Part shown: in pieces, positions 1 to 64,000 of the stretch
Layout of the letters: every line of letters starts with the position of its first letter
Position numbering within the stretch: the stretch's first letter is position 1
From: a virus
Direction: 5' to 3' (one strand)
IMG/VR virus record: IMGVR_UViG_3300021185_003351
Coordinates: 32,001-96,000 of that record
DNA: 64,000 nt
The notes under the pieces: generated by a model
The model's input: only the letters and a program-made list of their open reading frames with translations
Told to the model about the DNA's origin: nothing
Databases searched by the model: none
Program-made: the position numbers and the translations under genes

Positions 1-1
1 A

Positions 2-1795
2 GAAGTTTTAAATAATAAAAAGTCTGTATTTAAAGGTATTTTTAAATTTAAGTTAAATAATAAATTATATACAATTGAAAGAGAAGGCATAACATTAAAA
101 CATGGACATGTTAAAGTTAATGTTAATTTTTATAATGAAGATGAAAACTTAAATGGAGAAGAACGAAGTGATACAAATAAAAGTATACGAAGATATTTAG
201 GAACATATGATGATTTTATTTTAACTGCATTTTCATTACAAGCAGACAATAATAATTTTATAGAAAAATCACAAAGAGAAAGAAAAGATTTATTATCTCA
301 ATTTTTAGACACTACTGTTTTTGAACAATTATATCATTTAGCTTCAGAAGAAATCAAAGAAACATCTGGCAAATTAAAAGAATATAAAAAAATAGATTTT
401 GGTTATATTATAAAAGAATCTGATGACATTATTATTGAAAATCAAGATACTATAATTGAATTAGAAAAAAATGATAATGATTTACAAAATTCAAGAAATA
501 ATGTACAGAATGATATTGTTGAATTAATTGAATCAAAACAACCGATGTCATATGATGGCCCAGATATATCTGAATTAGAAGCAACAGAAAATCAATTAAT
601 TTCTAATATAGAAAATATAGAAATATCTATAAACAAACTAGAAGATATAATAACAAAGATGCCAAAATTTGATATAATATCTACAAATGAGTTAAATCTA
701 CAAAAAAATCAAAAAGATATATTAAATAAAGATATAAAAATTGTAACAAAAGAACTTACTCAATTGGAACAATTAATCAAATTACAACAACAAAAAATAG
801 ATCATTTAAAGACTCATGAATATGATCACACATGTAAATATTGTATTTCCAATATTTTTGTTAAAGAAGCAGAAGAAGCAAAAATAGAATTACCAAAAAA
901 TAAAAAATTAGCAGATAATGCATTTACAAAACAATCTGAATTACAAACAAATCGTGATATAATTCAAGATACAATTTTAAAATATCAAGAACAAATAGAC
1001 TTATCTAATAAATTAGAAAAATTTGAATTACAATTGCAAGTACTTGAAAGTGATTTACAAACAAAAGAATCTGAATTAGAAACAACTAATGAGCGACAAG
1101 AATTATTTAAAAAGAATAAAACTGCTATTATTCATAATAAATCAATCGATGAAAAAATTAAAACAAAAAAGAATTTAATAATTGACATTGTAAATACTTT
1201 AAAAAGTATTACTGATAAAGTTAAATCAAATCATGGAGAAATAGAAGTTGCAAAAACCAAAAAGAAAACTGCGTTAGAACAATTAGAAACATATAAACAA
1301 TTGGAAACTGAATATAAAGCATATGAATATTATTTACAGTCTGTAAAAAGAGATGGGGTGCCATATGAATTAATCAAAAAAGCATTGCCTAAAATAGAAA
1401 CAGAAATAAATAATGTACTAGATCAAGTTGTAGACTTTAATATGGTATTAAATACAGATGGTAAGAATATTAATGGATATATTATTTATGATGAGGATAA
1501 TTTTTGGCCGTTAGAGCTAACTTCTGGTATGGAACGATTTATGAGTTCATTAGCAATACGTGTAGCTTTAATTAATGTATCTGCATTACCTAGACCAAAT
1601 TTTATTGCAATAGATGAAGGATGGGGTAGTTTAGATAGAGAACATATTTCTGCGGTAACAAATTTATTTGAATATTTTAGAACAAAATTTGACTTTTCAA
1701 TTATTATATCCCACGTAGAATCAATGAGAGATATGGTAGATAACTTAATTGAAGTAAATAAGATAAATAATTTCAGCCAGATTCAACATACATAA
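2..1795 (+). CDS. SbcC/Rad50/T4 gp46-like recombination ATPase (5' truncated by window edge)
   Basis: The frame of the 545..1795 ORF is open back to position 2. It has a long coiled coil, a zinc-hook CKYC, an ABC signature (LTSGMERF), Walker B/D-loop (FIAIDEGWGSLD) and H-loop (IISH). Confidence 0.92.
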   Translation, partial: EVLNNKKSVFKGIFKFKLNNKLYTIEREGITLKHGHVKVNVNFYNEDENLNGEERSDTNKSIRRYLGTYDDFILTAFSLQADNNNFIEKSQRERKDLLSQFLDTTVFEQLYHLASEEIKETSGKLKEYKKIDFGYIIKESDDIIIENQDTIIELEKNDNDLQNSRNNVQNDIVELIESKQPMSYDGPDISELEATENQLISNIENIEISINKLEDIITKMPKFDIISTNELNLQKNQKDILNKDIKIVTKELTQLEQLIKLQQQKIDHLKTHEYDHTCKYCISNIFVKEAEEAKIELPKNKKLADNAFTKQSELQTNRDIIQDTILKYQEQIDLSNKLEKFELQLQVLESDLQTKESELETTNERQELFKKNKTAIIHNKSIDEKIKTKKNLIIDIVNTLKSITDKVKSNHGEIEVAKTKKKTALEQLETYKQLETEYKAYEYYLQSVKRDGVPYELIKKALPKIETEINNVLDQVVDFNMVLNTDGKNINGYIIYDEDNFWPLELTSGMERFMSSLAIRVALINVSALPRPNFIAIDEGWGSLDREHISAVTNLFEYFRTKFDFSIIISHVESMRDMVDNLIEVNKINNFSQIQHT

Positions 1796-1803
1796 TATTT
1801 ATA
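1796..1803 (+). promoter_or_regulatory. Putative late promoter TATTTATA (first of about 20 copies)
   Basis: Also at 7699, 9985, 13794, 15660, 18894, 25311, 28799, 30887, 36355, 45634, 47543, 50104, 50966, 53478, 54699, 55704 and 63612, with TATTTATT variants at 21762 and 54069. Each lies upstream of a gene start. Confidence 0.8.
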
Positions 1804-1819
1804 AAAAAGAATATCATGT

Positions 1820-4800
1820 ATGAAAAAAGTAACAACTATAGTTCGTAATCTAGATCAACTATCTACATATATCACCGATCAATCATCATTATCTAGTAAT
1901 ATATTTAATATTACCGAATTTCCATTGGAATTTACTATTGGTAAAAATTTAATTAAATTAAAAGGAAATACTAATATATTTGAAATTGGTACTGAATTAG
2001 CAATTGAAATACTTGATTCTAATAGAAATCCAATTTATCATGAAATTATTGATTATATTGAAAGTGATACTTCTAGAGTATTAGCTGTTTATATTTATGA
2101 TACAACTCCAGCTGGTAATTGTACTGTAACTATTGCTGCAGTTTTAAATCAATTATATACAGGAGAACAAATTCCACCCGTTTGGAGAAATAAATTAAAT
2201 GTCAAATGGACAAAAAATGTATCAGTTAACAATAAAGCAACTAATACTTCAGAAATAATATTTGAAGATACAAAACTTCCAATAGTAGAAGTTTCAGAAC
2301 AAATAGGAGTTCGATTAGATAGAATATATGAAAATAACGAACAGTTTCCAACATATACAACGGGATTACTAGAATTTGAAACACGGAACAATAGTGTATT
2401 AGCAAAAATAACCGGAGGAGAATTTGATCCAAAATTTTCTGGAGGAACATTAACAGTTACTAATCCAGTCAATGCATTACCAATACCGTTATTAACTACT
2501 AGCTCTGCTAAACCGTATACATCAAAAATTAAAAAAATATTAAATAAAGATTTTATTGAATTAGATGATCGATATGTATTTACTTATAGTCAAAGTTTAA
2601 CACAACACGAATTTATTAAATTTGATGCATCACCATTTTCTTTATCATATGAAGCAGTACCTACATATATACCAACTCAACATTCAGAATCATTTGCATT
2701 AACACAAATAAAAAACTTAAATCCAGGGACTGGCGACGTATCAAGAATTAAATTGTATATAAATAGTGCAGGTACTATTGGCACATATGAATTAATTAAT
2801 GATATATCATTAGAACCTACAGAAATATTTGTTGATGCAACTGGATCTATTTTTCCAGATGTGAGTATTGGTTATTTTACATCACAAAGTATAATTGATT
2901 CATATTGGGAAGTTAATCAATACAATGGAAAAAATACAGTTACAAAACCAACATTAACATTTTCAACTAGTTCATTAAATAATGCATTAATTGTTACGCC
3001 GTCTGTTTTATATTCCGGAGATCAAAATGCAATCGTATTACAAACAACAAGTTCATTACCTGGAGTATTCGTTAAAGATTCAGAATATAAAATAATATTT
3101 GATGCAATTGGGATAAAAAATTCTTTAAGTAATCTAGAAAATCCAAAAATTTGTATATATTTATCAGGATCTGCATTTGATTATGATAATACTAATTTGC
3201 AAAATGATTATTATCCTATATTATTAGGTAAAAAAATAGGAGAATATGAAACTCCAAATAATAATCAACGATTAGATAATTTACAATTTAATTTTACTGC
3301 AGACAAAACAGGAAATGGATCATTATTAATATTAATTGAATCAGGAGAATGGCAATTTTCAGATATTAGAACATCAACATCTGCAGAAAAAGGATTTACA
3401 GAAAATTACACAAGATTCAGAACTGACATCCCTGTAAAACATAAATCTGATAATGAAATAAAATTTAAAATTGAATATTATAACGCTGCTGGAGTTAAAA
3501 GTGATCATGAAACAATAGTAACAAATCAAGTATTTCAAGGAGGAAATAGATATATAGACGGCGGATTTTCAATGTTAACAGGTTCATTAACTGTTGCTGA
3601 TACATTAAATTCTGGAGTTGAAATAGTAGGATTACAAAATACTGGATATATTAGATCATTAGGTTATGATGGGTTTAACCAAGCAATGACTGGACGTGGA
3701 GGATTTTTATTATTTTCTGGTTCTGCATTACCAAATCAATTTGCAACATCATATCAAGGTGTTGGTTTGGAAATGGTTGCTGATTCAAATAACTTTTTTA
3801 AATTTAGAACAGATCCAAGTGGATTAGAAATACAAACAGAAAAATTCTTTTTAGGTAATCCTGCAACACAATTTATTAGTGGATCGAATGGACAATTAGA
3901 AATTTCATCTTCAGGATATCATATAAGACCATCTGGAGATATAACAGCATCTAATTTTTTAATGGAAGGTGGAGTCATAACAAATAATGTAACTATTTTA
4001 GGATCATTATCTGCAAATAGTATTTTAACTCCAGCACTAATTAACGGAAATCCAGCAACACCTGCGAATGCATCATCATCAATATCAGATCAAGGTTTAG
4101 CAATATTTAGATCAGCATCAATTGCAGGATTTGAAATTTCTCCTGCAGAGATTAAATCTCCAGGAAATGCACTTCGATTAAAATCTGAAGGACAAATAAC
4201 TGCATCTTCTGGATTTTTATTTGGATCAAAAGCAGCTAGTAACTTTATACAATTTGCTGGAAGCACATTAACTGTTAGAGGTGATTTATCGGTTGATCAA
4301 ATATTTACTCCTGCTTTAATAGGAGGAAATCCTTCGAATGAAACAAATGCATCTTCATCTATAAAATCAGATGGATTTGCAAAATTTGTATCTGCATCTA
4401 TTGGAGGATGGGGTATTACTACAAGTTCTATAGAAGGCGGAAATCTTATAATGAAGCCAGAAGGTATCCTACAGACACGAGACTTTGCTAGTGGCTTAAA
4501 AGGATGGAAAATATCTTCAGAAGGAAATGGAACTGCTGAATTTGAAAATGTAAGAATACGAGGAACATTAAGAACAACAACATTTGAAAAAGAATCTGTT
4601 AATGCAATCGGAGGTCAAGTATGGATTGCAAACTCAACTACTATTACAGGATCTCAAGTACCAGCAACATCCACTACAATGTCAGTCAAAAATGCTAGCG
4701 GATTTATAACTGGTGAAATATTATTAGCTAAAAAAGTTGATAATACTGGATTCCAAACGGAATATCTTTTTGTAGAATCAGCTTCATTGGATGGAGATAA

Positions 4801-7669
4801 TTCAAATGAAGATGAAGTATTTGGTAGAATATATGTTCAACGAGGATACGGAAGTGGCTCAGAAGGAAGTTTTGTTGGAGATTTAGCATCTACGTCTCAA
4901 TCATATGAAGAAGGACAAGTTATAGTAAGTACTGGTAAAATTGGAACTGGTTATATTAAAATGAATGCAAATCCCAATGATCAAGCAACTCCATTTATTG
5001 ACATAGTAGAAAGAACGGGTAGTGGGTTATATGACGTTTCACTAAAAGCTAGAATGGGTGACTTATCGGGGCTTGCAAATTCGTCTTATGTATTCGGGAA
5101 TTCAACACCAGGTTATGGCTTAGCAACTGATAATGTGTTCTTACAAGGCGGTATTATAGCAAATACAGGGTCTATTGGCGGAATACATATGCAAAACAAT
5201 AAATTATTTATTGGAGTAGGTAGTCATGCAAATTCTAATACTGGATTTTATGTTGATTCTGGATCTAATTTTTCATTAGGTGATAAATTAACATGGGATG
5301 GATCAGCATTAACCGTTAGAGGACAGTTAAGACTAGAATCAGGTGAAAATGTACAAGATGCAATAAATGAAGCTACAGCATCAAATACAGCAAAATCATT
5401 GATATTAACGTCTGATTCACAAGTAATGGCATTTGATAGTGCATCAGACAACACAGCTACCCCATCAAATATTATATTTAGTATATCACAACAAAACTTA
5501 ACTGCAAGTATATCTGCTAGTAATGTTACTATAACAACAGCTCAATCTACCAATGTAACTGGATTTAATTTTGATACTGGTAGTATAACAGTAAATTCAG
5601 CCGGATTATATAGTGGAATTGTATCTGGAAGTATAACATTTGCAGGAGCATTATCTGCAGGAGGATTGGAAACTGATAAAGATAATTTTCCAGTATCTAT
5701 TACAGTTAATGGAGATTCATTAATAGATACAACATCATTATTTAAAGTGCAAGGTGGAGCAACTGGATCAGACGGTACTCCAGGTACAGATGGTACAGAC
5801 GCAGTTACTGCATTTCTAACAAATGAATCTCACACGTTTACAGCTAATGCCGCAGGTACAATTTCTTCATTTGTAGGTGGTGATACCGATATGGAAATAT
5901 TCGAAGGAGTTACAAATCGAACTGCAAATTATTCATATGGAAGAGTTAATGGAGTTGGAGTATCATCAAATATTGTTAATAATACAGTTACTGTAACAGG
6001 GTTAACTGGAGATACTGGATCAATAGCTATAACAGCAACATCTGCAAGTACATCGTTAACTAAAACAATGTCATTAGCAAAATCTAAACAAGGTACTACC
6101 GGAACAGCAGGAGCAACAGGCGCAACTGGTCCTAATTTTGATTTCTTAACAGGATCAATATCTGAAGTTGATACTACCGGCGGATTAAATGCTGGATTAT
6201 TAATGACATCCAATGTATTAGGATTTCATGGCAATATTGCCGCCGGTGATGGAACTAATGCAACTATTAATGATTTCATTACATTTTTAGATTCATCCGG
6301 AAACTTTTTTATAGGTTCTGCATCAGCTGGACATTTTGCATATTCTCAAACAACAGGTCAATTATTAGTATCAGGATCTAAAGTAGATATACAAACTCCT
6401 AAATTCTTTTTAGGATCGACTGATAATCAATTTGTTTCTGGAGCAAATGGAAACATAGAAATATCATCATCTAAATTTCATGTTAAACCAGATGGAGATG
6501 TAATAGTTAGAAAAATATCTGCAGAAGAAGGAACAGTTGGAGGATTTTCTATAACAGCAGATAAAATAAGCGGAGGATTTACGCCAGCGTCTTCATCAAT
6601 ACTTAATACAGTAGTATCTGCTTCATTACAATTGGATGGAGAACTAGAAACATCAACAGTAACAGTTGATTCATTTACTACTAATGCAGCAGGCGGAGCT
6701 GCATTTTGGGAAGCATATAGACAATCTGGTAATTTTGTAGGTATAAAATCTAACAATGGAACTGCTTATTATAATATTTCAAACCAAAGTAGAAATACTT
6801 TTACACCACAAAGCTCTATTAATGCAGGAAGTATTTCTATAGGAGCATCAAATTTTATAGAAACTGGATTTACAAATCAACCACATACTTTAGTCACCAA
6901 TCTTGGATCGGTATTAACAGCTGTTTCATCATCAACACAAACTTTTCCAGAAGTCCCAGATTCATTAATATTAAAAGATTCAGGACAAATAACAGGATCT
7001 AATGTATTATTTGACGGAGGCGAAATTGGAGGATTTTCTATAGGAACAAATTCTCTTACAACCACCGGAGTTGAAATTAATGATTCGACTCAAACATTAT
7101 TTATAAGTTCTAGCGGGTTTAAAGTTTCACATCCAGGCGCAGTTACTGCAACAAGTCTTGTAGTAGAAAATTCAACAGGTACTTTATTAAGTACTTTTAC
7201 TGGATTTTCAGATGGTAAGAACATTGCACGTAATCTTCCAATACAAAATACATCTGATGAGCCATTTGTTATATTTTTAGCTGGCGAACAAAAACTAGTA
7301 GTAATGGCAATGTCATCACAAAATAACAACTACTCAAGTACTTTATCTGGTACCTTAGGTATTGAATTTGAAAGATTTTTACCAGATTCATCTCCTGCAC
7401 CAGACGCTACTGAAGTTGGTAACTGGTCATTTACAAATCCAGAAGATCCTGGAGGCGGCGGATTCTTTACAAGACGTCAATTGATACGACATGTTGTTGA
7501 TTTAACGCGTGTAGGTAGTAGCAATATAGATTTAACAAATGCAGCTGCCTTTATAAAAGTAATTGGTACAAATATAGTATCTAGTCAAACACAAGTAACA
7601 GTACATAGAAATGTAGGTGCTACTGGAGTTGAAGGAAATAAAAATGGTGGAGTAATTGATACCACATAA
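1820..7669 (+). CDS. Large virion fibre/tail-tip-like protein (1949 aa)
   Basis: G/S/T-rich beta repeats. GWKISSEGNGTAEFENVRIRG resembles tail-tip/host-specificity protein C-terminal segments. Short collagen-like GXY runs and internal duplications are present, and TATTTATA lies upstream. Confidence 0.7.
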   Translation: MKKVTTIVRNLDQLSTYITDQSSLSSNIFNITEFPLEFTIGKNLIKLKGNTNIFEIGTELAIEILDSNRNPIYHEIIDYIESDTSRVLAVYIYDTTPAGNCTVTIAAVLNQLYTGEQIPPVWRNKLNVKWTKNVSVNNKATNTSEIIFEDTKLPIVEVSEQIGVRLDRIYENNEQFPTYTTGLLEFETRNNSVLAKITGGEFDPKFSGGTLTVTNPVNALPIPLLTTSSAKPYTSKIKKILNKDFIELDDRYVFTYSQSLTQHEFIKFDASPFSLSYEAVPTYIPTQHSESFALTQIKNLNPGTGDVSRIKLYINSAGTIGTYELINDISLEPTEIFVDATGSIFPDVSIGYFTSQSIIDSYWEVNQYNGKNTVTKPTLTFSTSSLNNALIVTPSVLYSGDQNAIVLQTTSSLPGVFVKDSEYKIIFDAIGIKNSLSNLENPKICIYLSGSAFDYDNTNLQNDYYPILLGKKIGEYETPNNNQRLDNLQFNFTADKTGNGSLLILIESGEWQFSDIRTSTSAEKGFTENYTRFRTDIPVKHKSDNEIKFKIEYYNAAGVKSDHETIVTNQVFQGGNRYIDGGFSMLTGSLTVADTLNSGVEIVGLQNTGYIRSLGYDGFNQAMTGRGGFLLFSGSALPNQFATSYQGVGLEMVADSNNFFKFRTDPSGLEIQTEKFFLGNPATQFISGSNGQLEISSSGYHIRPSGDITASNFLMEGGVITNNVTILGSLSANSILTPALINGNPATPANASSSISDQGLAIFRSASIAGFEISPAEIKSPGNALRLKSEGQITASSGFLFGSKAASNFIQFAGSTLTVRGDLSVDQIFTPALIGGNPSNETNASSSIKSDGFAKFVSASIGGWGITTSSIEGGNLIMKPEGILQTRDFASGLKGWKISSEGNGTAEFENVRIRGTLRTTTFEKESVNAIGGQVWIANSTTITGSQVPATSTTMSVKNASGFITGEILLAKKVDNTGFQTEYLFVESASLDGDNSNEDEVFGRIYVQRGYGSGSEGSFVGDLASTSQSYEEGQVIVSTGKIGTGYIKMNANPNDQATPFIDIVERTGSGLYDVSLKARMGDLSGLANSSYVFGNSTPGYGLATDNVFLQGGIIANTGSIGGIHMQNNKLFIGVGSHANSNTGFYVDSGSNFSLGDKLTWDGSALTVRGQLRLESGENVQDAINEATASNTAKSLILTSDSQVMAFDSASDNTATPSNIIFSISQQNLTASISASNVTITTAQSTNVTGFNFDTGSITVNSAGLYSGIVSGSITFAGALSAGGLETDKDNFPVSITVNGDSLIDTTSLFKVQGGATGSDGTPGTDGTDAVTAFLTNESHTFTANAAGTISSFVGGDTDMEIFEGVTNRTANYSYGRVNGVGVSSNIVNNTVTVTGLTGDTGSIAITATSASTSLTKTMSLAKSKQGTTGTAGATGATGPNFDFLTGSISEVDTTGGLNAGLLMTSNVLGFHGNIAAGDGTNATINDFITFLDSSGNFFIGSASAGHFAYSQTTGQLLVSGSKVDIQTPKFFLGSTDNQFVSGANGNIEISSSKFHVKPDGDVIVRKISAEEGTVGGFSITADKISGGFTPASSSILNTVVSASLQLDGELETSTVTVDSFTTNAAGGAAFWEAYRQSGNFVGIKSNNGTAYYNISNQSRNTFTPQSSINAGSISIGASNFIETGFTNQPHTLVTNLGSVLTAVSSSTQTFPEVPDSLILKDSGQITGSNVLFDGGEIGGFSIGTNSLTTTGVEINDSTQTLFISSSGFKVSHPGAVTATSLVVENSTGTLLSTFTGFSDGKNIARNLPIQNTSDEPFVIFLAGEQKLVVMAMSSQNNNYSSTLSGTLGIEFERFLPDSSPAPDATEVGNWSFTNPEDPGGGGFFTRRQLIRHVVDLTRVGSSNIDLTNAAAFIKVIGTNIVSSQTQVTVHRNVGATGVEGNKNGGVIDTT

Positions 7670-7710
7670 TTTAAAACAGTGTATTAATAACTAAGTAATA
7701 TTTATATAAA

Positions 7711-9984
7711 ATGAATAATGTAACAGTATTATTTCCCGGTGGCTTCAAGCCAATAACAGGAGCACATATGGCTCTTGCTCAAAGATACGCTCAAAATTCT
7801 AGTGTCAACAAAGTTATCATGTTAATAGGTCCAAAAGAGCGAGAAGGTATAACAAGAGATACAAGTATTAAAATGTTTAATTTGTTAAACAGAAATAATA
7901 ACATCGAAATACAATCTACAGATTTTAATTCGCCTATTATGGCCGCATATGAATATCTATTTTCATTACCAGAAGACGCACAAGGTCAATTTGCATTAGC
8001 TGCATCAGAAAAAGATGAAGATTATGTTCGAGTAAAGACATTTCTGCCAAATGTAGATAAATATAAATTAACTGGTGATAGAAAAGGAAGAAAAATACCA
8101 GCTGGCATCGATGCAGTTGAATTAACAGTTTCTGCAGATCCTTTAAAATATGATGATGGTAATGCAATATCAGCTTCAGCCGTAAGAGCAGCTTTAAATG
8201 CAGACGAATATAGTAAATTTAAAGCAAGTTATCCTGGATATGATGAATCTATAATAAAAAACTTATGGCAAATGCTTGGCGGAGCTCCAACATATGGTGA
8301 TGTAATGGGATCTGAAATTCAAAAAAGTATTAAAGATATTGAAGATGGCGATGTAATATTATTAGACAATGGTAAAAAGTTTAAGGTAGATTATATAGAT
8401 CCTTGGAGTGCTGGAGGAAGAATACTTAACGGTACAGATCTCGAAACAAGCAAAAAAGGAAAGTTAAAAATTAAGTTTTTAACACCTATAGGGAATACGG
8501 GCTTGGCAGATGATACCATGTTAACAGTATTAAAAGAATCATTAAATATGAAAGAATGGTTTTTACAAAAATTTCAAAATGATGCAAATGAAATAGCAGA
8601 ACAAATGGGCGTTGGATATATGACTCCTAAAGGAGCTGTAGCACATCAAAAGAAAATTAAAAAACTTAGAAAATTTCTTGATAAGAAAAATGATCGTGGA
8701 TTTACATATGATTTTGATAAATATCCAAAAACTGTATTTGGAACAAAATATTTAAATGAAGGTGGATTAGCTGGACATATGTCACATCCATTTGATAAAA
8801 ATAGATCACAATCATTAACATTTGCAGATTTCAAAGAAATGATTCAGCGTGGGTTACAAGGTAGATTAGATATAGAATCAGCTGTTACTGAAAAAACAGA
8901 CGGTCAAAATATATTTGTTACATATAAAGACGGAGCAGTTAAATTTGCTAGAAATAAAACAGAACGTGTTAATCCATTATCAGTTGAAGGATTACAAGCA
9001 AAGTTTGCTGGAAGAGGTCCTATATCAGATGCATTTGGAGAAGCTGGTAATGATTTAGAAGCTGCATTTTCAAAAGTAGGAAAAGGCAAATTAGAAAGTA
9101 TTTTTCAAAACGGAAAAGTATTTGCTAATATGGAAATTATTTATCCAGAAACAAAAAATGTTATAGCATATGAAATAGCAGTTCTTCAATTTCATAACTT
9201 AGTTGAGTATGATGAAAATGGAAATGTTGTTCAAACTGATATGACTGGAGGAGCAGTAATACAACGAGCTATACAAGATGCAAATGCTCATATGCAAAAA
9301 ACATTTAACTTAATACCACCACAAAAAATTAAAGTAGGAAGAGTTGAAAATTTTCAAGATTATGAAGATGCATTATTTACAGAATTAAATCAATTACGTG
9401 ACAAATATCAATTACAAGACACTAGTTATTTATCAGATTATCATAAGGCCTGGTGGAAAGATGTTATAAAAGAAAAAGCAAACGAAATGAATTATGATAT
9501 ATCTGATGATTTAATAGAACAATTAACTAATAGATGGTCATTTAATGATAAATCAAATTCAATTGTGAAAATTAAAAAAATGATTGATAATCCAGAATTC
9601 TTAGAATGGGTCTCTATATTCGATAAAAAAGATTTCAAACAATATCAAAAAGATAATCTGCAACCATTTGAATCTATATTTTTAAAACTAGGAGCAGAAA
9701 TAATGAAAAATGCATCTAATTTTTTAGCAGCAAATCCAAATAAAGCTGTACAATCAATAAGATCAGAAATTGCTGGAATAATACGTACTCTTAGATCCAC
9801 AAATGATATTGCAAAAATGGATCTATTAAGAAAACAATTAGAACGAATTAAAAGACTAGGCGGATTCGAAAAAATAGTTCCAGTAGAAGGAATTGTATTC
9901 ACCTATGGCGGTAATACATATAAACTAACTGGAGCTTTTGCCCCGATAAATCAAATATTAGGAACATTAAAGTATTCTAGATAA
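7711..9984 (+). CDS. Cytidyltransferase-like (HIGH superfamily) domain fused to a KxDG ligase-like domain
   Basis: N-terminal FPGGFKPITGAH and ISASAVR match the HIGH and KMSKS-like motifs. The C-terminal half has EKTDGQNIFVTY and the EGIVF...YKLTG tail seen in T4-like phage proteins. Confidence 0.7.
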   Translation: MNNVTVLFPGGFKPITGAHMALAQRYAQNSSVNKVIMLIGPKEREGITRDTSIKMFNLLNRNNNIEIQSTDFNSPIMAAYEYLFSLPEDAQGQFALAASEKDEDYVRVKTFLPNVDKYKLTGDRKGRKIPAGIDAVELTVSADPLKYDDGNAISASAVRAALNADEYSKFKASYPGYDESIIKNLWQMLGGAPTYGDVMGSEIQKSIKDIEDGDVILLDNGKKFKVDYIDPWSAGGRILNGTDLETSKKGKLKIKFLTPIGNTGLADDTMLTVLKESLNMKEWFLQKFQNDANEIAEQMGVGYMTPKGAVAHQKKIKKLRKFLDKKNDRGFTYDFDKYPKTVFGTKYLNEGGLAGHMSHPFDKNRSQSLTFADFKEMIQRGLQGRLDIESAVTEKTDGQNIFVTYKDGAVKFARNKTERVNPLSVEGLQAKFAGRGPISDAFGEAGNDLEAAFSKVGKGKLESIFQNGKVFANMEIIYPETKNVIAYEIAVLQFHNLVEYDENGNVVQTDMTGGAVIQRAIQDANAHMQKTFNLIPPQKIKVGRVENFQDYEDALFTELNQLRDKYQLQDTSYLSDYHKAWWKDVIKEKANEMNYDISDDLIEQLTNRWSFNDKSNSIVKIKKMIDNPEFLEWVSIFDKKDFKQYQKDNLQPFESIFLKLGAEIMKNASNFLAANPNKAVQSIRSEIAGIIRTLRSTNDIAKMDLLRKQLERIKRLGGFEKIVPVEGIVFTYGGNTYKLTGAFAPINQILGTLKYSR

Positions 9985-10017
9985 TATTTATATAAAATAA
10001 TATAACAGGACGTTAAC

Positions 10018-10857
10018 ATGGCTAAATATAAACAACCAAAAAATGATAAGTATAAATCAAGAAAAGATTTAAAAGATTACACTATTGACAAAGAAGTCAA
10101 AGGAATGGTACCAAATGCATCTGGAGAGCCAATGCCTGAAGTTCCTAGAAAAGACGATAAAGAAGTTATTGATGATGTTGAGAATATGGTACCAAAAATA
10201 AAAGATTCTGACAGAATATATGTTACTAAAGAATTAGAGGATGGCGATCCTAAAATGCCATCTAATGCATTAAAAACATTGGTAAAGAATCAAGAAGAAG
10301 ATGCAAAAGAATTAATTGATACATTATCAAAAAAAGATGGCGGATATATGACACAAATAGAAAAACTAACTAAAGAACAAAAAGAAAAACTAGTTAAAGA
10401 AATTGTAAAAATAAAAGTAACTAAATTTTTATCTGAACAAGCATTAAATACTCTTAAAACAGAACAAGATACAGAAGAGCCAGAAACAACACCAGAAGAG
10501 CCAGTAGCTGATACTCCAGAACCAACTCCTGCTCCATCTGCCCCAGCAGAACCTGCAGATGCCCCTGCACCAGAGCCTGAAGTAGCACCAGAGCCAGAAG
10601 CTCCAGTAGAAGAGCCAGAAGCAGAAGCTCCAGTAGAAGAGCCAGAAGCAGAAGCATCTGGAGATGTAAGAATTGAAAAATTTATTGAAGCATTAAAATT
10701 AAAACCAAGCACATTATTACAAGTACAAACGATGATGAAATCTATACAATTATTATTAAAAGAAAAAGATCCAAAACAACAAATACAATTTTTAGCTTTT
10801 ATGAAAAAATTAATTGACAGATCATTACAAAAACAAGATCCTAATGATTTAGGATAA
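10018..10857 (+). CDS. Hypothetical protein with Pro/Glu/Ala-rich linker, possibly an internal head protein
   Basis: 279-aa ORF with its own TATTTATA and an AGGA RBS, a low-complexity PEA tract and an LxE motif. Confidence 0.6.
   Translation: MAKYKQPKNDKYKSRKDLKDYTIDKEVKGMVPNASGEPMPEVPRKDDKEVIDDVENMVPKIKDSDRIYVTKELEDGDPKMPSNALKTLVKNQEEDAKELIDTLSKKDGGYMTQIEKLTKEQKEKLVKEIVKIKVTKFLSEQALNTLKTEQDTEEPETTPEEPVADTPEPTPAPSAPAEPADAPAPEPEVAPEPEAPVEEPEAEAPVEEPEAEASGDVRIEKFIEALKLKPSTLLQVQTMMKSIQLLLKEKDPKQQIQFLAFMKKLIDRSLQKQDPNDLG
10595..10655 (+). repeat. 27-bp coding tandem repeat (EAPVEEPEA), about 2.3 copies
   Basis: cagaagctccagtagaagagccagaag occurs at 10595 and 10622, followed by a partial third copy. 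Confidence 0.9.
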
Positions 10858-10879
10858 ATTAAATTTACAATAAATTTTT

Positions 10880-11515
10880 ATGGCAAATAAGTTACAAAAT
10901 ATAAAAGCTATCCAAAAAATGCTGGATGGAACTCACGCATTTCAAACAAGAAAAACTCATGGATTTACTGACGCAAAACAAAAAGCAGAAAAAAATAAAC
11001 GTAGAGAGATTGGTGAGATATGGGAAGAAAAAATAGGCAATACTATTTATCAAATTGAACAACAAGATGGATTTCGAGTTAAAAAACCAAAAAATTCAAT
11101 TGCAGAAGAAGTTCGAACATATTTAAATTCATATCCAAATTGTAAAAAAGATTGTTGCAAAATAAAAAAAGGACCAGTTGATGAAAAGATGCGGGTAATA
11201 CATGGAATGTGTCTTGATTGTGTTGTTGATATGGAACATGAATTAAAGAAACAAGGCAAATATGAAGAATATGAGCAAAAGAAAATTCGTGAAAATGCAG
11301 AAGCTTGGTTAAAGCGAGCAGAACAAGATGTTGATATGCTTAAAGAAGTATACACACAAGCTTCTAGTACAGTTATGAATGCAGACGGAATGGTAGAACA
11401 TTGGTCAGCAAAAATGACTCCAGACGAATTTGAAAAAACAATACAAACACAATTTGATAATTTTAAAGTAAAATTTTTAAAAAATTTAGAAACAAAAAAG
11501 GAAAATAATGATTAA
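10880..11515 (+). CDS. Hypothetical protein with Cys cluster (putative zinc binding)
   Basis: YPNCKKDCC...HGMCLDC in a 211-aa ORF. Confidence 0.6.
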   Translation: MANKLQNIKAIQKMLDGTHAFQTRKTHGFTDAKQKAEKNKRREIGEIWEEKIGNTIYQIEQQDGFRVKKPKNSIAEEVRTYLNSYPNCKKDCCKIKKGPVDEKMRVIHGMCLDCVVDMEHELKKQGKYEEYEQKKIRENAEAWLKRAEQDVDMLKEVYTQASSTVMNADGMVEHWSAKMTPDEFEKTIQTQFDNFKVKFLKNLETKKENND

Positions 11516-11828
11516 AAAAACATGGAAACTTATAGCAGGTATAGTTGTTGGAATATTTGGACTGATTTTTATATTTGGAAAAAAATCTAACAATAAAAAA
11601 GCAGCTGAAGCTAAGAAAAAAATTGATAATAATAACACTAATATTAATAAATTAGATGGCAGTATCGAAGAAGTAAAAAAACAAAAAGTAGTTGCAAAGA
11701 AAAAAGTATCAACGACAAAAAAACAACTAGCTTCTACTAAAGCAAAAAAGGCAGCGCCTAAAAAGACAGCTCCAAAAAAATCAGTTAAAAGTGCAAAAGC
11801 AAATATTAAAAAGAAAATTAGGAAATGA
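11508..11828 (+). CDS. Membrane-anchored Lys-rich coiled-coil protein (candidate lysis/spanin-like)
   Basis: N-terminal TM segment LIAGIVVGIFGLIFIFG, then a coiled coil and a KKAAPKK-rich tail. Confidence 0.55.
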   Translation: MIKKTWKLIAGIVVGIFGLIFIFGKKSNNKKAAEAKKKIDNNNTNINKLDGSIEEVKKQKVVAKKKVSTTKKQLASTKAKKAAPKKTAPKKSVKSAKANIKKKIRK

Positions 11829-12205
11829 AACATATTTTTATTATAATATTATTATGGCCATTAATTAATTTTAGCCAAATGCCAGATACTTGTTTTACAG
11901 AAAATGAAATTATAGAAATTTCAGAAACATTGGATTCATTATATTATTTAGATTCAATTAACAATGAAATTATTTCACAACAAGAAATATTGATATCTGA
12001 ATTAGAAACAGTATTAAAATTAGATTCAGTTGAATTAATGTATATAAGTAAAAAAAATAATTTATTAAATGATAATATTGAATTATATATACAACGTGAA
12101 AAATATTTGAAACCAAAATGGTATGATAATAAAGTTATATGGTTTGCATCAGGAATTCTAACAGCAGTTGCAACAGGAAAGATGGTTGTCGAAGTAGTAC
12201 AATAA
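11825..12205 (+). CDS. Signal-peptide protein with coiled coil and C-terminal TM helix (candidate lysis/spanin-like)
   Basis: MKHIFIIILLWPLINFS-Q signal peptide, C-terminal VIWFASGILTAVATG, and an ATGA overlap with the upstream gene. Confidence 0.55.
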   Translation: MKHIFIIILLWPLINFSQMPDTCFTENEIIEISETLDSLYYLDSINNEIISQQEILISELETVLKLDSVELMYISKKNNLLNDNIELYIQREKYLKPKWYDNKVIWFASGILTAVATGKMVVEVVQ

Positions 12206-13786
12206 GTGAGTAACAAGCAAAACATAAAAAAAATAATACAGGAGCAATATAAAAAATGTGCTCAAGATCCTGTTTATTTTATGCGTCAATATTGCTATAT
12301 TCAACATCCAATTAAAGGTAAAATAAAATTTAATTTATTTCCATTTCAAGAAGAATCATTAACTACATTACAAAAAAATCGATATAATGTAATTCTAAAA
12401 TCTAGACAATTAGGTATATCAACATTATCTGCAGGGTATGCATTGTGGTCAATGTTATTCAATGAAGATTTTAATGTATTAGTAATTGCAACAACTCAGG
12501 ACGTTGCAAAAAATTTAGTAAGTAAAGTTCAAATAATGAACGAAAACTTACCTAGTTGGTTAAAAACAAATATAGTTACTAATAATAAATTATCATTAAA
12601 ATTTGCAAATGGATCAGAAATTAAAGCAATATCAAGTTCTTCTACAGGTGCACGTTCTGAAGCATTATCATTATTAATAGTCGACGAAGCTGCATTTATT
12701 AGAAACATTGAAGAAATTTGGGTAGCATCTCAAGCAACATTATCTACTGGAGGTGGAGCTATTGTATTATCTACTCCTAATGGAATTGGTAATTGGTTTC
12801 ATCAAACATGGGCTGATGCTGAAACTGGAGTAAATGGCTTTGAAACAATTAAACTAGATTGGAAATTACATCCAGAACGAAATCAATCGTGGAGAGACGA
12901 ACAAACACAATTATTAGGAGAAAGAGGAGCAGCACAGGAATGTGATTGTGATTTTATATCTTCCGGTCATACCGTTGTAGATGGATTAATATTACAAAAA
13001 TATGAATCTAAATGCGAAGAGCCTGTAGAAAAAAGAGGATTTGATAACGGATATTGGATATGGGAATATCCAAATTATGAAAAAAATTATATTATTGTAG
13101 CTGATGTTGCTAGAGGTGATGGCGCAGATTGGTCGACATTTCATGTTATCGACGTAGAAACAATAAATCAAGTTGCAGAATATAAAGGTAAATTACCTCC
13201 AAAAGATTTTGGAAATATGTTAGTAACTATTGCAACTGAATGGAATAATGCGTTGTTAGCAATTGAAAATGCAAATATAGGATGGGCTGCAATACAACCA
13301 GCATTAGATAGAGGATACCAAAATTTATTTTATACATATAAAGATGATGGATATGTAGATTTAGAGGTTCAACTATTAAAAGGATATGATCAAAAAGATA
13401 AAACAAAAATGGTACCAGGTGTTTCAACTACTTCAAGAACCAGACCATTAATGATATCTGCATTAGAAATGTATATGAGAGAAGGCTCTCCTATAATACG
13501 TTCAAAAAGATTAATTCAAGAATTATTTGTATTTGTGTGGTTAAATGGTAAAGCACAAGCACAAGTTGGATATAATGACGATTTAGTAATGGCGTATGCT
13601 ATTGCGTTATGGTTACGAGATACTAGTTTAAAATTAAGACAACATGGAATTGAATTAAATAAAAGAGCATTATCACAATTTCAAAAATCAGATAATATAG
13701 TTTATACTAATAAAAATAAATCACAAAGTGAAGACTGGGATTGGAATAACGGTCGAGACAATGAAAATTTAACCTGGCTTCTGTAG
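12206..13786 (+). CDS. Terminase large subunit (T4 gp17-like)
   Basis: Walker A KSRQLGIST, Walker B LLIVDEAAF, STPNG motif, nuclease ADVARGDGAD and NDDLVMA. GTG start. Confidence 0.96.
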   Translation: MSNKQNIKKIIQEQYKKCAQDPVYFMRQYCYIQHPIKGKIKFNLFPFQEESLTTLQKNRYNVILKSRQLGISTLSAGYALWSMLFNEDFNVLVIATTQDVAKNLVSKVQIMNENLPSWLKTNIVTNNKLSLKFANGSEIKAISSSSTGARSEALSLLIVDEAAFIRNIEEIWVASQATLSTGGGAIVLSTPNGIGNWFHQTWADAETGVNGFETIKLDWKLHPERNQSWRDEQTQLLGERGAAQECDCDFISSGHTVVDGLILQKYESKCEEPVEKRGFDNGYWIWEYPNYEKNYIIVADVARGDGADWSTFHVIDVETINQVAEYKGKLPPKDFGNMLVTIATEWNNALLAIENANIGWAAIQPALDRGYQNLFYTYKDDGYVDLEVQLLKGYDQKDKTKMVPGVSTTSRTRPLMISALEMYMREGSPIIRSKRLIQELFVFVWLNGKAQAQVGYNDDLVMAYAIALWLRDTSLKLRQHGIELNKRALSQFQKSDNIVYTNKNKSQSEDWDWNNGRDNENLTWLL

Positions 13787-13820
13787 TTAGTTATATTTAT
13801 AATAAATTAAAGATAAAAAT

Positions 13821-15650
13821 ATGGCGTCGTTAAGAAAACGTTTACAAAACCTATTTAGTACCAATGTAGTAGTTAGAAAATTTGGAAAAGATAAACTACG
13901 AGTAGTTGATACAAATAGATTACAATCAACTGGTAATTTAGCTGCAACAAAAATTACTGATCGATATTCTAGATTACATGGATCAAATCGACATGGATAT
14001 GGATCATATGGATCTGCATTTGGAGGATATGATTCAAATTATTATTCTCAACAAAATAGAAAACAATTATATACAGATTATGAAATGATGGATAAAGATC
14101 CTATTATTTCTTCTGCATTAGATATATATTCAGATGAGTCTACATTAGAAGATCAGTTTGGAGATATCCTATCTATTAAAACAAATAAGACACATATACA
14201 AAAAATATTATATAATCTATTTTATGATGTTTTAAATATTGAATTTAATATGTGGCCATGGGTTAGGAATATTTGTAAGTATGGAGACTTCTTTTTAAAA
14301 TTAGATATTTCAGATGAATTAGGAATAATTAATGCTAGACCATTATCATCATATGAAATTGAAAGACTTGAAGAATTTGATTCTGAATCTGGAGAATATA
14401 ATATTAAATTCAGACACGACATTAGTGAAAATGTACAATATGATGTATTTGAAATAGCACATTTTAGAATGTTATCAGATTCAAATTTTTTGCCATATGG
14501 TAGATCGATGTTAGAAGGAGCTAGACAAGAATTTCAAAAACTAACAATGTTAGAAGACGCAATGTTAATTCATAGAATTATGAGAGCTCCAGAAAAAAGA
14601 ATCTTTAAAGTTGATATTGGCAATATTCCACCAAATGAAGTTGATACATTTATGGAACAAATTGTTAATAAAATGAAAAAGGTTCCATATGTTGATAAAA
14701 ATACCGGAAATTATAATTTAAAGTTTAATTTAAATAATATGTTAGAAGATTATTATTTACCAGTAAGAGGTGGAAATAGTCAAACACAAATTGATACATT
14801 ACCAGGTATGGAATTTACTGGTATTGATGATATTGAATATGTAAAAAATAAAATGATGGCAGCTTTAAAAATTCCTAAACCATTTTTAGGATATTCTGAA
14901 GGGGTTGAAGGAAAAAGTACATTAGCTTCTATGGATATTAGATTTGCTAGAACAATCGAACGAATTCAAAAAATTATTTGTTCTGAATTATCAAAAATTG
15001 CAATAGTTCATTTGTATGCACAGGGGTTTGAAGGAGAAGATTTAATTGGTTTTGAATTATCATTAACTCCACCTTCAATTATATATGATCAACAAAAAGT
15101 TGCACTAATGAATGAAAAAATTACTTTAGCAGTTGCAATGAAAGATTCAAAACTAGTATCAGACAAATACATTTATGAATACATATTTAATATGTCTGAA
15201 GACGAATGGTTAGAAGAAAGAAATAATGTTGTAGAAGATCTTAAACTAAGATTTAGACAAAATCAAGTAGAGCAAGAAGGAAATGATCCAACATTAACTG
15301 GAGTTTCATATGGTACTCCACACGATTTAGCCTCCATGCATATGAGCACCGATGATGTTGAAGATAAAGATCAAGGCGGCCGTCCACCTGAAGGAATAAA
15401 ATACGGACAGCATAAAAATCATATGGGTTGGGATCCTACCGGAGGAAAAACAGTTAAACAGGCAATGAATACAACATTCCAACCAGATCCTAGATTTAAA
15501 ACAACTACTAAAACTGGCATGAAACCTGTAGCTACAGAAAATGCTGATATTTTAAAAAAAATTAATAAAAGTAGATCTAAAATACTATTTGAAAAAAATA
15601 AAAAAAATAAAGATTCTGGATCAATTTTAGATGAAAATAATATTTTATAA
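13821..15650 (+). CDS. Portal protein (T4 gp20-like)
   Basis: MLEDAMLIHRIMRAPEKRIFKVDIGNIP, EDYYLPVRG, IDTLPG and ALKIPK motifs. Follows the terminase. Confidence 0.96.
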   Translation: MASLRKRLQNLFSTNVVVRKFGKDKLRVVDTNRLQSTGNLAATKITDRYSRLHGSNRHGYGSYGSAFGGYDSNYYSQQNRKQLYTDYEMMDKDPIISSALDIYSDESTLEDQFGDILSIKTNKTHIQKILYNLFYDVLNIEFNMWPWVRNICKYGDFFLKLDISDELGIINARPLSSYEIERLEEFDSESGEYNIKFRHDISENVQYDVFEIAHFRMLSDSNFLPYGRSMLEGARQEFQKLTMLEDAMLIHRIMRAPEKRIFKVDIGNIPPNEVDTFMEQIVNKMKKVPYVDKNTGNYNLKFNLNNMLEDYYLPVRGGNSQTQIDTLPGMEFTGIDDIEYVKNKMMAALKIPKPFLGYSEGVEGKSTLASMDIRFARTIERIQKIICSELSKIAIVHLYAQGFEGEDLIGFELSLTPPSIIYDQQKVALMNEKITLAVAMKDSKLVSDKYIYEYIFNMSEDEWLEERNNVVEDLKLRFRQNQVEQEGNDPTLTGVSYGTPHDLASMHMSTDDVEDKDQGGRPPEGIKYGQHKNHMGWDPTGGKTVKQAMNTTFQPDPRFKTTTKTGMKPVATENADILKKINKSRSKILFEKNKKNKDSGSILDENNIL

Positions 15651-15687
15651 TTAACATCATATTTATATGAAAGAACCATGAACTAAC

Positions 15688-16539
15688 ATGAAAACTCTTA
15701 AACATTCAAAATATAAAAATACTGCTATTCTTTTTGAGATGTTAGTAAGGAAACTTACATCGGAAACATTGACGTCAGATAAAACAATTACAGTTGAAAT
15801 TATTAAAAAGTATTTTGGTAAAAATACAGTATTATCAAAAGAGCTACAATTATATAATTCTTTAATAAAAGAATCATTTAAAACTGAAGCTCAATCATTA
15901 GAATTTATTAGAAGTTGTAAAGAAGCTCATACTAAATTAAATAAAAGTTCATTACGTAGACAACGTTATAATTTAGTGAAAGAAATATCAGAAAATTTTG
16001 ATTTTCAAAAAGTTTCTAAAATACGTATAAATAATTATAAAGAATTAGCATCTATATATAAAATATTTGAATATTCTAATTCTGATAATCCTAAGGATTT
16101 ATTGGAATGTAAAACTGTTATCGTTGAACATATATTAAATGATAGTAATACGTCAACTAAAAAAGATGTTGTATTAGAAACATATAAAAAACACGATAAA
16201 GAAGTTAGAATGTTAGCATATAAATTATTAGTTGATAAATTTAATTCAAAATATTCATCTTTAAACGAAAATCAGAAACAAGTTTTAAATCAATATATAA
16301 CTCACGTTAATGACACTGAATCTTTAAAATTATATTTAGAAGGTATATTACCAAATATTAAATTACAACTAAAAGAACAAGTATTAAAAATTCAAGACCC
16401 AGTTACAAAAATAAAAGTTGATAAACTTTCTGATATGTTATGTAATGTTAAAACAATAAAAGTAGTTAAAGAGTCTCATATTTTGTCAATATTAAGATAT
16501 TTTGATTTAATTAAAGAACTAAAACAGGTAAACAAATGA
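15688..16539 (+). CDS. Head-module hypothetical protein
   Basis: 283-aa helical ORF between portal and protease, with TATTTATA upstream. Confidence 0.65.
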   Translation: MKTLKHSKYKNTAILFEMLVRKLTSETLTSDKTITVEIIKKYFGKNTVLSKELQLYNSLIKESFKTEAQSLEFIRSCKEAHTKLNKSSLRRQRYNLVKEISENFDFQKVSKIRINNYKELASIYKIFEYSNSDNPKDLLECKTVIVEHILNDSNTSTKKDVVLETYKKHDKEVRMLAYKLLVDKFNSKYSSLNENQKQVLNQYITHVNDTESLKLYLEGILPNIKLQLKEQVLKIQDPVTKIKVDKLSDMLCNVKTIKVVKESHILSILRYFDLIKELKQVNK

Positions 16540-17237
16540 AGTCATTTTTACACGAAATAGAATCTAAATTTACACGTCTTCAAGAAAAAGATTGGGACGG
16601 TGATGGAAAAGAAGAATCTCCAAATGATGAATATATGGGAGTTAAAGACAAAGCTATTAAAAAAGCAATGAAGAAAGAAAACTCTAAGCCAGATTTTTTA
16701 GATTTAGATAATGACAATGATACTGAAGAGTCTATGAAGCAAGCAGCCAAACAAGCAAATGAAGTCATAAAAACAAATGATCCAGATGCTGCAGCAGACA
16801 TGCAAAAAAAGAATCCTAATGTAGATATTGAATTAACAGAAGATGAACTTGGCGAACAAAATGTAACTGGTGCAATTGCTGGATATCAAACCCCAAATGC
16901 ATTTTCAACAAAAGCTCAAGCAAAAAAGAAAAAGAATATGAAATATGAATCTGTACAAAAAGCTATGGATACAAAATATGAAGCTATGATTGAATCATAT
17001 TCTAAATTTGCAACTGGTAATCCAAAGTCTACACCATCACAAACAGTAAATGGTACCATTAAAGAAGTTGCAAAAAAATTACAAGAGATAGAACAAATAG
17101 TTAAATATACATCTAAATTAAAGACCGAATCTGGTATAGCTGGATCGTCATATGGAAAATCTACTCATACAGCATTAAATAAAATTTCAGAAAGATTATT
17201 AAAAATATCTGAACGTGTAAGAAGCTTAGGAGAATAA
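16536..17237 (+). CDS. Probable prohead core/internal head protein with DxDxDG-like loops
   Basis: DWDGDGKEES and PDFLDLDNDNDTEESMKQA loops, several LxE sites, head-module position. Confidence 0.55.
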   Translation: MKSFLHEIESKFTRLQEKDWDGDGKEESPNDEYMGVKDKAIKKAMKKENSKPDFLDLDNDNDTEESMKQAAKQANEVIKTNDPDAAADMQKKNPNVDIELTEDELGEQNVTGAIAGYQTPNAFSTKAQAKKKKNMKYESVQKAMDTKYEAMIESYSKFATGNPKSTPSQTVNGTIKEVAKKLQEIEQIVKYTSKLKTESGIAGSSYGKSTHTALNKISERLLKISERVRSLGE

Positions 17238-17238
17238 T

Positions 17239-17865
17239 ATGAATAAAAATTTATTAGTAGAATATATTCCATTTAAACCAATAGGGCCAATTAATGAACA
17301 AATGGCTAATAAATTTGGAGTTCCAGGTGGGTTAGTAGTACAAGGCGTTTTACAAAGAGCTGGAGCTAAAAATCAAAATGGACGTGTTTATCCTAAAAAT
17401 ATATTAGATAGAGAAGCTAAAAAATATCAACAAGAATATATTAGTCAAAACAGAGCGTTAGGCGAATTAGATCATCCAGAATCATCAGTTGTTAATTTAA
17501 ACAATGTATCTCACAATGTTTTAAAAATGTGGTGGCAGAATAACGATTTAATGGGAGCTGTACAAATATTAGAAACCCCAGCTGGTAAAATATTAAAGTC
17601 GCTATTTGATGCTGGTATTACATTAGGAATATCTAGTAGAGGATTAGGATCAGTAAAAGAATTATATAAAGAGTCTGCAGTTGAAGTTCAAGAAGATTTT
17701 GAATTAATTTGTTTTGACTTTGTTTCAAATCCGTCTACCCATGGCGCATTTTTAAAACCAATGAATGAATCAATTAATAAAAATACAAAACAAAATTATA
17801 AAAAAGTAAATGATATTATTACATCAATTTTATGTGATAGTGGAAAATGTAGGATTTTACCATGA
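17239..17865 (+). CDS. Prohead protease (T4 gp21-like)
   Basis: NQNGRVYP, ALGELDHP, LGISSRGLGS and DFVSNPS motifs. Confidence 0.95.
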   Translation: MNKNLLVEYIPFKPIGPINEQMANKFGVPGGLVVQGVLQRAGAKNQNGRVYPKNILDREAKKYQQEYISQNRALGELDHPESSVVNLNNVSHNVLKMWWQNNDLMGAVQILETPAGKILKSLFDAGITLGISSRGLGSVKELYKESAVEVQEDFELICFDFVSNPSTHGAFLKPMNESINKNTKQNYKKVNDIITSILCDSGKCRILP

Positions 17866-18227
17866 GAATAAAAGATTTATTAGAAGCATTAGATAGAGAG
17901 CAAGTTGAAATACCAAAAGAGAAAAAACGTGAATTTGTAGAAGCAGTAAGAAATTACTCTCAATTAGGCGAATCAGTATATGGTAAAGGTGATCTTAAAG
18001 AATTATGTCAAAAGATACACTATATGGTAGAAATGGCTCAACAAGTAACATTGTCTGAAGGCGATTGGTTTGATGGTATTACTGTTAATAGACACATGAA
18101 AGGACTTAACGAATCATATAAAGTATTTGAAAAGACTGCTCAAGAAATATCTAGACTACAAGAAAGACTATCTGCATCATATGAAGATATTGGTCAAGGA
18201 TTAAGTAAATATTTTGATATAAAATAA
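17862..18227 (+). CDS. Hypothetical head-module protein
   Basis: 121-aa ORF coupled to the protease by an ATGA overlap. Confidence 0.65.
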   Translation: MRIKDLLEALDREQVEIPKEKKREFVEAVRNYSQLGESVYGKGDLKELCQKIHYMVEMAQQVTLSEGDWFDGITVNRHMKGLNESYKVFEKTAQEISRLQERLSASYEDIGQGLSKYFDIK

Positions 18228-18229
18228 TT

Positions 18230-18257
18230 TTGAATTTATAAAAAAAATTATTATAAT
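18230..18257 (+). promoter_or_regulatory. Second-class (sigma70-like) promoter TTGAAT-16-TATAAT
   Basis: The same layout (TTG/TGGA box, A-tract, TTATTATA) recurs at 30860, 50580 and 62280. Confidence 0.5.
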
Positions 18258-18270
18258 ATAAAGGAAGTAA

Positions 18271-18654
18271 ATGTCAAACATTGATAATACATATCGTCAA
18301 TATTTTGGAATGAAATCACAAACTAATGAAGCTGATTTAATAAATAAAATATCAGATTACAAGGGTGGATTTCTTTATAAACTAATTGATCCAGCTACAG
18401 CAGGTAATGTGAAAGCCGATATTCAAGCATTTTTAAATAAAAAAGGAATGCATGTTATAAAAACAAAATTTGACGATGCAGCTGGTAAAGGATTCTTTTA
18501 TGTTAGATTAGGAGAAGATCCTGCAAAAGAATCTCAGAGAATACAAGGATTTGTAAGTCAACTACCAGAAGTAGAAAAATTTAAATTTACATTAAAACCA
18601 ATACAAAAAGTTACAAACAATCCATCAGATGAACAAACAACACAAATACCATAA
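18271..18654 (+). CDS. Hypothetical protein
   Basis: 127-aa ORF with an AAGGA RBS, overlapping the bS21 start. Confidence 0.65.
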   Translation: MSNIDNTYRQYFGMKSQTNEADLINKISDYKGGFLYKLIDPATAGNVKADIQAFLNKKGMHVIKTKFDDAAGKGFFYVRLGEDPAKESQRIQGFVSQLPEVEKFKFTLKPIQKVTNNPSDEQTTQIP

Positions 18655-18865
18655 ATCAATAGTACCAGGAAATTCTTTTTCAACGAAAGTAATTAATAAA
18701 GATATAAACTTTGCTTTACGATCTTGGAAAAAACAACTTAAAATATCTAATACATTAGATACATTAAAAGAAAAACGAGAATTTGAAAAGCCTAGTGTTA
18801 CCAAAAGAAAAATTAAAAATTCTGCAATTTTTAATCAATATATACAAGATTTAAAATCTTTATAA
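18629..18865 (+). CDS. rpsU: Phage-encoded ribosomal protein bS21
   Basis: V...DINFALRSWKKQ...L..LKEKREFEKPSVTKR matches the bS21 pattern (ALR.FK...R..(Y/F)EKPS..R). Small and basic. Confidence 0.88.
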   Translation: MNKQHKYHKSIVPGNSFSTKVINKDINFALRSWKKQLKISNTLDTLKEKREFEKPSVTKRKIKNSAIFNQYIQDLKSL

Positions 18866-18907
18866 TATATTTTCATTTTTTTTATTTCGTCTATATTTAT
18901 AGTAAAT

Positions 18908-18971
18908 ACACTATCTCTATATAGTGTCAATTATTATTAATTTATTCTATTAAGATTTACAAATAATCTTA
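18908..18971 (+). promoter_or_regulatory. Twin-hairpin 5' leader of the scaffold/capsid operon
   Basis: ACACTAT/ATAGTGT (18908-27) and TAAGATT/AATCTTA (18951-71) lie between TATTTATA (18894) and AAGGAG (18990). Confidence 0.5.
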
Positions 18972-19002
18972 TTTCCAAAAACAAAATTTAAGGAGACAAG
19001 TA

Positions 19003-20022
19003 ATGGACGGAAAATCGGACTTACTAAAAGAAGCGATCGCTGACGCAAAAGCCGTAAAGGAAACTGCATTAGCAAACGCTAAAATAGCTCTTGAAGAGGC
19101 TTTTGCCCCTAGAATTGAAGCAATGCTATCAACAAAACTTTCTGAAGATTTATATGAAGACGAAATGGAAGACGAAGTACCAGCGCCAGTAGCCGATACA
19201 CCAGTTGAAGAACATGACGTTATGTATGAGCCTGAAGTAGAAGGTGGAGAGATGGATGCTGCCCCTGCACCAGAAATGGATGCCGAAATTGATATGGATA
19301 TGCCTGCTGAAGAACCAGTAGTTGCAGATGACATGGAAATGGAAGGTATGATGGATGATGCACCAGTAGACACAGACAGCGTTGAAGAAGATCTAGAACT
19401 AGAAGCAATCATAAGAGAGTTAGAAGAAGATTTAAATGAAGAAGAACTAACTGAAGAAGATATCTTTGAATCAAATGATTCTACAGATTTAACTGAAGAG
19501 GATAAAATGGTCGACGACAAAAAAGAAACCAATGAAGAATTCAATATTGATGAAATCATTGAAGGTATTTTGTCTGAAGACGAAGAAGAAAAAGACTCTA
19601 AAGAAAAAGTAGAAGAAGAAAAAGAAGAAGATGAATCTAAAGAAAAAGTAGAAGAAATGACTGAAGAATTAACTGAAGCATATGATACTATTGAATCTTT
19701 AAGAGGCACAATCAACGAAGTTAATCTTTTAAATGCAAAACTTTTATATACTAACAAATTATTTAGGAATTTTGAATTATCAGAAAGTCAAAAAATGACT
19801 GTTATCGAAAATTTCGATAGAGCTGGTAATACAAGAGAAGTTAAACTCGTATTTAGTACATTAGCAGAAAATTTTACAGTTCCTGTAAAAAAGAGAAAAG
19901 TAGTTAAAGAAGGCACTGCCTCTAAAGCAATTAACTCTACTGCTCCTGCAACTAAAACAATAATCAACGAAGGTAATGAATTAGCTAACAGATGGAAGAA
20001 GTTAGCAGGATTACTAAGTTAA
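19003..20022 (+). CDS. Prohead core scaffold protein (T4 gp22-like)
   Basis: Very acidic coiled-coil protein directly upstream of the capsid gene, with many LxE sites and C-terminal RWKKLAGL. Confidence 0.85.
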   Translation: MDGKSDLLKEAIADAKAVKETALANAKIALEEAFAPRIEAMLSTKLSEDLYEDEMEDEVPAPVADTPVEEHDVMYEPEVEGGEMDAAPAPEMDAEIDMDMPAEEPVVADDMEMEGMMDDAPVDTDSVEEDLELEAIIRELEEDLNEEELTEEDIFESNDSTDLTEEDKMVDDKKETNEEFNIDEIIEGILSEDEEEKDSKEKVEEEKEEDESKEKVEEMTEELTEAYDTIESLRGTINEVNLLNAKLLYTNKLFRNFELSESQKMTVIENFDRAGNTREVKLVFSTLAENFTVPVKKRKVVKEGTASKAINSTAPATKTIINEGNELANRWKKLAGLLS

Positions 20023-20047
20023 TTAAAAAAAAATAAGAAAGAAAAAA

Positions 20048-21691
20048 ATGAAAATTTCATCTTTACTAGAAGACAATAATCCTTCCCAAAGAAATGCAGC
20101 GTTAAAAACTGTAACAAAATGGGAAAAGACAGGTCTTCTAGAAGGTTTAAAAACCGAAACAGAAAAAGCAGGTATGGCTCAGCTTCTTGAAAATCAAGCT
20201 AGACAACTTGTAAAAGAAGCATCATCAACTGGTACTACTGAAGGATCAGAAGAATGGGCTGGTGTAGCTTTACCATTGGTAAGAAGAATCTTTGCTGAAT
20301 TTGCAGCAAAAGAATTTGTTTCTGTACAACCAATGAATTTACCATCTGGACTAGTATTTTATTTAGATTTCAAATATGGAACTGAAAAAGCTGGATTTGA
20401 TGGTGATAATTTAAATGTAGCTGGCGATCCTTTTGGATCACCAAATGCTGACGATTCCATGTTTGGTGTAACAACTACTGCAGGAGATCCAACTGGTGGT
20501 CTTTATGGTGCTGGTAGATTTGGTTACTCACTCAATGATGTAGCAGTTACTGCTTCAGCTGTTGTTTCAGCAGCATCATCTGCATCTGTAAATTACGATT
20601 CATCATTTACTGGCAATAAATTATCTGAATATAACGTAGTAACTGTACCGTTAACATCGTTATCAGGTTCAGATTCAACTGCAGTTAGATCATTTATTAT
20701 CGAAACTGGATCTGGTACAATTGTGCAACATTCTGCATTTACAAAATTAAATGCTGCAAAAACTCATGTTGAGTTTTTAGTATCTGGATCAGCTGCATCA
20801 ATGACTGGTGTTGAATACATTGTTAAATTTAGTGAGCAACCAACTGACATCTCTAGAGGCGACTTTGAAGATTCAAATCCTTTTAAAGGTTCTGGTGCTG
20901 GTACTGGTATCAATAATGGTACTGATATTGACATTCCTGAAGTTAACTTAGAAATGCAATCAGATCCAATCGTAGCTAAGACTAGAAAGTTAAAAGCTGT
21001 TTGGACTCCTGAATTTGCACAAGATTTAAATGCATATCATTCAATTGACGCTGAAGCTGAATTAACTTCAATGTTAAGTGAATATGTATCAATGGAAATT
21101 GATCTTGAAATTCTAGATATGTTAATCAATGGTGCATTAACAACTGAATATTGGTCAGCTCAATCTAATCAATTCTTGAACGCAGCTGGTACAGCTTTTG
21201 AAGGAAGAGATGTTTCTGCAGGCGGATATTATAATACACAAGGAGAGTGGTTCCAAACTTTAGGAACTAAACTTCAAAAAGTATCTAACAAAATTCATCA
21301 AAAAACACTTAGAGGTGGTGCTAATTTCTTAGTTACTTCACCTGCTGTTGCAACTATCCTAGAATCTATTCCTGGATTTGCTGCTGACACAGATGGTAAC
21401 AAAATGGAATTTGCTGCTGGTGTTCAAAAAATTGGTGCAATCAATAATAGATACACAGTATATAAGAATCCATATATGAAAGAGAACGTAATCCTTATGG
21501 GTTATAGAGGAGCACAATTCCTTGAAACTGGTGCAGTATATGCTCCATACGTACCTTTAATTATGACTCCACTAGTATACGATCCTGTTAATTTCACCCC
21601 AAGAAAAGGTGTAATGACAAGATATGCTAAGAAAATGGTAAGACCAGAATTCTACGGTAAAGTATATGTTGCTGGATTAGACACTATTTAA
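20048..21691 (+). CDS. Major capsid protein (T4 gp23-like)
   Basis: PLVRR, VSVQPMNLPSGLVF, AKTRKLKAVWTPEFAQDL, YAPYVPL and FTPRKGVMTRY motifs. Confidence 0.97.
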   Translation: MKISSLLEDNNPSQRNAALKTVTKWEKTGLLEGLKTETEKAGMAQLLENQARQLVKEASSTGTTEGSEEWAGVALPLVRRIFAEFAAKEFVSVQPMNLPSGLVFYLDFKYGTEKAGFDGDNLNVAGDPFGSPNADDSMFGVTTTAGDPTGGLYGAGRFGYSLNDVAVTASAVVSAASSASVNYDSSFTGNKLSEYNVVTVPLTSLSGSDSTAVRSFIIETGSGTIVQHSAFTKLNAAKTHVEFLVSGSAASMTGVEYIVKFSEQPTDISRGDFEDSNPFKGSGAGTGINNGTDIDIPEVNLEMQSDPIVAKTRKLKAVWTPEFAQDLNAYHSIDAEAELTSMLSEYVSMEIDLEILDMLINGALTTEYWSAQSNQFLNAAGTAFEGRDVSAGGYYNTQGEWFQTLGTKLQKVSNKIHQKTLRGGANFLVTSPAVATILESIPGFAADTDGNKMEFAAGVQKIGAINNRYTVYKNPYMKENVILMGYRGAQFLETGAVYAPYVPLIMTPLVYDPVNFTPRKGVMTRYAKKMVRPEFYGKVYVAGLDTI

Positions 21692-21723
21692 TATTTAATT
21701 AATTATTAAATAATCTAAAAATT

Positions 21724-21752
21724 GAGAGGGGTGATTCGTCACCCCTTTCTTA
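21724..21752 (+). terminator. Rho-independent terminator after the capsid gene
   Basis: AGGGGTGA-TTCG-TCACCCCT stem-loop followed by TTCTT. Confidence 0.85.
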
Positions 21753-21784
21753 CTGTTTTGATATTTATTATAAAAAGAAGTACA

Positions 21785-22060
21785 ATGGCAGCTCCAAGGG
21801 TAAAATATTCAATACAAGCTAGAATACGTTATAAAGGTAATTTAGTCGACACATTAGACAGAATACGAGCTATTAGATTAGTTCTAATGGTTCATATAGA
21901 ACAAGACTTGGGTAAAGGATCAGAACTTATTACAATGAAGGTAATGTCCCCATATCCACCAACAAAAACATTTGAAGCAATTAGAAGATTATCAGTTGGT
22001 AAAATTGAATCATTAGAGCAAATGCAACTACTGCCAACTACTTTATTAAAATTAGAATAA
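21785..22060 (+). CDS. Hypothetical protein (start revised to ATG 21785)
   Basis: The start at 21722 in the ORF track overlaps the terminator. ATG 21785 follows TATTTATT at 21762. Confidence 0.65.
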   Translation: MAAPRVKYSIQARIRYKGNLVDTLDRIRAIRLVLMVHIEQDLGKGSELITMKVMSPYPPTKTFEAIRRLSVGKIESLEQMQLLPTTLLKLE

Positions 22061-22068
22061 GGATATAA

Positions 22069-23295
22069 ATGGCAGATTACAGTGAAAATAAACCAATATG
22101 GCCTGGCTCATCATCATTTGTTGCAGGAGATACCCCATTTGGATTTTTTGATAATGATACATTATTTCAACAACAAGCTGATAGCTTTGCTAAACATGCA
22201 GCTCAAAATGTTGGATATCCAATTATGGATGTAGAATTATTAGATATAAATTTTTATAATGCATTTGAATCAGCTGTTATTGAATATTCAAATCAAGTTA
22301 ATCAGGTTAATATTACAAACAACTTATTAAGTACCTTAGGAATACAAACCGGATCTGATTTTTTATCTGCAGATGGATTTTCTGATACGTTGGTTGGAGG
22401 ATCATTATCATATGTAACAAAACTATCAAAAACATATGGCACTGAAGCAGATTCAGGAGGTAATTTAAAATGGTTTTCTGCATCAATTGATGTACAACCT
22501 GGTCAACAAACATATAGTATAAAAAAAGCTGTAGAAGAAACATTAGGAATAACTTTAACAAATACAAGTTCAATTGAAGTAAAAAAAGTATTACATAATG
22601 TTCCACCAGCAATTATAAGATACTTTGACCCATTTGTAGGAACAGGATTAGGATCTCAAAATTTAATGGATGCGTTTGATTTTGGAGGATTTTCTCCTTC
22701 TGTTAATTTTATGTTGATGCCTTTACATCAAGACTTACTTAGAATACAAACAATTGAATTTAATGATAGAATACGAAAATCACATTTTTCATTTGATATA
22801 CATGGAGATGATATAAGATTATATCCAGTGCCTGGAACAACAGGAACAGCTGCAAATCCATTTTATAAAAACGTTTGGTTTGAATTTATATTTGAAGATA
22901 AAAAAGCTGACGAAGCAATATTATTTGGTAATACTGCAGCAACAAATGGAGTTGTAAGTGATGCATCTAATATACCATATACATATCAAAAATATTCACA
23001 AATTAATGATATGGGAAGAGCATGGATTTTCAGATATGGATCTGCGTTAGTTAAAGAAATGTTGGGATATGTTAGAGGAAAATATTCATCAGTACCAATA
23101 CCAAACTCAGAAGTAACATTAAATGGATCTGATTTAGTGACACAAGGACAATCAGAAAAAGAATCATTAATTACGCAACTAAGAGAATTTTTAGATAAAT
23201 TAACAAAAGAGAGTATGATGACAAGACAACAAGCAGAAAATGATGCAATGAATGAAGTACTGTCAAAAATACCAACTAAAATTTACGTAGGATAA
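22069..23295 (+). CDS. Neck/head-tail adaptor protein (T4 gp13-like)
   Basis: GYPIMDVEL at the N-terminus and WIFRY...KEMLG..RGKY..VP....VTLNG at the C-terminus. Lies after the capsid gene. Confidence 0.8.
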   Translation: MADYSENKPIWPGSSSFVAGDTPFGFFDNDTLFQQQADSFAKHAAQNVGYPIMDVELLDINFYNAFESAVIEYSNQVNQVNITNNLLSTLGIQTGSDFLSADGFSDTLVGGSLSYVTKLSKTYGTEADSGGNLKWFSASIDVQPGQQTYSIKKAVEETLGITLTNTSSIEVKKVLHNVPPAIIRYFDPFVGTGLGSQNLMDAFDFGGFSPSVNFMLMPLHQDLLRIQTIEFNDRIRKSHFSFDIHGDDIRLYPVPGTTGTAANPFYKNVWFEFIFEDKKADEAILFGNTAATNGVVSDASNIPYTYQKYSQINDMGRAWIFRYGSALVKEMLGYVRGKYSSVPIPNSEVTLNGSDLVTQGQSEKESLITQLREFLDKLTKESMMTRQQAENDAMNEVLSKIPTKIYVG

Positions 23296-23296
23296 A

Positions 23297-23818
23297 ATGG
23301 CGTTATTTGGAACAAAACGAGATGCTAGATTTCTAGCCGCAATTAACTCAGAATTATTAAATTCAATAATTGATACAGAAATTGAGTTTTTTAAGCTAGT
23401 TATAGAACAATCTAATTCAAATATATATGGCGAGTCTACATCAAAAACATATTTTAATTCTATATTAATTCCTGCATTGATTACAAAAGAAAACAAAACA
23501 TCAAATATGGATGATTATGGTCATACATATACACGAACAGCTCAATTTGGAATATCAAGAGATATTTTAGAGAAAGCATCATTTTATCCAGAAGTTGGAG
23601 ATATTATTAAATGGGATAATGAATTTTATGAATTGGATAACGTAGATGCAAATCAATATTTTTCTGGAAAAAATCCAGACACTTGGCCTAATGGTAATAA
23701 TTTTGGTTATAGTGTATCTGTTTTATGTGATAGTCATGTAACAAGACAAGCTCCATTAAATATTAGAAAAATGAGAATAGGTACAACAGATGATAATCAA
23801 TCGTATAAAGGATTTTAA
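23297..23818 (+). CDS. Neck/head closure protein (T4 gp14-like)
   Basis: NIYGE...F and PEVGDII...FYE motifs, plus synteny. Confidence 0.7.
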   Translation: MALFGTKRDARFLAAINSELLNSIIDTEIEFFKLVIEQSNSNIYGESTSKTYFNSILIPALITKENKTSNMDDYGHTYTRTAQFGISRDILEKASFYPEVGDIIKWDNEFYELDNVDANQYFSGKNPDTWPNGNNFGYSVSVLCDSHVTRQAPLNIRKMRIGTTDDNQSYKGF

Positions 23819-25065
23819 TGCCTAGAAATCGAAGACAAAATATTGATCGAAAAACAAATAAACCAGAATTAAAAAGTACTGTTTCAACAAGACCAGATTT
23901 AATATTAAATAGAGCAGAACAAGTACGACGAGATGACGACGTTGTTCGAACACCTAAGCGTACTGTATATGATATAGATTATGCAATAAAATGGTTTTTA
24001 GATAATGAAATCCAACCACAAGTTCAACATAATAACGAATTAGTTAAAATACCAATAGTATTTGCAAATGGCGAAAAATGGGATAACGTACGAAGATTAG
24101 GATATTTGCGTGATGAAAAAGGAATGCTTCAATCTCCAATAATTGTATTAAAAAGAAACTCATTATCAGAACGGGATACATTAAAAAAATTAGATGTTAA
24201 TAATCCAATACCGGGAAATCAAATTGTATATAAGCAAAAATATAACAAAAGAAATAGGTATATTGACGAATTAGTTCCAATACCAAAAAATAATACAATT
24301 GATTCAAAGGAATTATATACCGTTAATATTCCAGAATATGTAGATGTAGAATATGAAATGTTGATATGGACTGATTTTACTACACAAATGAATGAAGTAA
24401 TTGAACAAATAATGCCATATGGAACATTTGCTTGGGGAAATGAATTCAATAAGTATAGAACATTTATAAGAGATATTTCATTTGAAACTGTAAACACAGT
24501 TGGAGACGATAGATTAGTTAGAGCAACAATTCCACTAACAGTTAATGGAACATTATTATCAGAACAAGAATTTAGAATGTCGACAGTACAAAAAAGATAT
24601 TCAATTAAAAAAATACAATGGGCGTTAGTTATCGATGTTACAACTGATATATTTAGTACTACAAAAGTTCCACAAAAACTAATTGACGCTAAACAAAGAA
24701 TTATTTCTGGAAATAAAGTTATAGTTTCAAATCAATCATCTGGCGGAGGCGGCGGAGGCGCAGGTACCGAAATAACGCCAGCACTAATGAATTATTTAAC
24801 GCAATTAATAGAAAAACAAGGAGTTATAATTAATAATAATACTATATCAGTCACCGGAACACCAAATTATAATACTATTATAGGCGGCAGAGCTACTACA
24901 AAAGAATTTGATATTTATATCAATGGACAATATATAGATACAGCTGTATATGATTGGACTCCAAATGCAACAACAACACAACAAATAACATTTGATACTA
25001 CAGAATTAGGATATAATTTAGAATCTGATGATATAATTATTGTTAATGGAAGATGGAGTGAATAA
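23818..25065 (+). CDS. Tail terminator/sheath stabiliser (T4 gp15-like) with C-terminal extra domain
   Basis: IPIVFANGEKW and P.YVDVEYEMLIWT...QMNEVIEQI motifs, then a poly-Gly linker and an FDIYING domain. Confidence 0.7.
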   Translation: MPRNRRQNIDRKTNKPELKSTVSTRPDLILNRAEQVRRDDDVVRTPKRTVYDIDYAIKWFLDNEIQPQVQHNNELVKIPIVFANGEKWDNVRRLGYLRDEKGMLQSPIIVLKRNSLSERDTLKKLDVNNPIPGNQIVYKQKYNKRNRYIDELVPIPKNNTIDSKELYTVNIPEYVDVEYEMLIWTDFTTQMNEVIEQIMPYGTFAWGNEFNKYRTFIRDISFETVNTVGDDRLVRATIPLTVNGTLLSEQEFRMSTVQKRYSIKKIQWALVIDVTTDIFSTTKVPQKLIDAKQRIISGNKVIVSNQSSGGGGGGAGTEITPALMNYLTQLIEKQGVIINNNTISVTGTPNYNTIIGGRATTKEFDIYINGQYIDTAVYDWTPNATTTQQITFDTTELGYNLESDDIIIVNGRWSE

Positions 25066-25286
25066 TGGCTAGAAGACTAAAAGGCAAACAATTTGCTAAA
25101 CATTTAAAATTATCTGGATCTTTATCTATATCTGGATCTGATGATTCTCCGTTAGATAATAAAGCAGCTATACAAATAGATGGAGGAATTAATCAGATAG
25201 GAACAAATATAACTAGTAGTGTAGAAGGAATAATAGATGTTGGATTTTTCCCAACGTCCAGCGTATCAAAAACAATTATTCCTTAA
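25065..25286 (+). CDS. Small virion-associated hypothetical protein
   Basis: 73-aa ORF with SGS motifs and a TAATG overlap. Confidence 0.55.
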   Translation: MARRLKGKQFAKHLKLSGSLSISGSDDSPLDNKAAIQIDGGINQIGTNITSSVEGIIDVGFFPTSSVSKTIIP

Positions 25287-25334
25287 AGTATTTAATTCAA
25301 AAGTATTTGATATTTATATAAAAGAAAACATTTA

Positions 25335-27350
25335 ATGGCACAGGTAATTCAGCATAAAAGAGGTAGTTTAGAAAATTTAAAAAATGTAAATCCCGTTTTT
25401 AGAGGCGAAGTCTTATTAGCAACTGGATCTTTAAATGTACATTCTTCTGAGTTTGGAACAGTTTCACAACCAATCGAAATACAATTTATCGGAGGATTAA
25501 ATGACTACGAACCAGTAACAAAATTTTTTACAGGATCTGGATTACCTTCTATTACAACAGGTACATATGGAGATCGATTAGATGGTATAGTTTGGTATGA
25601 TTCAACAAGAAGACAACAATACGAATTAAATGCTACTGTAACAAATGATGCAGCAACGTCTGCAATTTTTACTGGAAGTCATATTGCAATTAGTCCAGAA
25701 GTATCTGCAGACGGCCAAGGAGTTATTGGTACACCATCTGATACAACATACACAGACGGATTTTTTGATACTTTTACTCCTGCTACTACTATAGGAAATG
25801 CAATAGATGAAATTAGTGAAGCATTTCTAGATTTAGCACCTGCAAAAGCAAAAACATTAACAGGTCAATCATTAACAAAAAATAGTCCTAGTACATTTAC
25901 TGGTAGATTAGCAGGAGGTTTACCTTCAGCTGATTGGTATGTAGGTACTACTGCATATTCTAATGTATCAACATTAACAAGTGCTACCTCAGTAGATTTA
26001 AGAAGTCCAGATCAAACAGAAACATTTAGAGCAGGAAAATCATCGTCATTGTCAGCAAATACATTGGAAGGCGGAGTGTCATCTAGTATTATATCTGGAT
26101 CTACACCGGAAGTATTTAGTAAAAGGGCATTTGATCCTGACGGAGAAGGAATTACTGGAAATATACGTATTTCAGATTTAGATGTATATAACACATTTTG
26201 GGCAAAGGCAAATGCTAGAATTGAACACACACTAACAAGCACAGGGTCATATAAATACAAAATATTAGCAGATGGAGCTGGAGAAACAAATGTTTATCAG
26301 TTATGGTATTTAGGATCTGGAACCAATTATCCAAATATATCAGTAACTGCACAGTCACCAGTAACAAGTTCAACATCATTTAATTATTTAAGTGGTATAA
26401 CATATTTAGCAGGAGCTACATTTGATTTAGCTATAACAGGAAGTGATTTATTTTATCCGATATATGAAACAGGTAATGTACATTTTAATTCCACAAACTT
26501 TTCAGCAAATTTAGCAACTGGTAGTCAAACATCAGATCAGCCACAATATAACGACATATTAGAATTAGATGTACAGCGATCATTAAAACAAAATATTAAC
26601 ACCGCTCAATCATCACCAACAGGTACAGTTACAGTAGAAAAACCAGGTAAGTCAGATGCATCTGCTACATATACATTAACACAAATGTTTGTTAATTCTT
26701 ATACGTCTGCAGATAATGCTGGATCTACAAATTCTGGAAACTCTCACGCAGAAGCATTTTTACATGAATCACATCGTTTAAATAATCTACAAGGTGGCGT
26801 ATGGAATAGCCAAACTACATTATCAGATGGAAATCTAGAATCACAAAATGGTAAGTTAATTGCTGGCAAATTTGGATCGACTGCCTATTCTGGATTTGTT
26901 GATGGAACAAATGTCGACACAGATTATGCAATATATTTTAGAAGATCAGATCCATCATCAGATAATAGACAAAATGGAACATTTACTATATCAAGAAATA
27001 CAAATGCATTTGCCTCATCTACTCCTATTTCTCCATGGGATTATCAAGGAGCAAATCCATCAGACGCAGTATTACAGGTTTCATTGATATTATCAGCTGA
27101 TGTTACCGGAGCACAAACAACTAATGCTGTATATGATCTCGGTAGATCAGTAGGAGATAATTCTGGTATAATAAAAGGAATTAGAAATACTATTACAACA
27201 AATAATAGTACTAGTTACACAGTTACATGGGCATTGCCATCAGGAATAAATACTGGTGCAGCTGCATCTGGATATGTTATAGTTTGGATACGTTATAAAG
27301 GAACAAGTGCAAGTGATTATTTAAATAATTTTAGTATAACATATTCATAG
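25335..27350 (+). CDS. Virion structural/fibre protein
   Basis: N-terminal IQHKRG...GEVLL fibre-type module, S/T/G-rich beta composition, TATTTATA upstream. Confidence 0.6.
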   Translation: MAQVIQHKRGSLENLKNVNPVFRGEVLLATGSLNVHSSEFGTVSQPIEIQFIGGLNDYEPVTKFFTGSGLPSITTGTYGDRLDGIVWYDSTRRQQYELNATVTNDAATSAIFTGSHIAISPEVSADGQGVIGTPSDTTYTDGFFDTFTPATTIGNAIDEISEAFLDLAPAKAKTLTGQSLTKNSPSTFTGRLAGGLPSADWYVGTTAYSNVSTLTSATSVDLRSPDQTETFRAGKSSSLSANTLEGGVSSSIISGSTPEVFSKRAFDPDGEGITGNIRISDLDVYNTFWAKANARIEHTLTSTGSYKYKILADGAGETNVYQLWYLGSGTNYPNISVTAQSPVTSSTSFNYLSGITYLAGATFDLAITGSDLFYPIYETGNVHFNSTNFSANLATGSQTSDQPQYNDILELDVQRSLKQNINTAQSSPTGTVTVEKPGKSDASATYTLTQMFVNSYTSADNAGSTNSGNSHAEAFLHESHRLNNLQGGVWNSQTTLSDGNLESQNGKLIAGKFGSTAYSGFVDGTNVDTDYAIYFRRSDPSSDNRQNGTFTISRNTNAFASSTPISPWDYQGANPSDAVLQVSLILSADVTGAQTTNAVYDLGRSVGDNSGIIKGIRNTITTNNSTSYTVTWALPSGINTGAAASGYVIVWIRYKGTSASDYLNNFSITYS

Positions 27351-27364
27351 GATAACAAAGAGAC

Positions 27365-28426
27365 ATGGCAATAAATAAAGAAGATAAGTCGTTTAAGATT
27401 CTAATTAATAAAGAATTTACAGATCCTAGTAGAGCATTCTTTCAAGAAAATACAGTAAGTACTTTAGATATAAATGATACGGAAGTATATACTTCTCCAA
27501 TAACTTCTGACACCGCTAGTGCAATTGCATCTGGCCATGCAAAACAACATACTCAATTCATATTAACTGCAGATGGTACATATCCAAATAATGCATTTTA
27601 TTTTATATCTGGATCAGGATTTACTCCGGGTAGTGATTCTATACCTTCATTCTCATCTAATCCAGAATTATATCAAAGAAATTTTTTAAGTGATAAATAT
27701 GGTGCAAACTATGAGATAAAATTATTTGAAAATGATGGAACTCAAATATTTAAAACAGATTCAATTAATTGGATATTTGATTATAAAACAGGTATACTTC
27801 ATATAGCAGATCCAGGAGGTAAAAACACTCCATATAAAGTTAGTGTTTTACAATATACTGGTGAAACATTAAGCGGATCATTAGCTAATGAAAGAGATGG
27901 AAATATTTGGAAACAAACCGGATCTGCATATACTACTCAAAATAATATTCAAATAACTGGTTCATTAGGTGTAACTGGAGGCTTATCTGGATCATTTTCT
28001 GGTTCTGGAGCTGATCTGTCTGGCATACCAGCATCTGGTATAGTAGGCTTAGAGTTATTTAAAATACAAACAGGATCTGTTTCTACAGCTGTAAATATTG
28101 GAACAACTAATATTTTCACTGTTAATAGTGGATCAACACAATTAGTAACTTTAAATAGTGATGGAGATTTAAAAGTTTCTGGAAGCTTAACTGCAGAGTC
28201 TTATATTATATCATCATCTGTATTATATATGACTCAGTCATTTTCGTCTGGATCTACCATGTTTGGAGATACATTTGATGATACTCATATTTTTACTGGA
28301 TCTTTATTTTTTACTGGAAGTGGAACATATACATCAATGAGTCAAGCAACATACAGTGAATTTGCATATCAAGACTCTAGAGGTGGACTAAGATTTAGTC
28401 ATGTAATTGATGGAGGAGCATTTTGA
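27365..28426 (+). CDS. Virion structural/fibre protein
   Basis: TGS/SGS repeats, FGDTFDDTHIFTGS segment and C-terminal IDGGAF. Confidence 0.6.
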   Translation: MAINKEDKSFKILINKEFTDPSRAFFQENTVSTLDINDTEVYTSPITSDTASAIASGHAKQHTQFILTADGTYPNNAFYFISGSGFTPGSDSIPSFSSNPELYQRNFLSDKYGANYEIKLFENDGTQIFKTDSINWIFDYKTGILHIADPGGKNTPYKVSVLQYTGETLSGSLANERDGNIWKQTGSAYTTQNNIQITGSLGVTGGLSGSFSGSGADLSGIPASGIVGLELFKIQTGSVSTAVNIGTTNIFTVNSGSTQLVTLNSDGDLKVSGSLTAESYIISSSVLYMTQSFSSGSTMFGDTFDDTHIFTGSLFFTGSGTYTSMSQATYSEFAYQDSRGGLRFSHVIDGGAF

Positions 28427-28779
28427 GTAATATTATACAATTGCGAAGATCTCTAATAGCAGGTACTAGACCAGTCGACCTAGAAGATGGTGAATTGTCT
28501 GTTAATGTATATGACGGAAAATTATTTTTTAAACGAAATGATGGTACCACATCAATTGAAGAAATTTTTGTAACTGACTCTTGGATAACAGGATCATTAC
28601 AATTTAAACAAGAAGACACAAATAATGATATTTTACTAATACGTGAAGTAGATAACACAAGATCATTAACAGTTACATCTCAAAGTGTATTAGTAGTAAA
28701 AGAACAATCTTTAACACCAGAAGCTGCTGAAGCTGGAATCATGTATTCCGGGAGTAATTTTTGGTTAGGATTAGAATAA
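28423..28779 (+). CDS. Small fibre-associated protein
   Basis: IQLRRS...P..L.DGELSVN..DGKLF is a common phage fibre N-terminal module. TTG start overlaps the upstream stop. Confidence 0.6.
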   Translation: MSNIIQLRRSLIAGTRPVDLEDGELSVNVYDGKLFFKRNDGTTSIEEIFVTDSWITGSLQFKQEDTNNDILLIREVDNTRSLTVTSQSVLVVKEQSLTPEAAEAGIMYSGSNFWLGLE

Positions 28780-28839
28780 TGAAAATATTTTAACAATATA
28801 TTTATAATAAAATAAAAAAATACTTTTAAAGGAGAATAA

Positions 28840-30606
28840 ATGGCATCATGGAAAAAAGTCATCGTATCAGGCAGTAATGCCGATTTAGCACAAATAACAT
28901 CATCAGCTGGAATAATAACTGCAGGAGATTTAAATGTTTCTGGTAATAGTTTTCTAGGAACTAATCCTAGCGGTAGAACAGAAAGCACTGGATCATTATT
29001 TATTTCTGGAGCACTTGTATTAGATACAAATACAGGAGGCGGATCCAATGTTGGAGGGTTTACATTTGATTTAGGACCAACATCTGATGCTAGAGATGGT
29101 AGAATAATAGTTACTCCAAAACATAGATATGGCGGATTTCAATATAAAGTTTTATCTGATGCCAATTATAGTAACGAAACAGTAATTGATCTTTACTCCG
29201 CCAACGCAGGAAGAACAGGATTTCTTGCACTTTATAATCAAAACACTAAAAATATACAATTATCTGCAGATGCTCAAGGAGCTATGTTTAATACTGCAAT
29301 GGTAATTGGAACAAATCAAGCTGCAAATGCATTTATTCAAAGTAATGATCCAAATGCACCAGACAATACTAATCCTTATAAATTAGCAGTAGCTGGTAGA
29401 TTATATGTTGGTACTGCTAATGGAGAACAAGCAATTCATAATATAACAGGATCTACAAATATAACAGGATCATTAAATGTTGATGGTACATTAACAGTTA
29501 CCGGAGATACATTACAAGAAGATTTACAAACAACAGGAACTACCAAGCTTGGTAATGATATGTCTGACAAGACAGAAGTTACAGGATCTTTAAATGTTAC
29601 TGGATCTAGTTTCTTTCAAGGAAGTGGTATTTTTAGTGGGTCAGAGGCAAAAGTAACAATTGATCCATATGCTACTAATGTAATTGAAATACAAGATGCT
29701 GGCGGCGGAACAACACAAAAATTAAGATTTAGAAATGCTGTAGGCTCTGAGGAAATAGTACTTCATGGTAATGATACTGATAATAGAATATTCTTGAACG
29801 GCGGAGGCAGTACTGATGTCATGCTTAGGACAGCCAATAGCTATTTTGGAGGCAAGTTGAGTATAGGTGCCGCCTCTTACGATAACGATAATACATTATC
29901 TGTAACAGGTAATGCAAAAGTAACAACAGGTATTACTGGATCTTATTTAACTGATAATAAATTATTAACTGCCGGAAGTGTAGGACAAATTGAATCAAGT
30001 GCAATAACTTGGGATGATACCACATTAACAGTAGGATCATCAGGAGCAGGACATGTTTATGCAACTCAAGTAACTGCATCAGAAGTTAAGATATCTAGTT
30101 TAGCAGCTGACAGAATTGTATTTGTTAATTCAACTAATCAATTAGAAGATTCCGCAAATTTACAGTATGATGATGATGGCGGATTAAATGTAGGCGGAAA
30201 ATTATCTTTAACCGGTGATTTAATTGTTTCTCATAACTTAACAGTTCAAGGAACAGCATCGTTTCAAAACACAGAAGACTTAGACGTTAAAGACAGATTT
30301 ATAAGAATGGCGTCGGGTTCTACCACAACTGGAGATGGTGGATTTGCAGTACAGCAAACAGGTCCATTAGACACAGAAGGATTTGGATATGATAGTGCTT
30401 TACAAAGATGGGGAGTTACTTCATCGTTTGATGCATCACAAAATGCATTAAATCCAGCAGCATTTATGCCAATGACAATTAATGGAACAGAAAATGTACC
30501 AACCTCTAATCAAGTAGCAAATGAAACTAGATACAAAAAAGCTGGTAACATGTATATTGATACAAATGCTTCCATGGAAGAAGGCGGCGTTTGGATATAC
30601 GTATAA
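28840..30606 (+). CDS. Fibre-like virion protein
   Basis: MASWKKVIVSGS N-terminus shared with the 30977 gene, beta-repeat body, AAGGAG RBS. Confidence 0.65.
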   Translation: MASWKKVIVSGSNADLAQITSSAGIITAGDLNVSGNSFLGTNPSGRTESTGSLFISGALVLDTNTGGGSNVGGFTFDLGPTSDARDGRIIVTPKHRYGGFQYKVLSDANYSNETVIDLYSANAGRTGFLALYNQNTKNIQLSADAQGAMFNTAMVIGTNQAANAFIQSNDPNAPDNTNPYKLAVAGRLYVGTANGEQAIHNITGSTNITGSLNVDGTLTVTGDTLQEDLQTTGTTKLGNDMSDKTEVTGSLNVTGSSFFQGSGIFSGSEAKVTIDPYATNVIEIQDAGGGTTQKLRFRNAVGSEEIVLHGNDTDNRIFLNGGGSTDVMLRTANSYFGGKLSIGAASYDNDNTLSVTGNAKVTTGITGSYLTDNKLLTAGSVGQIESSAITWDDTTLTVGSSGAGHVYATQVTASEVKISSLAADRIVFVNSTNQLEDSANLQYDDDGGLNVGGKLSLTGDLIVSHNLTVQGTASFQNTEDLDVKDRFIRMASGSTTTGDGGFAVQQTGPLDTEGFGYDSALQRWGVTSSFDASQNALNPAAFMPMTINGTENVPTSNQVANETRYKKAGNMYIDTNASMEEGGVWIYV

Positions 30607-30609
30607 TAA

Positions 30610-30852
30610 ATGTTAAAACAGTTACAAAAATTTATGGGATTTACAGCAAAAAATATTGATGTAAAAAATCAAGAAAAAATTAAAATTAAAAAAGCCAAAG
30701 TGCCAGAACCAACACAACCTATATCTCAATTAACTAACACAGAAATAGTATGGTTAATGGGGTTAATTAAATCTGGTACTTTTAAAGGTGAAGATGTTCA
30801 AACTGTATATGAAACAGTTGTTAAGTTACAAATCATGTTAAATCAATCATAG
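30610..30852 (+). CDS. Small hypothetical protein (possible fibre chaperone)
   Basis: 80-aa ORF directly after a fibre gene. The true start may be the second Met. Confidence 0.5.
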   Translation: MLKQLQKFMGFTAKNIDVKNQEKIKIKKAKVPEPTQPISQLTNTEIVWLMGLIKSGTFKGEDVQTVYETVVKLQIMLNQS

Positions 30853-30898
30853 TTTGTATTTGATCTTAGAAAATAAATTATTATAATATTTATATTAA

Positions 30899-30960
30899 AT
30901 TGTTGTAGGCCGAAAGGAAGTAGGCATATACACGGCATAGTGTATGTATCTAACCACAAT
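30899..30960 (+). ncRNA. Candidate structured RNA (three-way junction) in a 5' leader
   Basis: Closing stem ATTGT/ACAAT, a CC-GAAA-GG GNRA hairpin, and a 13-position hairpin (30921-33 with 30940-52). GC-rich relative to its surroundings. Confidence 0.6.
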
Positions 30961-30976
30961 AAATTAAAGGACATAT

Positions 30977-33442
30977 ATGCCAAATTGGAAAAAGGTCGTT
31001 GTATCTGGAAGTGCGGCCAATCTACATTCTTTAAACGTATCAACTGATGTCACTGCATCAAATATAAGTTCTAGCGGCAATATATTCGGAAATTTATCTG
31101 AAAACTCATCCACATCATTTAAAACAGTTGTAGTAGATCCATCTACGGGTCAATTTTATAGAACAGGTTCATATGGCACCGGCGGTGGAGGCGGAGGAGG
31201 AAGTGCATTCCCATTTACTGGAGATGCTCAAATAACAGGATCATTAATAGTATCAGGAGCATTACAATTAGATTATAATGGTAATGACAATATAATTATA
31301 GGTTCTGGTTCTGGAGAAGTATTAGACTCTGGAACAAATAATATTATATTTGGTAATAATGCAGCAACTAGTTTAACTACAGGAGGTAGCAATTTAATAA
31401 TAGGTCATAGAGCTGGAAAAAGTACAGCATTAAATCAAGAAAGTGGAAATACTCTTATAGGTATAGGTGCAGGTGAAGATGGAACTTATGATGCAAATTA
31501 TGGATCTAATACATTTATAGGATATAATGCTGGTAAAAGTTCTGCAGCAATGTATAGCACATTTGTGGGATCTGGAGTAGGACAAGGAACTACTAGTTTT
31601 AGTGTTGCCATGGGAGCAAATGGAACTTTATCCTGTACAGCTGCCCAATCTGTTGCATTAGGATATGGTAGTCAAACAAATGGTACCAATAATTACAATG
31701 TATCTCTAGGTACATCAGCTATGCGATCAGGTAATGGTGGATCTCTAAACCAATATAATGTTGCATTAGGATATCAAGCTCAATACACAAGTTATAGACT
31801 TAACAATTCTATTTCAATTGGTGCTAAAGCAGCCTATGGAACAAGTTATGCAAAAGATGATATTTTTATAGGACATGAAGCAGTTTATAGTTATGTAGGA
31901 AATACTACAGGTCGTAATCTTATCATCGGATACCAAGCGGGATATGATTTAGGAGATGCAAGTACACATAATATTTTAATTGGAGAGGGAGTAGGAGCAG
32001 AAAATGTAGTTCTAGAAAAACAATTAAAAATAGGATCTGGATCTTTAATAACAATATCAGCTTCACTAGCAACAGGTGACATAATATTCCCAAGCACGGC
32101 ATCAGCAGACTATTTTGTAGGTGATGGATCTCAATTAACAAATTTACCAGCAGCATCTGCAGGATCAACAGCAGGTAGAGTAGTATTCACAACTACCAAT
32201 GGAGAATTAACTTCTGAAACTGGATTTACATATGATGCAACTACTGACAGATTAACAGTACCTAATTTAACTACCACAACATTTACCGCATCATTTATAA
32301 CATCATCTACAATTGAAACCTCAGGTTCAAATATATTTGGAGATGAAGCTGGAGTAGATATTCAAACATTAATAGGTACTACTAAGATGACCGGTAGTGC
32401 TCAAATTACGGGTAATACACAAATAACAGGATCATTATTAGTAGCAGGAGCTAATTCTGGTATTGCTCCTACCACTTCATCTCTTAAAATAGATAGTAAT
32501 GGATATTTTTATCATTTAGGTAGATACGTTGGAAATGCAACAAATTTTGCAAATAACCAATCTAATACTGTTATAGGTAATAATATAACTAGTGATGGAG
32601 ATTATTACAATACCATAATAGGAGAATCAGCAGGAGTAGGTAGTACAACTAATCAAACCGCAATAGGTAGAGGAGCTATAGCAAATGTTGCAAGTAGTAC
32701 TGCTATTGGGTCTACATCTAAAGCTTACGGTGTTAAAAGTACAAGTATAGGAATGGGTGCTGGTAGTACAACATCAAAGGGTTTAAATATAGGCTACTAT
32801 GCAAGAGGAACTGGAGCAAAAAATATTGTTTTAAATGCTTCTGAAGGAACTGTTGGACCTACTAAAGCAAATACCTTTGGTATTTACATGACTGGTACTA
32901 GTCCTAACTTTGAAATTGAAGCAACAGGTTCATCAACACTATCCGGATCATCTTTCACAATAGAAAAATCAGGTTCAACAGTATTCGAAGTAATAGGATC
33001 AGAAGGTACATTATTTTCAGTAGACGATGATTTAGATGGAACTATATTTACAGCAAACGATAGAACAGGTCTTCCAGTACTAGAAGCATCAGCTTCAGGA
33101 GAAGTTTACATAGGAAAGAATCCACAATCTTTATATACTACAGCTGTTATAAGCTCCACTACCGCAGATGTAACACAATCATTGTATGGATTGGATACAA
33201 GTTCTTATGGAGGAGCCTTCTTTGATTATATAGCACATTCTGGGTCTAATGCACGGGGTGGAACAGTCTCATCTGTATGGACTCCTGGTGGATCTGTTGT
33301 GTTCTCAGAAACAACTACAACTCATATTGGAGACACATCCAATTTAAATTTAGTAGTACACTTTTCTCAAAGTCAAGCACAATTAGCTTGTTATGCAGAT
33401 ACATCTCAATACAATATTAAAGTTATAACACGAGCAATATAA
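30977..33442 (+). CDS. Fibre protein with trimeric autotransporter-head-like (YadA-type) repeats
   Basis: Repeats of about 14-16 aa (NxxIGxxAG, SxAIG, NVALGYQA) and an MPNWKKVVVSGS N-terminus. Confidence 0.7.
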   Translation: MPNWKKVVVSGSAANLHSLNVSTDVTASNISSSGNIFGNLSENSSTSFKTVVVDPSTGQFYRTGSYGTGGGGGGGSAFPFTGDAQITGSLIVSGALQLDYNGNDNIIIGSGSGEVLDSGTNNIIFGNNAATSLTTGGSNLIIGHRAGKSTALNQESGNTLIGIGAGEDGTYDANYGSNTFIGYNAGKSSAAMYSTFVGSGVGQGTTSFSVAMGANGTLSCTAAQSVALGYGSQTNGTNNYNVSLGTSAMRSGNGGSLNQYNVALGYQAQYTSYRLNNSISIGAKAAYGTSYAKDDIFIGHEAVYSYVGNTTGRNLIIGYQAGYDLGDASTHNILIGEGVGAENVVLEKQLKIGSGSLITISASLATGDIIFPSTASADYFVGDGSQLTNLPAASAGSTAGRVVFTTTNGELTSETGFTYDATTDRLTVPNLTTTTFTASFITSSTIETSGSNIFGDEAGVDIQTLIGTTKMTGSAQITGNTQITGSLLVAGANSGIAPTTSSLKIDSNGYFYHLGRYVGNATNFANNQSNTVIGNNITSDGDYYNTIIGESAGVGSTTNQTAIGRGAIANVASSTAIGSTSKAYGVKSTSIGMGAGSTTSKGLNIGYYARGTGAKNIVLNASEGTVGPTKANTFGIYMTGTSPNFEIEATGSSTLSGSSFTIEKSGSTVFEVIGSEGTLFSVDDDLDGTIFTANDRTGLPVLEASASGEVYIGKNPQSLYTTAVISSTTADVTQSLYGLDTSSYGGAFFDYIAHSGSNARGGTVSSVWTPGGSVVFSETTTTHIGDTSNLNLVVHFSQSQAQLACYADTSQYNIKVITRAI

Positions 33443-34161
33443 TGGGAACAAGTTACTCTCCAAATATAGTAGAAGATGGATTAATATTTCAAGTAGATGC
33501 TGCAAATCAAAGATCATATCCTGGGAGTGGCACTACTGCTACTGATTTAAAAGGTCCGGCAGAAGGAACTTTATCCGCTGGAGCTAGTTTTAATTCTATA
33601 AACTTAGGAGCATTTCAATTCGATGGAATAGACGATCAATTGAATTTTGGGAATGCCGTATCAACTAATATTGCTAATGGTGAAGATTTAACTATAGATG
33701 CATGGATACGATATACTAGTGATACTGGCGGAGAATCTCAATATCCTATGATTTTTACTAGAAGAAGATCAGTTCAAAATCAATCATCTCTAACTAATTA
33801 TTATCTTTATTTACTCGACTCAACAACTTCCGGTGAGAGATCAATTAGATTCTTCACATCTTATACAGATGGAAATATTACTAGTGATCAAACTGTAAAA
33901 ATTAATACTTGGACTCATATATCAGTAACTTGTCAATCTGGACTTAATAATGGAACCTTTATGTATAAAGATACAGAACAAGTAGCTAATTTTAGAGCTG
34001 ATACTGCGGGAGCATCTAATTGTACTACAATAATAGGCGATTCTCCATATTCAAGTAACAATTTTCCAGGTCAAATAGCTAATGTAAAATTATATAATCG
34101 TGCTCTTTCGACTCAAGAAGTTAAACAAAATTACAATGCAATGAAAGCGAGGTTTAGATAA
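33442..34161 (+). CDS. LamG/concanavalin A-like lectin domain protein 1
   Basis: GLIFQVDAAN..SYPG, FDGIDD, TIDAWI, WTHI and LYNRALS..EV.QNYNA motifs. Confidence 0.85.
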   Translation: MGTSYSPNIVEDGLIFQVDAANQRSYPGSGTTATDLKGPAEGTLSAGASFNSINLGAFQFDGIDDQLNFGNAVSTNIANGEDLTIDAWIRYTSDTGGESQYPMIFTRRRSVQNQSSLTNYYLYLLDSTTSGERSIRFFTSYTDGNITSDQTVKINTWTHISVTCQSGLNNGTFMYKDTEQVANFRADTAGASNCTTIIGDSPYSSNNFPGQIANVKLYNRALSTQEVKQNYNAMKARFR

Positions 34162-34901
34162 TGGGTATAAGAAGAGGTTCTATATCAACTCCAATCATAT
34201 CGGATGGGCTAGTATTCAATATGGATGCTGCAAATAGGGCAAGTACTATGCCTAATACCGATACTACAACAACATTTAATACTGTAGATACTTCTATATT
34301 TGGTTCTATAATAACAGATGGTACTTGGGAAGCTGGACCACCGTTGGCTTTCGATTTTGATGGTAGCGATGGACATATACAGTTTGGTGTTCTTTCTTTT
34401 ATACGAAATGTTTCTGAATTTACTATTTCATTATGGGTTCAAATAAGTAATTTAACTAGTAATTATAGATTTTTTGGAAGTAGACAATCTAGTTCTCCAT
34501 ATGATGGTCTAGGTAGTGAAACTGGTAGCGGTGGTATGGCCGGAAAATTATTTTTTTATTCAATGGGTAATAATCAAGCATTTCCGGCAGTTGGTATAAC
34601 CATGGCTAATGAGGGAATAACTGCAAATAACTGGTTTTTATTTACATGTAGATATGGAAATTCTACACAAGAAATATTTGTAAATGGAAATCCCACAACA
34701 GTAACTCAAGGAAGCACAACAACTAATGTAGCAAGTACCACCGATAATAATTCTACAAATTTTTTGATAGGCGGAGATTCGATAAATTCAGCCGGAAAAT
34801 TAAATGGTAAAATAGGAAATTTTCAAATTTACAACCGTGCCTTATCAGCAACAGAAATCCTACACAACTACAATGCTTTAAAAGGAAGATTTGGGTTATG
34901 A
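34161..34901 (+). CDS. LamG-like lectin domain protein 2
   Basis: GLVFNMDAAN, FDFDG, FTISLWV and IYNRALS motifs. Confidence 0.85.
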   Translation: MGIRRGSISTPIISDGLVFNMDAANRASTMPNTDTTTTFNTVDTSIFGSIITDGTWEAGPPLAFDFDGSDGHIQFGVLSFIRNVSEFTISLWVQISNLTSNYRFFGSRQSSSPYDGLGSETGSGGMAGKLFFYSMGNNQAFPAVGITMANEGITANNWFLFTCRYGNSTQEIFVNGNPTTVTQGSTTTNVASTTDNNSTNFLIGGDSINSAGKLNGKIGNFQIYNRALSATEILHNYNALKGRFGL

Positions 34902-35626
34902 AAATAGGTAGCATAACAACAGGTATTATAGCGGATGGGCTAGTATTCAATATGGATGCGGCAAATAGAGCAAGTTATCCTAAAACTGGTACTACTGTTA
35001 CTGATACTATAGATTATGATATAAATACTAATAACACAGGGACATTTAGTAATAATAACAGTAGTACATTCTTTAGTACAGATAAGGGTGGAATATTTCT
35101 TTTTGATGGAATAGATGATTATATAACAGTTAATGGAAGTACTAATTCTGGACTAAATAGACCAGGAATAACAAACCAAATAACATTAGAAGCCTGGTGT
35201 TATACTAGAACTTTTAATAATAATTATGAAAGAATAATAGCACGAAGAATAGTAAATACTCCTTTACCTTATATGTTTGGATTTCATACTGTGTCAGGTA
35301 ATAAATATGATCTTTATTTAAGTGGTAACAGTAGTTATGGGCCTGCATCTTTAAACTCTACTACTAACGTAATATTAAATGAGTGGGTACATTTTGTAGG
35401 TACTTCTGATAATTCTACAAGAAAAATATATTTAAATGGAGTATTAGATAACTCAGATTCATATTCATCTGGGATATTTTCTACAGATATAAATCTTCAA
35501 ATAGGAGCCCAATTAAGCGGTTACAATTATAATGGAGATATAGGTGCTGTTAGAATATATGATCGCGCCTTATCAGCAAACGAAGTTTTACGCAACTACA
35601 ATGCTTTAAAAGGAAGATTCGAATAA
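34898..35626 (+). CDS. LamG-like lectin domain protein 3
   Basis: FDGIDDY, ITLEAW, WVHFVGT, IYLNG and IYDRALS motifs. Confidence 0.87.
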   Translation: MKIGSITTGIIADGLVFNMDAANRASYPKTGTTVTDTIDYDINTNNTGTFSNNNSSTFFSTDKGGIFLFDGIDDYITVNGSTNSGLNRPGITNQITLEAWCYTRTFNNNYERIIARRIVNTPLPYMFGFHTVSGNKYDLYLSGNSSYGPASLNSTTNVILNEWVHFVGTSDNSTRKIYLNGVLDNSDSYSSGIFSTDINLQIGAQLSGYNYNGDIGAVRIYDRALSANEVLRNYNALKGRFE

Positions 35627-36351
35627 TGGGATTAGCACACGGAACAAATATAGTAAAAGATGGATTAGTATTTTATATGGACGCTATGAATTTAAGAACA
35701 TGGTCTGGTCCTCCTTCATATTCAGTAAATTCATTAGTAGGAAGTGTAACGGGATCTATTTTTAATGATACCTCTGGCAGTTTTGGAAATAGAAATAGTT
35801 TTGATTTTGATGGAACTGATGATCGTATAACAACGAATATAACTGGAAATGCTCTATTAGGAAGTAACAACCCATATACTTTTTCAGCTTGGATTAAACC
35901 ATCAAACCCTGGAAGTTCATCAACCCAAGCAATTTTTGGAGGATATAGCCATTGGTCAAACTTTCATTTTTTTGGATTTTTTGTTAAAAATGGTTATGCT
36001 GGCTATTATTATTCTGGTGGCGGTGGTTTATGGGGTCCAAAGTGGGATACAGCAGCAGATACTCCTGTAACAGAAAATGTTTGGCAAAATATTACTTATA
36101 CTTGGACTGGTACTACTGACCAAACAAGAAAAATTTATATAAATAATGTTTTAAAAAAAACTCAAACTGAATCTGGTGGAGGTGGTATAGTAAGTGCGGT
36201 TTTAATGAATGTAGGATCTTTTAGATATATGTCCCAAAATAATTCACATTTTCAAGGTGATATAGGACCAATACAATTATTTAATAGAGCATTATCAACT
36301 CAAGAACTTATCCAAAACTACAACGCATTAAAAGGTAGATTTAGTTTATAA
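35626..36351 (+). CDS. LamG-like lectin domain protein 4
   Basis: FDFDGTDD, YTFSAWIKP, WQNITYT and FNRALS motifs. Confidence 0.85.
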   Translation: MGLAHGTNIVKDGLVFYMDAMNLRTWSGPPSYSVNSLVGSVTGSIFNDTSGSFGNRNSFDFDGTDDRITTNITGNALLGSNNPYTFSAWIKPSNPGSSSTQAIFGGYSHWSNFHFFGFFVKNGYAGYYYSGGGGLWGPKWDTAADTPVTENVWQNITYTWTGTTDQTRKIYINNVLKKTQTESGGGGIVSAVLMNVGSFRYMSQNNSHFQGDIGPIQLFNRALSTQELIQNYNALKGRFSL

Positions 36352-36398
36352 TCATATTTATATTAAAGTACTTTTTGGATAGGGAAAAAAAGAACTAG

Positions 36399-39071
36399 AT
36401 GGCAAACGAATTCATAATAAAACACGGCTTTCTCTCGAAAGGCAATTCTCAAGTAACGGGATCATTAGGCATCTCCGGCTCGGTTGATATTAGTCTTCCT
36501 TCAGGTTCTGCATTTTCTATTAACGAACCAGATAATGACCAACAAGGAAGATTAGATTTTTCATTTACACAAGGTGATCCAGTATTAGAAATAGGAAGTA
36601 GATCTAATATAGCTTATTTAAATTTAAGAAAAGGCTTTACTGGAGATGCTTTTAAAATTGGTAGTGACGGAACTTTTGCAGTAGATGGAACAACTACAAT
36701 TCAATTAAATTCGTCTCAATTTAAACCAAATGCAACTAATACTATTGATTTAGGAGTATTTAATAGAAGATTTAAAGATGTATTTTTATATAATGGGGCT
36801 AAATTAGGCTGGAGTGCTAATACATCTGCAGATCTAGTTGCTTTAAAACATATTGTAGGAACTAATACTTTACAAGTAACAGGATCATCAGATATAATAT
36901 TAGATGTAAAAGGAGTAGTATCAGCTAGTAAATTCACAGCAAACTCTGGAAGTTCAGCAACTTTACCTGGATATTCATTTCATCATGCATCTGGAACTGG
37001 ATTATATTCTCAAGCAGCTGGATATCTTCAATTACAAGTTAATGGTGGCGGATCGCCAGAATTTGAATTAACTACAGGTCAAGCATTATTTAGAGTACCT
37101 ATATCATTAAACAACAATGAATTATACAATGTTAGTAGAATACGTAATCTATCAAGTATAACAGGATCTAATTCTGGAAACACTTTAAATGTATCTGCTT
37201 CATTAGATTTAGTTGGAGATTTATCTATAAGTAAAACAACTGGTACTGGTGCACCAGGCACAGGAACAACTCATTCAATAGCAGTAACTGTTTCAAATCC
37301 AGGAAGTGGTAATAAATATTATTTAGATAATGTATTAACTGATTCAATAGTAATGAATGCTGGTGATGCTTATAAATTTGATCAATCAGCTGCTAGCAAC
37401 AGTACACATCCATTTAGACTTTCAACAGGTACAGATGGATCAGGTACAGCTCCATATGAAGTAGGAGTAACATATGGTGTAGGATCACCAGGAAATGCAA
37501 ATGCATATACTCAAATATCAGTTACCACATCAACAACAGCCCCATTATATTATTATTGCACTCAACATGGTGGAATGGGAGGTTCCGGACAATTAACAGT
37601 TGATTCTGGTTCATTAAATCCAATGGCTGGATTTGCTAATATTACTGGATCTACAAATTTAACTGGATCATTAAATTTAGCAGATAATACAAAATTAAAA
37701 CTAGGAGATTCTGGTGATTTAGAAATTTATCATGACGGTAGTAATAGTTATATAGATGAAGTAGGTACAGGAGCATTATTTTATAGAGGTGGTACACAAA
37801 CATTTCAAAATGCAACTGGTACCAAAACGATGTTAACCTTAAATGCTGCATCTTCTGTAGATTTAAGATTTAACAATTTAACAAAATTATCCACAACAAA
37901 TACCGGTATTTCTGTTACAGGCGAAATTACCGCATCCGGAGCTATTAGTTCAAGTGGCATTATATCAATGGCAACTGCTTCTATTGGTGGAGGATTGTTT
38001 ACATCTGCTTCATTAGCTGCAGGAGGAGGAGGAACTACAGTAGTTGCTAATCCAGGTGGATCTCCAGGAACAGCATTATCAACAATTACAATAGGAGCAT
38101 CTGATTTTTCTGTTGGCGGAGGATCTGGATTTCCATTTGCAGGCGATGGAGTTATATCAGGATCATTATTAATATCGAGTTCTAATGCAGGTGGGGTATC
38201 TACCGCATCAATGACTTTGCAAGGTTCTGGTTCAACAATATTTGAAATACAAGGTTCTCAAGGCCAATTATTTTCAGTTACTGATGATTTAATACACGAT
38301 GTATTTAATGTTTCAGACATATCAGGAGACACATTATTAAAAGTTTCAGGGTCAGGTTTAGTCGAAGTTCCAATAGGACCAATAAGCTCTTCAGGATTAT
38401 TATTTATATCAGCATCAGAAAATGCAGGACAAAGCACATATAAAACATTGGTGCAAGATCCAGCAACCGGAAGAATTTATCATACTGGTTCTTATGGCAC
38501 TGGAGGCGGAGCTGGTGGTGGAGATACATACACCCTACAAGCAGAAGCTAAAAGTGGCACATCTGTACCTTTAAAATTAGACGCAGCTTCTGGAACAGAC
38601 TCTACTGTAAACTTAACAGAAGGCTCAAATATTACATTAACTAGAAATAGTGCAAACCAAATAACCATAGCTAGTGCAGCCGGCGGTGGAGGAGGCGAAT
38701 GGAAAGATTTAGGAACTACTATTACTTCTTCAAAAGATGTTCAAATAACAGGTTCATTAGTAGCTTCTGGATCAGTAGTTAATTTTGCATCTGCATCATC
38801 CGTTATATTACCTGCAGAAACAGTACCATTAATTAATCCTAAAGTAGAATATTTTACAATTTCAGAAATAACTGCTTCTGGAACTACAGTACCATTACCT
38901 AATTCATTAACGTTTGTATCTTCATCCGCATTTGAGTACTTGGAAATATTTATAAATGGATTAAGGTTACGTTATGATATAGATTTTGCACCAATGTCTA
39001 CTAGCACAATAAAATATTTTGTAACAATACCAAGTGGATCTGAAGTCACATATAAATCATTAAGGAGATAG
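36399..39071 (+). CDS. Mosaic fibre protein with a cupredoxin-like domain
   Basis: Fibre beta repeats, HPFRLS...LYYYCTQHGGMG, and a C-terminal LEIFING domain. Confidence 0.7.
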   Translation: MANEFIIKHGFLSKGNSQVTGSLGISGSVDISLPSGSAFSINEPDNDQQGRLDFSFTQGDPVLEIGSRSNIAYLNLRKGFTGDAFKIGSDGTFAVDGTTTIQLNSSQFKPNATNTIDLGVFNRRFKDVFLYNGAKLGWSANTSADLVALKHIVGTNTLQVTGSSDIILDVKGVVSASKFTANSGSSATLPGYSFHHASGTGLYSQAAGYLQLQVNGGGSPEFELTTGQALFRVPISLNNNELYNVSRIRNLSSITGSNSGNTLNVSASLDLVGDLSISKTTGTGAPGTGTTHSIAVTVSNPGSGNKYYLDNVLTDSIVMNAGDAYKFDQSAASNSTHPFRLSTGTDGSGTAPYEVGVTYGVGSPGNANAYTQISVTTSTTAPLYYYCTQHGGMGGSGQLTVDSGSLNPMAGFANITGSTNLTGSLNLADNTKLKLGDSGDLEIYHDGSNSYIDEVGTGALFYRGGTQTFQNATGTKTMLTLNAASSVDLRFNNLTKLSTTNTGISVTGEITASGAISSSGIISMATASIGGGLFTSASLAAGGGGTTVVANPGGSPGTALSTITIGASDFSVGGGSGFPFAGDGVISGSLLISSSNAGGVSTASMTLQGSGSTIFEIQGSQGQLFSVTDDLIHDVFNVSDISGDTLLKVSGSGLVEVPIGPISSSGLLFISASENAGQSTYKTLVQDPATGRIYHTGSYGTGGGAGGGDTYTLQAEAKSGTSVPLKLDAASGTDSTVNLTEGSNITLTRNSANQITIASAAGGGGGEWKDLGTTITSSKDVQITGSLVASGSVVNFASASSVILPAETVPLINPKVEYFTISEITASGTTVPLPNSLTFVSSSAFEYLEIFINGLRLRYDIDFAPMSTSTIKYFVTIPSGSEVTYKSLRR

Positions 39072-39074
39072 GCT

Positions 39075-39359
39075 ATGAACGAACAAGAATTATTAGATAG
39101 AATTTTAACATCATATAATATGACATTTATAGTATTTTTTAAAAATACAGATTTTGTAATAGATCATGATGCAAAAACTATTACAATGCCCGAGCAAACA
39201 TATACCAAAGAAAATATGCAAATATTAGTTGATGAAATGCAATCTAATATAAATTTGTATGAATCACAATGGGAGAACGAGAATGTTCCAGAAGAATATA
39301 AATCCACATTGCAATGGGTAAAAGAACAAGTAGAAATTTTTAAAGGATGGTTAGCATAA
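39075..39359 (+). CDS. Small acidic hypothetical protein
   Basis: 94-aa ORF with a TAAGGAG RBS. Confidence 0.6.
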   Translation: MNEQELLDRILTSYNMTFIVFFKNTDFVIDHDAKTITMPEQTYTKENMQILVDEMQSNINLYESQWENENVPEEYKSTLQWVKEQVEIFKGWLA

Positions 39360-39360
39360 T

Positions 39361-42300
39361 ATGGCAACAATAATTGCAAAATTAAATCCAGTCGATTCTA
39401 CATGGAATCCGTTAGATCCTAATAATTGGATAGGAGGAGTAGTTCCTGGTCCTGATGATATAGCACGTTTTTATACTTATACTACAAATGCAACTTATGA
39501 AACAGGTTATTATTATATAAATAAAAATCGAGGATATGGTAATAATGCGGTATATGATAGAAACCAATTTCACACAGCTATTGCATTTGGAAATGGACAA
39601 GGTGAAGGATTTTATACTAGAAGTTTTTGGGAACAAGAATATAGTAGAGATTTTTTTACAAGAAATTGGTCTGGATCATTTGATCCTACAGCTTCGGTTG
39701 CAGGAGCTGGATATAATTGGACACAAGGAAGTTCATATACATATGGATCGCCTGGAACATTTAATTCAAATAATTCATCGATATATACTCATTATGGCGA
39801 TTATTACGCTCAAACCGGCTACCAATATAAAGGTAGTTATAAATCTATGAATTTATATTATGACAATATATGGAACTACAACTACGGTTCGCCAAGAACA
39901 GACACTCCAGCATATGGCCCAATGTACTATAGATTTAAATGTTATGTATTCAGAGTAGAAAATTTGACATCTACGTCATTAACTATTGATGATGTTACTA
40001 TATCTGAAACAGACACTGAAACTTATGCAACTAAAAATCGTGCATTTGGAACAACAAAAGCTGCACATGCAGCTGCAAATCCAGGATCAGAAGTACTTAC
40101 AGATAGAATAGTAGATTTATTTACAGGTTCAGCGCTACATATTGATAATGGAGGAAAATGGCAAATTTGGGGGCCGCATAATGGAAGACAACCATATTAC
40201 AATAATAGAACTTATTTAAATAGTAACGACTTTTTTACTATTGCAATGTATACTAGTAGTGATAGTTATAGTCCTAGTGTTTCAGATACAAATTTATATA
40301 CAGCAAATTATTCAACAGCATTAGCCGGCAAATATCATTTAGGATTATTTACAGCTAGTGCCGCAGGAATAAATGACTCACTTTCAAAAATAGATTTTCC
40401 TTTAACTGTTATGGGTAATGGAGAGCCTGGAGTATATGCAACAGAAGGAACTTCTAGTTTTAGATTTTCAACTAGATTTGGAAATGAAGTTACTGCTAAA
40501 ACAGCTTCATATACAAACATAAATAATCAAAACGATCAAAATGGTGGATGGAGTTATTCTCAATATACAACTTCATCACACGGAGCCTCAGCTTTCCTTG
40601 AAGGTACTTTGCCATCATATTATAGCTGGCAAGGAGTTGGTCCTGGAAATTTAGGAAGAATTAGATGGAAACATGATGGAACGTACTCATATGACAAATT
40701 TTTAATTCATCCAACTGAAGATTATGATCCTAATAAACCTGGATCAAAACCCGGGCGTAGACAAGGCCAAGGTTTACGAATAGATCCAACATTTTCAACA
40801 TGGACTACAAGTTCTAGAATAACACATCCTATTTTTTCCAAACAACCATACACTTGGCTTGAAAATGGAAATATAGCAGGAAGTGAATTAGTTGGTGGTT
40901 ATGGTTATACCAATCATATGTATAAACAAGGTCAAATACAATATTGGGAATTAACTGGAAGTCAAGAATGGAATGTTGGTCGAATTGAAATGGGGCGGTT
41001 CACTCATTTTCATGTAAAAGATAATGCTCATATTGTATTACATGATATGCAAGGAGATTCCAATGGAACAAGTACAAGTCAAGCTCCAACTATTGATTTT
41101 GAAGATCATGGATTAAAATCTACATTATATATAACTGACGAAGCTACTATAGAAATTTCTTCTAGCAGAACAGCATATTGGAATAATGATGAAGCTGGAA
41201 TATATCTTCGAAGAAACAGTACATCTCTTATAATTTCAGGAGCAGCTAATTATTCATCTTCTAAACTAACAGAAAACGTATCTGCAGGAAGTTCAACATT
41301 ATCAATAGACAATTTATCAAATACATTTGCTCCTGGTGATATAATAAGTGTCCAATCAACAGCATCATTTAAACTTACATTTCCAGCAGCTAGAGAACAT
41401 TCTTTAGATTATGTAGATCAAAACGATCCTACTACATGGTATTCTGGATCATATGAAGAGATGTACCATAAATCATCCGGGGGTAGAAATGCAACGTACA
41501 TGAACGGCACTACCTTACCACCAGCTCATAAAGATTCTGTAGTTACAGCATTTGCTAGTTTTGAAAAACCTAGCGGCATGGAATTTGATAATCCTGTACA
41601 CACAGATGAAATAACAGTGATTGCAGCAACTTCATCAAATACTGCAACAATAAGAAAATTTTTCGGAAAAGAAGGAGAAATTCACCATGACATGGGGCTA
41701 TATAATAAGCAAGAATTTGTAGATACTTTTCCTTCGGGTGGAGCTCCAATATTTACAGGAGATAAGAGAGTTGTGCTTGTCGATAGTAATCATAAAAAAT
41801 TTGTATCTGGAGATCAATTAGAAATAAGCGGATCTGTATATACTGTATTACATAATACCACATATTTATCACAATCTTTATTTAGAGATTTTTCTAGGTC
41901 TGATAATCCTTCGTTAGATGATATGTTTTATATGAGACTCGAATCATTTTCCGGATCTTCTATATGGCCTATAGATGTTAACGCAGATGGCGTTATTAAT
42001 ACCAGTACCGAAGATGAAACTCATTTTGAACGTATTCATAAAAACAAACTATTAATAACAGGATCGTATCAAGGTTCAAGAGCAATGCTTGAAAGATATG
42101 GTAATATAGGCGTTCCTATGTTAAAAAATTCTGGCTCTAATAATGGTTATCAAGCATTACAAATTGATCCAACATTGTCCTACTACTGGCAACATTCAAT
42201 GAATCTAAACTATGATAATTTGAATAATGATTCATATAATTATCGATATAGATATTATGTAAACAATAATTATACAACGTGGTATGGAAGTGCTAATTAT

Positions 42301-45300
42301 TTACTCAAAAATACAGACAATTTTGAATTTGGTGAAATAACAATTTCAGGAAGTTTACTTAGAAATGGATTTATGGATCCAACATCTAGTATTGGCGAAT
42401 GGAATGAAAACTCATTTGGTGTTACATGGGGAAATACCGTTTATGAAGGTCCTCCAATGGCAACATGGGATGGTTATGGATATCAAGGTCGACCTGGTTA
42501 TAATAGGCCTTATCCATATGGCTCAGGATATTCAATTCATAATCGATATTATGGGGTACTAAACAACACCGGCAAGATTAGAAAAACAGGAACCCTTTTA
42601 TCTTCTAGATCAGATCAGCTTCAATATAAGCATAGTAATCCAGGAACTCCTTATAGATATTCTACTAGAGGTTATGGTAAAACTATAGAAGATGATCCCG
42701 CTAGCGGAAATTGGAGTATAGATGGATGGATGAATGATTTTACTTCTAGTTATTATAAAGTAACTCAATCTATAGAAGATAAACGTCTTCAATTTCCAGA
42801 TAAATTTGGAGGAAGTGGTACATTGCGAGTTACTATTGATGATAATACTGCATTAGCATATGTAGGAGATGGTAGAGGAAATGAACTATTACTTCAAGGA
42901 CATTATTCATATCAAGGTAGAGGCCCAATCGGATTACAGCTAAATAGATATGGATCAATACATTCAGTAAATATTAAAGAAAGATATCAACAATTAATAT
43001 TAGATACTACCAATTCTTTTAGTAAACGTGATAAAATTTATGAATCTAGATTGTTATATGACCATGACCCTAGTAAAGAAGTTAATTTTATAGGTACTTT
43101 AGTAACAGATGCTAAAGGCCATAAAAATTTATTATGGGAATATATGAGGACCAAAGGCAATACTGACATCCTTCCATATATGTTCGGAGCATGTAATCAA
43201 GGAACAACCGCTGCAGGTAATACTTCTACTAACATTAATGCTGGGGGATATTACAATCATATTTATGGTTCAAATTATAATGCATTAATACCTAAAAATA
43301 ATATAGGTACCAGTCGATTTAATAGATATCAAGCAAATGATAATTTTTATGTTATATATGATTTAGGCACCCAAGTAACATTTGATACCGTAGGAATGAT
43401 ATTTGCTAAAGATAATTATGGTTCTGAACATGTTACTAACAATCAAATGAACAATGTTGAATTTCAAGTATGTGATGATGTAGGAGTTGCGTCTCCTGCC
43501 TGGGAAATAGTTCGTGCAAAAGAAAATGATTTGCGATATTCAAATTATAGAGGTGGAATAAGATTTTATACATTTCCTTCTGGCTCAGTAAATAAACGAT
43601 ATGTAAGATATCATAGTAGAGGAGGAACAAATAGTACAGCATTTGCAATGCATTCACATTTTGGCTTATATAATTTTTCAGGATCGTGTGCAGATTCAAA
43701 TACATTGGATGCATCATCAATAGCAGGAGGATTTGCAGATCAGTTCGGCTCGCCTACAGCATCAATGTGTCAAATAGAGTTAGCTAGCACTAAAAACTGG
43801 AAAACCGGCGATATGATTTATTTCTGGTCTAAGCAAATGAATTCTAGCGGAGTATTTTATGATGAAGGATATAATACTATATCATATTATAACACTAATA
43901 ACATAACTGGATGGCAAGCAGGCACAACACCTGAAGCTCAAATACTTAATGGAAAATGGCCTATTTACACTATTACAAACATTCAAGGTAACATAGTAAC
44001 ATTAGATAGACCGGTAACACAAATGTTTATAGATGCTGGCACAATAGCTTACAAATACAATAGAGGTAAGGTTACACTTAAAGCACCTCGTCAAATGATA
44101 TTTAATCTAGGATTTTTCTATAACAATTATGTTCGAAGAACAATACGTAATATAACAGGAATTAATGCAGTTCCTCACAATTACAGTGGCCAATACTATG
44201 GAATGTATTCTATTGAAGATGCTGGTATAATGCCATTCCAAGGTAATGTAAATGCAGATGGTTGGTATCTACCCCATGGTTTATATAGAAATATGTATAC
44301 AAGTTGGATATATCCTGAAGTAAGTCATGGTAGATGGGATCAGTTTAGAGCCAAAAAATGCTTTAATTATCATACCGAGTATTCTGCTGCATCTAATGGA
44401 ATATTAGGAAGTTTAAGCGTAAATAGACCAAATGAAGTTATAAGTTTTTGCAAATCTCCTCATCAACCTTCTTATAATACTAATATATATGGAGGATGGG
44501 AATATGGACAATATTCTGCAAGAGGACATGTTTACTATCAAAATAATTGGGCTAAAGGTGACAGATACAATGGTATTGTACCAAGAAGAGTATCACCTAG
44601 ATGGGGAACTAATGATGATCATTTAATACATATAGGAGATCTTGTAACTGTAGATAATCATCAAGCAAGCGTCGGAGGATGGTGGGATAGTAGTAGAAAT
44701 CCTGGATATAATGATAAAATTTATAAAACTAATAATAATACTAGAGATTATAATTTAATTCAATATTTTACATGGTGGAATCCATATGCAACTAATCCTA
44801 AAACTAATCCATCTCATTTAAGACACAATGATTATACCGAATTCCCAACAAATAATAATGGAAGTTATTTTGATAAAGATGACGTTCCAATTTTATATCG
44901 AAAAAATAAACAATCACTTTTCCCAGGCAGAGACATGATTGCTGCTAAAATGCATTATTATGGTATAACACATATTGTTCCAACTAACACACACGCTGAT
45001 GATAAAATGTATGAATTACATGTATGTCCAAATTATGAGTTTAGTATGACATATTCAACCGGAGCCAGTTACCTAAGCCTTCCGTTTAAAGCAGAATTTA
45101 CAGTTCTAGAAGACGCAGATGTTCGTTTAGATATTAGTATGATATATAAAATGATGGCATCTCAAGTATATAATTTTGGCGAAACTTATAGCAATAGTAC
45201 CCTTTATAATAATTTCGGTAATAGTATGCCTTGTATTTTTGTTGAAAATTTAACTACCCAAGAAATGATATATAATGAACCTATATATAAAATGGATAGC

Positions 45301-45633
45301 AGCATAAACATGCAAGAAATATTTAGTCTACCTGCAGGTCATTATAGAGTTGCTTTTAGAGTCAGCAGCGTATATCAATCTGCTAATCCTGGACTAGTAA
45401 TGTTTTTCAAAGATTTAAAATTTAAATTGGTAACTACTAATAAAAATAATATTGTAGTAATACATAATAATTGGGATATGGTAAAAATGCTAGAACAACC
45501 AGGAAGAGGAGAAAATTATTCAAACGTTAATAATTTACCATATACAGAAAATACAGGTCCAAATTCAGTAGTAAGACAAGCAAATAATTTAACAAATACC
45601 AAAACAATTAAATTTAATAAAATTAAACTATAA
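39361..45633 (+). CDS. Giant Tyr/Asn/Gly-rich virion protein with a discoidin (F5/8)-like segment (2090 aa)
   Basis: N-terminal NWIGGVVPGPDD motif. VIYDLG...FDTVG...FQVCDD...W...KRYVRY resembles F5/8 type C domains. Confidence 0.6.
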   Translation: MATIIAKLNPVDSTWNPLDPNNWIGGVVPGPDDIARFYTYTTNATYETGYYYINKNRGYGNNAVYDRNQFHTAIAFGNGQGEGFYTRSFWEQEYSRDFFTRNWSGSFDPTASVAGAGYNWTQGSSYTYGSPGTFNSNNSSIYTHYGDYYAQTGYQYKGSYKSMNLYYDNIWNYNYGSPRTDTPAYGPMYYRFKCYVFRVENLTSTSLTIDDVTISETDTETYATKNRAFGTTKAAHAAANPGSEVLTDRIVDLFTGSALHIDNGGKWQIWGPHNGRQPYYNNRTYLNSNDFFTIAMYTSSDSYSPSVSDTNLYTANYSTALAGKYHLGLFTASAAGINDSLSKIDFPLTVMGNGEPGVYATEGTSSFRFSTRFGNEVTAKTASYTNINNQNDQNGGWSYSQYTTSSHGASAFLEGTLPSYYSWQGVGPGNLGRIRWKHDGTYSYDKFLIHPTEDYDPNKPGSKPGRRQGQGLRIDPTFSTWTTSSRITHPIFSKQPYTWLENGNIAGSELVGGYGYTNHMYKQGQIQYWELTGSQEWNVGRIEMGRFTHFHVKDNAHIVLHDMQGDSNGTSTSQAPTIDFEDHGLKSTLYITDEATIEISSSRTAYWNNDEAGIYLRRNSTSLIISGAANYSSSKLTENVSAGSSTLSIDNLSNTFAPGDIISVQSTASFKLTFPAAREHSLDYVDQNDPTTWYSGSYEEMYHKSSGGRNATYMNGTTLPPAHKDSVVTAFASFEKPSGMEFDNPVHTDEITVIAATSSNTATIRKFFGKEGEIHHDMGLYNKQEFVDTFPSGGAPIFTGDKRVVLVDSNHKKFVSGDQLEISGSVYTVLHNTTYLSQSLFRDFSRSDNPSLDDMFYMRLESFSGSSIWPIDVNADGVINTSTEDETHFERIHKNKLLITGSYQGSRAMLERYGNIGVPMLKNSGSNNGYQALQIDPTLSYYWQHSMNLNYDNLNNDSYNYRYRYYVNNNYTTWYGSANYLLKNTDNFEFGEITISGSLLRNGFMDPTSSIGEWNENSFGVTWGNTVYEGPPMATWDGYGYQGRPGYNRPYPYGSGYSIHNRYYGVLNNTGKIRKTGTLLSSRSDQLQYKHSNPGTPYRYSTRGYGKTIEDDPASGNWSIDGWMNDFTSSYYKVTQSIEDKRLQFPDKFGGSGTLRVTIDDNTALAYVGDGRGNELLLQGHYSYQGRGPIGLQLNRYGSIHSVNIKERYQQLILDTTNSFSKRDKIYESRLLYDHDPSKEVNFIGTLVTDAKGHKNLLWEYMRTKGNTDILPYMFGACNQGTTAAGNTSTNINAGGYYNHIYGSNYNALIPKNNIGTSRFNRYQANDNFYVIYDLGTQVTFDTVGMIFAKDNYGSEHVTNNQMNNVEFQVCDDVGVASPAWEIVRAKENDLRYSNYRGGIRFYTFPSGSVNKRYVRYHSRGGTNSTAFAMHSHFGLYNFSGSCADSNTLDASSIAGGFADQFGSPTASMCQIELASTKNWKTGDMIYFWSKQMNSSGVFYDEGYNTISYYNTNNITGWQAGTTPEAQILNGKWPIYTITNIQGNIVTLDRPVTQMFIDAGTIAYKYNRGKVTLKAPRQMIFNLGFFYNNYVRRTIRNITGINAVPHNYSGQYYGMYSIEDAGIMPFQGNVNADGWYLPHGLYRNMYTSWIYPEVSHGRWDQFRAKKCFNYHTEYSAASNGILGSLSVNRPNEVISFCKSPHQPSYNTNIYGGWEYGQYSARGHVYYQNNWAKGDRYNGIVPRRVSPRWGTNDDHLIHIGDLVTVDNHQASVGGWWDSSRNPGYNDKIYKTNNNTRDYNLIQYFTWWNPYATNPKTNPSHLRHNDYTEFPTNNNGSYFDKDDVPILYRKNKQSLFPGRDMIAAKMHYYGITHIVPTNTHADDKMYELHVCPNYEFSMTYSTGASYLSLPFKAEFTVLEDADVRLDISMIYKMMASQVYNFGETYSNSTLYNNFGNSMPCIFVENLTTQEMIYNEPIYKMDSSINMQEIFSLPAGHYRVAFRVSSVYQSANPGLVMFFKDLKFKLVTTNKNNIVVIHNNWDMVKMLEQPGRGENYSNVNNLPYTENTGPNSVVRQANNLTNTKTIKFNKIKL

Positions 45634-45645
45634 TATTTATAATAA

Positions 45646-46830
45646 ATGAATTTTGATATATTAAATAATAAACCACTAGAATTCTTCAATCAAGATGGCG
45701 AATTAATGGGTAAAATATTCATCTCCGGATCAACTGGTGATTTATATTTAACTCCCGTATCTGGTAGTGATGGTGATGTTATTCTAGGAAATAGAGATAC
45801 AGTTGGCGATGTTGAAATAGGATTACCATCTGCAGAAACATCATTAAAATTAATGGGCGGCGGAATCATATCTGCAAATGGAAATACTTTAACTATAGGA
45901 GATGTTGCTGCTGGTGATTCTGTTATAGTAAACGGCCCTATAACTGCATCTAATATATTATCTGCTTCATATGCGTTAACTGCATCACATGCACTTAATA
46001 GTAGTGGAGGAGGCTCTGGAATATTTGAAGCAACTGGATCTATATTTGCAACCACAAATGTTTTAGAAGTCACCGGATCAATGACGCTAATTAACACAGC
46101 TTCAAATTCAACCTCATCAAACACACTATCTATAGAAGGATCAGGATCAGTAAGTGGATCTGGAATATTTGACGTTCGTGGATCTGTTGGACAACTATTT
46201 GAAGTTGCAGACGGATTAGATGGAGTATTGATGTCCGTTAATGATATATCAGGTATTCCTATATTAACAGTATCATCATCAGGTAATGTTATTTTAGCAG
46301 AAGGATCAACATTAATAGGAACAGCATCATTTGCATCTACTAGTCCAGCAGGAGCACCTTTTCCTCATACTGGTACAGCTCGTATTGATGGTAATTTAGA
46401 TGTTACTGGATCTGGAGATGATATATTCAAAGTAAGATCAAGATCCGGATCATTGTTTTCAGTTGATGATGGATTAGATGGTATCTTAATGTCAGTTAAT
46501 GACATATCCGGATTACCATTATTTGAAATTTCATCTTCTGGTAATGTAGAATTAATTGAAGGTAATATATCTGGATCTGCAGCATCAACCGCATCATTTG
46601 GAAAACTAGAATCATATGGTGGATTACATGTAGAAAGCTCCGGTTCAACAGTATTTGAAGTAGTAGGATCTGAAGGATCATTGTTTGCAATAGACGATTC
46701 ATTGTCTGGATCATTGTTTGCAGTAACAAATAAATCAGGTATTCCTAGATTTGAAGTGTTTTCAGACGGCAAAATAGAAAAACAAGGTAATAATATTCAA
46801 GACGAATCATTTACATGGTTCATGGCATAA
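45646..46830 (+). CDS. Fibre-associated protein with three internal repeats
   Basis: Three copies of FxVxGSxGxLFxVxDxLxGxLxxVxxxSGxP. Confidence 0.65.
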   Translation: MNFDILNNKPLEFFNQDGELMGKIFISGSTGDLYLTPVSGSDGDVILGNRDTVGDVEIGLPSAETSLKLMGGGIISANGNTLTIGDVAAGDSVIVNGPITASNILSASYALTASHALNSSGGGSGIFEATGSIFATTNVLEVTGSMTLINTASNSTSSNTLSIEGSGSVSGSGIFDVRGSVGQLFEVADGLDGVLMSVNDISGIPILTVSSSGNVILAEGSTLIGTASFASTSPAGAPFPHTGTARIDGNLDVTGSGDDIFKVRSRSGSLFSVDDGLDGILMSVNDISGLPLFEISSSGNVELIEGNISGSAASTASFGKLESYGGLHVESSGSTVFEVVGSEGSLFAIDDSLSGSLFAVTNKSGIPRFEVFSDGKIEKQGNNIQDESFTWFMA

Positions 46831-46831
46831 T

Positions 46832-47542
46832 ATGAAAAAATACGGATTAAATAATGGATATATTGGTAAAGATCGTTTAAGATCATTTGCTTCTGGCATA
46901 ATCTCACAACATAAACATGCAACTCTTAGGACAGCCGGGTTAATGAAACTAGCTGGATCAGGTATAATCCAAGAAGGTCTTCGAATAAATTATAATATTG
47001 ATTCTGTTACAGACACATATCCTGAAACATGGACTGATTTAAGCGGAGCTGGAATACATGCAACAATATTGGGAGCACCGCAGTTAACAGACGACGGTGG
47101 TGTAAATTATTTAGCTTTTGATTCTATAACTGATGGATTTGAACCGTCATCTGGATATTCATTTACTAATGGTACTGGAACCGTTGCATTGGTTATGAAA
47201 ACAGTTGATGTACAAGGCTTGTTTTTTGGTAATTTTTTGGGAGCTTATAGATCCGGAAATAAATTTTATAATAACGGATTTGGATCTCCTACTTTTCATA
47301 TGGACACTGATCAAAAATCTAATATCTATGATCATTTGCGTACTGGTAATTGGCATTATGTAGAATTTAAAAATATACAAAATTCTTCTACGTCTACTGC
47401 TACATGGCGATTTTCCAAATATGGCAGTTATGAAATACAGTGTGATTTAAGAGCTGTAATAGCATATGATCACAACTTAACCGCTGAAGAAAGCCTACAA
47501 AATTACAATTATTATTATAACAGCGGTTATTTATCTGATTAA
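46832..47542 (+). CDS. Divergent LamG-like protein 5
   Basis: EGLRINY, WTDLSG, YLAFD, WHYV and YDHNLT.EE..QNYN motifs. Confidence 0.7.
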   Translation: MKKYGLNNGYIGKDRLRSFASGIISQHKHATLRTAGLMKLAGSGIIQEGLRINYNIDSVTDTYPETWTDLSGAGIHATILGAPQLTDDGGVNYLAFDSITDGFEPSSGYSFTNGTGTVALVMKTVDVQGLFFGNFLGAYRSGNKFYNNGFGSPTFHMDTDQKSNIYDHLRTGNWHYVEFKNIQNSSTSTATWRFSKYGSYEIQCDLRAVIAYDHNLTAEESLQNYNYYYNSGYLSD

Positions 47543-47566
47543 TATTTATATATAAAGAAATGAATT

Positions 47567-47953
47567 ATGGCAACAACATATCATAACGCAGGTTTAAATA
47601 TATCACAATCAACAACCATCAACATGAATTATTCTGCATCTGGAGATTTTTTAACTGCAGGTTCTGGCGAAACATATATATTAAAAAATATTCAAATTGC
47701 AAATACATCAGAACCGGTTGCAGGTACTTATTATGATACAAATATAACTGCAAGATTTATAGATTTTAGTACTTCAACGACACATAGTTTAGCAAAATTT
47801 ATATCACTACCAAAAAATTCGTCAATTGATATATTGTCAGATAATTTAGTTTTAGAATCAGGAGATAAAATACAATTACAAATAACAGGATCTTCTGAAG
47901 CTACTATAAATTATGAGGTAAATGCAGTAGGAAGTTATTTGAAAATTACATAA
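47567..47953 (+). CDS. Small beta-rich virion protein
   Basis: IQIAN...LVLESGDKI pattern typical of small phage structural proteins. TATTTATA upstream. Confidence 0.55.
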   Translation: MATTYHNAGLNISQSTTINMNYSASGDFLTAGSGETYILKNIQIANTSEPVAGTYYDTNITARFIDFSTSTTHSLAKFISLPKNSSIDILSDNLVLESGDKIQLQITGSSEATINYEVNAVGSYLKIT

Positions 47954-47962
47954 GGGTTCACC

Positions 47963-48676
47963 ATGGCAATTCGTAGAGGTGAAATAATTACTAGAATTAT
48001 AGAAACCGGTTTAACTCATAATATAGACGCTTCAAATCGTGTAACATATCCTAGATCAGGAGTCAAAGTTTATAATACTGTAGACACAGACATTACCGGA
48101 TCATTTATTAATGATGTAGCATATAACAGTGTATCGCCAGACAATTTTCAATTTGGATTAGATGGAGTAGATGATATAATTAGATTTGAATCTCATTTTG
48201 CTGCTTATGGACAAACAGACATCACATTGTCATATTGGTTTAGATTATTAGGATCTCCTGCATCAGTTTGGCACGGGTTGTCCAACGAAATTGCTACTCA
48301 ACTACCTTTTAGATCAAGAATATTAATCAAAGAAAATTTAGCTCAGTTGTTATACACATTAACTTTAAATGGACAGAAATCAATTACTCCTATTAGTTTT
48401 TCTTTGAATACATGGCATAATGTAGTTATAACCAAAGACAGCATAGTTGGTACCAAAGTATATTTAGACAATGTATATAAAGGTGGTCACTCAACGGAAA
48501 CAGGTGCTATAACTGGAACTAGTAGCACAACAGTAGGAGGTACTGACGTTGGACGTGGTTATGAATCTGGATATTACATGAACGGAAACATGGCCAGTAT
48601 ACATGTTTACGACAGAGCATTATCAGCAACAGAATTAACTCATAATTATAATGCAATGATTGGGAGATTTTCATGA
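47963..48676 (+). CDS. LamG-like lectin domain protein 6
   Basis: DASN..YP, DGVDD, TLSYWF, WHNVV and YDRALS motifs. Confidence 0.85.
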   Translation: MAIRRGEIITRIIETGLTHNIDASNRVTYPRSGVKVYNTVDTDITGSFINDVAYNSVSPDNFQFGLDGVDDIIRFESHFAAYGQTDITLSYWFRLLGSPASVWHGLSNEIATQLPFRSRILIKENLAQLLYTLTLNGQKSITPISFSLNTWHNVVITKDSIVGTKVYLDNVYKGGHSTETGAITGTSSTTVGGTDVGRGYESGYYMNGNMASIHVYDRALSATELTHNYNAMIGRFS

Positions 48677-49413
48677 GTGGAAGAGCCGGCGAAATTATTA
48701 CGGATATTGTTGAAGATGGACTAGTGTTTAATATGGACGCTGCTAATAGAGCAAGCTATTCTAAAACTGGGACTTCTGTCAAAGATACTTTAAATAATTC
48801 ATCTGGAACTTTAACAAATGGATCATCTTTTCAATCTACATTACCTTTAAGTTTTGATTTTGATGGAGCTGATGATGAATTAATTTTTTCAAATAATACT
48901 GCTATTAATAGTTTAGGCACTTTAACTACAGATTTAACATTATCTATATGGTTTAGAAATGAAGGAGCATCTAATGTAGAACAAAGAATATTTGGTATGT
49001 CGACTAATCAAAGCTATACAGGAGGAAGATCAATTTCTGCAGTAATTTATTCAAATAATTTACAATCATATTATCGAGACAATAATGGATATAAATATAG
49101 AAATATTAGCTTTTCAGGTCAACAAAATGAATGGCTTAGTTATACAATTGTATTTCATTCAGGTGATGAAAATGCTACTACTCAATATTTAAATAACGTA
49201 GCTTACTCCGGGATGACAGCAGGACAATCAGGCGTAATATTTCCATCTTCATTTAATTTTGCAGATACTACAATATATCTAGGAAACAATTCTTCGCATT
49301 CAACGCTAGCTTTAGATGGTCAAATTGGCTGTTTTCAAATGTATACAAGAGCATTAAGTGATAATGAAAGAACACACAATTACAACGCATTAAGAAGTAG
49401 ATTTGGAGTATGA
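48673..49413 (+). CDS. LamG-like lectin domain protein 7
   Basis: GLVFNMDAANRASY, FDFDGADD, TLSIWF and YTRALS motifs. Confidence 0.85.
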   Translation: MSGRAGEIITDIVEDGLVFNMDAANRASYSKTGTSVKDTLNNSSGTLTNGSSFQSTLPLSFDFDGADDELIFSNNTAINSLGTLTTDLTLSIWFRNEGASNVEQRIFGMSTNQSYTGGRSISAVIYSNNLQSYYRDNNGYKYRNISFSGQQNEWLSYTIVFHSGDENATTQYLNNVAYSGMTAGQSGVIFPSSFNFADTTIYLGNNSSHSTLALDGQIGCFQMYTRALSDNERTHNYNALRSRFGV

Positions 49414-50099
49414 GATTAGGAGAAATTAAAACGGATATCATTGAGAATGGGCTAGTATTCAACATGGATCCAGCTAATAGAGCAAGTTATCCTAAAACTG
49501 GTACTATTGTTACTAATACAATAAACAACAGTACTAGTACCTTAACCAATGGCCCAACATTTTCGGACAGTAATAGTGGAATTATGCACTTTGATGGAAA
49601 TGATGATTATATTAATACTCCATCCAGCTGGACATCATTAGGAACCGGAGATTTTACAGTTTGTAGTTGGTTTAGAGTAGAAGAGGTGCCAGCTGGGAGT
49701 GGTTTTGTTTGGGTAATGGTCGATGCAGGCGGTAATTCTAATTATGCAAATTTAAGAGTTCGATTAAACAATCAAATTCAATTTCAAGCTAGACAAGGAG
49801 GAGGAGGAAGTGTTGAACTAACTTATGGTACTACTTATAGTACAGATACCTGGTATCAAGCAACATGCACAAGAACAGGTACTACAGGAACATTATACCT
49901 TAATGGTATTAATCCTTCATCTCAAACTAATTCTGAGTTTGGTGTAGATCTAGGAGATGAACTTTATATAGGAAATTGGCGAATATTTTCATATGCTTTA
50001 AGTGGGGACATAGGACCAATTCATATCTACAACCGAGTATTATCAGCAAATGAAGTCCTACACAACTACAATGCTTTAAAAGGTAGATTTGGAGTTTAG
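49410..50099 (+). CDS. LamG-like lectin domain protein 8
   Basis: GLVFNMDPANRASYP, FDGNDDY, FTVCSWF, LYLNG and YNRVLS motifs. Confidence 0.87.
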   Translation: MRLGEIKTDIIENGLVFNMDPANRASYPKTGTIVTNTINNSTSTLTNGPTFSDSNSGIMHFDGNDDYINTPSSWTSLGTGDFTVCSWFRVEEVPAGSGFVWVMVDAGGNSNYANLRVRLNNQIQFQARQGGGGSVELTYGTTYSTDTWYQATCTRTGTTGTLYLNGINPSSQTNSEFGVDLGDELYIGNWRIFSYALSGDIGPIHIYNRVLSANEVLHNYNALKGRFGV

Positions 50100-50130
50100 G
50101 TTATATTTATAATAAACCAAAGAAACTACA

Positions 50131-50592
50131 ATGGCAAATACATTATCAAGCACCGGAATATCTAATGGAAGTAGAATACTTCCAGCTCATATATCACAAA
50201 TAACTGATGCATTATCAAAACAAGAAGCATATGATATAACAATATCAGGATCTTTAGTTGTAACTGGATCAGCAAAATTTGATAGTACACTATCAGCTGT
50301 TTCAATGTCAGGAGATGGATCTGCAATAACAGGTATATTAAATGCAGTAACTGCATCTCATTCTTTATTCAATGATTCATCATCAATTGCAACATTAGCT
50401 AACACAGCTAGTTTAGCTTTATCTGGCAATGGAGTATTTAGTGGATCATTTTCAGGATCACATACAGGTATCGTATTAACCTCAGTTTCAGAAAGTTTAA
50501 ATTTTGCAGATGATAGTGCAGCAGCTGCTGGAGGCGTTGCATTGGGCGGATTATATAGAAGTGCAAGTTTTGTAAAAATTAGGATTTCATAA
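50131..50592 (+). CDS. Small virion fibre-like protein
   Basis: SGS/TAS-rich, with a C-terminal FADDSAAAAGGVALGGLY module. Confidence 0.6.
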   Translation: MANTLSSTGISNGSRILPAHISQITDALSKQEAYDITISGSLVVTGSAKFDSTLSAVSMSGDGSAITGILNAVTASHSLFNDSSSIATLANTASLALSGNGVFSGSFSGSHTGIVLTSVSESLNFADDSAAAAGGVALGGLYRSASFVKIRIS

Positions 50593-50660
50593 AAAAATTT
50601 ATTATAATAAATTATTATAGTTTACAAATAAATACAAACAAATAAAAATAAAGTTATATT

Positions 50661-50945
50661 ATGGCAAAAAAAGAAACAACAAAAAAACTAGAGCAAGTAG
50701 ATATTGATTCAATAGTAGAATTAAGACAAAAATATGCTGAAAACACAAATGCATTAGGTTTAATAACAACTGATGAATATGCAATTAATCAACAATTAGA
50801 ACAACTTAAATTACAAAAAGAAAAAATGTTTTCTTCATTAAATGAATTAAGAGAATCTGAAATCAAATTAATGGATTCACTTAAAGAAAAGTATGGAGAC
50901 GGACAAATAAATATTGAAGACGGAACATTCACTTCAATTTCATAG
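50661..50945 (+). CDS. Small coiled-coil hypothetical protein
   Basis: 94-aa coiled coil ending KYGDGQINIEDGTF, preceded by a second-class promoter. Confidence 0.65.
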   Translation: MAKKETTKKLEQVDIDSIVELRQKYAENTNALGLITTDEYAINQQLEQLKLQKEKMFSSLNELRESEIKLMDSLKEKYGDGQINIEDGTFTSIS

Positions 50946-50999
50946 GTTTTTCCGTTAATGAATCATATTTATAATAAACATAATTAGAGGAGACAACTA

Positions 51000-53462
51000 A
51001 TGGCCGAAAGAATAGTATCGCCAGGTGTATTTACAATAGAAAAAGATCAATCATTTTTACAACGAGGAGTTAGTGAAATTGGAGCATCAATAGTAGGATC
51101 AACATTAAAAGGTCCAGCTCAAGTTCCTACAAAGATAGGATCATTTTCTGAATTCCAAGAAATATTTGGAGGATATACCGATGAATCATATGTACCATTT
51201 ACAGTACAAGAATATTTAAAAAATGCAGGTACCATTACAGTAACAAGATTATTGTATGAAAATGGATATAATTTACAAAATGGCGTATTAGCTATTGTAG
51301 CTGAATCAGGATCTGTTTCAGAAGTGACTCATTTATTACATCCAACACAACCAGTATCAACTACAGGTGATTCAAATGTATTTGAAGAGTCATTATTTGA
51401 AAATTTAAATTCTGGATCTTTTAAACTAAAAGTTTCTGGAGCATTTGCGACGGATTCATCAATACCAGGATATTCGGCATATTTAACTACTGACTTTATT
51501 TCTGCATCATTAGATTCAACATCTAATAGTTATATCACAAAGATATTTGGAAATAATCCTAAATCAGTAAATTATCCAGTTTATGTGCAATACGAAAACA
51601 AAAATGCATTTTCATTATTTAATCAAAGTAGTGAAATATCAATGAGTTTAGCAATTGTAGATAAGTATCAATTTCTTCAAGATTTTCAAGCAGCATCTAC
51701 TCCGTATATAACATCACAACAAATAACAGGTGGGTCTTCTATAGACTTATTTAAATTTCATACATTATCTCATGGTAACGTAGAAAATTTTGATGTTAAA
51801 GTTGGAGTAAGAGATATTAAAGTTTCATCAGAAGTATCAGATCCAAATGGATATGGAACATTTACATTAGAAGTAAGAAGAGTAAATAATCAACATTTAC
51901 CTACTTCCCCTTTTGATTCTGATGACACAGACAAATCACCAGACATAGTAGAACAATTTACCAATCTTAATTTAGATCCAGATTCTCCTAATTATATAGT
52001 TAGAAGAATTGGCGATCAATTTAGAACTATTGATAGTGACGGTAAAATATATGATAATGGTGATTATCCAAACTTATCAAAATATATAAGAATCGAAGTA
52101 ACTGAAAATGTTAAAGCAAAAGCGATAGACGCATCTTTAATACCATTTGGTTTTAGAGCAACAAATTCTCCAATTCCAGATGTATCAGGATCTGCAGGTA
52201 ATTTAAACCTAGGTGCAGTATCATATATATCATCTCAAGTAATAGGAAGTTCATATAGTTCAAAAAATTATTTTGGATTTGATTATACAAATTTAAATAA
52301 CTTAAATTATTTAGCACCATTACCAACTTCAGGTTCAAATACAGGTTCAAATACTGATTTTTACTTAGGAAATGTATCACAAGCAGCTGAAGCTAATTTT
52401 CCAAGTATAGCTGGTGCCTATTCTGGATCCATAGGAACATCATTAGACGCCGGTAGGTTAGCAACAGAAATATCAATTAATACTAGAAAATTTATGGTAC
52501 CATTCCAAGGTGGATTTGATGGATCAAAACCTAATTTACCTAAAATGATTGGAACTAATATTAAATCTTCAAATACATTAGGATTTGATTGTAGCACTTC
52601 AACCTCAACTGGAACATTAGCATATAGAAAAGCATTTGCAGCACTATCAAATACCGATTTCTTTGATATGAACATGTTAATTACACCTGGATTAATAGAC
52701 AGATTACATTCAAGTGTAACAGCAGAAGCTAGACAATTAGCAGAAGATAGACAAGACACATTTTACATAATGGATGCAGGAGCTGTAACAGATTCAATTT
52801 CAACCGTTGTTAATCAAGTTAATTCAATTGATTCAAATTACACTGCAACATATTTCCCATGGGTGAGAATAGTTGATCCAGGAAAGAATAAGCCAATGTT
52901 TGTTCCACCATCTGTAGTAGTACCTGGAGCATTATCATTTAACGATACAGTAGCAGCACCATGGTATGCACCTGCAGGATTAAATAGAGGAAGTTTAACG
53001 TCTGTAATTAATACATATGAAAAATTGACTCAATCAAATAGAGATGAGTTATATGAATCTAGAGTTAATCCAATAGCAAATTTTCCAAATCAAGGAATTT
53101 GTATATGGGGACAAAAAACTCTTCAATCTAGACCATCTGCATTGGATAGAGTTAATGTTAGAAGACTATTGATAACTGTTAAGAAATTTATTGCTTCGTC
53201 AACTAAATTTTTAGTATTTGAACAAAATACAACCGCAACTAGAAATAGATTTTTAGCTATAGCAAATCCGTATTTAGAAAGTGTTAGATCACAACAAGGA
53301 CTTCATGCATTTAGAGTTGTAATGGATGCAAGTAATAATACACCAGATTTAATAGATCAAAATATATTATACGGACAAATATTTTTACAACCAACTAGAA
53401 CGGCAGAATTTATAGTATTAGACTTTAATATTCAACCAACTGGTGCTTCATTCCCAGAATAA
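51000..53462 (+). CDS. Contractile tail sheath protein (T4 gp18-like)
   Basis: SPGVFTIEKD, PWYAPAGLNRG, WGQKTL, LDRVNVRRL, FEQN and PTRTAEFI motifs. Confidence 0.96.
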   Translation: MAERIVSPGVFTIEKDQSFLQRGVSEIGASIVGSTLKGPAQVPTKIGSFSEFQEIFGGYTDESYVPFTVQEYLKNAGTITVTRLLYENGYNLQNGVLAIVAESGSVSEVTHLLHPTQPVSTTGDSNVFEESLFENLNSGSFKLKVSGAFATDSSIPGYSAYLTTDFISASLDSTSNSYITKIFGNNPKSVNYPVYVQYENKNAFSLFNQSSEISMSLAIVDKYQFLQDFQAASTPYITSQQITGGSSIDLFKFHTLSHGNVENFDVKVGVRDIKVSSEVSDPNGYGTFTLEVRRVNNQHLPTSPFDSDDTDKSPDIVEQFTNLNLDPDSPNYIVRRIGDQFRTIDSDGKIYDNGDYPNLSKYIRIEVTENVKAKAIDASLIPFGFRATNSPIPDVSGSAGNLNLGAVSYISSQVIGSSYSSKNYFGFDYTNLNNLNYLAPLPTSGSNTGSNTDFYLGNVSQAAEANFPSIAGAYSGSIGTSLDAGRLATEISINTRKFMVPFQGGFDGSKPNLPKMIGTNIKSSNTLGFDCSTSTSTGTLAYRKAFAALSNTDFFDMNMLITPGLIDRLHSSVTAEARQLAEDRQDTFYIMDAGAVTDSISTVVNQVNSIDSNYTATYFPWVRIVDPGKNKPMFVPPSVVVPGALSFNDTVAAPWYAPAGLNRGSLTSVINTYEKLTQSNRDELYESRVNPIANFPNQGICIWGQKTLQSRPSALDRVNVRRLLITVKKFIASSTKFLVFEQNTTATRNRFLAIANPYLESVRSQQGLHAFRVVMDASNNTPDLIDQNILYGQIFLQPTRTAEFIVLDFNIQPTGASFPE

Positions 53463-53505
53463 AAGTTAAGGAATGAATATTTATATAAAAGAAATAGGAT
53501 AAAAC

Positions 53506-54015
53506 ATGGCATTAGAGCAAGAATTAGATGGAATTAATCAAAATGAACTATTTGATAGTGCATTTGATTGGGAACCTAAATATACCAATAGATTTATTAT
53601 GTATATAGGAGATATTCCTACTTATATTATAAAAGCTGCAGCTAGACCTTCTTTAACTAATGGTGAAGTTATTCTTGATCATATTAATGTTGAGCGAAAG
53701 CTAAAAGGTAAAACTAGATGGCAAGACATTTCGATCACATTATATGATCCAATTGTACCATCAGGAGCACAGTCGGTAATGGAGTGGGTAAGATTACATC
53801 ACGAATCTTTAACAGGTAGAGATGGATATAGTACTCAATACAAAAAAGATATTAGATTTAATTCACTTTCACCAACCGGAGAAATTATTGAAGAATGGTT
53901 GTTGAAAGGAGCATTCATTGCAGATTCAAACTTTGGATCAATGGATTGGTCGACAGAAGAATCAGTTCAAATTGAATTAACATTGAAATATGATTACGCT
54001 GTATTAGAATTTTAA
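53506..54015 (+). CDS. Tail tube protein (T4 gp19-like)
   Basis: NRFIM, W..ISITLYD, YKKD, W.LKGAF and LTLKYD motifs. Follows the sheath. Confidence 0.92.
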   Translation: MALEQELDGINQNELFDSAFDWEPKYTNRFIMYIGDIPTYIIKAAARPSLTNGEVILDHINVERKLKGKTRWQDISITLYDPIVPSGAQSVMEWVRLHHESLTGRDGYSTQYKKDIRFNSLSPTGEIIEEWLLKGAFIADSNFGSMDWSTEESVQIELTLKYDYAVLEF

Positions 54016-54031
54016 AATAAATTATAAAAAT

Positions 54032-54057
54032 AATGGGAGTTTAGGCTCCCATTTTTA
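54032..54057 (+). terminator. Rho-independent terminator after the tube gene
   Basis: AATGGGAGT-TTAG-GCTCCCATT stem followed by a T-run. An A-run upstream makes it possibly bidirectional. Confidence 0.85.
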
Positions 54058-54125
54058 CGATCTAAAAATATTTATTATAAATAAGTCATTCCAATCATAT
54101 TGTTACATTTAAACCTAGGTAACAT

Positions 54126-54698
54126 ATGAATCGTATATTTATTATATTTTTAACTTTATTAACTTGCAATATATTCTGTCAAGATACTATTTTTAGATTT
54201 GAAGAAGAGCCATTAACTGGAAAGATAGTATTTATTGATAATAACATTATATTATATAATAAAAATAATTTTATAAAAGATATACCAACAGAAGTTGTAT
54301 TTGGATATAAAAAAGACAACAAACTATCAATATTATATAAAGAAAATAAACAACCATTTTCCACAATACAAATGAATGATTATGTAACGGGTAGAACAAA
54401 AGGATATCAAGATCATACTCCAGGAATACCATTTGCAATAGGATTTTTTAGTTCTTATTTTTATACATATTACAATACTAGAGGTTTAACTAGAAATCCA
54501 AAATTTTCATCATTAGCATTTACTGCAGTACCATCAATTGTATTTACATATGTAAAACCTAAGGCTAATAAAAAATGGAGTTTAGAAAAAAGAACAGGTT
54601 ATCAATTATCTAGATCTGAAAAAAATCAAGTTTCATCATGGTGGGGTGCAGTATTAGGCACTGCTACTATATTTACTCTCTATTTTTCAAGTAACTAA
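54126..54698 (+). CDS. Signal-peptide membrane protein (accessory gene in the tail module)
   Basis: MNRIFIIFLTLLTCNIFC-Q signal peptide and 2-3 hydrophobic segments in the C-terminal half. Confidence 0.65.
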   Translation: MNRIFIIFLTLLTCNIFCQDTIFRFEEEPLTGKIVFIDNNIILYNKNNFIKDIPTEVVFGYKKDNKLSILYKENKQPFSTIQMNDYVTGRTKGYQDHTPGIPFAIGFFSSYFYTYYNTRGLTRNPKFSSLAFTAVPSIVFTYVKPKANKKWSLEKRTGYQLSRSEKNQVSSWWGAVLGTATIFTLYFSSN

Positions 54699-54729
54699 TA
54701 TTTATAATAAAGTTTTAAAAAGGAAAGTT

Positions 54730-55485
54730 ATGACAAAATTAACAGATCGTTATTCAAATGAAAATCTAATAAACTTAGCAACTCAAAATTACGACAAAAC
54801 AAAAAAAAGTACTTTACCAACTGAAGTAGTAACATTAGCTTCAGGAGGAAAGGTATATTCAAAAACAAATCCATTAAGTTCCGGCAAAATTGAAATGCGT
54901 TATATGACCGCTTATGACGAAGATATACTAACAAATGCATCATATATAAAAGAAGGAATTGTTTTAGATAAGCTGTTAGAAGCACTTATAATATCGGATA
55001 TCAATATAAATGATATAGCAACTGTCGACAAAGATGGATTAATTATACATGCAAGAATAGTTAGTTACGGAAAAATATATCCAGTACTGGTAACAGATCC
55101 AAAAACTAATAATAATTTAAAAAGAGAAGTTGATTTATCAAAACTAAATGCGTTTGATTTTAAACTAGAGCCTGATGAAAACGGTGAATTTGATTATCAA
55201 ATTAATGAAGATTTCAAACTAAAATTTCAATATACAAAAAAAGAAACAACAGGTACAGTATCAGAAGTATTAACAAAAAGTATTACTCAAATTAATAAAT
55301 CTAGAAAAGTAGAAGATATAGAACATTTTATAAAATATGAATTTTTAGCAAAAGATGCTAAAGAATTTAGATTATATATCTCAGAAAATGCGCCAGGAAT
55401 AAATTATGAATATGAATTTGAAGGTGAAGATGGAGGCACCTTCATTTCAAGGTTTCAACCTGGAACAGACCTTTTTTGGTTTTAA
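54730..55485 (+). CDS. T4 gp26-like baseplate hub/tail assembly chaperone
   Basis: V.L.S.GK.Y, IEMRYMTAYDEDIL and ARIVSYG motifs. Lies between tube and tape measure. Confidence 0.75.
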   Translation: MTKLTDRYSNENLINLATQNYDKTKKSTLPTEVVTLASGGKVYSKTNPLSSGKIEMRYMTAYDEDILTNASYIKEGIVLDKLLEALIISDININDIATVDKDGLIIHARIVSYGKIYPVLVTDPKTNNNLKREVDLSKLNAFDFKLEPDENGEFDYQINEDFKLKFQYTKKETTGTVSEVLTKSITQINKSRKVEDIEHFIKYEFLAKDAKEFRLYISENAPGINYEYEFEGEDGGTFISRFQPGTDLFWF

Positions 55486-55702
55486 GCCAGAACATCGTGT
55501 TGATTTACATGATCAATTATTTAATATTTTATGGGCTGGTGAAGGCAGATGGACATGGAGTGATATATATTATATGCCATTATTTCTAAGAAAGTTTTAT
55601 ATAAAAAAGTTGAATTCTATACATGAAAAGAAAAACTCTGCAGAAAAACAAAGAAAAAAGAAGCCAACAGCAAAAGATAAGATCGCAAAACCTCCTATGT
55701 AA
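55472..55702 (+). CDS. gp51-like chaperone extension, probably reached by frameshift
   Basis: The +1 frame relative to the upstream gene reads FFGFKPEHR...WTWSDIYYMPLFLRKFYI, with slippery T-runs at the junction. Confidence 0.6.
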   Translation, partial: FFGFKPEHRVDLHDQLFNILWAGEGRWTWSDIYYMPLFLRKFYIKKLNSIHEKKNSAEKQRKKKPTAKDKIAKPPM

Positions 55703-55726
55703 ATATTTATATAAAAAGATATTTGC

Positions 55727-57604
55727 ATGAATATTCCGTATAATTACATACAATCGTTAAAACAACTTCCTAAACAGAGCGCACAAGTACCTCTTAACCC
55801 CGGCAGCGACAACCTAAATACTAAACTTGCTGACTTAGATGTTGGCGATATAGCACCCGGGTATGACGAGTTAAATAAGCTTATTGTAAAATTTCAAGAT
55901 AATATTTCCAAATCAAACAATTTGTTTGAAGCTCAAATTGATCAACTTCGTAAAAATCAAAAAGCTGTACTTTCATATACAAAATCACTTACTGCATTTG
56001 AACAAAGAAATGTAAGAATACAAAAAATATTTAAACTAAATACAGAAGAATCTGCTGTATTAGGGAAAGAAATTGATAAAATTGCAGTTCGATTTAATAG
56101 ATCTGGAGCAACTGTAAGAAAGTATACAAGTGATTTAAATAAATTAATACCTGGATTCCAAAACACAATCACTTCTGGGGGTAAAGCCGGCGATAGTTTG
56201 TTAAAAATACAAGATGCATTTCAACAACAATTAGGTTTATCTGGAGATTTAGCTAATTCATTTGCTTTATTCTCCGGAGGAAATGAAGAAGTATTAACAT
56301 CACAATTACAAATAGTTAAAGGTATAGAAGCTCAAACAAATGGACTTATAAATGCTAGAGATATAGTTGGTGATATATCCGGATTATCTGCAAACTTGCA
56401 ACTGCAATTTGGAAAGATACCTGGAAATTTAGAATTAGCTGTTTTAAAAGCTAGAACATTAGGTGTTTCATTTGCTGATATAGCAAAAACAGGAAATGAA
56501 TTATTAAATGTAGAGTCATCTATTAATAATGAATTAGAGTACCAATTGTTATCAGGAAAGCGATTAGTAGATCAAAATGGCAAAAGCTTAACACAACAAT
56601 TCAGAACAGCTGCAATTCAAGGAGATGCAAATGCACAAGCAGACGCATTAACCAAAATCATAGAAACTCAAGGATCTACTATAGAAAATAATGTATTTGC
56701 ACGACAACAGTTAGCTAAAACATTAGGAATGGAAGAAGGACAATTATCAAAAATTGTTCAACAACGAAAATTAGTATCTAAACTTGGAGCAGAAAGTTTA
56801 TTAGGATTACAAGGAGCTGATTTAGAAGAAGGCATAGAAAAATTTAAAAAAGGATTTAAAGGAGACATAAATGATTTAGATGATTTATTAAGCTCCTTTG
56901 ATAATAGATCAACTGACCAAATGCTTGTAGAAGTACTTGGAAAACTTGAAGCACAACTAGGAGCTGGTACTAATACAGCCGAAGTTCTAAAGCAACAAAA
57001 AAAAATATTAAAAGAAGCTAGAATTGTAACACCAGCAAGAACTGAAAAAGATGCACAAACTGGAGAAGAAATTAAAATTCCAGCTGTAGAAGGAGACATT
57101 TTAAGTTTTGTTAATTCTGGAAAAAAACTTATTGAGAAAATACAAAATGAAGTCGGCCCATCAATAACTGCTTATACCACAATCGGCCCTGTAATAGCAG
57201 ATATTCAAAGCAAAGTTCCACTACTTGGAAAAAGCCTTGCTCTAATAACAAACAGCATCATCACTAGTGCAAAAAAATTAGGAACCGGCACTTTAGAAAC
57301 AGATCCTGTAGCAGATGCAACGGCTGCAGAAACAACAGATTCAAACGATTCGATAATACGAGTAAATGATGCTATATTATTTAATCCAAACGACAAATTT
57401 AATATAGTAGCATCAACAAGTCCCGGAGCATTAGATCAAGCAACTGCAGATATAACGGGAGCAGGCAAAGGATCGTCATCAGGCCCTTCAGCACAAGAAA
57501 TAGGAGCAGCTGTTGCAAACGCTCTACAAGGAGTTAATTTATATGTATCACCAAACGAATTAGCAGCAGAAATGGCTTTTAATTCTTATAATATAAACGC
57601 TTAA
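55727..57604 (+). CDS. Tape measure-like protein
   Basis: 625-aa helical protein rich in A/L/Q/K/G, following the chaperone pair. Confidence 0.7.
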   Translation: MNIPYNYIQSLKQLPKQSAQVPLNPGSDNLNTKLADLDVGDIAPGYDELNKLIVKFQDNISKSNNLFEAQIDQLRKNQKAVLSYTKSLTAFEQRNVRIQKIFKLNTEESAVLGKEIDKIAVRFNRSGATVRKYTSDLNKLIPGFQNTITSGGKAGDSLLKIQDAFQQQLGLSGDLANSFALFSGGNEEVLTSQLQIVKGIEAQTNGLINARDIVGDISGLSANLQLQFGKIPGNLELAVLKARTLGVSFADIAKTGNELLNVESSINNELEYQLLSGKRLVDQNGKSLTQQFRTAAIQGDANAQADALTKIIETQGSTIENNVFARQQLAKTLGMEEGQLSKIVQQRKLVSKLGAESLLGLQGADLEEGIEKFKKGFKGDINDLDDLLSSFDNRSTDQMLVEVLGKLEAQLGAGTNTAEVLKQQKKILKEARIVTPARTEKDAQTGEEIKIPAVEGDILSFVNSGKKLIEKIQNEVGPSITAYTTIGPVIADIQSKVPLLGKSLALITNSIITSAKKLGTGTLETDPVADATAAETTDSNDSIIRVNDAILFNPNDKFNIVASTSPGALDQATADITGAGKGSSSGPSAQEIGAAVANALQGVNLYVSPNELAAEMAFNSYNINA

Positions 57605-57611
57605 GGAAATC

Positions 57612-59096
57612 ATGTTAATAACATATACTAGTAAAAGATTATCAGATTTAAGTGAAGAAGAATATAGAAAAGCTACTATAGAAACTCCAACTAATTTTGG
57701 ACGATCTAATACTATAGATTTAGTTGGCGCAGACAAAAATCAACAAATAGGACAAACATTAAATAGTGATACAATTTCTAGTTTAGATAGAATTGTTTCA
57801 AATCACACAAATGCAACTGATGCAACAGCATTAGGATCAATTGGAGCAGCAGCTGGAGCAGGACTTGCTAGCAACTTAGGTATTCCAACTCTAGGACAAG
57901 GACTAGGTGCAGTTGCAGGAGGATTATTACCTCCAGTATATGCAACAGTGCCATTTTTAAACTTAGGAAAATTACCAGAGTTAGGTGGAATGACTCAAGA
58001 CTTTAGATCAAGAAAAGGTTTTGGAAGTGTTTCTGATTTTGTAGGCAAACGGTTAGACGGAGCAGCTGCAGCAGTATCAATTGAAGGAAAAGGTCGAGCT
58101 AGAGCAGCAGCGTACGCAGCAGCTAGTATTGCACCAGGAGGAGCATATACATTATTTAATCGTGAAACGTTATATGGAGAAGGAAATTTTGGATCTCCAA
58201 TGGCATTACGAAATGATTTCACTGCAAAATCAACTGTAACAACAAAATGGGATCAAGCAGCAAATGATGGAAAAGGCAAATGGATTCCTACAAAAAATCC
58301 ATTGCAAAAAGCTTTGGAATTCCGAGGAGACAAAGTAAATGTTATTGATTTTCAAAAAGGAACATTTGCAGATACATATAGATGGAAACCAAATATAAAT
58401 CTAGGAAAAGTAGGAGATGTATTAGGCGCAGTAATTAATGATCCTGGAGTAACTCAAGATTATATTAAATTCTTTTTTACTGGTCCTAATATAAAATTTG
58501 GAGATACAAACTCAGTTGATGATATTATGACATTCCGAGCTAGTATAACTAGTTTAACAGACACATTTAATCCACAATGGAATCCTGTACAGATGATTGG
58601 CCGAGCAGACCCAAATTATCATTATTCCGGATATAGTCGTGATATGAACCTAGATTTTACTATATATGCAACAGATCGAGATGAATTAAAACCAATTTGG
58701 AGAAAATTAAATGCATTAGCTAGTTATACTGCTCCTGAATACACTAAAGATAGTATTGCAATGAAAGGCCCATGGATGCGTGTAACAATTGGAGATTTAT
58801 ATAAACAAACCCCAGTATTTATTTCTAGTTTATTTTATACATTAGTAGACAACGAAACAACATGGGATATTAATATCGAGCAAGATCCGACTAGAATGCA
58901 AGTACCAAACAAAGTACAAGTCTCCATGGGATTAACAGTAATTACAGATTACTTACCAGAAAAAGGAGGAAGAATGTATTCATTAAATAATGGTAATGCG
59001 TTAGATGAACTAGGAGATAATAATTGGTTAAGTGACAGTGTTAATTCTGCCCCTACATTTAATGTAGATATTGAAAAAATTAAAGAAAACAAATGA
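57612..59096 (+). CDS. Baseplate/tube-initiator protein (gp48/gp54-like C-terminal domain)
   Basis: FRASITSLTD.F...W.....GRADP...Y.GYSR and P.MRVTIGD motifs, plus synteny. Confidence 0.65.
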   Translation: MLITYTSKRLSDLSEEEYRKATIETPTNFGRSNTIDLVGADKNQQIGQTLNSDTISSLDRIVSNHTNATDATALGSIGAAAGAGLASNLGIPTLGQGLGAVAGGLLPPVYATVPFLNLGKLPELGGMTQDFRSRKGFGSVSDFVGKRLDGAAAAVSIEGKGRARAAAYAAASIAPGGAYTLFNRETLYGEGNFGSPMALRNDFTAKSTVTTKWDQAANDGKGKWIPTKNPLQKALEFRGDKVNVIDFQKGTFADTYRWKPNINLGKVGDVLGAVINDPGVTQDYIKFFFTGPNIKFGDTNSVDDIMTFRASITSLTDTFNPQWNPVQMIGRADPNYHYSGYSRDMNLDFTIYATDRDELKPIWRKLNALASYTAPEYTKDSIAMKGPWMRVTIGDLYKQTPVFISSLFYTLVDNETTWDINIEQDPTRMQVPNKVQVSMGLTVITDYLPEKGGRMYSLNNGNALDELGDNNWLSDSVNSAPTFNVDIEKIKENK

Positions 59097-59392
59097 GTAG
59101 ATATACAACAACAAAACAAATAAAAGATGCATCAGGTAAAAGAAAAGCAGAAACGACTATTTTACCAGTAGTACCATTGTCAGATGATGATATATACATA
59201 CAAGTAACATCGCCAGAGCGATTAGATTTGTTAGCTAATAAATTTTATAATGATGTTAGTCTATGGTGGGTAATCGCAACTGCAAATGCTCTAGGGAAAG
59301 GATCATTATATGTCCCGGAAAATACAAGACTACGAATACCTGCAGCTACAAAAATACAAGATACTATAGAATTATTAAATAATTCAAGATAA
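59093..59392 (+). CDS. LysM-like baseplate wedge protein (gp53/P2 gpX-like)
   Basis: ERLDLLANKFYNDVSLWWVIATAN...LRIP. Confidence 0.85.
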   Translation: MSRYTTTKQIKDASGKRKAETTILPVVPLSDDDIYIQVTSPERLDLLANKFYNDVSLWWVIATANALGKGSLYVPENTRLRIPAATKIQDTIELLNNSR

Positions 59393-59396
59393 CATT

Positions 59397-61670
59397 ATGA
59401 CAGGTGATATATTTTATACAAATGTTGATGAAAATTTAAAAACTGAATTAAATGCTCGTGGTAGATCCGGATTTAATCGATCAAATCCAGATCAAAATTC
59501 TAGAAGTTTACATTTCATGTTAGACAAAGTAGCTAATGTAAGCTTAGCTGCATATGAAGGACAAGACCGTAAAATAATTAAAGACGGCTCTTTTATTGGA
59601 CCAATTAAAACAACATCATTAGAATCTGATGATGGAGTAAAATCATTTGAAACATTTGTAAAATCAACATTTTTGCCAAATAGCTATTTAGATCCAAAAA
59701 AAAGAAGTAGAGAAATTGTTACAGATATAGACTTAAAGTCATTTCAAATAGAACCAAAAGACGGAAAATTAAGTGTATCAGGCGAAGCTAAAAAAGATAT
59801 TGAAACGTTTAATAATGTCAGTCAACGAATACCTCCGGTGATAACTGCTTGTAGTATGACTATTGGAGATAATTCACAAGGAACATTAAATAAAGCAGAG
59901 ATACAAATTTTAATACCAAATGCAGACGTTGATCTAGATGAGATAGAAAAAATATATTTTAGACCAGGTCGATTAATTCAATTACGAATAGTACATCCCG
60001 AATCCGCAGTAATAACAAAGCAACGATTAACTACTGAAAATATACTTCCAAGTTTGGCACAATTAAAAAAACAAAATCCAAATATGCAATTAGAAACATT
60101 GAATAAAATCAATGAAACACATTTTGAAGGAGTTATAACATCATTTGAATTTAGTTATGAGCAAGATGCATCTGTATCAGCTACAATTTATACGACTGGT
60201 ATTAGCAATGTATATACAGATTTAAGTATGCTAATAAACGAACAAGATTTTATTACCGGATCCTTAGGATTTTCATATACTGGCGGAGATAAAAATAAAA
60301 AGAAAGTAATATCAGGTTCTGCAGACGCAAAAGAAAAAAAACAAAAACAACGTAATACATTTTATGAAGGTTTATTAAACGAACATGCTGAATTATTAGG
60401 TGATTTTGAAAATAATAAAAAAGGAGCTCAAACAGTTGGATTTGCATATGGTAAAAATGCAAATGAAAAAGAAAATTCTGATGTATATATGGCATTTGTA
60501 GACGGATTAGCTCAAAATGAAGATGAAGATGGCAAAGATTTTATTAGATATATATCATTAGGATATTTAATTGATTATATTAATCGTAAAATAGTATCAA
60601 AAAATAAAACAATTGCGAATGCTAAAATTACATGCGATGATATTATTTGTAAAAGTAATTATTATGAACATATTAAATCTGCAGATCCTAGATCAGTATT
60701 ACTACCAGGATCTTCAACTCAATTATATGATTATGAAGCATATGTAGTTTTTGCAAAACTATTAACATCTCCATCTGCAGCAGAAGGATTAAAACCATTC
60801 TATGAAAATTCATTAGGACATCCTTCTAGAATTTTATTATCATTAGATATGATAAAATTAGTATTACTTAATATTGATCCTATAGAAGAAGTAACAGATA
60901 ATAAAGCAGAAATACAATCAGGAGTTCAGATTAAACATTTTTTACGACGAATCTCTGATAAAATTTCAATTTCAACTGGTAGAGCTATTGACATGAAATT
61001 AATATGCCATCCTAATGATGATAGTCAATCTTCTTTATGTTTTTATGATGCTAATTTTGCAGGAACTCCAGAAAGTCAAAAAGCAGTCAAACCATTTTCA
61101 GTTCCAATGTTTGCAAATCATCCAAATGGAACTATAGTTAGAGAGTTTTCAATTAAAGCAAAATTACCTGGATCTGCAAAAAACTTGGCATTTGTATTAA
61201 ATGATGGAACTGATGTATCAGAAGCAAAAATAGCACCATTTCTTCAATTCATGTACCAAGACAATACAGATGCAGCAACTGAAGCAGTTAAAAAAATGTT
61301 GAAAGATTATGCAGAAAAACATTATGCTGCAGTTGAAACATTACGAGAAACACAAATAAAGTTAACAGAAAATTTTGCAGATCAAGAAAGACAAACTGCG
61401 TTAAATAATGCGTTAAAAGAATATATAAAATATCCAAAAGAAAGAATGTCGGATAGTGTGCTAATTGGATCTCCACAATTTCCATATGAAGTTTCATTTA
61501 CTATTGATGGAGTAAGCGGATTTAGATACGGAGATGTTTTAGATTTTGAAGGAATACCAAAAAGATACAGAAACACTACAGTTTTTAGTATCACAAATAT
61601 TCAACACAATGTAGATACATCTGGAATGTGGACAACAAAAATAACTTGTATAATGAGACCAAAAATATGA
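59397..61670 (+). CDS. Probable baseplate hub protein (gp27/Mu gp44-like)
   Basis: Follows the LysM gene. Has FEGVITSFEFS and a C-terminal FTIDGVSG...GD...F.IT.IQH....W.T.I segment. Confidence 0.6.
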   Translation: MTGDIFYTNVDENLKTELNARGRSGFNRSNPDQNSRSLHFMLDKVANVSLAAYEGQDRKIIKDGSFIGPIKTTSLESDDGVKSFETFVKSTFLPNSYLDPKKRSREIVTDIDLKSFQIEPKDGKLSVSGEAKKDIETFNNVSQRIPPVITACSMTIGDNSQGTLNKAEIQILIPNADVDLDEIEKIYFRPGRLIQLRIVHPESAVITKQRLTTENILPSLAQLKKQNPNMQLETLNKINETHFEGVITSFEFSYEQDASVSATIYTTGISNVYTDLSMLINEQDFITGSLGFSYTGGDKNKKKVISGSADAKEKKQKQRNTFYEGLLNEHAELLGDFENNKKGAQTVGFAYGKNANEKENSDVYMAFVDGLAQNEDEDGKDFIRYISLGYLIDYINRKIVSKNKTIANAKITCDDIICKSNYYEHIKSADPRSVLLPGSSTQLYDYEAYVVFAKLLTSPSAAEGLKPFYENSLGHPSRILLSLDMIKLVLLNIDPIEEVTDNKAEIQSGVQIKHFLRRISDKISISTGRAIDMKLICHPNDDSQSSLCFYDANFAGTPESQKAVKPFSVPMFANHPNGTIVREFSIKAKLPGSAKNLAFVLNDGTDVSEAKIAPFLQFMYQDNTDAATEAVKKMLKDYAEKHYAAVETLRETQIKLTENFADQERQTALNNALKEYIKYPKERMSDSVLIGSPQFPYEVSFTIDGVSGFRYGDVLDFEGIPKRYRNTTVFSITNIQHNVDTSGMWTTKITCIMRPKI

Positions 61671-62287
61671 GCAGAAAAAAATTAAGATATACAAAAGATG
61701 AAATAACAAATAATCTTTATACAACTGGTCAAGAGTGGATGACTACAGATAATGAAGATTATATAGGATTATACCATCGATATGCAACTGGCGAAGTATA
61801 TACTAATGCAAAATGGAATGTTAATTCGTCTATATCATTAATTAAATATAAACAAACACCAACTGCTAATAAATCATATAAAAAAATAAAATTTGATATT
61901 GAAACAACATATAAATCATTGCAACCAATTAAAATTAAAATAACTCAAACAAATATCAATAATGGATATGTTGATCGTTATTTTGTACAAAATATTGTAA
62001 CAAATAATATTATTGAAATTAATACTGATCAACAACAAAAATTAAATGAAAACAAATTTGATCCAAACTTATATATTTCTACATCAATTCGATGGTATAT
62101 TACCGGTAACTTAGAAACAATCATAAAAAATGGCGTAACATTAAAATCTGTAACAGATAAAAACTTAGATCAAATAAATATAGCTGCACGAACTATTCCT
62201 ACTATTAGTACTTATTTAACTAATTTATCTGAATATTTTTCTGACACTACATATATAGTTCCCAAAGACATTAATCCAATTGGATAA
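61667..62287 (+). CDS. Hypothetical baseplate-region protein (start revised to ATG 61667)
   Basis: ATGA overlap with the upstream stop, and NLYT.G.EW....Y.G.YH motif. Confidence 0.6.
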   Translation: MSRKKLRYTKDEITNNLYTTGQEWMTTDNEDYIGLYHRYATGEVYTNAKWNVNSSISLIKYKQTPTANKSYKKIKFDIETTYKSLQPIKIKITQTNINNGYVDRYFVQNIVTNNIIEINTDQQQKLNENKFDPNLYISTSIRWYITGNLETIIKNGVTLKSVTDKNLDQINIAARTIPTISTYLTNLSEYFSDTTYIVPKDINPIG

Positions 62288-62316
62288 TTCAAAAAATTTT
62301 ATTATTATAGTAATGT

Positions 62317-63645
62317 ATGATAATAATTGACGATGTAGTAGAACTAGATTCGTTGTTACATGAGATTGAAAAAGAAAAATATGTTTTAGTAGTTCCTATA
62401 CTATCAGATCATCAACTTCACCCGATATGTAATAAAATCTCATGTATATACGTATATACTAGTAATGAATTAGAATTCGTTATTCCAATACATCATACAG
62501 AACAAATAACCGGATTTTCAGAACAGTTACACCGTGTTCTCAACTTAGAATCTATATTTGTACATGACAAAAAGTTATGGCTACAAATGGGCGGAAATAA
62601 TAATGTATATGATGTGAAAACTCTATGGTGGTATACATATGGAGAATCATATAATGAAAATCATTATTATACATCAGCTCATAATTTTTATTGGAGGCGA
62701 CATACTAATTTACAACATGTTAATACAATTATTCCATTAATGAAACATGCAGAAATGTGTCAAAAAATACGCAAGTATGCAATGCCAATGATTGTTAATT
62801 CAAAATTAAGTAAGTCATATAAACAATTCAATGAATATTATCCAAAAATATTTTCTGAAATTGAATCTAACGGAATGCAAGTTGATAATTCTTTTAAAAT
62901 GAAAGAGTTAATTACAAATGGACGAGTTTATTCTAATTATCATTATCATACAACTACAGGTCGACCGTCTAATGCATTCCGTGGATTTAATTATGCAGCT
63001 ATGAATAAAGAAGATGGAACAAGAGATGCTTTTTGTAGTAGGTTTGACGCAGGAGCATTAGTGGAATTTGATTTTGATGCATATCATGTAAGATTAATTG
63101 CACAACTAATTGGATATAAATTACCAGCTGGATCAATACATACATATTTTGGTAAATTTTATTTTGGAACCGATTCATTGACTGTAGAACAATATGAACA
63201 AAGCAAACAAATAACATTTAGATTGTTATATGGACATATAGAAAAAGAATTTTTAAAAATTCCATTTTTTAATGAAGTAAATAATTTTGTATATTCGTTA
63301 TGGTCAAAATGGAAATCAAACAAGTATATACAAACTCCAATATTAAAAAGATCTTTAAGTTCAGACAATTTGTCTAACATGAATCAAAATAAATTATTTA
63401 ATTATTATCTTCAAGCATTAGAGACAGAATTTACAGCAAGTCGACTAAATGAATTATCAATACTACTTAAAAATTATAAAACATGTATAATATTATATAC
63501 ATATGATTCTGTACTCTTCGATGTTCCAATTCATGAAGCTAAAGAAATATTACCACAAATTAAAACACAATTAGAAAGAAATAATTTCCCTGTTAAATGT
63601 AAAGTAGGCAATATTTATAGTAAAATGAATGACATCAAGTTATGA
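62317..63645 (+). CDS. Compact family A DNA polymerase
   Basis: TTTGRPSN, motif A FDFDAYHVRL, motif B KQITFRLLYG and motif C YTYDSVLFD. Confidence 0.88.
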   Translation: MIIIDDVVELDSLLHEIEKEKYVLVVPILSDHQLHPICNKISCIYVYTSNELEFVIPIHHTEQITGFSEQLHRVLNLESIFVHDKKLWLQMGGNNNVYDVKTLWWYTYGESYNENHYYTSAHNFYWRRHTNLQHVNTIIPLMKHAEMCQKIRKYAMPMIVNSKLSKSYKQFNEYYPKIFSEIESNGMQVDNSFKMKELITNGRVYSNYHYHTTTGRPSNAFRGFNYAAMNKEDGTRDAFCSRFDAGALVEFDFDAYHVRLIAQLIGYKLPAGSIHTYFGKFYFGTDSLTVEQYEQSKQITFRLLYGHIEKEFLKIPFFNEVNNFVYSLWSKWKSNKYIQTPILKRSLSSDNLSNMNQNKLFNYYLQALETEFTASRLNELSILLKNYKTCIILYTYDSVLFDVPIHEAKEILPQIKTQLERNNFPVKCKVGNIYSKMNDIKL

Positions 63646-64000
63646 TAGATAAAATTATTAATGAATGGACATATCAATTAGACGCTGGATATCCAACAAA
63701 AGATTCTGACTATGAAGTTCTTCGTTCTGTTTTACAAGAAACTGATATACTTTCTGAACAAGAAATTGATCAAACAATTCGTCAGGCAAAAGGATTATAT
63801 GAACAAGATCCGGAGTTAGAAAATACACAACTTTTATTGGAAGATGATTTAAGATCAAGACTATTAGATATAAAAATACCTAATGATTTAATTAACATAA
63901 TCATAACTATATATTCTGGATTATCAGATACAGAGAAACGAGAATTTTCAGAAAATTTTAGAATACATTCAATTGAATCATTTGTACAAACAGGATATAT
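63642..64000 (+). CDS. Hypothetical protein (3' truncated, absent from ORF track)
   Basis: ATG 63642 overlaps the polymerase stop (ATGA). The frame reads MIDKIINEWTYQLDAGYP... and is open to the window end. TATTTATA lies at 63612. Confidence 0.7.
   Translation, partial: MIDKIINEWTYQLDAGYPTKDSDYEVLRSVLQETDILSEQEIDQTIRQAKGLYEQDPELENTQLLLEDDLRSRLLDIKIPNDLINIIITIYSGLSDTEKREFSENFRIHSIESFVQTGY

Follow-up and report, generated by a model that had tools for sequence, protein, structure and literature searches.

Phage-encoded bS21 is associated with Shine-Dalgarno boxes on abundant late genes among the kin of a T4-like myovirus with a probable Bacteroidota host

Of all ribosomal proteins, bS21 is the one that phages encode most often, by a wide margin, and since 2019 ideas on its role have been guesses. 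The ribosomes of Bacteroidota retain an anti-Shine-Dalgarno (anti-SD) sequence that they almost never use. The locus studied here raises the question of whether a bS21 gene placed among the head genes of a phage has to do with the SD boxes of that phage. We explored this question in a window, which is the whole stretch of DNA that was analysed (64,000 nucleotides, bases 32001–96000 of a 172,973-bp IMG/VR record), in the complete phage genome and in its kin.

The source record is the complete genome of a T4-like myovirus (172,973 bp, CheckV completeness 100%), with 30.2% G+C and no tRNA genes. The genes of the head module all lie on the + strand, in the order TerL, portal, protease, two ORFs without a known family, bS21, scaffold-like and capsid; the adaptor, sheath and tube genes were located by PHROG matches farther along, after the capsid gene. 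The features that matter here are as follows, in window coordinates.

12281..13786, + strand: large terminase (phrog_2, E 5.5e-47); the ORF may begin at GTG 12206; without SD
13821..15650, + strand: portal protein (phrog_213, E 5e-64); without SD
15659..15667, + strand: late-promoter-like box ATATTTATA, heading the gene run from 15688 to bS21
17228..17232, + strand: AGGAG SD box, 6 nt before the prohead protease start
17239..17865, + strand: prohead maturation protease (phrog_207, E 3.4e-56)
18261..18265, + strand: AAGGA SD box, 5 nt before ORF 18271-18654
18271-18654, + strand: ORF of 127 aa, no known family, without a Pfam or PHROG match
18604..18628, + strand: leader of the bS21 gene, no SD core in its sequence
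18629..18865, + strand: phage bS21 gene, 78 aa (PF01165, TIGR00030, phrog_21469)
18629..18697, + strand: N-terminal extension of bS21, about 14 residues beyond cellular bS21
18830..18832, + strand: TTT codon of Phe68, at the Tyr54 position of Flavobacterium johnsoniae bS21
18893..18901, + strand: late-promoter-like box ATATTTATA, within the 137 nt between bS21 and the next gene; the scaffold and capsid genes follow
18989..18995, + strand: TAAGGAG SD box, 7 nt before the scaffold gene start at 19003
19003..20022, + strand: acidic scaffold-like protein, 339 aa, a putative role suggested by position and composition
20048..21691, + strand: major capsid protein, 57% aa identity to the immuto capsid; A-rich leader without SD
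50988..50992, + strand: AGGAG SD box, 7 nt before the tail sheath gene
51000-53462, + strand: tail sheath gene (phrog_23, E 3.2e-65)

The start of the bS21 gene overlaps the preceding ORF by 26 nt. Pfam and PHROG searches with the portal-to-scaffold ORFs of no known family gave no match. The same searches gave no family match for the scaffold-like protein, whose gene is syntenic with the gene preceding the capsid gene in Flavobacterium phage immuto, Microcystis phage Mel-JY01 and Pelagibacter phage HTVC008M.

The original prediction placed a bS21 homologue in the head module, and our profile searches confirmed it. ORF 18629-18865 lies between the protease and the scaffold/capsid genes and scores above the Pfam/NCBIfam cut-offs (PF01165 Ribosomal_S21, 31.4 bits, cut-off 27; TIGR00030, 30.4 bits, cut-off 28.95). 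It also matches phrog_21469, the PHROG for ribosomal protein S21, and is the sole bS21 in the 173-kb genome. The general core motifs of bS21 are ALxxxK near helix 1 and E/F-x-KPS followed by a basic stretch; the segments FALRSWKK and FEKPSVTKRK show little or no variation across 13 kin, and both align to solved bS21 chains. Forty metagenomic homologues match the phage protein over its full length, and a profile search of 1.84 billion representatives returned 1111 relatives, most of the best of which have the same N-terminal extension. A tblastn search of the protein against cultured phages gave no match, and a pattern scan of genome contigs with the phage family alignment gave 39 pattern matches, none of which was confirmed. 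The protein is an ordinary member of the known phage bS21 class.

The N-terminal extension is basic and aromatic and carries a conserved K..K.H..IVPG motif. Its residues M1, K3, K6, I11, P13 and G14 are invariant in the kin alignment, in which it is under stricter conservation than the C-terminus. The core motif starts at about residue 24 in the phage protein, compared with residue 10 in cellular Bacteroidia bS21; the phage bS21 has 78 aa and the cellular Bacteroidota type, without the extension, about 63–65 aa. The AF2 model (mean pLDDT 74) has predicted helices at 26–40, 42–48 and 55–77, with residues 1–25 lacking regular structure. A Foldseek search of this model against the PDB found nothing significant, the sole matches being mitoribosomal bS21m chains (E 0.2–1.1). 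When the family profile was compared with ribosome structures, the best scores were those of Porphyromonas gingivalis 9i5v (44.9 bits) and F. johnsoniae 7jil (40.8 bits); Firmicutes reached at most 34 bits and Proteobacteria at most 28 bits. The structure 9i5v is the P. gingivalis ribosome (PMC12123416).

Genes were called with a home-made, SD-agnostic caller, which picks ORFs greedily and starts each at its first ATG, and an SD was called where an SD core of at least 4 nt stood at a spacer of 3–12 nt upstream of the start. By this measure, an SD core precedes 30.0% of the 223 starts genome-wide, compared with 11.6% of internal ATGs and 9.2% of shuffled leaders. For cores of at least 5 nt the values were 15.2% of starts and 4.5% in the control. 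The spacers peak at 5–7 nt with the bulk within 4–8 nt, and the longest matches have 7 nt (TAAGGAG, AGGAGGT). All 12 SD boxes named in the original prediction were found within 1 nt of where it had put them, 4–7 nt before called starts: AAGGAG at 18990 and 28829, AGGAG at 50988 and 17228, TAAGGAG at 39061, and (A)AGGA at 10007, 18261, 22059, 30967, 53496, 54720 and 57603. It was also right in noting an A-rich leader, without SD, before the capsid gene. SD use had also been called pervasive. The enrichment is real, about 3-fold over controls; however, it involves only about one third of the genes and is concentrated in the virion module.

The spread of SD along this genome (G000) is uneven (heterogeneity, p = 0.023). 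In 10-kb bins, the virion module reaches 33–64% SD and other blocks 0–14%. No SD precedes the genes for UvsX, the replicative helicase, DNA polymerase, two nucleases and an SbcC-like protein; 6 of 7 replication and repair genes are without SD, and ribonucleotide reductase has AGGAG. The A-profile of the SD-less leaders peaks at −14 to −11, like those of immuto, the bS21-lacking kin genome G205 and Bacteroidia, with weak correlations (0.38–0.51).

SD use also goes together with a sequence motif. The 9-mer ATATTTATA directly precedes many + strand virion genes (27 matches in the window, 15.3 expected), and k-mer analysis showed the motif to be 8.5–8.8-fold enriched upstream of genes. By its likeness to the T4 late promoter TATAAATA, it may be the late promoter of the lineage. 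SD precedes 50% of the genes behind a late-like box and 26% of the remaining genes (p = 0.006); the association between SD and the box gave p = 0.006 and 6e-4. The late-like box is common to genomes with and without bS21, whereas early-promoter-like k-mers differ between them. We propose that a late transcription unit for head morphogenesis ends with bS21. A terminator scan downstream of bS21 found none, and intergenic sites for the Bacteroidota promoter consensus (TTG-N17-21-TAnnTTTG) were too few to judge.

The host is probably a member of the Bacteroidota, as suggested by a T9SS domain, a Bacteroidota-type bS21 and Flavobacterium phage kin, and it is probably of the marine Flavobacteria type. 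The T9SS is a system of the Bacteroidota/FCB group. TIGR04183, the T9SS sorting domain, is found at the end of a 1038-aa protein of the same phage genome (54.7 bits, cut-off 23), and among cultured phages the nearest is Flavobacterium phage immuto, whose capsid has 57% aa identity. Such a host would probably be SD-blind. With the same pipeline, 20 random class-Bacteroidia genomes had 6.1% SD compared with 14.3% in the control, which is a depletion; Bacteroidales loci had 13.6% and 14.8% in the control. Published work likewise describes low SD use in Bacteroidia hosts and Cellulophaga phages. The T9SS domain was present in 4 of the 9 large (>100 kb) bS21-bearing genomes searched, with a strong match in the R-type genome G206 (52.4 bits) and weaker ones in two further genomes. 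One of the latter has a bS21 like that of the Microcystis phage Mel-JY01, which calls for caution in reading the host from T9SS. None of five partial kin genomes yielded a T9SS domain, though these are fragments, so the absence says little.

To relate bS21 and SD use across kin, 143 of roughly 600 capsid-centred IMG/VR loci from three scans were scored with a local profile for bS21 in the protease–capsid slot and for SD fraction. Among the 143 loci listed, the 101 with bS21 had a median SD fraction of 0.55 (IQR 0.45–0.62), and the 42 without it, in which the slot was covered, had 0.09 (IQR 0.05–0.17) (Mann–Whitney, p = 2e-20). Whole genomes showed the same relation. The complete bS21-bearing genomes (G000, which is this phage, G202, G204 and G206) had 25–32% SD compared with 9–12% in controls, whereas G205, without bS21, had 7.5% compared with 20.7%. 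Phage immuto lacks bS21 genome-wide and is depleted in SD (5.0% compared with 19.5% in the control). The relation also holds gene by gene, as given below for orthologues with SD.

Protease: 90/106 kin with bS21, 1/23 kin without bS21
Capsid: 54/63 kin with bS21, 0/25 kin without bS21
Scaffold: 71/74 kin with bS21, 0/3 kin without bS21 (few orthologues found)
Adaptor: 33/37 kin with bS21, 1/13 kin without bS21

Across protease, scaffold and capsid, SD stands before 85–96% of the orthologues in kin with bS21 and 0–4% in kin without it. Low-copy proteins of the bS21-bearing loci are mostly SD-less (terminase, SD in 8/57; portal, 4/83). The bS21 gene itself is SD-led in 0/109 orthologues (2/80 distinct kin genes), compared with 77–96% for its neighbours. 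Capsid leaders have ...AAGGA... or AGGAG in kin with bS21 and G-free A/C runs in kin without it, and the orthologue starts align at residue 1. The regional unevenness of SD in G206 (p = 2e-6) and G202 (p = 3e-4) is as patchy as in this phage, whereas HTVC008M, which has an SD-reading host, carries SD on 54% of its genes, evenly spread (p = 0.92). SD-like motifs in coding regions are about half as frequent in bS21-bearing genomes as in kin without bS21, a difference to which codon usage may contribute; before internal ATGs they are depleted in G206 and G204. Three further ORFs of the head module (16536, 17862 and 18271) follow the same pattern, with orthologues in 82–109 loci with bS21 and 0–5 loci without it.

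Over all branches of the capsid tree there are 6 changes of bS21 state, with 4 contrasts on well-supported branches. SD follows bS21 in 3–4 of these 4 contrasts and goes in the opposite direction in 0 (sign test, p = 0.125–0.25, not significant). The presence of bS21 is tied gene by gene to SD on abundant late genes, and this link is strong but not proven, since there are only 4–6 independent transitions.

The original prediction also pointed to the C-terminus of the protein, with Phe where flavobacterial bS21 has an anti-SD-contacting Tyr. HMMER alignments to 7jil_z and 9i5v_9 indeed put Phe68 opposite Tyr54 of F. johnsoniae bS21. Tyr54 stacks on A1534 and helps to hide the anti-SD, and F and Y were counted as similar there (Jha 2021, PMC7797042). 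In close kin the equivalent position is Y, F or H, and Phe among Tyr and His was already present once in the phage bS21 of Chen 2022 (PMC9723584). As an SD determinant, the Phe-for-Tyr54 change was rejected: the median SD was 0.54–0.56 for kin with Y (n = 32), F (n = 20), R (n = 24) and K (n = 7) alike. The idea fails because the change is a conservative aromatic one and residue 54 does not predict SD use. The tail past this position (NQYIQDLKSL) has one basic residue, whereas R- and K-type kin have five or more; G206 has Arg-54 in a proteobacterial-like bS21, and Mel-JY01 has a basic, non-Bacteroidota bS21 in the same slot. The nearest kin have kept both the aromatic residue and the non-basic C-terminal helix. 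Because this helix is non-basic and of the host type, the sequence gives no sign that phage bS21 frees the anti-SD; by itself, this part of the protein would predict continued anti-SD sequestration, as Chen 2022 argued.

On balance we slightly favour the reading that phage bS21 works together with the SD boxes on abundant virion genes and would make the anti-SD usable late in infection. In Bacteroidota of this type, bS21, bS18 and bS6 hold down the anti-SD tail of 16S rRNA, and with this tail occluded, host mRNAs do without SD, as would the early and replication mRNAs of the phage. Late in infection, phage bS21 would be made from its SD-less, host-style leader and would exchange into 30S subunits. 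The anti-SD would then become usable, either by release of the tail or by stabilisation of the SD/anti-SD duplex, possibly via the basic N-terminal extension, and SD-led late mRNAs (protease, scaffold, capsid-associated, connector and sheath) would gain a privileged initiation route. What we infer here is that phage bS21 enters ribosomes and acts on the anti-SD, what the extension does, and when these steps take place. McNutt 2023 (PMC9976891) has shown that F. johnsoniae comes to use SD when its own bS21 is lost or mutated, and Mizuno 2019 (PMC6375957) that the phage bS21 of HTVC008M enters E. coli 70S ribosomes.

A full specificity switch can be suggested only tentatively, at somewhat less than an even chance. 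Phage bS21 in otherwise SD-blind ribosomes might open an SD channel for virion mRNAs only, and the active part might be the N-terminal extension, not residue 54. Since the switch gene is without SD, native ribosomes would make bS21 and converted ones would shut it down. Against the favoured reading, bS21 appears to be co-transcribed with the SD-led genes and not ahead of them, and locus L292, whose bS21 has a short extension and another position, has only 5% SD. The capsid gene of this phage is itself SD-less and SD is found on just 30% of its genes, which also weighs against that reading.

The hosts of this lineage span phyla (Flavobacterium for immuto, Microcystis for Mel-JY01), so host shifts could drive both traits. 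Sublineages with bS21 would then infect SD-reading hosts (cyanobacteria, SAR11-like bacteria or non-Bacteroidia FCB) and those without it SD-blind Bacteroidia; SD use would mirror the host, and bS21 would be kept for another reason. We consider this explanation unlikely. It gains from the fact that the same capsid lineage holds both a Flavobacterium phage with neither trait and a Microcystis phage that has bS21 and, at its structural locus, 47% SD. The bS21 C-termini are moreover of distinct types (Y/F, R and K), a pattern that would suit different hosts, and the R type is not Bacteroidota-like. The early-promoter-like k-mers that differ between the two groups of genomes, and a correlation with just 4–6 transitions, also speak for it. 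However, this genome and the R-type G206 both encode strong T9SS domains, and the Y/F-type bS21 is nearest to that of Bacteroidota. The replication genes and small-gene blocks of G000, G202 and G206 have a Bacteroidia-like 0–10% SD, whereas a phage of an SD-reading host, HTVC008M, uses SD evenly. Host shift also does not sit well with a bS21 gene that is SD-led in none of 109 kin.

A like-for-like substitute seems rather improbable to us. Phage bS21 would here replace or top up host bS21 and keep the anti-SD occluded during host shut-off, or evade defence, and the SD boxes would act otherwise; they could be served by bS21-free 30S subunits that accumulate in infection, or by a co-inherited factor such as ORFs 17862 and 18271. 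The conserved aromatic residue 54 and non-basic C-terminal helix of the nearest kin agree with this, Chen 2022 came to the same reading for 61 phage bS21, and bS21 is not the sole co-varying gene, as ORFs 16536, 17862 and 18271 co-vary too. Yet it gives no reason why SD boxes should occur solely where bS21 is present; R- and K-type bS21 without the sequestering residue show the same SD use, and an N-terminal extension more conserved than the C-terminus points to an added function. A more trivial explanation is that the AGGA boxes come from composition, upstream coding sequence or miscalled starts and have no role in initiation. The 30% G+C, the A-rich leaders in which short purine motifs are common and the home-made gene caller would allow for it. 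But the enrichment is 3-fold over internal ATGs and shuffles, with 4–8 nt spacing and matches of up to 7 nt, orthologue starts align at residue 1, and the same caller gives SD depletion in kin without bS21 and in Bacteroidia. We consider coincidence or artefact very improbable, and this reading is already largely refuted.

The link between bS21 and SD gives phage bS21 a testable job. If the favoured reading, in which phage bS21 makes the anti-SD usable for late genes, is true, it would explain both the role of phage bS21 and the retention of the anti-SD by Bacteroidota ribosomes. It would also be a natural case of a virus that opens a translation route for itself by replacing a single, exchangeable ribosomal protein. 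A bS21 gene together with late-gene SD boxes is a simple genomic marker for finding such phages.

Several known systems resemble this one in part. Chen 2022 (PMC9723584) described freshwater Bacteroidetes myoviruses with bS21 likewise among the terminase, portal, protease and capsid genes, likewise with an aromatic residue at the Tyr54 position and a predicted Bacteroidetes host. The idea that bS21 favours phage late mRNAs is common to both studies; their data include late expression of bS21, and here a late-promoter-like context is seen in the sequence. Their bS21 is on the reverse strand, whereas ours is co-directional with its neighbours, all on the + strand. Chen 2022 concluded on a host-like action with the anti-SD blocked and contains no SD or ribosome-binding-site analysis of phage genes, whereas here late-gene SD boxes co-vary with bS21. 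HTVC008M (PMC6375957) is likewise a T4-like aquatic myovirus with bS21. Unlike the bS21 of this phage, its bS21 is host-like (65.7 bits to Pfam) and lies outside the protease–capsid slot, and SD use is even on 54% of its genes, in contrast to the uneven use found here. In the accessible part of Al-Shayeb 2020 (PMC7162821), the rpS21 of huge phages likewise has a basic/aromatic N-terminal extension, for which RNA binding and ribosome competition were proposed, and SD usage is considered with rpS1, not rpS21; at 173 kb, the present phage is not a huge phage of that kind. Phage immuto (vB_FspM_immuto, MW353175) shares the order of the head module with this phage and has a comparable late-promoter-like k-mer but, unlike this phage, no bS21 and SD-depleted starts.

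The bS21 of F. johnsoniae (PMC7797042; PMC9976891) belongs to the same family and has a similar C-terminal helix with an aromatic residue 54, but it is without the conserved N-terminal extension of about 14 residues. In that system, as in the phage model, ribosomes that differ in bS21 differ in SD recognition. The host rpsU of F. johnsoniae is autoregulated: an extended SD precedes it, and ribosomes that lack bS21 translate it best. The SD-less phage bS21 gene is the mirror image of this. As far as the accessible text of Mizuno 2019, Al-Shayeb 2020, Chen 2022 and McNutt 2023 goes, the phage bS21 literature reports no link between bS21 and the SD of phage genes, and a full-text literature search found no further paper linking phage bS21 with SD sites. 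Compared with these systems, what stands out here is a tight, gene-specific association of bS21 with SD on abundant late genes in a probable SD-blind host, together with an SD-less leader on the bS21 gene itself.

Shine-Dalgarno (SD)-like motifs within coding regions were compared between the whole genomes of four bS21-bearing phages (G000, the source of the window, with G202, G204 and G206) and those of two relatives lacking bS21 (Flavobacterium phage immuto and G205). The motifs were about half as frequent in the genomes with bS21 (0.10–0.14 per site window) as in those without it (0.20), and the G+C content was similar. SD usage also varied along a single genome: in G206, it was 0–9% in two blocks (bins 20–50 kb and 90–120 kb), versus 29–86% in the virion blocks. 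An SD was found in 54 of 63 capsid orthologues of bS21-bearing kin; the capsid gene of the window phage has none (leader 20023–20047).

The bS21 proteins of L275 and L292 carry Arg at position 54 (F. johnsoniae numbering). The T9SS sorting domain of a 1038-aa G000 protein was taken as a host marker:

L275:8500-8754, bS21 with Arg-54 and a basic tail, in the 178-kb phage genome G206
G000:C1:138503-141619 (L214), 42.5 kb past the window end, 1038-aa protein with a C-terminal T9SS sorting domain (TIGR04183, 54.7 bits)

The G206 protein resembles the bS21 of proteobacteria and mitochondria more closely than that of Bacteroidota, and a strong T9SS sorting domain, scoring 52.4 bits, is encoded in the same genome. 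The Arg-54 protein of L292 (L292:5886-6098) has 71 aa and a short extension; its gene is not in the usual slot but lies some 4 kb upstream of that for the capsid protein. Only 5% of L292 genes have an SD, which makes this locus the sole exception among the kin to the association of bS21 with SD usage. At L458 (genome G216), bS21 is nearly of the same type as that of Microcystis phage Mel-JY01, yet a T9SS-domain match scoring 37 bits is present in the genome; this points either to an imperfect marker or to a need to check the host assignments in that clade.

In the window, bS21 begins within the upstream ORF 18271-18654 and overlaps its last 26 nt (18629–18654), an arrangement that suggests translational coupling of the two genes. 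The leader AAATTTAA...GTTATATG ahead of bS21 is conserved across many kin. Orthologues of ORFs 16536, 17862 and 18271 (window 16536–18654), which belong to no known family, co-occur with bS21 (82–109 loci with bS21 versus 0–5 without). Their products could be partners of bS21 or no more than prohead core proteins specific to the clade.

Many virion genes are preceded, at a distance of 10–110 nt, by a late-promoter-like box, and an inverted repeat follows one copy of it:

Window 1795, 7698, 9984, 13793, 15659, 18893, 25310, 28798, 30886, + strand, ATATTTATA
Window 36354, 45633, 47542, 50103, 50965, 53477, 54698, 55703, + strand, ATATTTATA
Window 18909-18928, inverted repeat of 7 bp (ACACTAT/ATAGTGT) with a 6-nt loop, directly downstream of the box at 18893

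The scaffold/capsid transcript would carry this inverted repeat at its 5' end. Enrichment is also seen in immuto, G205 and G206 for k-mers related to the box (CTATTTAT/TATTTATA). By analogy, ATATTTATA looks like the late promoter of this phage lineage, the counterpart of TATAAATA in T4.

Follow-up and report, generated by a model that had tools for sequence, protein, structure and literature searches.

The window, i.e., the whole 64,000-nucleotide stretch of DNA analysed here, comprises bases 32001-96000 of a 172,973-bp IMG/VR virus record rated complete by CheckV. It has a G+C content of ~31%, its long open reading frames all lie on the plus strand, and it contains a structural module of the phage with a major head protein (20048-21691) and fibre-like proteins. 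Intergenic gaps in the window are short and very AT-rich. The gap at 30853-30976, at 124 nt the second longest, has the most stable predicted fold among them (-19.2 kcal/mol) and lies between the gene for a small protein and that for a fibre-like protein, as follows:

30610-30852, plus strand: gene for a small protein of 80 aa, the conserved upstream partner of the RNA-fibre module
30860-30887, plus strand: sigma-70-like promoter match TTGATC-16-TATAAT, a consensus match at 10 of 12 positions
30887-30894, plus strand: TATTTATA, a recurrent promoter-like motif before genes
30898-30965, plus strand: structured RNA element
30967-30971, plus strand: AAGGA, a Shine-Dalgarno-like box read from the sequence, 5 nt before AUG
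30977-33442, plus strand: fibre-like gene of 821 aa, whose product starts MPNWKKVVVSGS, with PHROG matches to virion structural protein and tail spike
33442-36351, plus strand: four translationally coupled LamG (Laminin_G_3) genes (Pfam E 1e-16 to 1e-26) with TAATG/ATGA overlaps
1796, 7699, 9985, 13794, 25311, 28799, 36355, 47543, 50104, 53478, 54699 and 55704, plus strand: intergenic examples of TATTTATA

The longest gap of the window (18866-19002, 137 nt), located before the scaffold/capsid genes, folds at -15.6 kcal/mol into two hairpins followed by a strong AAGGAG box. The sole clear terminator-like hairpin seen in the gaps lies at 54016-54125; it has a perfect, GC-containing stem of 9 bp with UUUUU behind it, and a second promoter-like motif comes next. 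ARAGORN detects no cloverleaf, i.e., no tRNA or tmRNA gene, in the window.

RNAfold predicts that 30898-30965, read on the plus strand, adopts a three-way junction with a minimum free energy (MFE) of -17.7 kcal/mol and a z-score of -3.36, and none of 200 shuffled sequences folds equally well. The junction is retained when the complete leader is folded together with the start region. The element has a G+C content of 40%, versus 9% and 19% in its flanks, and consists of the following parts:

30900-30906, plus strand: 5' strand of P1, UUGUUGU, pairing with 30956-30962 in the MFE fold, the covariance-model alignment and the P1 covariation
30907, plus strand: bulged A between P1 and the two closing G-C pairs
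30908-30909, plus strand: GG, pairing with CC at 30954-30955
30910-30917, plus strand: P2 hairpin, CC-GAAA-GG
30918-30920, plus strand: junction strand J2/3, AAG
30921-30952, plus strand: P3, in which 30921-30923 pair with 30950-30952, followed by an internal loop and a long distal helix
30924 and 30947-30949, plus strand: P3 internal loop, with G30924 opposite U30947, A30948 and U30949
30934-30939, plus strand: P3 apical loop, GGCAUA, complementary to UAUGCC of the start region (30976-30981)
30953, plus strand: junction strand J3/1, a single A that is invariant in the family
30954-30962, plus strand: CC and the 3' strand of P1, ACAAUAA, supported by the MFE fold, covariation and the covariance-model alignment

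An earlier note on this DNA had described a GC-rich island, and the contrast with the flanks bears this out. The CC-GAAA-GG hairpin (30910-30917) and the AAG (30918-30920) that it cited are present at those positions, as are the AAGGA ribosome-binding site at 30967, the two stacked promoter-like motifs (TTGATC-16-TATAAT at 30860-30887 and TATTTATA at 30887-30894) and the four coupled LamG genes downstream. Its outer stem, ATTGT (30899-30903) with ACAAT (30956-30960), names bases that are in place, but the register is 3 nt off from that of P1 (30900-30906 with 30956-30962), and its junction left unpaired the two G-C pairs (30908-30909 with 30954-30955) that comparative data pair. When 30921-30933 is set against 30940-30952, 12 of 13 positions do pair, two of them as G-U, yet this register holds only for the distal helix, in which a C-G pair becomes U-A in two related loci (L124 and L004); in the family, the P3 base has a C30925-G30946 pair, with U30947 and A30948 left single-stranded. 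The view that the element is not a terminator stands: no terminator-like site is called there, and what comes next is AAAUUAAAGG, with no U-tract.

The element is one copy of a widespread RNA family, found in many aquatic phages, that has no entry in Rfam 15, and at least ~150 distinct copies were collected from IMG/VR phage contigs. The exact core 21-mer occurs in 26 contigs that represent at least six lineages with diverged flanks, among which a core of ~50 nt, including the whole P3 helix, is identical and the outer stem differs by compensating changes. In loci fetched via the encoded protein alone, every MPNWKK leader carries a diverged version of the motif, and a scan with a degenerate pattern that took no account of the downstream gene yielded at least 135 distinct real elements. 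The consensus reads, in its 5' part, P1, one bulged base, GG, P2 (CC...GG, 8 to ~26 nt), AAGU and R-G-R-C and, in its 3' part, a variable P3, G-UA-D-C-Y-A, A, CC and P1', with ~20 invariant junction bases and hairpins of varying length. The family model, R1, matches 30898-30965 over its full length with 59.4 bits (E 9e-19), and the window copy has P1, a one-base bulge, GG/CC, a CC...GG P2, AAGU, a P3 whose internal loop contains UA, and a J3/1 that consists of one A. Each complete genome searched contains one clear copy; in the window's genome, the sole other R1 match is marginal (12.6 bits, E 0.6).

The covariation analysis used the 130 distinct sequences among the matches listed. Standard pairs occupy 91.4% of their cells, versus 28-44% with slid partners, and the covariation score is 0.416, versus at most 0.12 in the slid controls, with none of 500 shuffles reaching the observed values; without guidance, RNAalifold predicts the same junction and P3 helix. 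Part of the core invariance was imposed by the search pattern itself, but the GGCC block and P1 lay outside it, and the GG corresponding to 30908-30909 is nonetheless invariant among the matches listed. The bulge is occupied in every one of the 130 listed members (U in 91, A in 31, C in 7 and G in 1). Pair 45-80, at which the pattern permitted four combinations, is G-C in 93 and A-U in 37 of the 130 listed sequences and is never mismatched. A scan for an ...AAUC variant returned 16 true members, and all 16 carry GA for GG on the 5' side, changing the inner pair (14-83) from G-C to A-U, a change also present in the cultured phage described below; a scan for an ...AACU variant returned no true members. 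In P2, the two closing C-G pairs are conserved and the third covaries among the listed members (CG 60, UA 33, UG 8). J2/3 is AAG in all 130 listed sequences as well as in the leaders collected by protein alone, and the core is unchanged among members with wholly different hairpins. G-U cells (123) far outnumber A-C cells (19), indicating that the folded molecule is the plus-strand RNA. An alternative fold that pairs the junction UGG with the second CCA is not conserved, because 37 of the listed members, the window's class included, have an A at position 45, which would stand opposite a C. The earlier note had named a lack of conservation or covariation in orthologous leaders as what would overturn its reading; that comparison gave the opposite result, both being strong.

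Its suggestion to run Infernal against Rfam was also followed. The note could assign the fold to no known family, and this is borne out: at gathering thresholds, none of the 4,227 models of Rfam 15 matches the window or any of 18 related loci. When E is relaxed to 10, the matches are chance ones to snoRNA, lncRNA and sRNA models, none of which overlaps the window element or comes near a gathering score. A GGAAGUAGG core suggested a glutamine riboswitch. The glutamine-I (glnA) riboswitch is known from marine bacteria and phages (PMC6698751, PMC9004378), and, like the present element, is a three-way junction of ~60 nt found in marine phage genomes; however, its signature helix CGUUC...GGAACG, visible in the sequences of PMC6698751, is absent here, and RF01739 and RF01704 both fail to match even with E as high as 10, so this candidate was rejected. 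The hammerhead ribozyme, common in phage intergenic DNA, is likewise a compact three-way junction with an invariant core, but its CUGANGA/GAAA strands are absent, the junction strands here being AAG and A only, and its covariance models do not match. Fremin and Bhatt (2023; PMC10690425) reported 8,495 candidate structured RNAs, all without names, from intergenic regions of IMG/VR, i.e., from the same data source, with structures within 25 nt upstream of phage genes; the text of that paper, the basis of this comparison, makes no mention of tail genes, and the present element may be one of its numbered entries.

The family reaches one cultured phage, vB_FspM_immuto_2-6A of Flavobacterium sp. LMO8 from the Baltic Sea, which was found by a permissive-E tblastn with the first 40 residues of the fibre protein. 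Its copy (NC_055915.1, 137889-137949) scores 57.2 bits with R1 and lies directly upstream of the gene for gp052, which is annotated as a "putative tail fiber-like protein" and begins with MPSWKKVILSGS. BLAST searches of cultured phages with DNA queries from three subfamilies and with the 141-aa N-terminus (E 1e-3) gave no match. As this phage features in a paper on 7-deazaguanine modifications of DNA, 7-deazaguanine (preQ) sensing was considered and rejected, the window's genome having neither QueC nor TGT/DpdA. In bacterial genome records, pattern matches are nearly all chance or coding sequence; two are real copies, one of them on a contig binned with a Candidatus Pelagibacter metagenome-assembled genome. 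Given their quite different translation signals, the phages that carry the identical core probably infect different host phyla. Look-alikes in Streptomyces were discarded, as their R1 scores reach only 15-19 bits and their folds do not surpass those of shuffled sequences. Streptomyces and its relatives (loci L186, L199, L250, L268, L270 and L273) share a conserved sequence of ~32 nt, GGAAGTAGGCAC...GTGCGTAAC[CT]AACC, which in L186, the sole such locus inspected, lies between genes for an HxlR-type regulator and an aldo-keto reductase; it probably serves as a DNA operator and has no connection with the phage RNA.

The RNA is tied to a single gene. Among the matches listed, all 135 real copies precede a gene starting MP(N/S/A)WKK, and in 130 of the 135 the start codon lies 12-33 nt downstream; the other five carry an insertion or start with GTG. 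The window copy shows the same placement, its AACC ending at 30955 ahead of an AUG at 30977. One HNH insert, one GIY-YIG insert, three insertions of ~100 nt and a GTG start account for the apparent exceptions. The HNH open reading frame (L072) lies between the RNA and the fibre gene and takes over the first three codons (MPN), MPSWRK... resuming downstream, and the GIY-YIG open reading frame (L133) is inserted precisely between the two; these natural variants show that tight adjacency is not strictly required. The extra ~100 nt before the MPNWKK start in L081, L156 and L173 are conserved between L081 and L156. The first 12 residues of the fibre are almost as invariant as the RNA. Paralogous MA(S/N/T/E)WKK fibre genes lack the element, in related loci too, and the window gene at 28840-30606 (MASWKKVIVSGS) is among them. 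This fibre-like gene, with an N-terminus near-identical to that of the gene at 30977, has a plain leader consisting of TATTTATA and AAGGAG.

A homologue of the small protein is encoded immediately upstream in 124 of 131 elements among the matches listed. An AF2 model predicts a disordered N-terminal half and a C-terminal hairpin of helices 43-55 and 60-79 (pLDDT ~95). The family has Lys-rich disordered tails, a mean column identity of 17% and no invariant residue, and its profile is too diverse for a locus search. The protein matches no Pfam or PHROG family, and a fold search returned generic helical hairpins only, none with an E-value better than 3. Its counterpart in phage immuto is gp053. 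The protein could serve the fibre as a chaperone or an adaptor, or it could be the partner of the RNA.

The motif TATTTATA is the reverse complement of the T4 late-promoter word TATAAATA. In the window, 17 of its 22 plus-strand copies fall within ~1.1 kb of intergenic DNA, a few bases before genes, and most gaps contain one. It is found in phage immuto too. Across the RNA family, the distance from the end of the promoter-like motif to the bulge downstream is 10-41 nt and in most cases 11-18 nt, a spacing which suggests that (late) transcripts would start at about the first base of P1; the motif is missing in ~40 of the 130 listed members, in which ~60 nt upstream was scanned. A Shine-Dalgarno box is present in 46 and absent in 84 of the 130 listed members. 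The distance from AACC to AUG is 12-33 nt, and 12-25 nt in all but two of the listed members, which places the end of the P1 3' strand 8-15 nt upstream of the AUG. P1 is weak (median -4.5 kcal/mol), and its 3' strand overlaps the Shine-Dalgarno box in 27 listed members, mostly of the AAGGAG class, in which P1 covers the box and is abutted by the stop codon of the upstream gene; in class A, the upstream stop abuts P1.

Two subfamilies lengthen different arms, P3 in the window's class and P2 in the AAGGAG class, and both bear a conserved GGCA(U) loop that is complementary over 5-7 nt to the invariant AUGCC at the start of the gene. In 47 of 123 listed members, the complementarity to the start is in the top 2% of positions of the member's own gene, whereas the plain tetraloops of half of the family have no complementarity to the start. 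The loop-start duplex, GGCAUA (30934-30939) with UAUGCC (30976-30981) in the window, is predicted at about -11 kcal/mol. The third base of the Pro codon could pair with the loop base 5' of GGCA in all four members with a U-loop, and the codon is CCG in seven of ~35 with a C-loop, a suggestive trend that is too weak to count as covariation.

Taken together, the distances, the weak P1, the overlap with the box and the complementarity between loop and start codon point to control of translation initiation. The reading we prefer, an even call in our judgement, is that the element acts in cis on translation initiation of the MPNWKK fibre, most plausibly through a partner common to all hosts. The stretch 30898-30965 would be transcribed from the plus strand as the 5' leader of the fibre mRNA, and this leader would control initiation at the fibre gene and, through coupling, at the four LamG genes that follow. 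A binding pocket would be built from the invariant junction, to which the closing GG/CC pairs, the foot of P2, AAGU, the internal loop of P3 and the lone A contribute. Occupancy of this pocket would stabilize the weak P1 within the ribosome footprint, the end of P1 being 8-15 nt from the AUG; in the window's subfamily, the same fold may offer the P3 loop GGCAUA to UAUGCC and thereby cover the start codon. A small molecule, an ion or the ribosome itself is favoured as the partner over a phage protein, since the core is identical despite differing translation signals and the neighbouring protein is only 17% identical across its family. More speculatively, a new riboswitch class could have its aptamer in this junction, or a new class of small self-cleaving ribozyme its core, and we regard either as possible but doubtful.

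Several observations sit uneasily with the preferred reading. A ligand, an expression platform and an alternative fold are all hypothetical, and the transcript start is taken from the promoter-like motif only. Riboswitches normally control metabolic or transport genes, unlike a virion fibre. Half of the family has plain tetraloops that are not complementary to the start, P1 is clear of any Shine-Dalgarno box in most of the listed members, and in two natural variants the RNA is separated from the fibre gene by a homing-endonuclease gene. The closest functional analogues appear to be the translational operators of T4 and orphan single-gene riboswitch candidates such as the yjdF motif. The T4 operators, i.e., the gene 32 pseudoknot, the gene 43 hairpin and the RegA sites (PMC3014915), are also structured or specific RNAs in phage mRNA leaders by the ribosome-binding site that set downstream translation; however, they bear no sequence or structural likeness to the element and serve replication genes read by known phage proteins, whereas the RNA described here forms a three-way junction ahead of a late fibre gene and is conserved well past one phage genus. 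The yjdF motif (PMC4793209) likewise combines an invariant core at the junction with hairpins that vary and a P1 that covaries, and is associated almost exclusively with a single gene family, but it has another fold and is bacterial, and the virion structural gene here gives no metabolic clue to a ligand.

Among the competing explanations, the strongest, though still unlikely, is an autogenous or other phage-protein operator, in which a protein would bind the junction and repress fibre translation when unassembled protein accumulates, in the manner of T4 gp32 and gp43 or the RNA-phage coat proteins. Such a protein could be the small helical-hairpin protein encoded upstream, with its Lys-rich disordered tails, or the conserved N-terminal domain of the fibre, with 12 residues nearly as invariant as the RNA, and the co-occurrence of the RNA with both genes (135 of 135 and 124 of 131 among the matches listed) as well as the T4 precedent (PMC3014915) argues for it. 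However, a protein family with 17% identity and no invariant residue is poorly suited to reading ~20 invariant bases, its generic helical hairpin has no significant structural match, and the MA(S/N)WKK paralogues have nearly the same N-terminus yet lack the RNA. It is improbable that the element is a self-cleaving ribozyme or another processing site that cuts the late polycistronic mRNA before the fibre cistron. Catalysis would need just such a compact three-way junction with an invariant, host-independent core, the location is intergenic like that of many hammerhead and twister copies in phages, and both the ~40 of 130 listed members that have no promoter-like motif in the ~60 nt scanned and the upstream stop abutting P1 in class A speak for it; but none of the Rfam ribozyme models matches, even with E as high as 10, the CUGANGA and GAAA strands of the hammerhead core are missing, the junction has only four unpaired bases, and so strict a distance to one start codon would be unusual for a ribozyme.

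Just as improbable is a passive structure that binds no ligand and either shields the mRNA from 5'-end-dependent decay or enforces coupling to the small upstream gene. In its favour are the promoter-like motif, from which transcripts would begin around the first base of P1, and the AAGGAG class, with its upstream stop abutting P1 and P1 covering the box; yet either role needs a helix, not ~20 invariant junction bases with a conserved bulge and internal loop, and P1 is weak. The ~50 nt that are identical in at least six lineages with diverged flanks, together with HNH and GIY-YIG endonuclease genes inserted exactly there, could mean that the element is mainly a DNA boundary for recombinational exchange of fibre modules, with the RNA fold secondary. 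This is very improbable, as compensatory changes occur in all helices, the excess of G-U over A-C is strand-specific, and the core is invariant where the hairpins differ completely. A small standalone RNA, which the earlier note had offered as an alternative and which the compact, stable fold would suit, deserves next to no credence, because a terminator is lacking and the coding region begins straight afterwards, at most 33 nt away in 130 of the 135 matches listed and usually 12-25 nt. The other suggestion of that note, a leader controlling the fibre gene at 30977, has gained support from the position of the element just upstream of the MPxWKK start, 12-33 nt away in those same 130 of the 135 matches listed.

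Collectively, the element is a real, conserved, structured RNA leader and defines a new family of a known general kind, whose function is probably the translational control of one fibre paralogue, as judged from sequence comparison. Tail fibres determine which hosts are open to attack by a phage, and, to our knowledge, almost nothing is known of how their synthesis is controlled post-transcriptionally. The conservation of the core is on a par with that of a validated riboswitch or ribozyme, and the RNA is tied to a single fibre paralogue and spans phages that apparently infect different phyla. Because a cultured pair, vB_FspM_immuto on Flavobacterium sp. LMO8, carries the RNA, these ideas are directly testable. 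If the element cleaves itself, it would represent a new ribozyme class; if it senses a ligand, phages would tune their host-recognition apparatus to the state of the cell. Should the junction belong to a new riboswitch or ribozyme class, one tail fibre and its lectin partners would be gated on a signal common to all hosts, and the element would be the first known RNA sensor to control a virion host-recognition protein.

What the first reader, a model, noticed from the sequence alone, without database searches (positions are those of the whole stretch)
33442..50099. Two arrays of LamG lectin cassettes with near-identical DNA ends and divergent cores
Seen: eight paralogues of about 230-246 aa in two clusters (33442-36351 and 46832-50099). 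5' ends match at DNA level: 34201-44 vs 34932-75 is 42/44 identical, and a perfect 31-mer is shared by 34964-94 and 49476-506. 3' ends also match: a 28-mer at 34858-85 equals 50056-83, and a 27-mer at 34865-91 equals 35593-619. The central ligand-binding regions are barely alignable, and most genes are chained by TAATG/ATGA overlaps. Inference: the conserved ends act as recombination handles for swapping, adding or deleting glycan-binding heads. This would give a receptor library that needs no reverse transcriptase or invertase, with the conserved termini docking onto a shared fibre.
Basis: partly seen in the sequence, partly recalled or inferred. Interest (0 to 1): 0.8.

Follow-up and report, generated by a model that had tools for sequence, protein, structure and literature searches.

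The report
Swappable lectin-gene arrays behind phage fibres
A marine T4-like phage carries rows of small sugar-binding-type (LamG) genes behind its tail-fibre genes; related phages have swapped, gained and lost the variable middles by recombining in the conserved gene ends, a new case of a known way for phages to vary attachment proteins.

Summary
Observation confirmed. All four DNA matches are exact. There are seven clear LamG (PF13385) paralogues plus one marginal one (B1) in the window. Three more (array C) and one fused copy lie elsewhere in the 173-kb T4-like phage genome.

Interpretation partly supported.
- Within this genome the ends are not homogenised. Identical residues share a codon in 51-52% of cases, against 50-60% expected from codon usage. 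Only the A2/A3/B4 trio shows a marginal excess (P about 0.02).
- Array content is far from fixed among relatives. Contigs 89-100% identical downstream carry four different last heads, or lack B4.
- B1, B3 and B4 cores are replaced in a close relative.
- The core of array-C cassette C2 is 99% identical, between sharp borders, to a cassette in a phage that is otherwise 70-79% identical.
- About 19 of 20 block ends inside cassettes lie within 54 nt of a gene end.

No reverse transcriptase or site-specific recombinase was found, and a RecA/UvsX-type recombinase is present. This points to ordinary homologous recombination between co-infecting relatives, as in T-even gp38 adhesins, not a programmed library. 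Docking onto a fibre and glycan binding remain untested. This scan noted similar arrays on other genomes.

The parts
30977..33442 (+). 821-aa fibre-like protein that leads array A. Its stop overlaps the A1 start (TAATG).
   Evidence: PHROG virion structural and tail spike hits. It shares a repeated motif with the 890-aa and 394-aa proteins. Junction.
33442..34161 (+). LamG cassette A1 (239 aa)
   Evidence: PF13385, E 2.7e-18
34161..34901 (+). LamG cassette A2 (246 aa)
   Evidence: PF13385, E 3.9e-19. Belongs to the A2/A3/B4 trio with a marginal excess of DNA identity at the ends.
34898..35626 (+). LamG cassette A3 (242 aa), the modelled representative
   Evidence: PF13385, E 7.9e-26. AF2 pLDDT 85.5, pTM 0.89. 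Foldseek matches lectin-like jelly rolls. An 80%-nt orthologue sits last in the single array of L003.
35626..36351 (+). LamG cassette A4 (241 aa)
   Evidence: PF13385, E 3.6e-16
36399..39071 (+). 890-aa tail-fibre protein between the arrays
   Evidence: PHROG tail fibre hits
39361..45633 (+). 2090-aa protein of unknown family between the arrays
   Evidence: No Pfam or PHROG hit
45646..46830 (+). 394-aa fibre-like protein that leads B1
   Evidence: Shares repeat motifs with the 821-aa and 890-aa proteins. Its 3' end is 100% identical in L045 up to the B1 start.
46832..47542 (+). B1, a divergent and marginal cassette (236 aa) with a long N-terminal extension
   Evidence: No Pfam hit. 10 bits against an HMM built without it. 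AF2 pLDDT 66.9 with ConA-like Foldseek hits. Only 50-65% nt identity to L045 although the flanks are 100% identical.
47567..47953 (+). 128-aa ORF that leads B2-B4. It is not a LamG protein and is conserved in L003 and L045.
47963..48676 (+). LamG cassette B2 (237 aa), the one head conserved in L045 (94% nt)
   Evidence: PF13385, E 3.9e-13..
48673..49413 (+). LamG cassette B3 (246 aa). Its core is replaced in L045. In L069 its 3' end is joined directly to the DNA downstream of B4.
   Evidence: PF13385, E 6.6e-9. High identity to L045 ends at 48709, 36 nt into the gene. L069 junction.
49410..50099 (+). LamG cassette B4 (229 aa). It is present in L070, absent in L069, and replaced by three other heads in L045, L066 and L067.
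   Evidence: PF13385, E 1.5e-22. Identity to relatives resumes at 50081, 18 nt before the gene end.
34800..35011 (+). Example of a conserved junction block (C end of A2 plus N end of A3). It is 75% identical to 49312-49523 (the B3/B4 junction).
   Evidence: the repeat finder family D4. Crossovers among relatives fall in such blocks.
50131..50592 (+). 153-aa gene downstream of array B, used as the anchor to compare relatives
   Evidence: 93-100% aa identity in five relatives. DNA is identical from about 50082 onward.

Best explanation
The window holds two late-operon arrays of stand-alone genes for LamG/concanavalin-A-like lectin-fold proteins. They lie just behind tail-fibre-type genes in a 173-kb marine T4-like myovirus. 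A third array lies elsewhere in the genome.

Each roughly 235-aa protein has a constant frame and a hypervariable middle. The frame consists of:
- an N-terminal strand motif, GLVFxxDAANxxSYPxxGTT;
- an FDGxDD strand;
- a last strand plus C-terminal helix, IYNRALSxxEvxxNYNALKGRF.

The paralogues within this genome are old. The DNA similarity of their ends is mostly a by-product of protein constraint and AT-rich codon bias.

Because successive genes abut or overlap, the C end of one and the N end of the next form a conserved junction block of about 200 nt between variable cores. When related phages co-infect a cell, the phage's own homologous recombination (a RecA/UvsX-type recombinase is encoded) crosses over in these blocks. 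The outcomes are replacement of a single head, deletion or insertion of one cassette unit, and movement of heads between arrays.

Shown here: the arrays, the fold, the saturation of synonymous sites, the variable array content among relatives, and the position of the breakpoints.

Inferred: the proteins are virion-borne accessory adhesins that bind host surface glycans, and the turnover is driven by selection on host range.
For: Fold and family:
- PF13385 hits for 7 of 8 ORFs.
- AF2 model pLDDT 85.5, pTM 0.89.
- Foldseek matches the trans-sialidase lectin domain, the TeNT/BoNT Hc-N domain, and phage ConA-like proteins including S-PM2 virion structural proteins.

Phage context:
- Tail sheath at 51000-53462 and fibre hits nearby.
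- In Flavobacterium phage immuto, two homologous genes annotated 'structural protein' follow a tail-fibre-like gene.

Old paralogues: the same-codon fraction at identical residues is 0.51 (N end) and 0.52 (C end), against 0.50-0.60 expected.

Exchange among relatives:
- Window versus L045 is a mosaic: about 100% identity at the end of the 394-aa gene, 50-65% across B1, 85-98% through the 128-aa gene and B2, 40-50% in the B3 core, 90% at the B3/B4 junction, 30-50% in the B4 core, and 98-100% from 50078 onward.
- Five contigs are identical from 50082 onward but carry B4, three other heads, or the B3 end fused directly to the downstream DNA. That indel is 686 nt and is bounded by a shared 12-mer.
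- C2 is 99% identical to L040:14990-15691 from genome 151327 to 151959 (6 mismatches in 621 nt). The flanks are 40-65% identical.
- The L040 cassette combines 61 nt of the C1 leader and N end (100% identical) with the C2 core.
- Across 79 loci and 130 cassettes, about 19 of 20 independent block ends inside cassettes lie within 54 nt of the start or 53 nt of the stop.

Recombination machinery:
- No reverse transcriptase and no serine or tyrosine recombinase.
- A RecA/UvsX-type gene is present.

Head diversity: 130 cassettes give 114 core clusters at 50% aa identity.
Against: - All relatives are metagenome-assembled contigs, so linkage across adjacent variable cassettes could be mis-assembled.
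- No direct evidence shows that these proteins are in the virion, bind glycans or affect host range.
- Array C lies outside the structural module, next to an HNH endonuclease gene. This fits less well with simple pairing to a neighbouring fibre.
- One block end lies in a core (L044 8924).
- HSP ends are imprecise by roughly 10-15 nt.
Confidence: 0.72

Rival explanations
1. Plain old tandem duplication and divergence. The ends are conserved only because they are the core of the fold. The arrays are static, and the DNA matches are a by-product of protein constraint and codon bias.
For: Synonymous sites at the ends are saturated within the genome. The longest runs are near the expectation from codon resampling. 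The same end motifs are conserved across the whole family, including fused multi-unit proteins.
Against: Array content differs sharply among contigs that are 89-100% identical in the flanks. A 99%-identical head sits in an otherwise 70-79% identical phage. Point divergence cannot produce unalignable cores next to identical flanks.
Confidence: 0.1
2. The mosaic pattern is an artefact of metagenome assembly. Assemblers jump between co-occurring strains at the shared conserved ends and produce chimeric arrays.
For: All compared sequences are IMG/VR metagenomic contigs. Repeated conserved junctions are places where assembly graphs branch.
Against: - The alternative heads come from different samples (five different IMG sample numbers for the B4 position).
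- Exact matches between non-orthologous ends are at most 31 nt in this genome. This is short for the k-mer lengths I believe metagenome assemblers finish with (my own knowledge, not checked here).
- At the L040 C1/C2 joint, the transition segment matches neither parent exactly; it differs from C2 at 3 positions.
- Each alternative head is itself a real sequence whatever its linkage.
Confidence: 0.08
3. A programmed diversification system. The arrays would act as a within-lineage receptor library that is actively rearranged each generation or at high frequency through the conserved ends, possibly helped by the HNH endonuclease next to array C.
For: - There are three arrays with a common frame.
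- An HNH endonuclease gene sits directly upstream of array C.
- A2, A3 and B4 show a marginal excess of DNA identity at their ends (P about 0.02).
- Partial N-end sharing occurs between cassettes of one array in relatives L099 and L106.
Against: - There is no global excess of synonymous identity.
- Every cassette is a complete gene with its own start codon, and all lie on one strand.
- No silent or promoterless donor copies were seen.
- No reverse transcriptase or site-specific recombinase is encoded.
- B4 is 100% identical in L070, and B2 is 94% conserved in L045.
Confidence: 0.07

Closest known systems
T-even (Straboviridae) distal tail-fibre adhesins gp37/gp38: recombination between conserved motifs swaps specificity (Tetart et al. 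1998, as cited and extended by Trojet et al. 2011, PMC3157838)
   Same: Both occur in T4-type phages, in small adhesin-type genes next to fibre genes. [quoted passage not shown] The result is chimeric or replaced specificity determinants without a dedicated enzyme.
   Different: - The fold is unrelated: LamG jelly roll here, glycine-rich-motif polyglycine core in gp38. No gp38 family hit appeared.
- The unit exchanged here is the whole core of a stand-alone gene, or a whole gene.
- The genes come in arrays of 3-4, and up to 5 in a row in relatives, at several sites per genome.
- Receptor binding and fibre attachment are not shown here.
Pfam PF13385 Laminin_G_3 / concanavalin A-like lectin-glucanase proteins of phage virions (for example S-PM2 virion structural proteins and the Flavobacterium phage immuto 'structural protein' pair)
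   Same: Same domain family and fold. About 31% aa identity over 96% of A3 to S-PM2 and immuto ORFs. In immuto, two tandem copies directly follow a tail-fibre-like gene.
   Different: This genome has 11 stand-alone copies in three arrays. The comparative evidence for cassette turnover at the conserved ends was not found in the papers I could search.
Hypervariable host-recognition clusters of marine T4-like myophages (pelagimyophages and cyanomyophages; Zaragoza-Solas et al. 2020, PMC7029224)
   Same: A non-syntenic island inside the structural region contains fibres and carbohydrate-binding domains, including concanavalin A domains.
   Different: That work describes island-level variability. 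It does not describe arrays of LamG genes or breakpoints in their conserved ends.
Diversified lectins of Streptomyces umbrella toxin particles (PMC13274773; bioRxiv 10.1101/2025.04.24.650519)
   Same: Analogy only: a set of diversified lectins used together to target different cell-surface glycans (abstracts).
   Different: Bacterial toxin particle, not a phage. I made no homology or assembly comparison here and read only the abstracts.

Membership tests
Pfam PF13385 Laminin_G_3 (ConA-like lectin/glucanase superfamily) | Sequence score above the curated gathering cut-off (27.6 bits) | tested here: met
   Seven of eight window ORFs score 36.5-91.4 bits. B1 has no hit. Eleven places in the whole genome score above the cut-off.
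Pfam PF13385 Laminin_G_3 (ConA-like lectin/glucanase superfamily) | Beta-sandwich jelly-roll fold | tested here: met
   A3 AF2 model pLDDT 85.5, pTM 0.89, with 15 strands. Foldseek probability 1.00 to the trans-sialidase lectin domain, TeNT Hc-N and ConA-like phage proteins.
Pfam PF13385 Laminin_G_3 (ConA-like lectin/glucanase superfamily) | B1 (46832-47542) belongs to the same family | tested here: inconclusive
   No Pfam hit. 10 bits, E 0.04, against a family HMM built without it; only the C-terminal motif aligns. The AF2 model (pLDDT 66.9) hits ConA-like proteins at E 3e-8, but its alignment consisted mostly of LamG cassettes.
Lectin (carbohydrate-binding protein) | Binds a glycan | not testable with these tools
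   Fold only. No ligand site was identified.
Phage virion / receptor-binding accessory protein | Present in the particle, attached to a fibre or the baseplate | not tested
   Indirect evidence only: location behind fibre genes, and homologues annotated as virion structural in S-PM2 and immuto records.
T-even gp38-type adhesin system | Homology to gp38 | tested here: not met
   No gp38 family among the Pfam or PHROG hits. The fold is different.
T-even gp38-type adhesin system | Natural exchanges with crossovers in conserved motifs flanking hypervariable segments | tested here: met
Diversity-generating retroelement | Reverse transcriptase, with a template repeat near the variable gene | tested here: not met
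   No RVT_1 match in the 173-kb genome.
Invertase / shufflon-type switching (Gin, Cin, Min, Rci) | Site-specific recombinase and inverted cassettes | tested here: not met
   No Resolvase or Phage_integrase match. All cassettes are complete genes on the + strand.

The most novel reading that the evidence does not exclude
Each virion carries several different stand-alone lectin heads at once. They would be plugged in through the constant N-terminal strand and C-terminal helix onto the fibre proteins that lead each operon, or onto each other, as in the fused 2- to 18-unit relatives. The arrays would then be a combinatorial, multivalent host-recognition kit. Its heads would be drawn from a population pool of more than a hundred types and re-dealt by recombination in the junction blocks, a phage counterpart of bet-hedging with diversified lectins.
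Probability: 0.3. Interest if true: 0.7.

Novelty: new variant of a known kind. Interest (0 to 1): 0.5.

Why it matters
Host range in abundant marine phages is poorly understood. This locus gives a concrete, sequence-defined unit of variation: a roughly 630-bp lectin head between two constant motifs, with clear natural examples of replacement, loss and transfer.

This makes several things practical:
- tracking head types in viromes as markers of phage-host matching;
- testing in cultured relatives, such as Flavobacterium phage immuto, whether head identity sets host range;
- using the constant frame to display different binding heads.

It also shows that a negative within-genome test for gene conversion does not exclude conserved ends acting as crossover sites between genomes.

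Tried and rejected
- Megablast of the 18-kb region against isolate phage genomes found no match.
- The metagenome-contig scan with the 153-aa anchor gene gave only the contig already held.
The 91%-identical A3 orthologue P0001, which sits on contigs up to 52.8 kb, could not be placed in context.
- L004, whose flanks are 89% identical, has a 575-aa fibre in place of the 821-aa one and then a gene resembling part of the 890-aa protein. This hints that array A is absent there, but the contig ends too soon to say.
- DGR, invertase and integrase mechanisms were rejected for lack of the enzymes.
- Papers on LamG arrays in phages were sought with five term sets and none was found. The library lacks many subscription journals, so this is weak evidence of novelty.
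- Model coordinates are not exposed, so I could not check whether the N-terminal strand and the C-terminal helix touch in 3D.
- No multimer prediction was available to test docking on the fibres.


Full report
**What the window is.** The window is bases 32001-96000 of a 172,973-bp IMG/VR virus record. It is about 31% G+C, and nearly all genes are on one strand. A tail sheath gene lies at 51000-53462 (PHROG phrog_23, E 3e-65). The closest isolate sheaths are those of Microcystis phage Mel-JY01 (50.7% aa) and Flavobacterium phage immuto (47%). It is a T4-like myovirus from marine samples. Earlier notes of this scan suggest a flavobacterial host; I did not test that.

**Checking the observation.**
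- Eight ORFs of 229-246 aa sit at the stated places.
- Seven pass the Pfam Laminin_G_3 cut-off.
- The eighth, B1 (46832-47542), has no Pfam hit and scores only 10 bits against a family HMM built without it. Its mediocre AF2 model (pLDDT 66.9) does resemble ConA-like phage proteins. I count it as a marginal member.
- Six of the nine junctions in and around the two arrays are TAATG or ATGA overlaps.
- The genome holds three further cassettes in a third array (array C, genome 150563-152642) and a LamG domain inside a 526-aa protein.

**Is the DNA similarity of the ends more than protein constraint?** I aligned the 11 paralogues, back-translated to codons and asked how often two genes use the same codon at positions with the same amino acid.
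- The observed fraction is 0.51 at the N ends and 0.52 at the C ends. Genome or family codon usage predicts 0.50-0.52 and 0.58-0.60.
- Synonymous sites at the ends are therefore saturated.
- Resampling synonymous codons 1000 times gives a longest in-register run of 23-24 +/- 4.5 nt. The observed 31 nt has P = 0.06-0.08. Three pairs with runs of 25 nt or more have P = 0.01-0.02.
- The 42/44 windows have P = 0.02.
- All of this excess comes from one trio: A2, A3 and B4. The signal is marginal.

**What relatives show.** I fetched related loci with the flanking genes and with A3 itself. Scanning them with a family HMM gave 130 stand-alone cassettes in 79 loci, in tandem runs of 1 to 5.

L045, a close relative, is a clean mosaic against the window:

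| Window region | Identity to L045 |
|---|---|
| End of the 394-aa fibre gene, up to the B1 start | 100% |
| B1 | 50-65% |
| 128-aa gene, B2 and first ~40 nt of B3 | 85-98% |
| B3 core | 40-50% |
| B3/B4 junction | 90% |
| B4 core | 30-50% |
| From 50078 onward | 98-100% |

Five contigs from different samples are identical to the window from 'TAGATTTGGAGTTTAG' (about 50082) onward but differ upstream:
- L070 has B4, 100% identical.
- L045, L066 and L067 each have a different head.
- L069 has the last 83 nt of B3 (98.8% identical) joined directly to the downstream DNA. One 686-nt cassette unit is missing, bounded by a 12-mer shared by the B3 and B4 ends.

**A transferred head.** Cassette C2 of array C (genome 151273-151977) matches L040:14990-15691 with 6 mismatches in 621 nt, from 151327 to 151959. 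Identity drops to 40-65% on both sides. The borders lie in the LDAAN motif and the NYNAM motif. L040 is otherwise only 70-79% identical to this genome.

The L040 gene carries 61 nt identical to the leader and first codons of C1, followed by the C2 core. It looks like the product of a crossover between the N ends of two neighbouring cassettes. In L040 this block lies in the array next to the sheath module. In this genome it lies 70 kb away.

Similarly, the A3 orthologue of L003 (80% nt) is the last cassette of a single array that abuts the genes found downstream of array B here.

**Where the breakpoints fall.** I merged stringent high-identity blocks between all loci and listed the block ends that are not contig ends.
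- After removing duplicates and blocks inside uniformly similar gene pairs, about 20 independent ends fall inside cassettes.
- Nineteen lie within 54 nt of the start or 53 nt of the stop. One lies in a core.
- The two end zones make up about 15% of a cassette, so this concentration is far beyond chance.
- Most ends lie more than 25 nt inside the coding sequence. They are in the conserved motifs, not merely at gene borders.
- Some partial matches in other loci end near nt 200-215, about where the FDGxDD motif lies by my estimate of position.

**The protein.**
- The AF2 model of A3 (pLDDT 85.5, pTM 0.89) is a beta-sandwich.
- The N motif forms strand 15-19. The C motif forms the last strand (212-221) and a terminal helix (227-241).
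- Foldseek finds the lectin-like domain of trypanosomal trans-sialidases, the Hc-N jelly roll of clostridial neurotoxins, and many phage ConA-like proteins, among them S-PM2 virion structural proteins.
- Across 61 cassettes, the top-residue frequency is about 0.6 at residues 11-30, 0.7-0.8 at 221-242 and 0.15-0.4 between.
- The family is large: at least 900 stand-alone homologues of 133-424 aa in public metagenomes.
- Units also occur fused without linkers, from two per protein up to at least 18 in a 4464-aa protein.
- The constant ends are thus a property of the whole family. They may be fold elements or contacts between units as much as docking pieces.

**Mechanism.**
- The genome has no reverse transcriptase, serine recombinase or tyrosine recombinase.
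- It encodes a RecA/UvsX-type recombinase.
- All cassettes are full genes on one strand.
- The simplest reading is ordinary homologous, partly homeologous, recombination between co-infecting relatives, with the conserved junction blocks as the only shared sequence between different heads.
[quoted passage not shown] 2011, PMC3157838, citing Tetart et al. 1996 and 1998).
- What differs here is the fold, the exchange of whole gene cores and whole genes, and the multi-copy arrays at several genomic sites.

**Function.** Function is inferred, not shown.
- The arrays follow fibre-type genes: the 821-aa protein with A1-A4, the 394-aa protein with B1, and the 128-aa ORF with B2-B4.
- Homologues are annotated as structural in S-PM2 and immuto records.
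- Cores cluster into 114 types at 50% identity among 130 cassettes. That is the diversity expected of host-recognition parts.

**Caveats.**
- All relatives are metagenomic assemblies. The alternative heads are real sequences, but linkage between neighbouring variable cassettes needs long reads.
- The scan's earlier notes report the same kind of LamG cassette array with recombining ends on other genomes: phages, giant viruses and Patescibacteria. I reached my reading before seeing them and did not test them.

**Verdict.** This is a new variant of a known kind and is of moderate interest.

Noticed in passing
genome 149988-150539 (outside the window; L095:3989-4540): A 183-aa HNH endonuclease gene (PHROG E 6.5e-16) lies 24 nt upstream of array C, in a region of small non-structural genes. 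A free-standing homing-type nuclease next to a movable lectin array could promote its transfer during co-infection.
   Followed up: partly
window 30887-30894, 36355-36362, 45634-45641, 47543-47550, 50104-50111 and about 13 more: The + strand octamer TATTTATA (reported as TATAAATA on the minus strand) sits a short distance upstream of many start codons. These include the genes that lead each lectin array and, outside the window, C1. It looks like the phage's late-gene promoter element and would divide the region into operons: 821+A1-A4, 890-2090, 394+B1, and 128+B2-B4.
   Followed up: partly
window 34880-34897, 35608-35625, 48655-48672, 49392-49409: The codons for the conserved C-terminal K/R-G-R-F (AAAGGAAGA, GGGAGA, TGGAGT) form purine-rich Shine-Dalgarno-like sequences 5-15 nt before the next cassette's ATG. 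The 3' end of each gene may therefore carry a second, translational-coupling constraint.
   Followed up: no
window 33003-33034, 38260-38291, 46445-46476, 46673-46704: The 821-aa, 890-aa and 394-aa fibre-type proteins share a repeated G(S/T)LFSVxD-type motif (44-50% aa identity over 50-65 residues). L003's fibre looks like an 821-type body joined to a 394-type C end at this motif, and L003 has a single lectin array.
   Followed up: partly
L142:3456-16850 (same gene in L143): A 4464-aa protein in a 170-kb viral contig consists of at least 18 consecutive LamG units of this family, the extreme fused form of the cassette array. L125, L122 and L124 carry proteins with two units abutting without a linker.
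   Followed up: no
window 39361-45633: A 2090-aa protein between the two arrays has no Pfam or PHROG hit at all.
   Followed up: no
L099:7303-8004 vs 8714-9394; L106:7914-8681 vs 8678-9400: In two relatives, two cassettes of the same array share 86-87% nt identity over only their first ~200 nt, which by position ends near the FDGxDD motif. This is a sign of within-array partial exchange that is not seen clearly in this genome.
   Followed up: no

Follow-up and report, generated by a model that had tools for sequence, protein, structure and literature searches.

Tail assembly chaperones of the lambda G/GT type are made by a programmed frameshift, usually -1 on an X_XXY_YYZ heptamer, and a -2 shift has been proposed in Mu. 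In the lambda type, both forms bind the tape measure protein, the extension binds the tube protein, neither form is found in the virion, and their ratio is about 30:1. In E. coli prfB, the RF2 gene, a +1 shift occurs with a stop codon in the A site and a Shine-Dalgarno (SD) sequence 3 nt upstream.

Lambda gpG/gpGT and the conservation of the tail-chaperone frameshift have been described (Levin 1993; Xu, Hendrix and Duda 2004) and reviewed (Atkins et al., PMC5009743), with the statement that the G-T frameshift is conserved in long-tailed phages "except T4". The same review cites the archaeal myovirus HSTV-2, whose G-T counterpart very likely involves a +1 frameshift. [quoted passage not shown] A UUU-UGG site was also proposed for Yersinia YopN-TyeA, where its mutation did not abolish the hybrid protein (PMC3789692); this precedent is therefore a weak one. 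In T4, gp26 (208 aa) and gp51 (249 aa) are hub assembly chaperones (Leiman et al. 2010, PMC3004832). The latter is absent from the particle and essential, and its function is described as unknown (PMC3004832). Our literature search found no report of a frameshift in gp26/gp51 homologues.

An overlapping ORF pair in a T4-like tail module

The DNA analysed here, hereafter the window, is a stretch of 64,000 nucleotides corresponding to bases 32001-96000 of a 172,973-bp IMG/VR virus record rated 100% complete. The source phage is uncultured, marine and T4-like, with a genome of 173 kb. Gene order in this part of the window is sheath, tube, small membrane ORF, 54730 gene, +1 ORF and 625-aa gene. 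The tail sheath gene (51000..53462; phrog_23 tail sheath, 3.2e-65) and the tail tube gene (53506..54015; phrog_4542 tail tube protein, 5.1e-24) are on the + strand, as is the 625-aa gene (55727..57604), which from its position and size is a candidate for the tape measure protein. The 625-aa gene has no Pfam or PHROG match of its own; in Flavobacterium phage Immuto, its homologue carries the annotation tail tape measure protein. Hence, the overlapping ORF pair is placed between the tube gene and the gene in tape measure position, as are lambda G/GT-type chaperones. This setting is not particular to the window: the tube gene lies at most 2.5 kb upstream of the pair in 115 of 140 loci with the +1 relation.

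The ORF between the tube and chaperone genes (54126-54698) encodes a membrane-like protein of 190 aa with hydrophobic N- and C-terminal stretches and has no match in Pfam or PHROG. The corresponding gap holds no gene in Immuto and Microcystis phage Mel-JY01, and other ORFs in two further loci (L085, L086). A recurring ATATTTATATAAAA-like motif, resembling T4 late promoters, lies directly 5' of many gene starts (e.g. 7711, 25335, 47567, 53506), and one copy occupies 55704-55726, after the +1 ORF and ahead of the 625-aa gene. No tRNA genes were found in the window.

The 54730 gene (54730..55485, + strand) encodes a 251-aa protein of the gp26/gp51 family (hub or tail assembly chaperone), and its zero frame ends ..GTDLFWF before the stop. 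The protein matches Pfam PF12322 (T4_baseplate) over residues 47-200 with 43.9 bits (cut-off 24.5) and phrog_150 (baseplate hub) at 3.7e-13. T4 gp26 and gp51 (L084, T4, 5803-7229) each match PF12322 end to end and are therefore paralogues. In the whole 172,973-bp record, the gene at 54730 is the only PF12322 or self-similar gene, so that the T4-style arrangement, with short and long forms encoded by two separate paralogous genes, is absent. The PF12322 profile gave no match in the Immuto or Mel-JY01 records.

An earlier note on the window had read the end of this gene as GAC CTT TTT TGG TTT TAA (55468-55485), with a T6 run at 55472-55477; direct reading of the letters confirms this exactly. 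The +1 frame described there, ACC TTT TTT GGT TTT AAG from 55469, is open for 77 codons up to TAA 55700-55702, and its first Met past the junction is indeed that of the MPLF motif. The +1 ORF as a whole is open from 55406 to 55702 and overlaps the 251-aa gene. Its part beyond the junction contains the motifs LHDxxF, G.G.(W/F)(T/S) and YxMPxxLRxFYIKKL, followed by a Lys-rich tail. When the fused product was scanned, the PF12322 and PHROG match did not reach into this extension.

Judging from the sequence comparison below, two proteins of 251 and 323 residues are very probably made from one gene by a +1 slip on the conserved UUU-U. We give a probability of roughly 0.7 to a ribosomal +1 shift in the T-run, on UUU_Y, as the source of short and long forms of the 54730 gene. 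The proposed site is CUU UUU UGG (55471..55479, + strand), where TTTTTTGG is invariant in 78 close loci. By itself TTTTTTGG is not unusual, with 14 occurrences in the window versus 6.9 expected; what exceeds chance is its conservation across relatives. Most ribosomes would end at UAA 55483-55485 and give the 251-aa short form. A minority would slip by +1 with peptidyl-tRNA-Phe on UUU 55474-55476 and UGG in the A site; the tRNA-Phe would re-pair with UUU 55475-55477, the next codon would be GGU 55478-55480, and reading would go on to 55702. The predicted extension comprises 74 codons plus the stop (55478..55702, + strand), giving a long form of 323 aa (translation P0368) in which TDLF is followed directly by GFKPEHR. 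The predicted junction sequence is ..GTDLFGFKPEHR and the predicted tryptic junction peptide FQPGTDLFGFKPEHR.

Conservation of the junction among relatives

A comparison of 4 kb of DNA around the site with the phage collection gave no match, and a protein search of the same collection returned six records only. The same ORF pair in the same +1 relation occurs in Mel-JY01, in Immuto and in a 484-kb uncultured phage, at 28-34% identity. The relation is kept in all 82 of the first relatives, including 79/79 usable IMG/VR relatives, and 80 more loci came from a metagenome scan for which in-frame forms served as seeds. Aligning the junction in related phages, which the earlier note had put forward as a check, thus gave 165 classifiable loci; the second ORF is in the +1 frame in 140, fused in frame in 24 and in the -1 frame in one.

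All 119 distinct +1 junctions contain an in-frame UUU followed by U or C. They fall into eight classes: TTT TTT TGG (46 of 119), CTT TTT TGG, which is the class of the window (33), TTT TTT TAC (21), TTC TTT TGG (8), ATT TTT TGG (4), TTT CTA TGG (4), TTT CTA TTC (2) and TTT CTT TGG (1). The in-frame UUU with its following U or C, which allows tRNA-Phe to re-pair one base forward, is the sole feature common to the eight. The A-site codon at the conserved position is UGG, UAC, CUA or CUU, and the zero-frame stop comes 2-6 codons beyond the slip site. Both the frame relation and the slip motif persist down to about 28% protein identity.

The single -1 locus (L111:1340-1625) has T_TTT_TTC within GTA AGT TTT TTC TGG, encodes the same downstream domain and is nested among the +1 forms, which indicates that the direction of the shift flipped within the lineage. 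A tree built from the N-terminal domain groups the in-frame forms in one well-supported clade, with the +1 forms filling the other side. This permanently in-frame clade is freshwater and marine (L088-L110 and L114, e.g. L100:4989-5906), with proteins of about 300-315 aa and 22 distinct sequences; no second PF12322-like gene was seen within 5 kb. The junction DNA of the fusions reads, for example, GAT ATA TTT GGC or GAC ATT TTT GGA, and since the codons vary across 22 distinct sequences, the fusions are not homopolymer errors.

These natural fusions are colinear with the predicted long form. With a +1 step in the T-run, the window product P0368 (323 aa) aligns to in-frame homologues P0271 (2e-35) and P0260 (2e-29) in a single HSP with no gap at the junction. 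Locally, ..SRFQPGTDLFGFKPEHRVDLHDQLF in the window product corresponds to ..SKIDIDTDIFGFSPISKKLIHDEIF in the in-frame protein, i.e. TDLFGFKPE versus TDIFGFSPI. P0271 itself has no relative in IMG/VR. An exhaustive search with the 77-aa peptide retrieved 208 representatives at E<=1e-3, nearly all of them short stand-alone calls; in a few, with a length of about 300 aa, PF12322 passes directly into the downstream domain. No longer protein with the extension came up in a word-based search.

Ahead of the junction, the in-frame homologues match the zero frame (T-D-(L/I)-F) and not the +1 frame. This bears on a slip site further upstream, the invariant TTT_C 30 nt before the stop, which we considered because of a constant Leu codon in the +1 frame. 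That codon, at -23 from the stop (55460-55462 in the window), is always Leu (TTG, CTG or TTA) in 64 close relatives, and the zero-frame residues over it change radically (I to P, G to N or S). The upstream site was rejected: in addition to the zero-frame match, the +1 frame of wider relatives is closed by stops 1-3 codons ahead of the T-run.

We also looked for RNA signals around the site. Among possible stimulators, neither an SD within 10 nt of the site nor a conserved structure downstream of it was found, and Rfam gave no match at 55200-55900. Inside the short-form gene, a hairpin UGAAGGUG-N10-CACCUUCA (55419..55444, + strand) combines conserved pairing with reduced synonymous variation: 93% of cells are paired, one compensatory change from UA to CG is present, only 2/500 shuffles reach the observed pairing, and the fold of the window sequence has a z of -2.8. 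In this region, the third positions of GGT, GGC and ACC are nearly fixed, and the loop holds AUG 55430 and GGAGG. Over the last 20 codons, synonymous variation in the zero frame is below the level of the preceding part of the gene, partly because of this hairpin. As it ends 29 nt before the slip codon, the hairpin is too far away to act on a ribosome there. Another hairpin, with the U-run in its loop (55460-55490), showed no covariation, was reached by 215/500 shuffles and was dropped. We infer that the slip is ribosomal and of low efficiency; a low efficiency, as in lambda G-T, would suit an unassisted UUU_Y site.

Alternative readings of the junction

The earlier note had named two slip candidates, the T-run and the shifty stop UUU UAA (55480..55485, + strand), of which only the first is conserved. 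In a prfB-like shift at the second, UUU 55480-82 would re-pair as UUU 55481-83 during slow termination and give ..TDLFWFKPEHR.., a product of the same length as that of the T-run. In the window itself, re-pairing at this site would be perfect, with a stop in the A site. In close relatives, however, the codon before the stop is TTT, GTT, ATT, TCT, TTA, CTT or CCT, most of which cannot re-pair, and this variation identifies the T-run, not TTT-TAA, as the conserved site. In other clades, the stop lies 2-6 codons past the run. In addition, the product would have W in place of a Gly whose conservation in the family is at least 90% and which most in-frame fusions share. Overall, we consider a shift at the stop codon improbable.

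A somewhat smaller chance is left to the reading without any recoding, in which the +1 ORF is a separate overlapping gene for a free protein of about 90-98 aa. Translation would start at ATG 55406, 55412 or 55430 (55406..55432, + strand), or at TTG at -23 in most relatives. The first ATG is preceded by AGGA (55395-55398) at 7 nt, a motif found before 19/44 genes of the window; an ATG is present at -71 in 49/66 close relatives, TTG at -23 in most, and the Mel-JY01 annotators called a TTG start. On the other hand, 26 of the 119 distinct relatives lack any ATG, GTG or TTG ahead of the conserved peptide. All 119 of the +1 ORFs match the downstream-domain HMM, and in the 26 without a start, the frame opens 2-8 codons before the end of the slip codon. 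The candidate starts move or vanish between clades; in many relatives they are missing or blocked by +1-frame stops, and their letters belong to conserved zero-frame codons (Y-E, E-D-G). When 59 representatives of the downstream family are aligned, conservation sets in at FFG; the +1 residues before it are not conserved and vary in length and sequence, as expected from arbitrary start picks by gene callers. A separate gene would also leave the universal +1 relation, the invariant UUU_Y and the exact colinearity with the fusions unexplained. The homologues were inspected for a conserved independent start lacking a conserved slippery run; instead, the run and the frame are kept while starts shift or vanish. 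Hence, the independent ATG raised in the earlier note is ruled out for 26/119 relatives, and in the clade of the window a separate start remains a candidate, in the window itself ATG 55406 with AGGA 7 nt upstream.

Slippage of the RNA polymerase, dropping one U or adding two in the T6 run, would give a product identical to that of the ribosomal +1 shift, and T6-T7 runs are present in most junction classes. T6 is shorter than the runs usual for transcriptional slippage, and the +1 relation is kept without a usable run in TTC TTT TGG (T4 run), TTT CTA TGG, TTT CTA TTC and TTT CTT TGG (T3 run), which makes this mechanism very unlikely. Least probable of all is a -2 ribosomal shift on the U-run like the one proposed for Mu. 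In the window, UUU 55474-76 could pair again at UUU 55472-74, but the TTC TTT TGG and TTT CTA classes do not allow such re-pairing. The product, ..TDLFFGFKPE.., would carry an additional Phe and exceed by one residue the in-frame homologues, to which the +1 product aligns gap-free. Of the "+1/-2" shift first proposed, the +1 part is thus supported and the -2 part is not.

The +1 shift on UUU_Y accordingly remains our preferred reading. At the level of sequence comparison, the frame relation, the UUU_Y site, the start-less relatives and the colinearity with natural fusions are established, and together they support the proposal that a frameshift joins the two ORFs.

The extension, T4 gp51 and known recoding systems

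The fold of the family was approached through an AlphaFold model of an in-frame homologue, P0185 (pLDDT 95, pTM 0.88). Searched against BFVD, the model gave 60 matches at E<=1e-3, the named ones being baseplate hub subunits, assembly proteins or chaperones; a Foldseek search of the PDB with the model returned nothing. Its N-terminal domain bears a weak likeness to three solved chaperone folds (HK97 2OB9, YqbN 3KLU and Rbstp2171 3FGX). As the scores are modest and come from a single model, the assignment of this domain to the chaperone fold is held as likely only.

The extension resembles the C-terminal part of gp51 in several respects. In a MAFFT alignment, the end of gp26 falls at the zero-frame stop, and gp51 runs on beside the extension. 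In the model of a gp51 homologue (pLDDT 91), the last beta-hairpin is followed by four helices whose order is that of P0185; in both models, an M-(I)-P motif stands at the start of the last helix, and the two extensions match the same helix-loop-helix chains. When the gp51 model was searched against the PDB, the best 50 matches included no chaperone fold and were taken up by the C-terminal helices. The gp51 homologues carry the precomputed Pfam PF28602. Profile comparisons did not reach significance: with hhalign, the downstream-domain profile gave E 0.75 against T4 gp51 alone and 0.036, to another region, against a 25-member gp51 alignment; in an hmmsearch with the downstream domain, the best match among 96 gp51 and gp26 sequences had an E of 0.098, most of the leading, non-significant matches mapping to gp51 residues ~190-255; and BLASTP showed no significant similarity of the fusion to T4 gp26 or gp51. 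Since helix-loop-helix is in addition a common motif, homology between the extension and the C-terminal part of gp51 is a lead and not a result. The earlier naming of the two ORFs as gp26-like and gp51-like therefore holds for the upstream protein, which matches PF12322 as do both T4 proteins; for the downstream one, it rests on helix order and shared helix-loop-helix matches.

By analogy with lambda G and GT, the short and long forms may act on the neighbouring tape measure and hub. We lean slightly towards a broader view, in which the gp26/gp51 family would be true tail assembly chaperones with a gpG-like N-domain and T4-like phages would obtain the short/long pair by interchangeable means: +1 on UUU_Y (this phage and the majority of its marine and freshwater relatives), -1 on UUUUUUC (L111), permanent in-frame fusion, or two paralogues (T4). 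T4 would then be a resolved version of the G/GT rule, and the direction of the shift could flip within one gene lineage. That many T4-related phages share a conserved frameshift in their one gp26/gp51 homologue, directly ahead of the tape measure gene, gives the T4 proteins a testable role as a short/long chaperone pair. The family also offers a natural series in which one junction has a +1, a -1 or no shift, useful for the evolution of recoding sites. Moreover, gene callers overlook the long form, both in metagenomic phages, by the hundreds, and in two cultured ones, Immuto and Mel-JY01; the downstream ORF is left without annotation, cut short or assigned a TTG start that is doubtful. In Mel-JY01 (L001 4776-5012), the downstream ORF is annotated with a TTG start inside the overlap, and in Immuto (L002 4848-4958) as a truncated 36-aa gene from an internal Met; both annotations miss the conserved N-terminal part of the downstream domain.

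The comparison with known systems supports placing this locus within a known kind of tail-chaperone frameshift, the new elements being the +1 direction, the UUU_Y site and the PF12322 family. As in lambda G/GT, two overlapping ORFs lie just upstream of the candidate tape measure gene, a short and a C-terminally extended form are predicted, and a late shift in the first ORF would give access to the second; across the family, the second ORF is start-less in 26/119 distinct junctions. Unlike lambda, the shift would be +1 on UUU_U and not -1 on an X_XXY_YYZ heptamer, and the PF12322 family protein, with 251 aa, is much larger than gpG and has extra domains. With T4 gp26/gp51, the locus shares the Pfam family and, as predicted, a comparable short/long pair; here, however, there is one gene, whereas T4 26 and 51 are separate, divergently transcribed and without a frameshift, and the surrounding gene order also differs. 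HSTV-2 very likely also has +1 rather than -1 in the chaperone gene of a contractile-tailed virus, in an unrelated protein family and host domain. As at the known UUU_Y sites, an in-frame UUU precedes a pyrimidine and no stop is needed, and the hexamer UUU UGG is the one proposed for Yersinia YopN-TyeA; the site in the window has its support from conservation. As in prfB, the P-site tRNA would re-pair +1 on a U-rich codon, and CUU_U is also present in the window one codon earlier. In contrast to prfB, the conserved position has no in-frame stop in the A site and lacks an SD 3 nt upstream, nor is there any autoregulatory logic.
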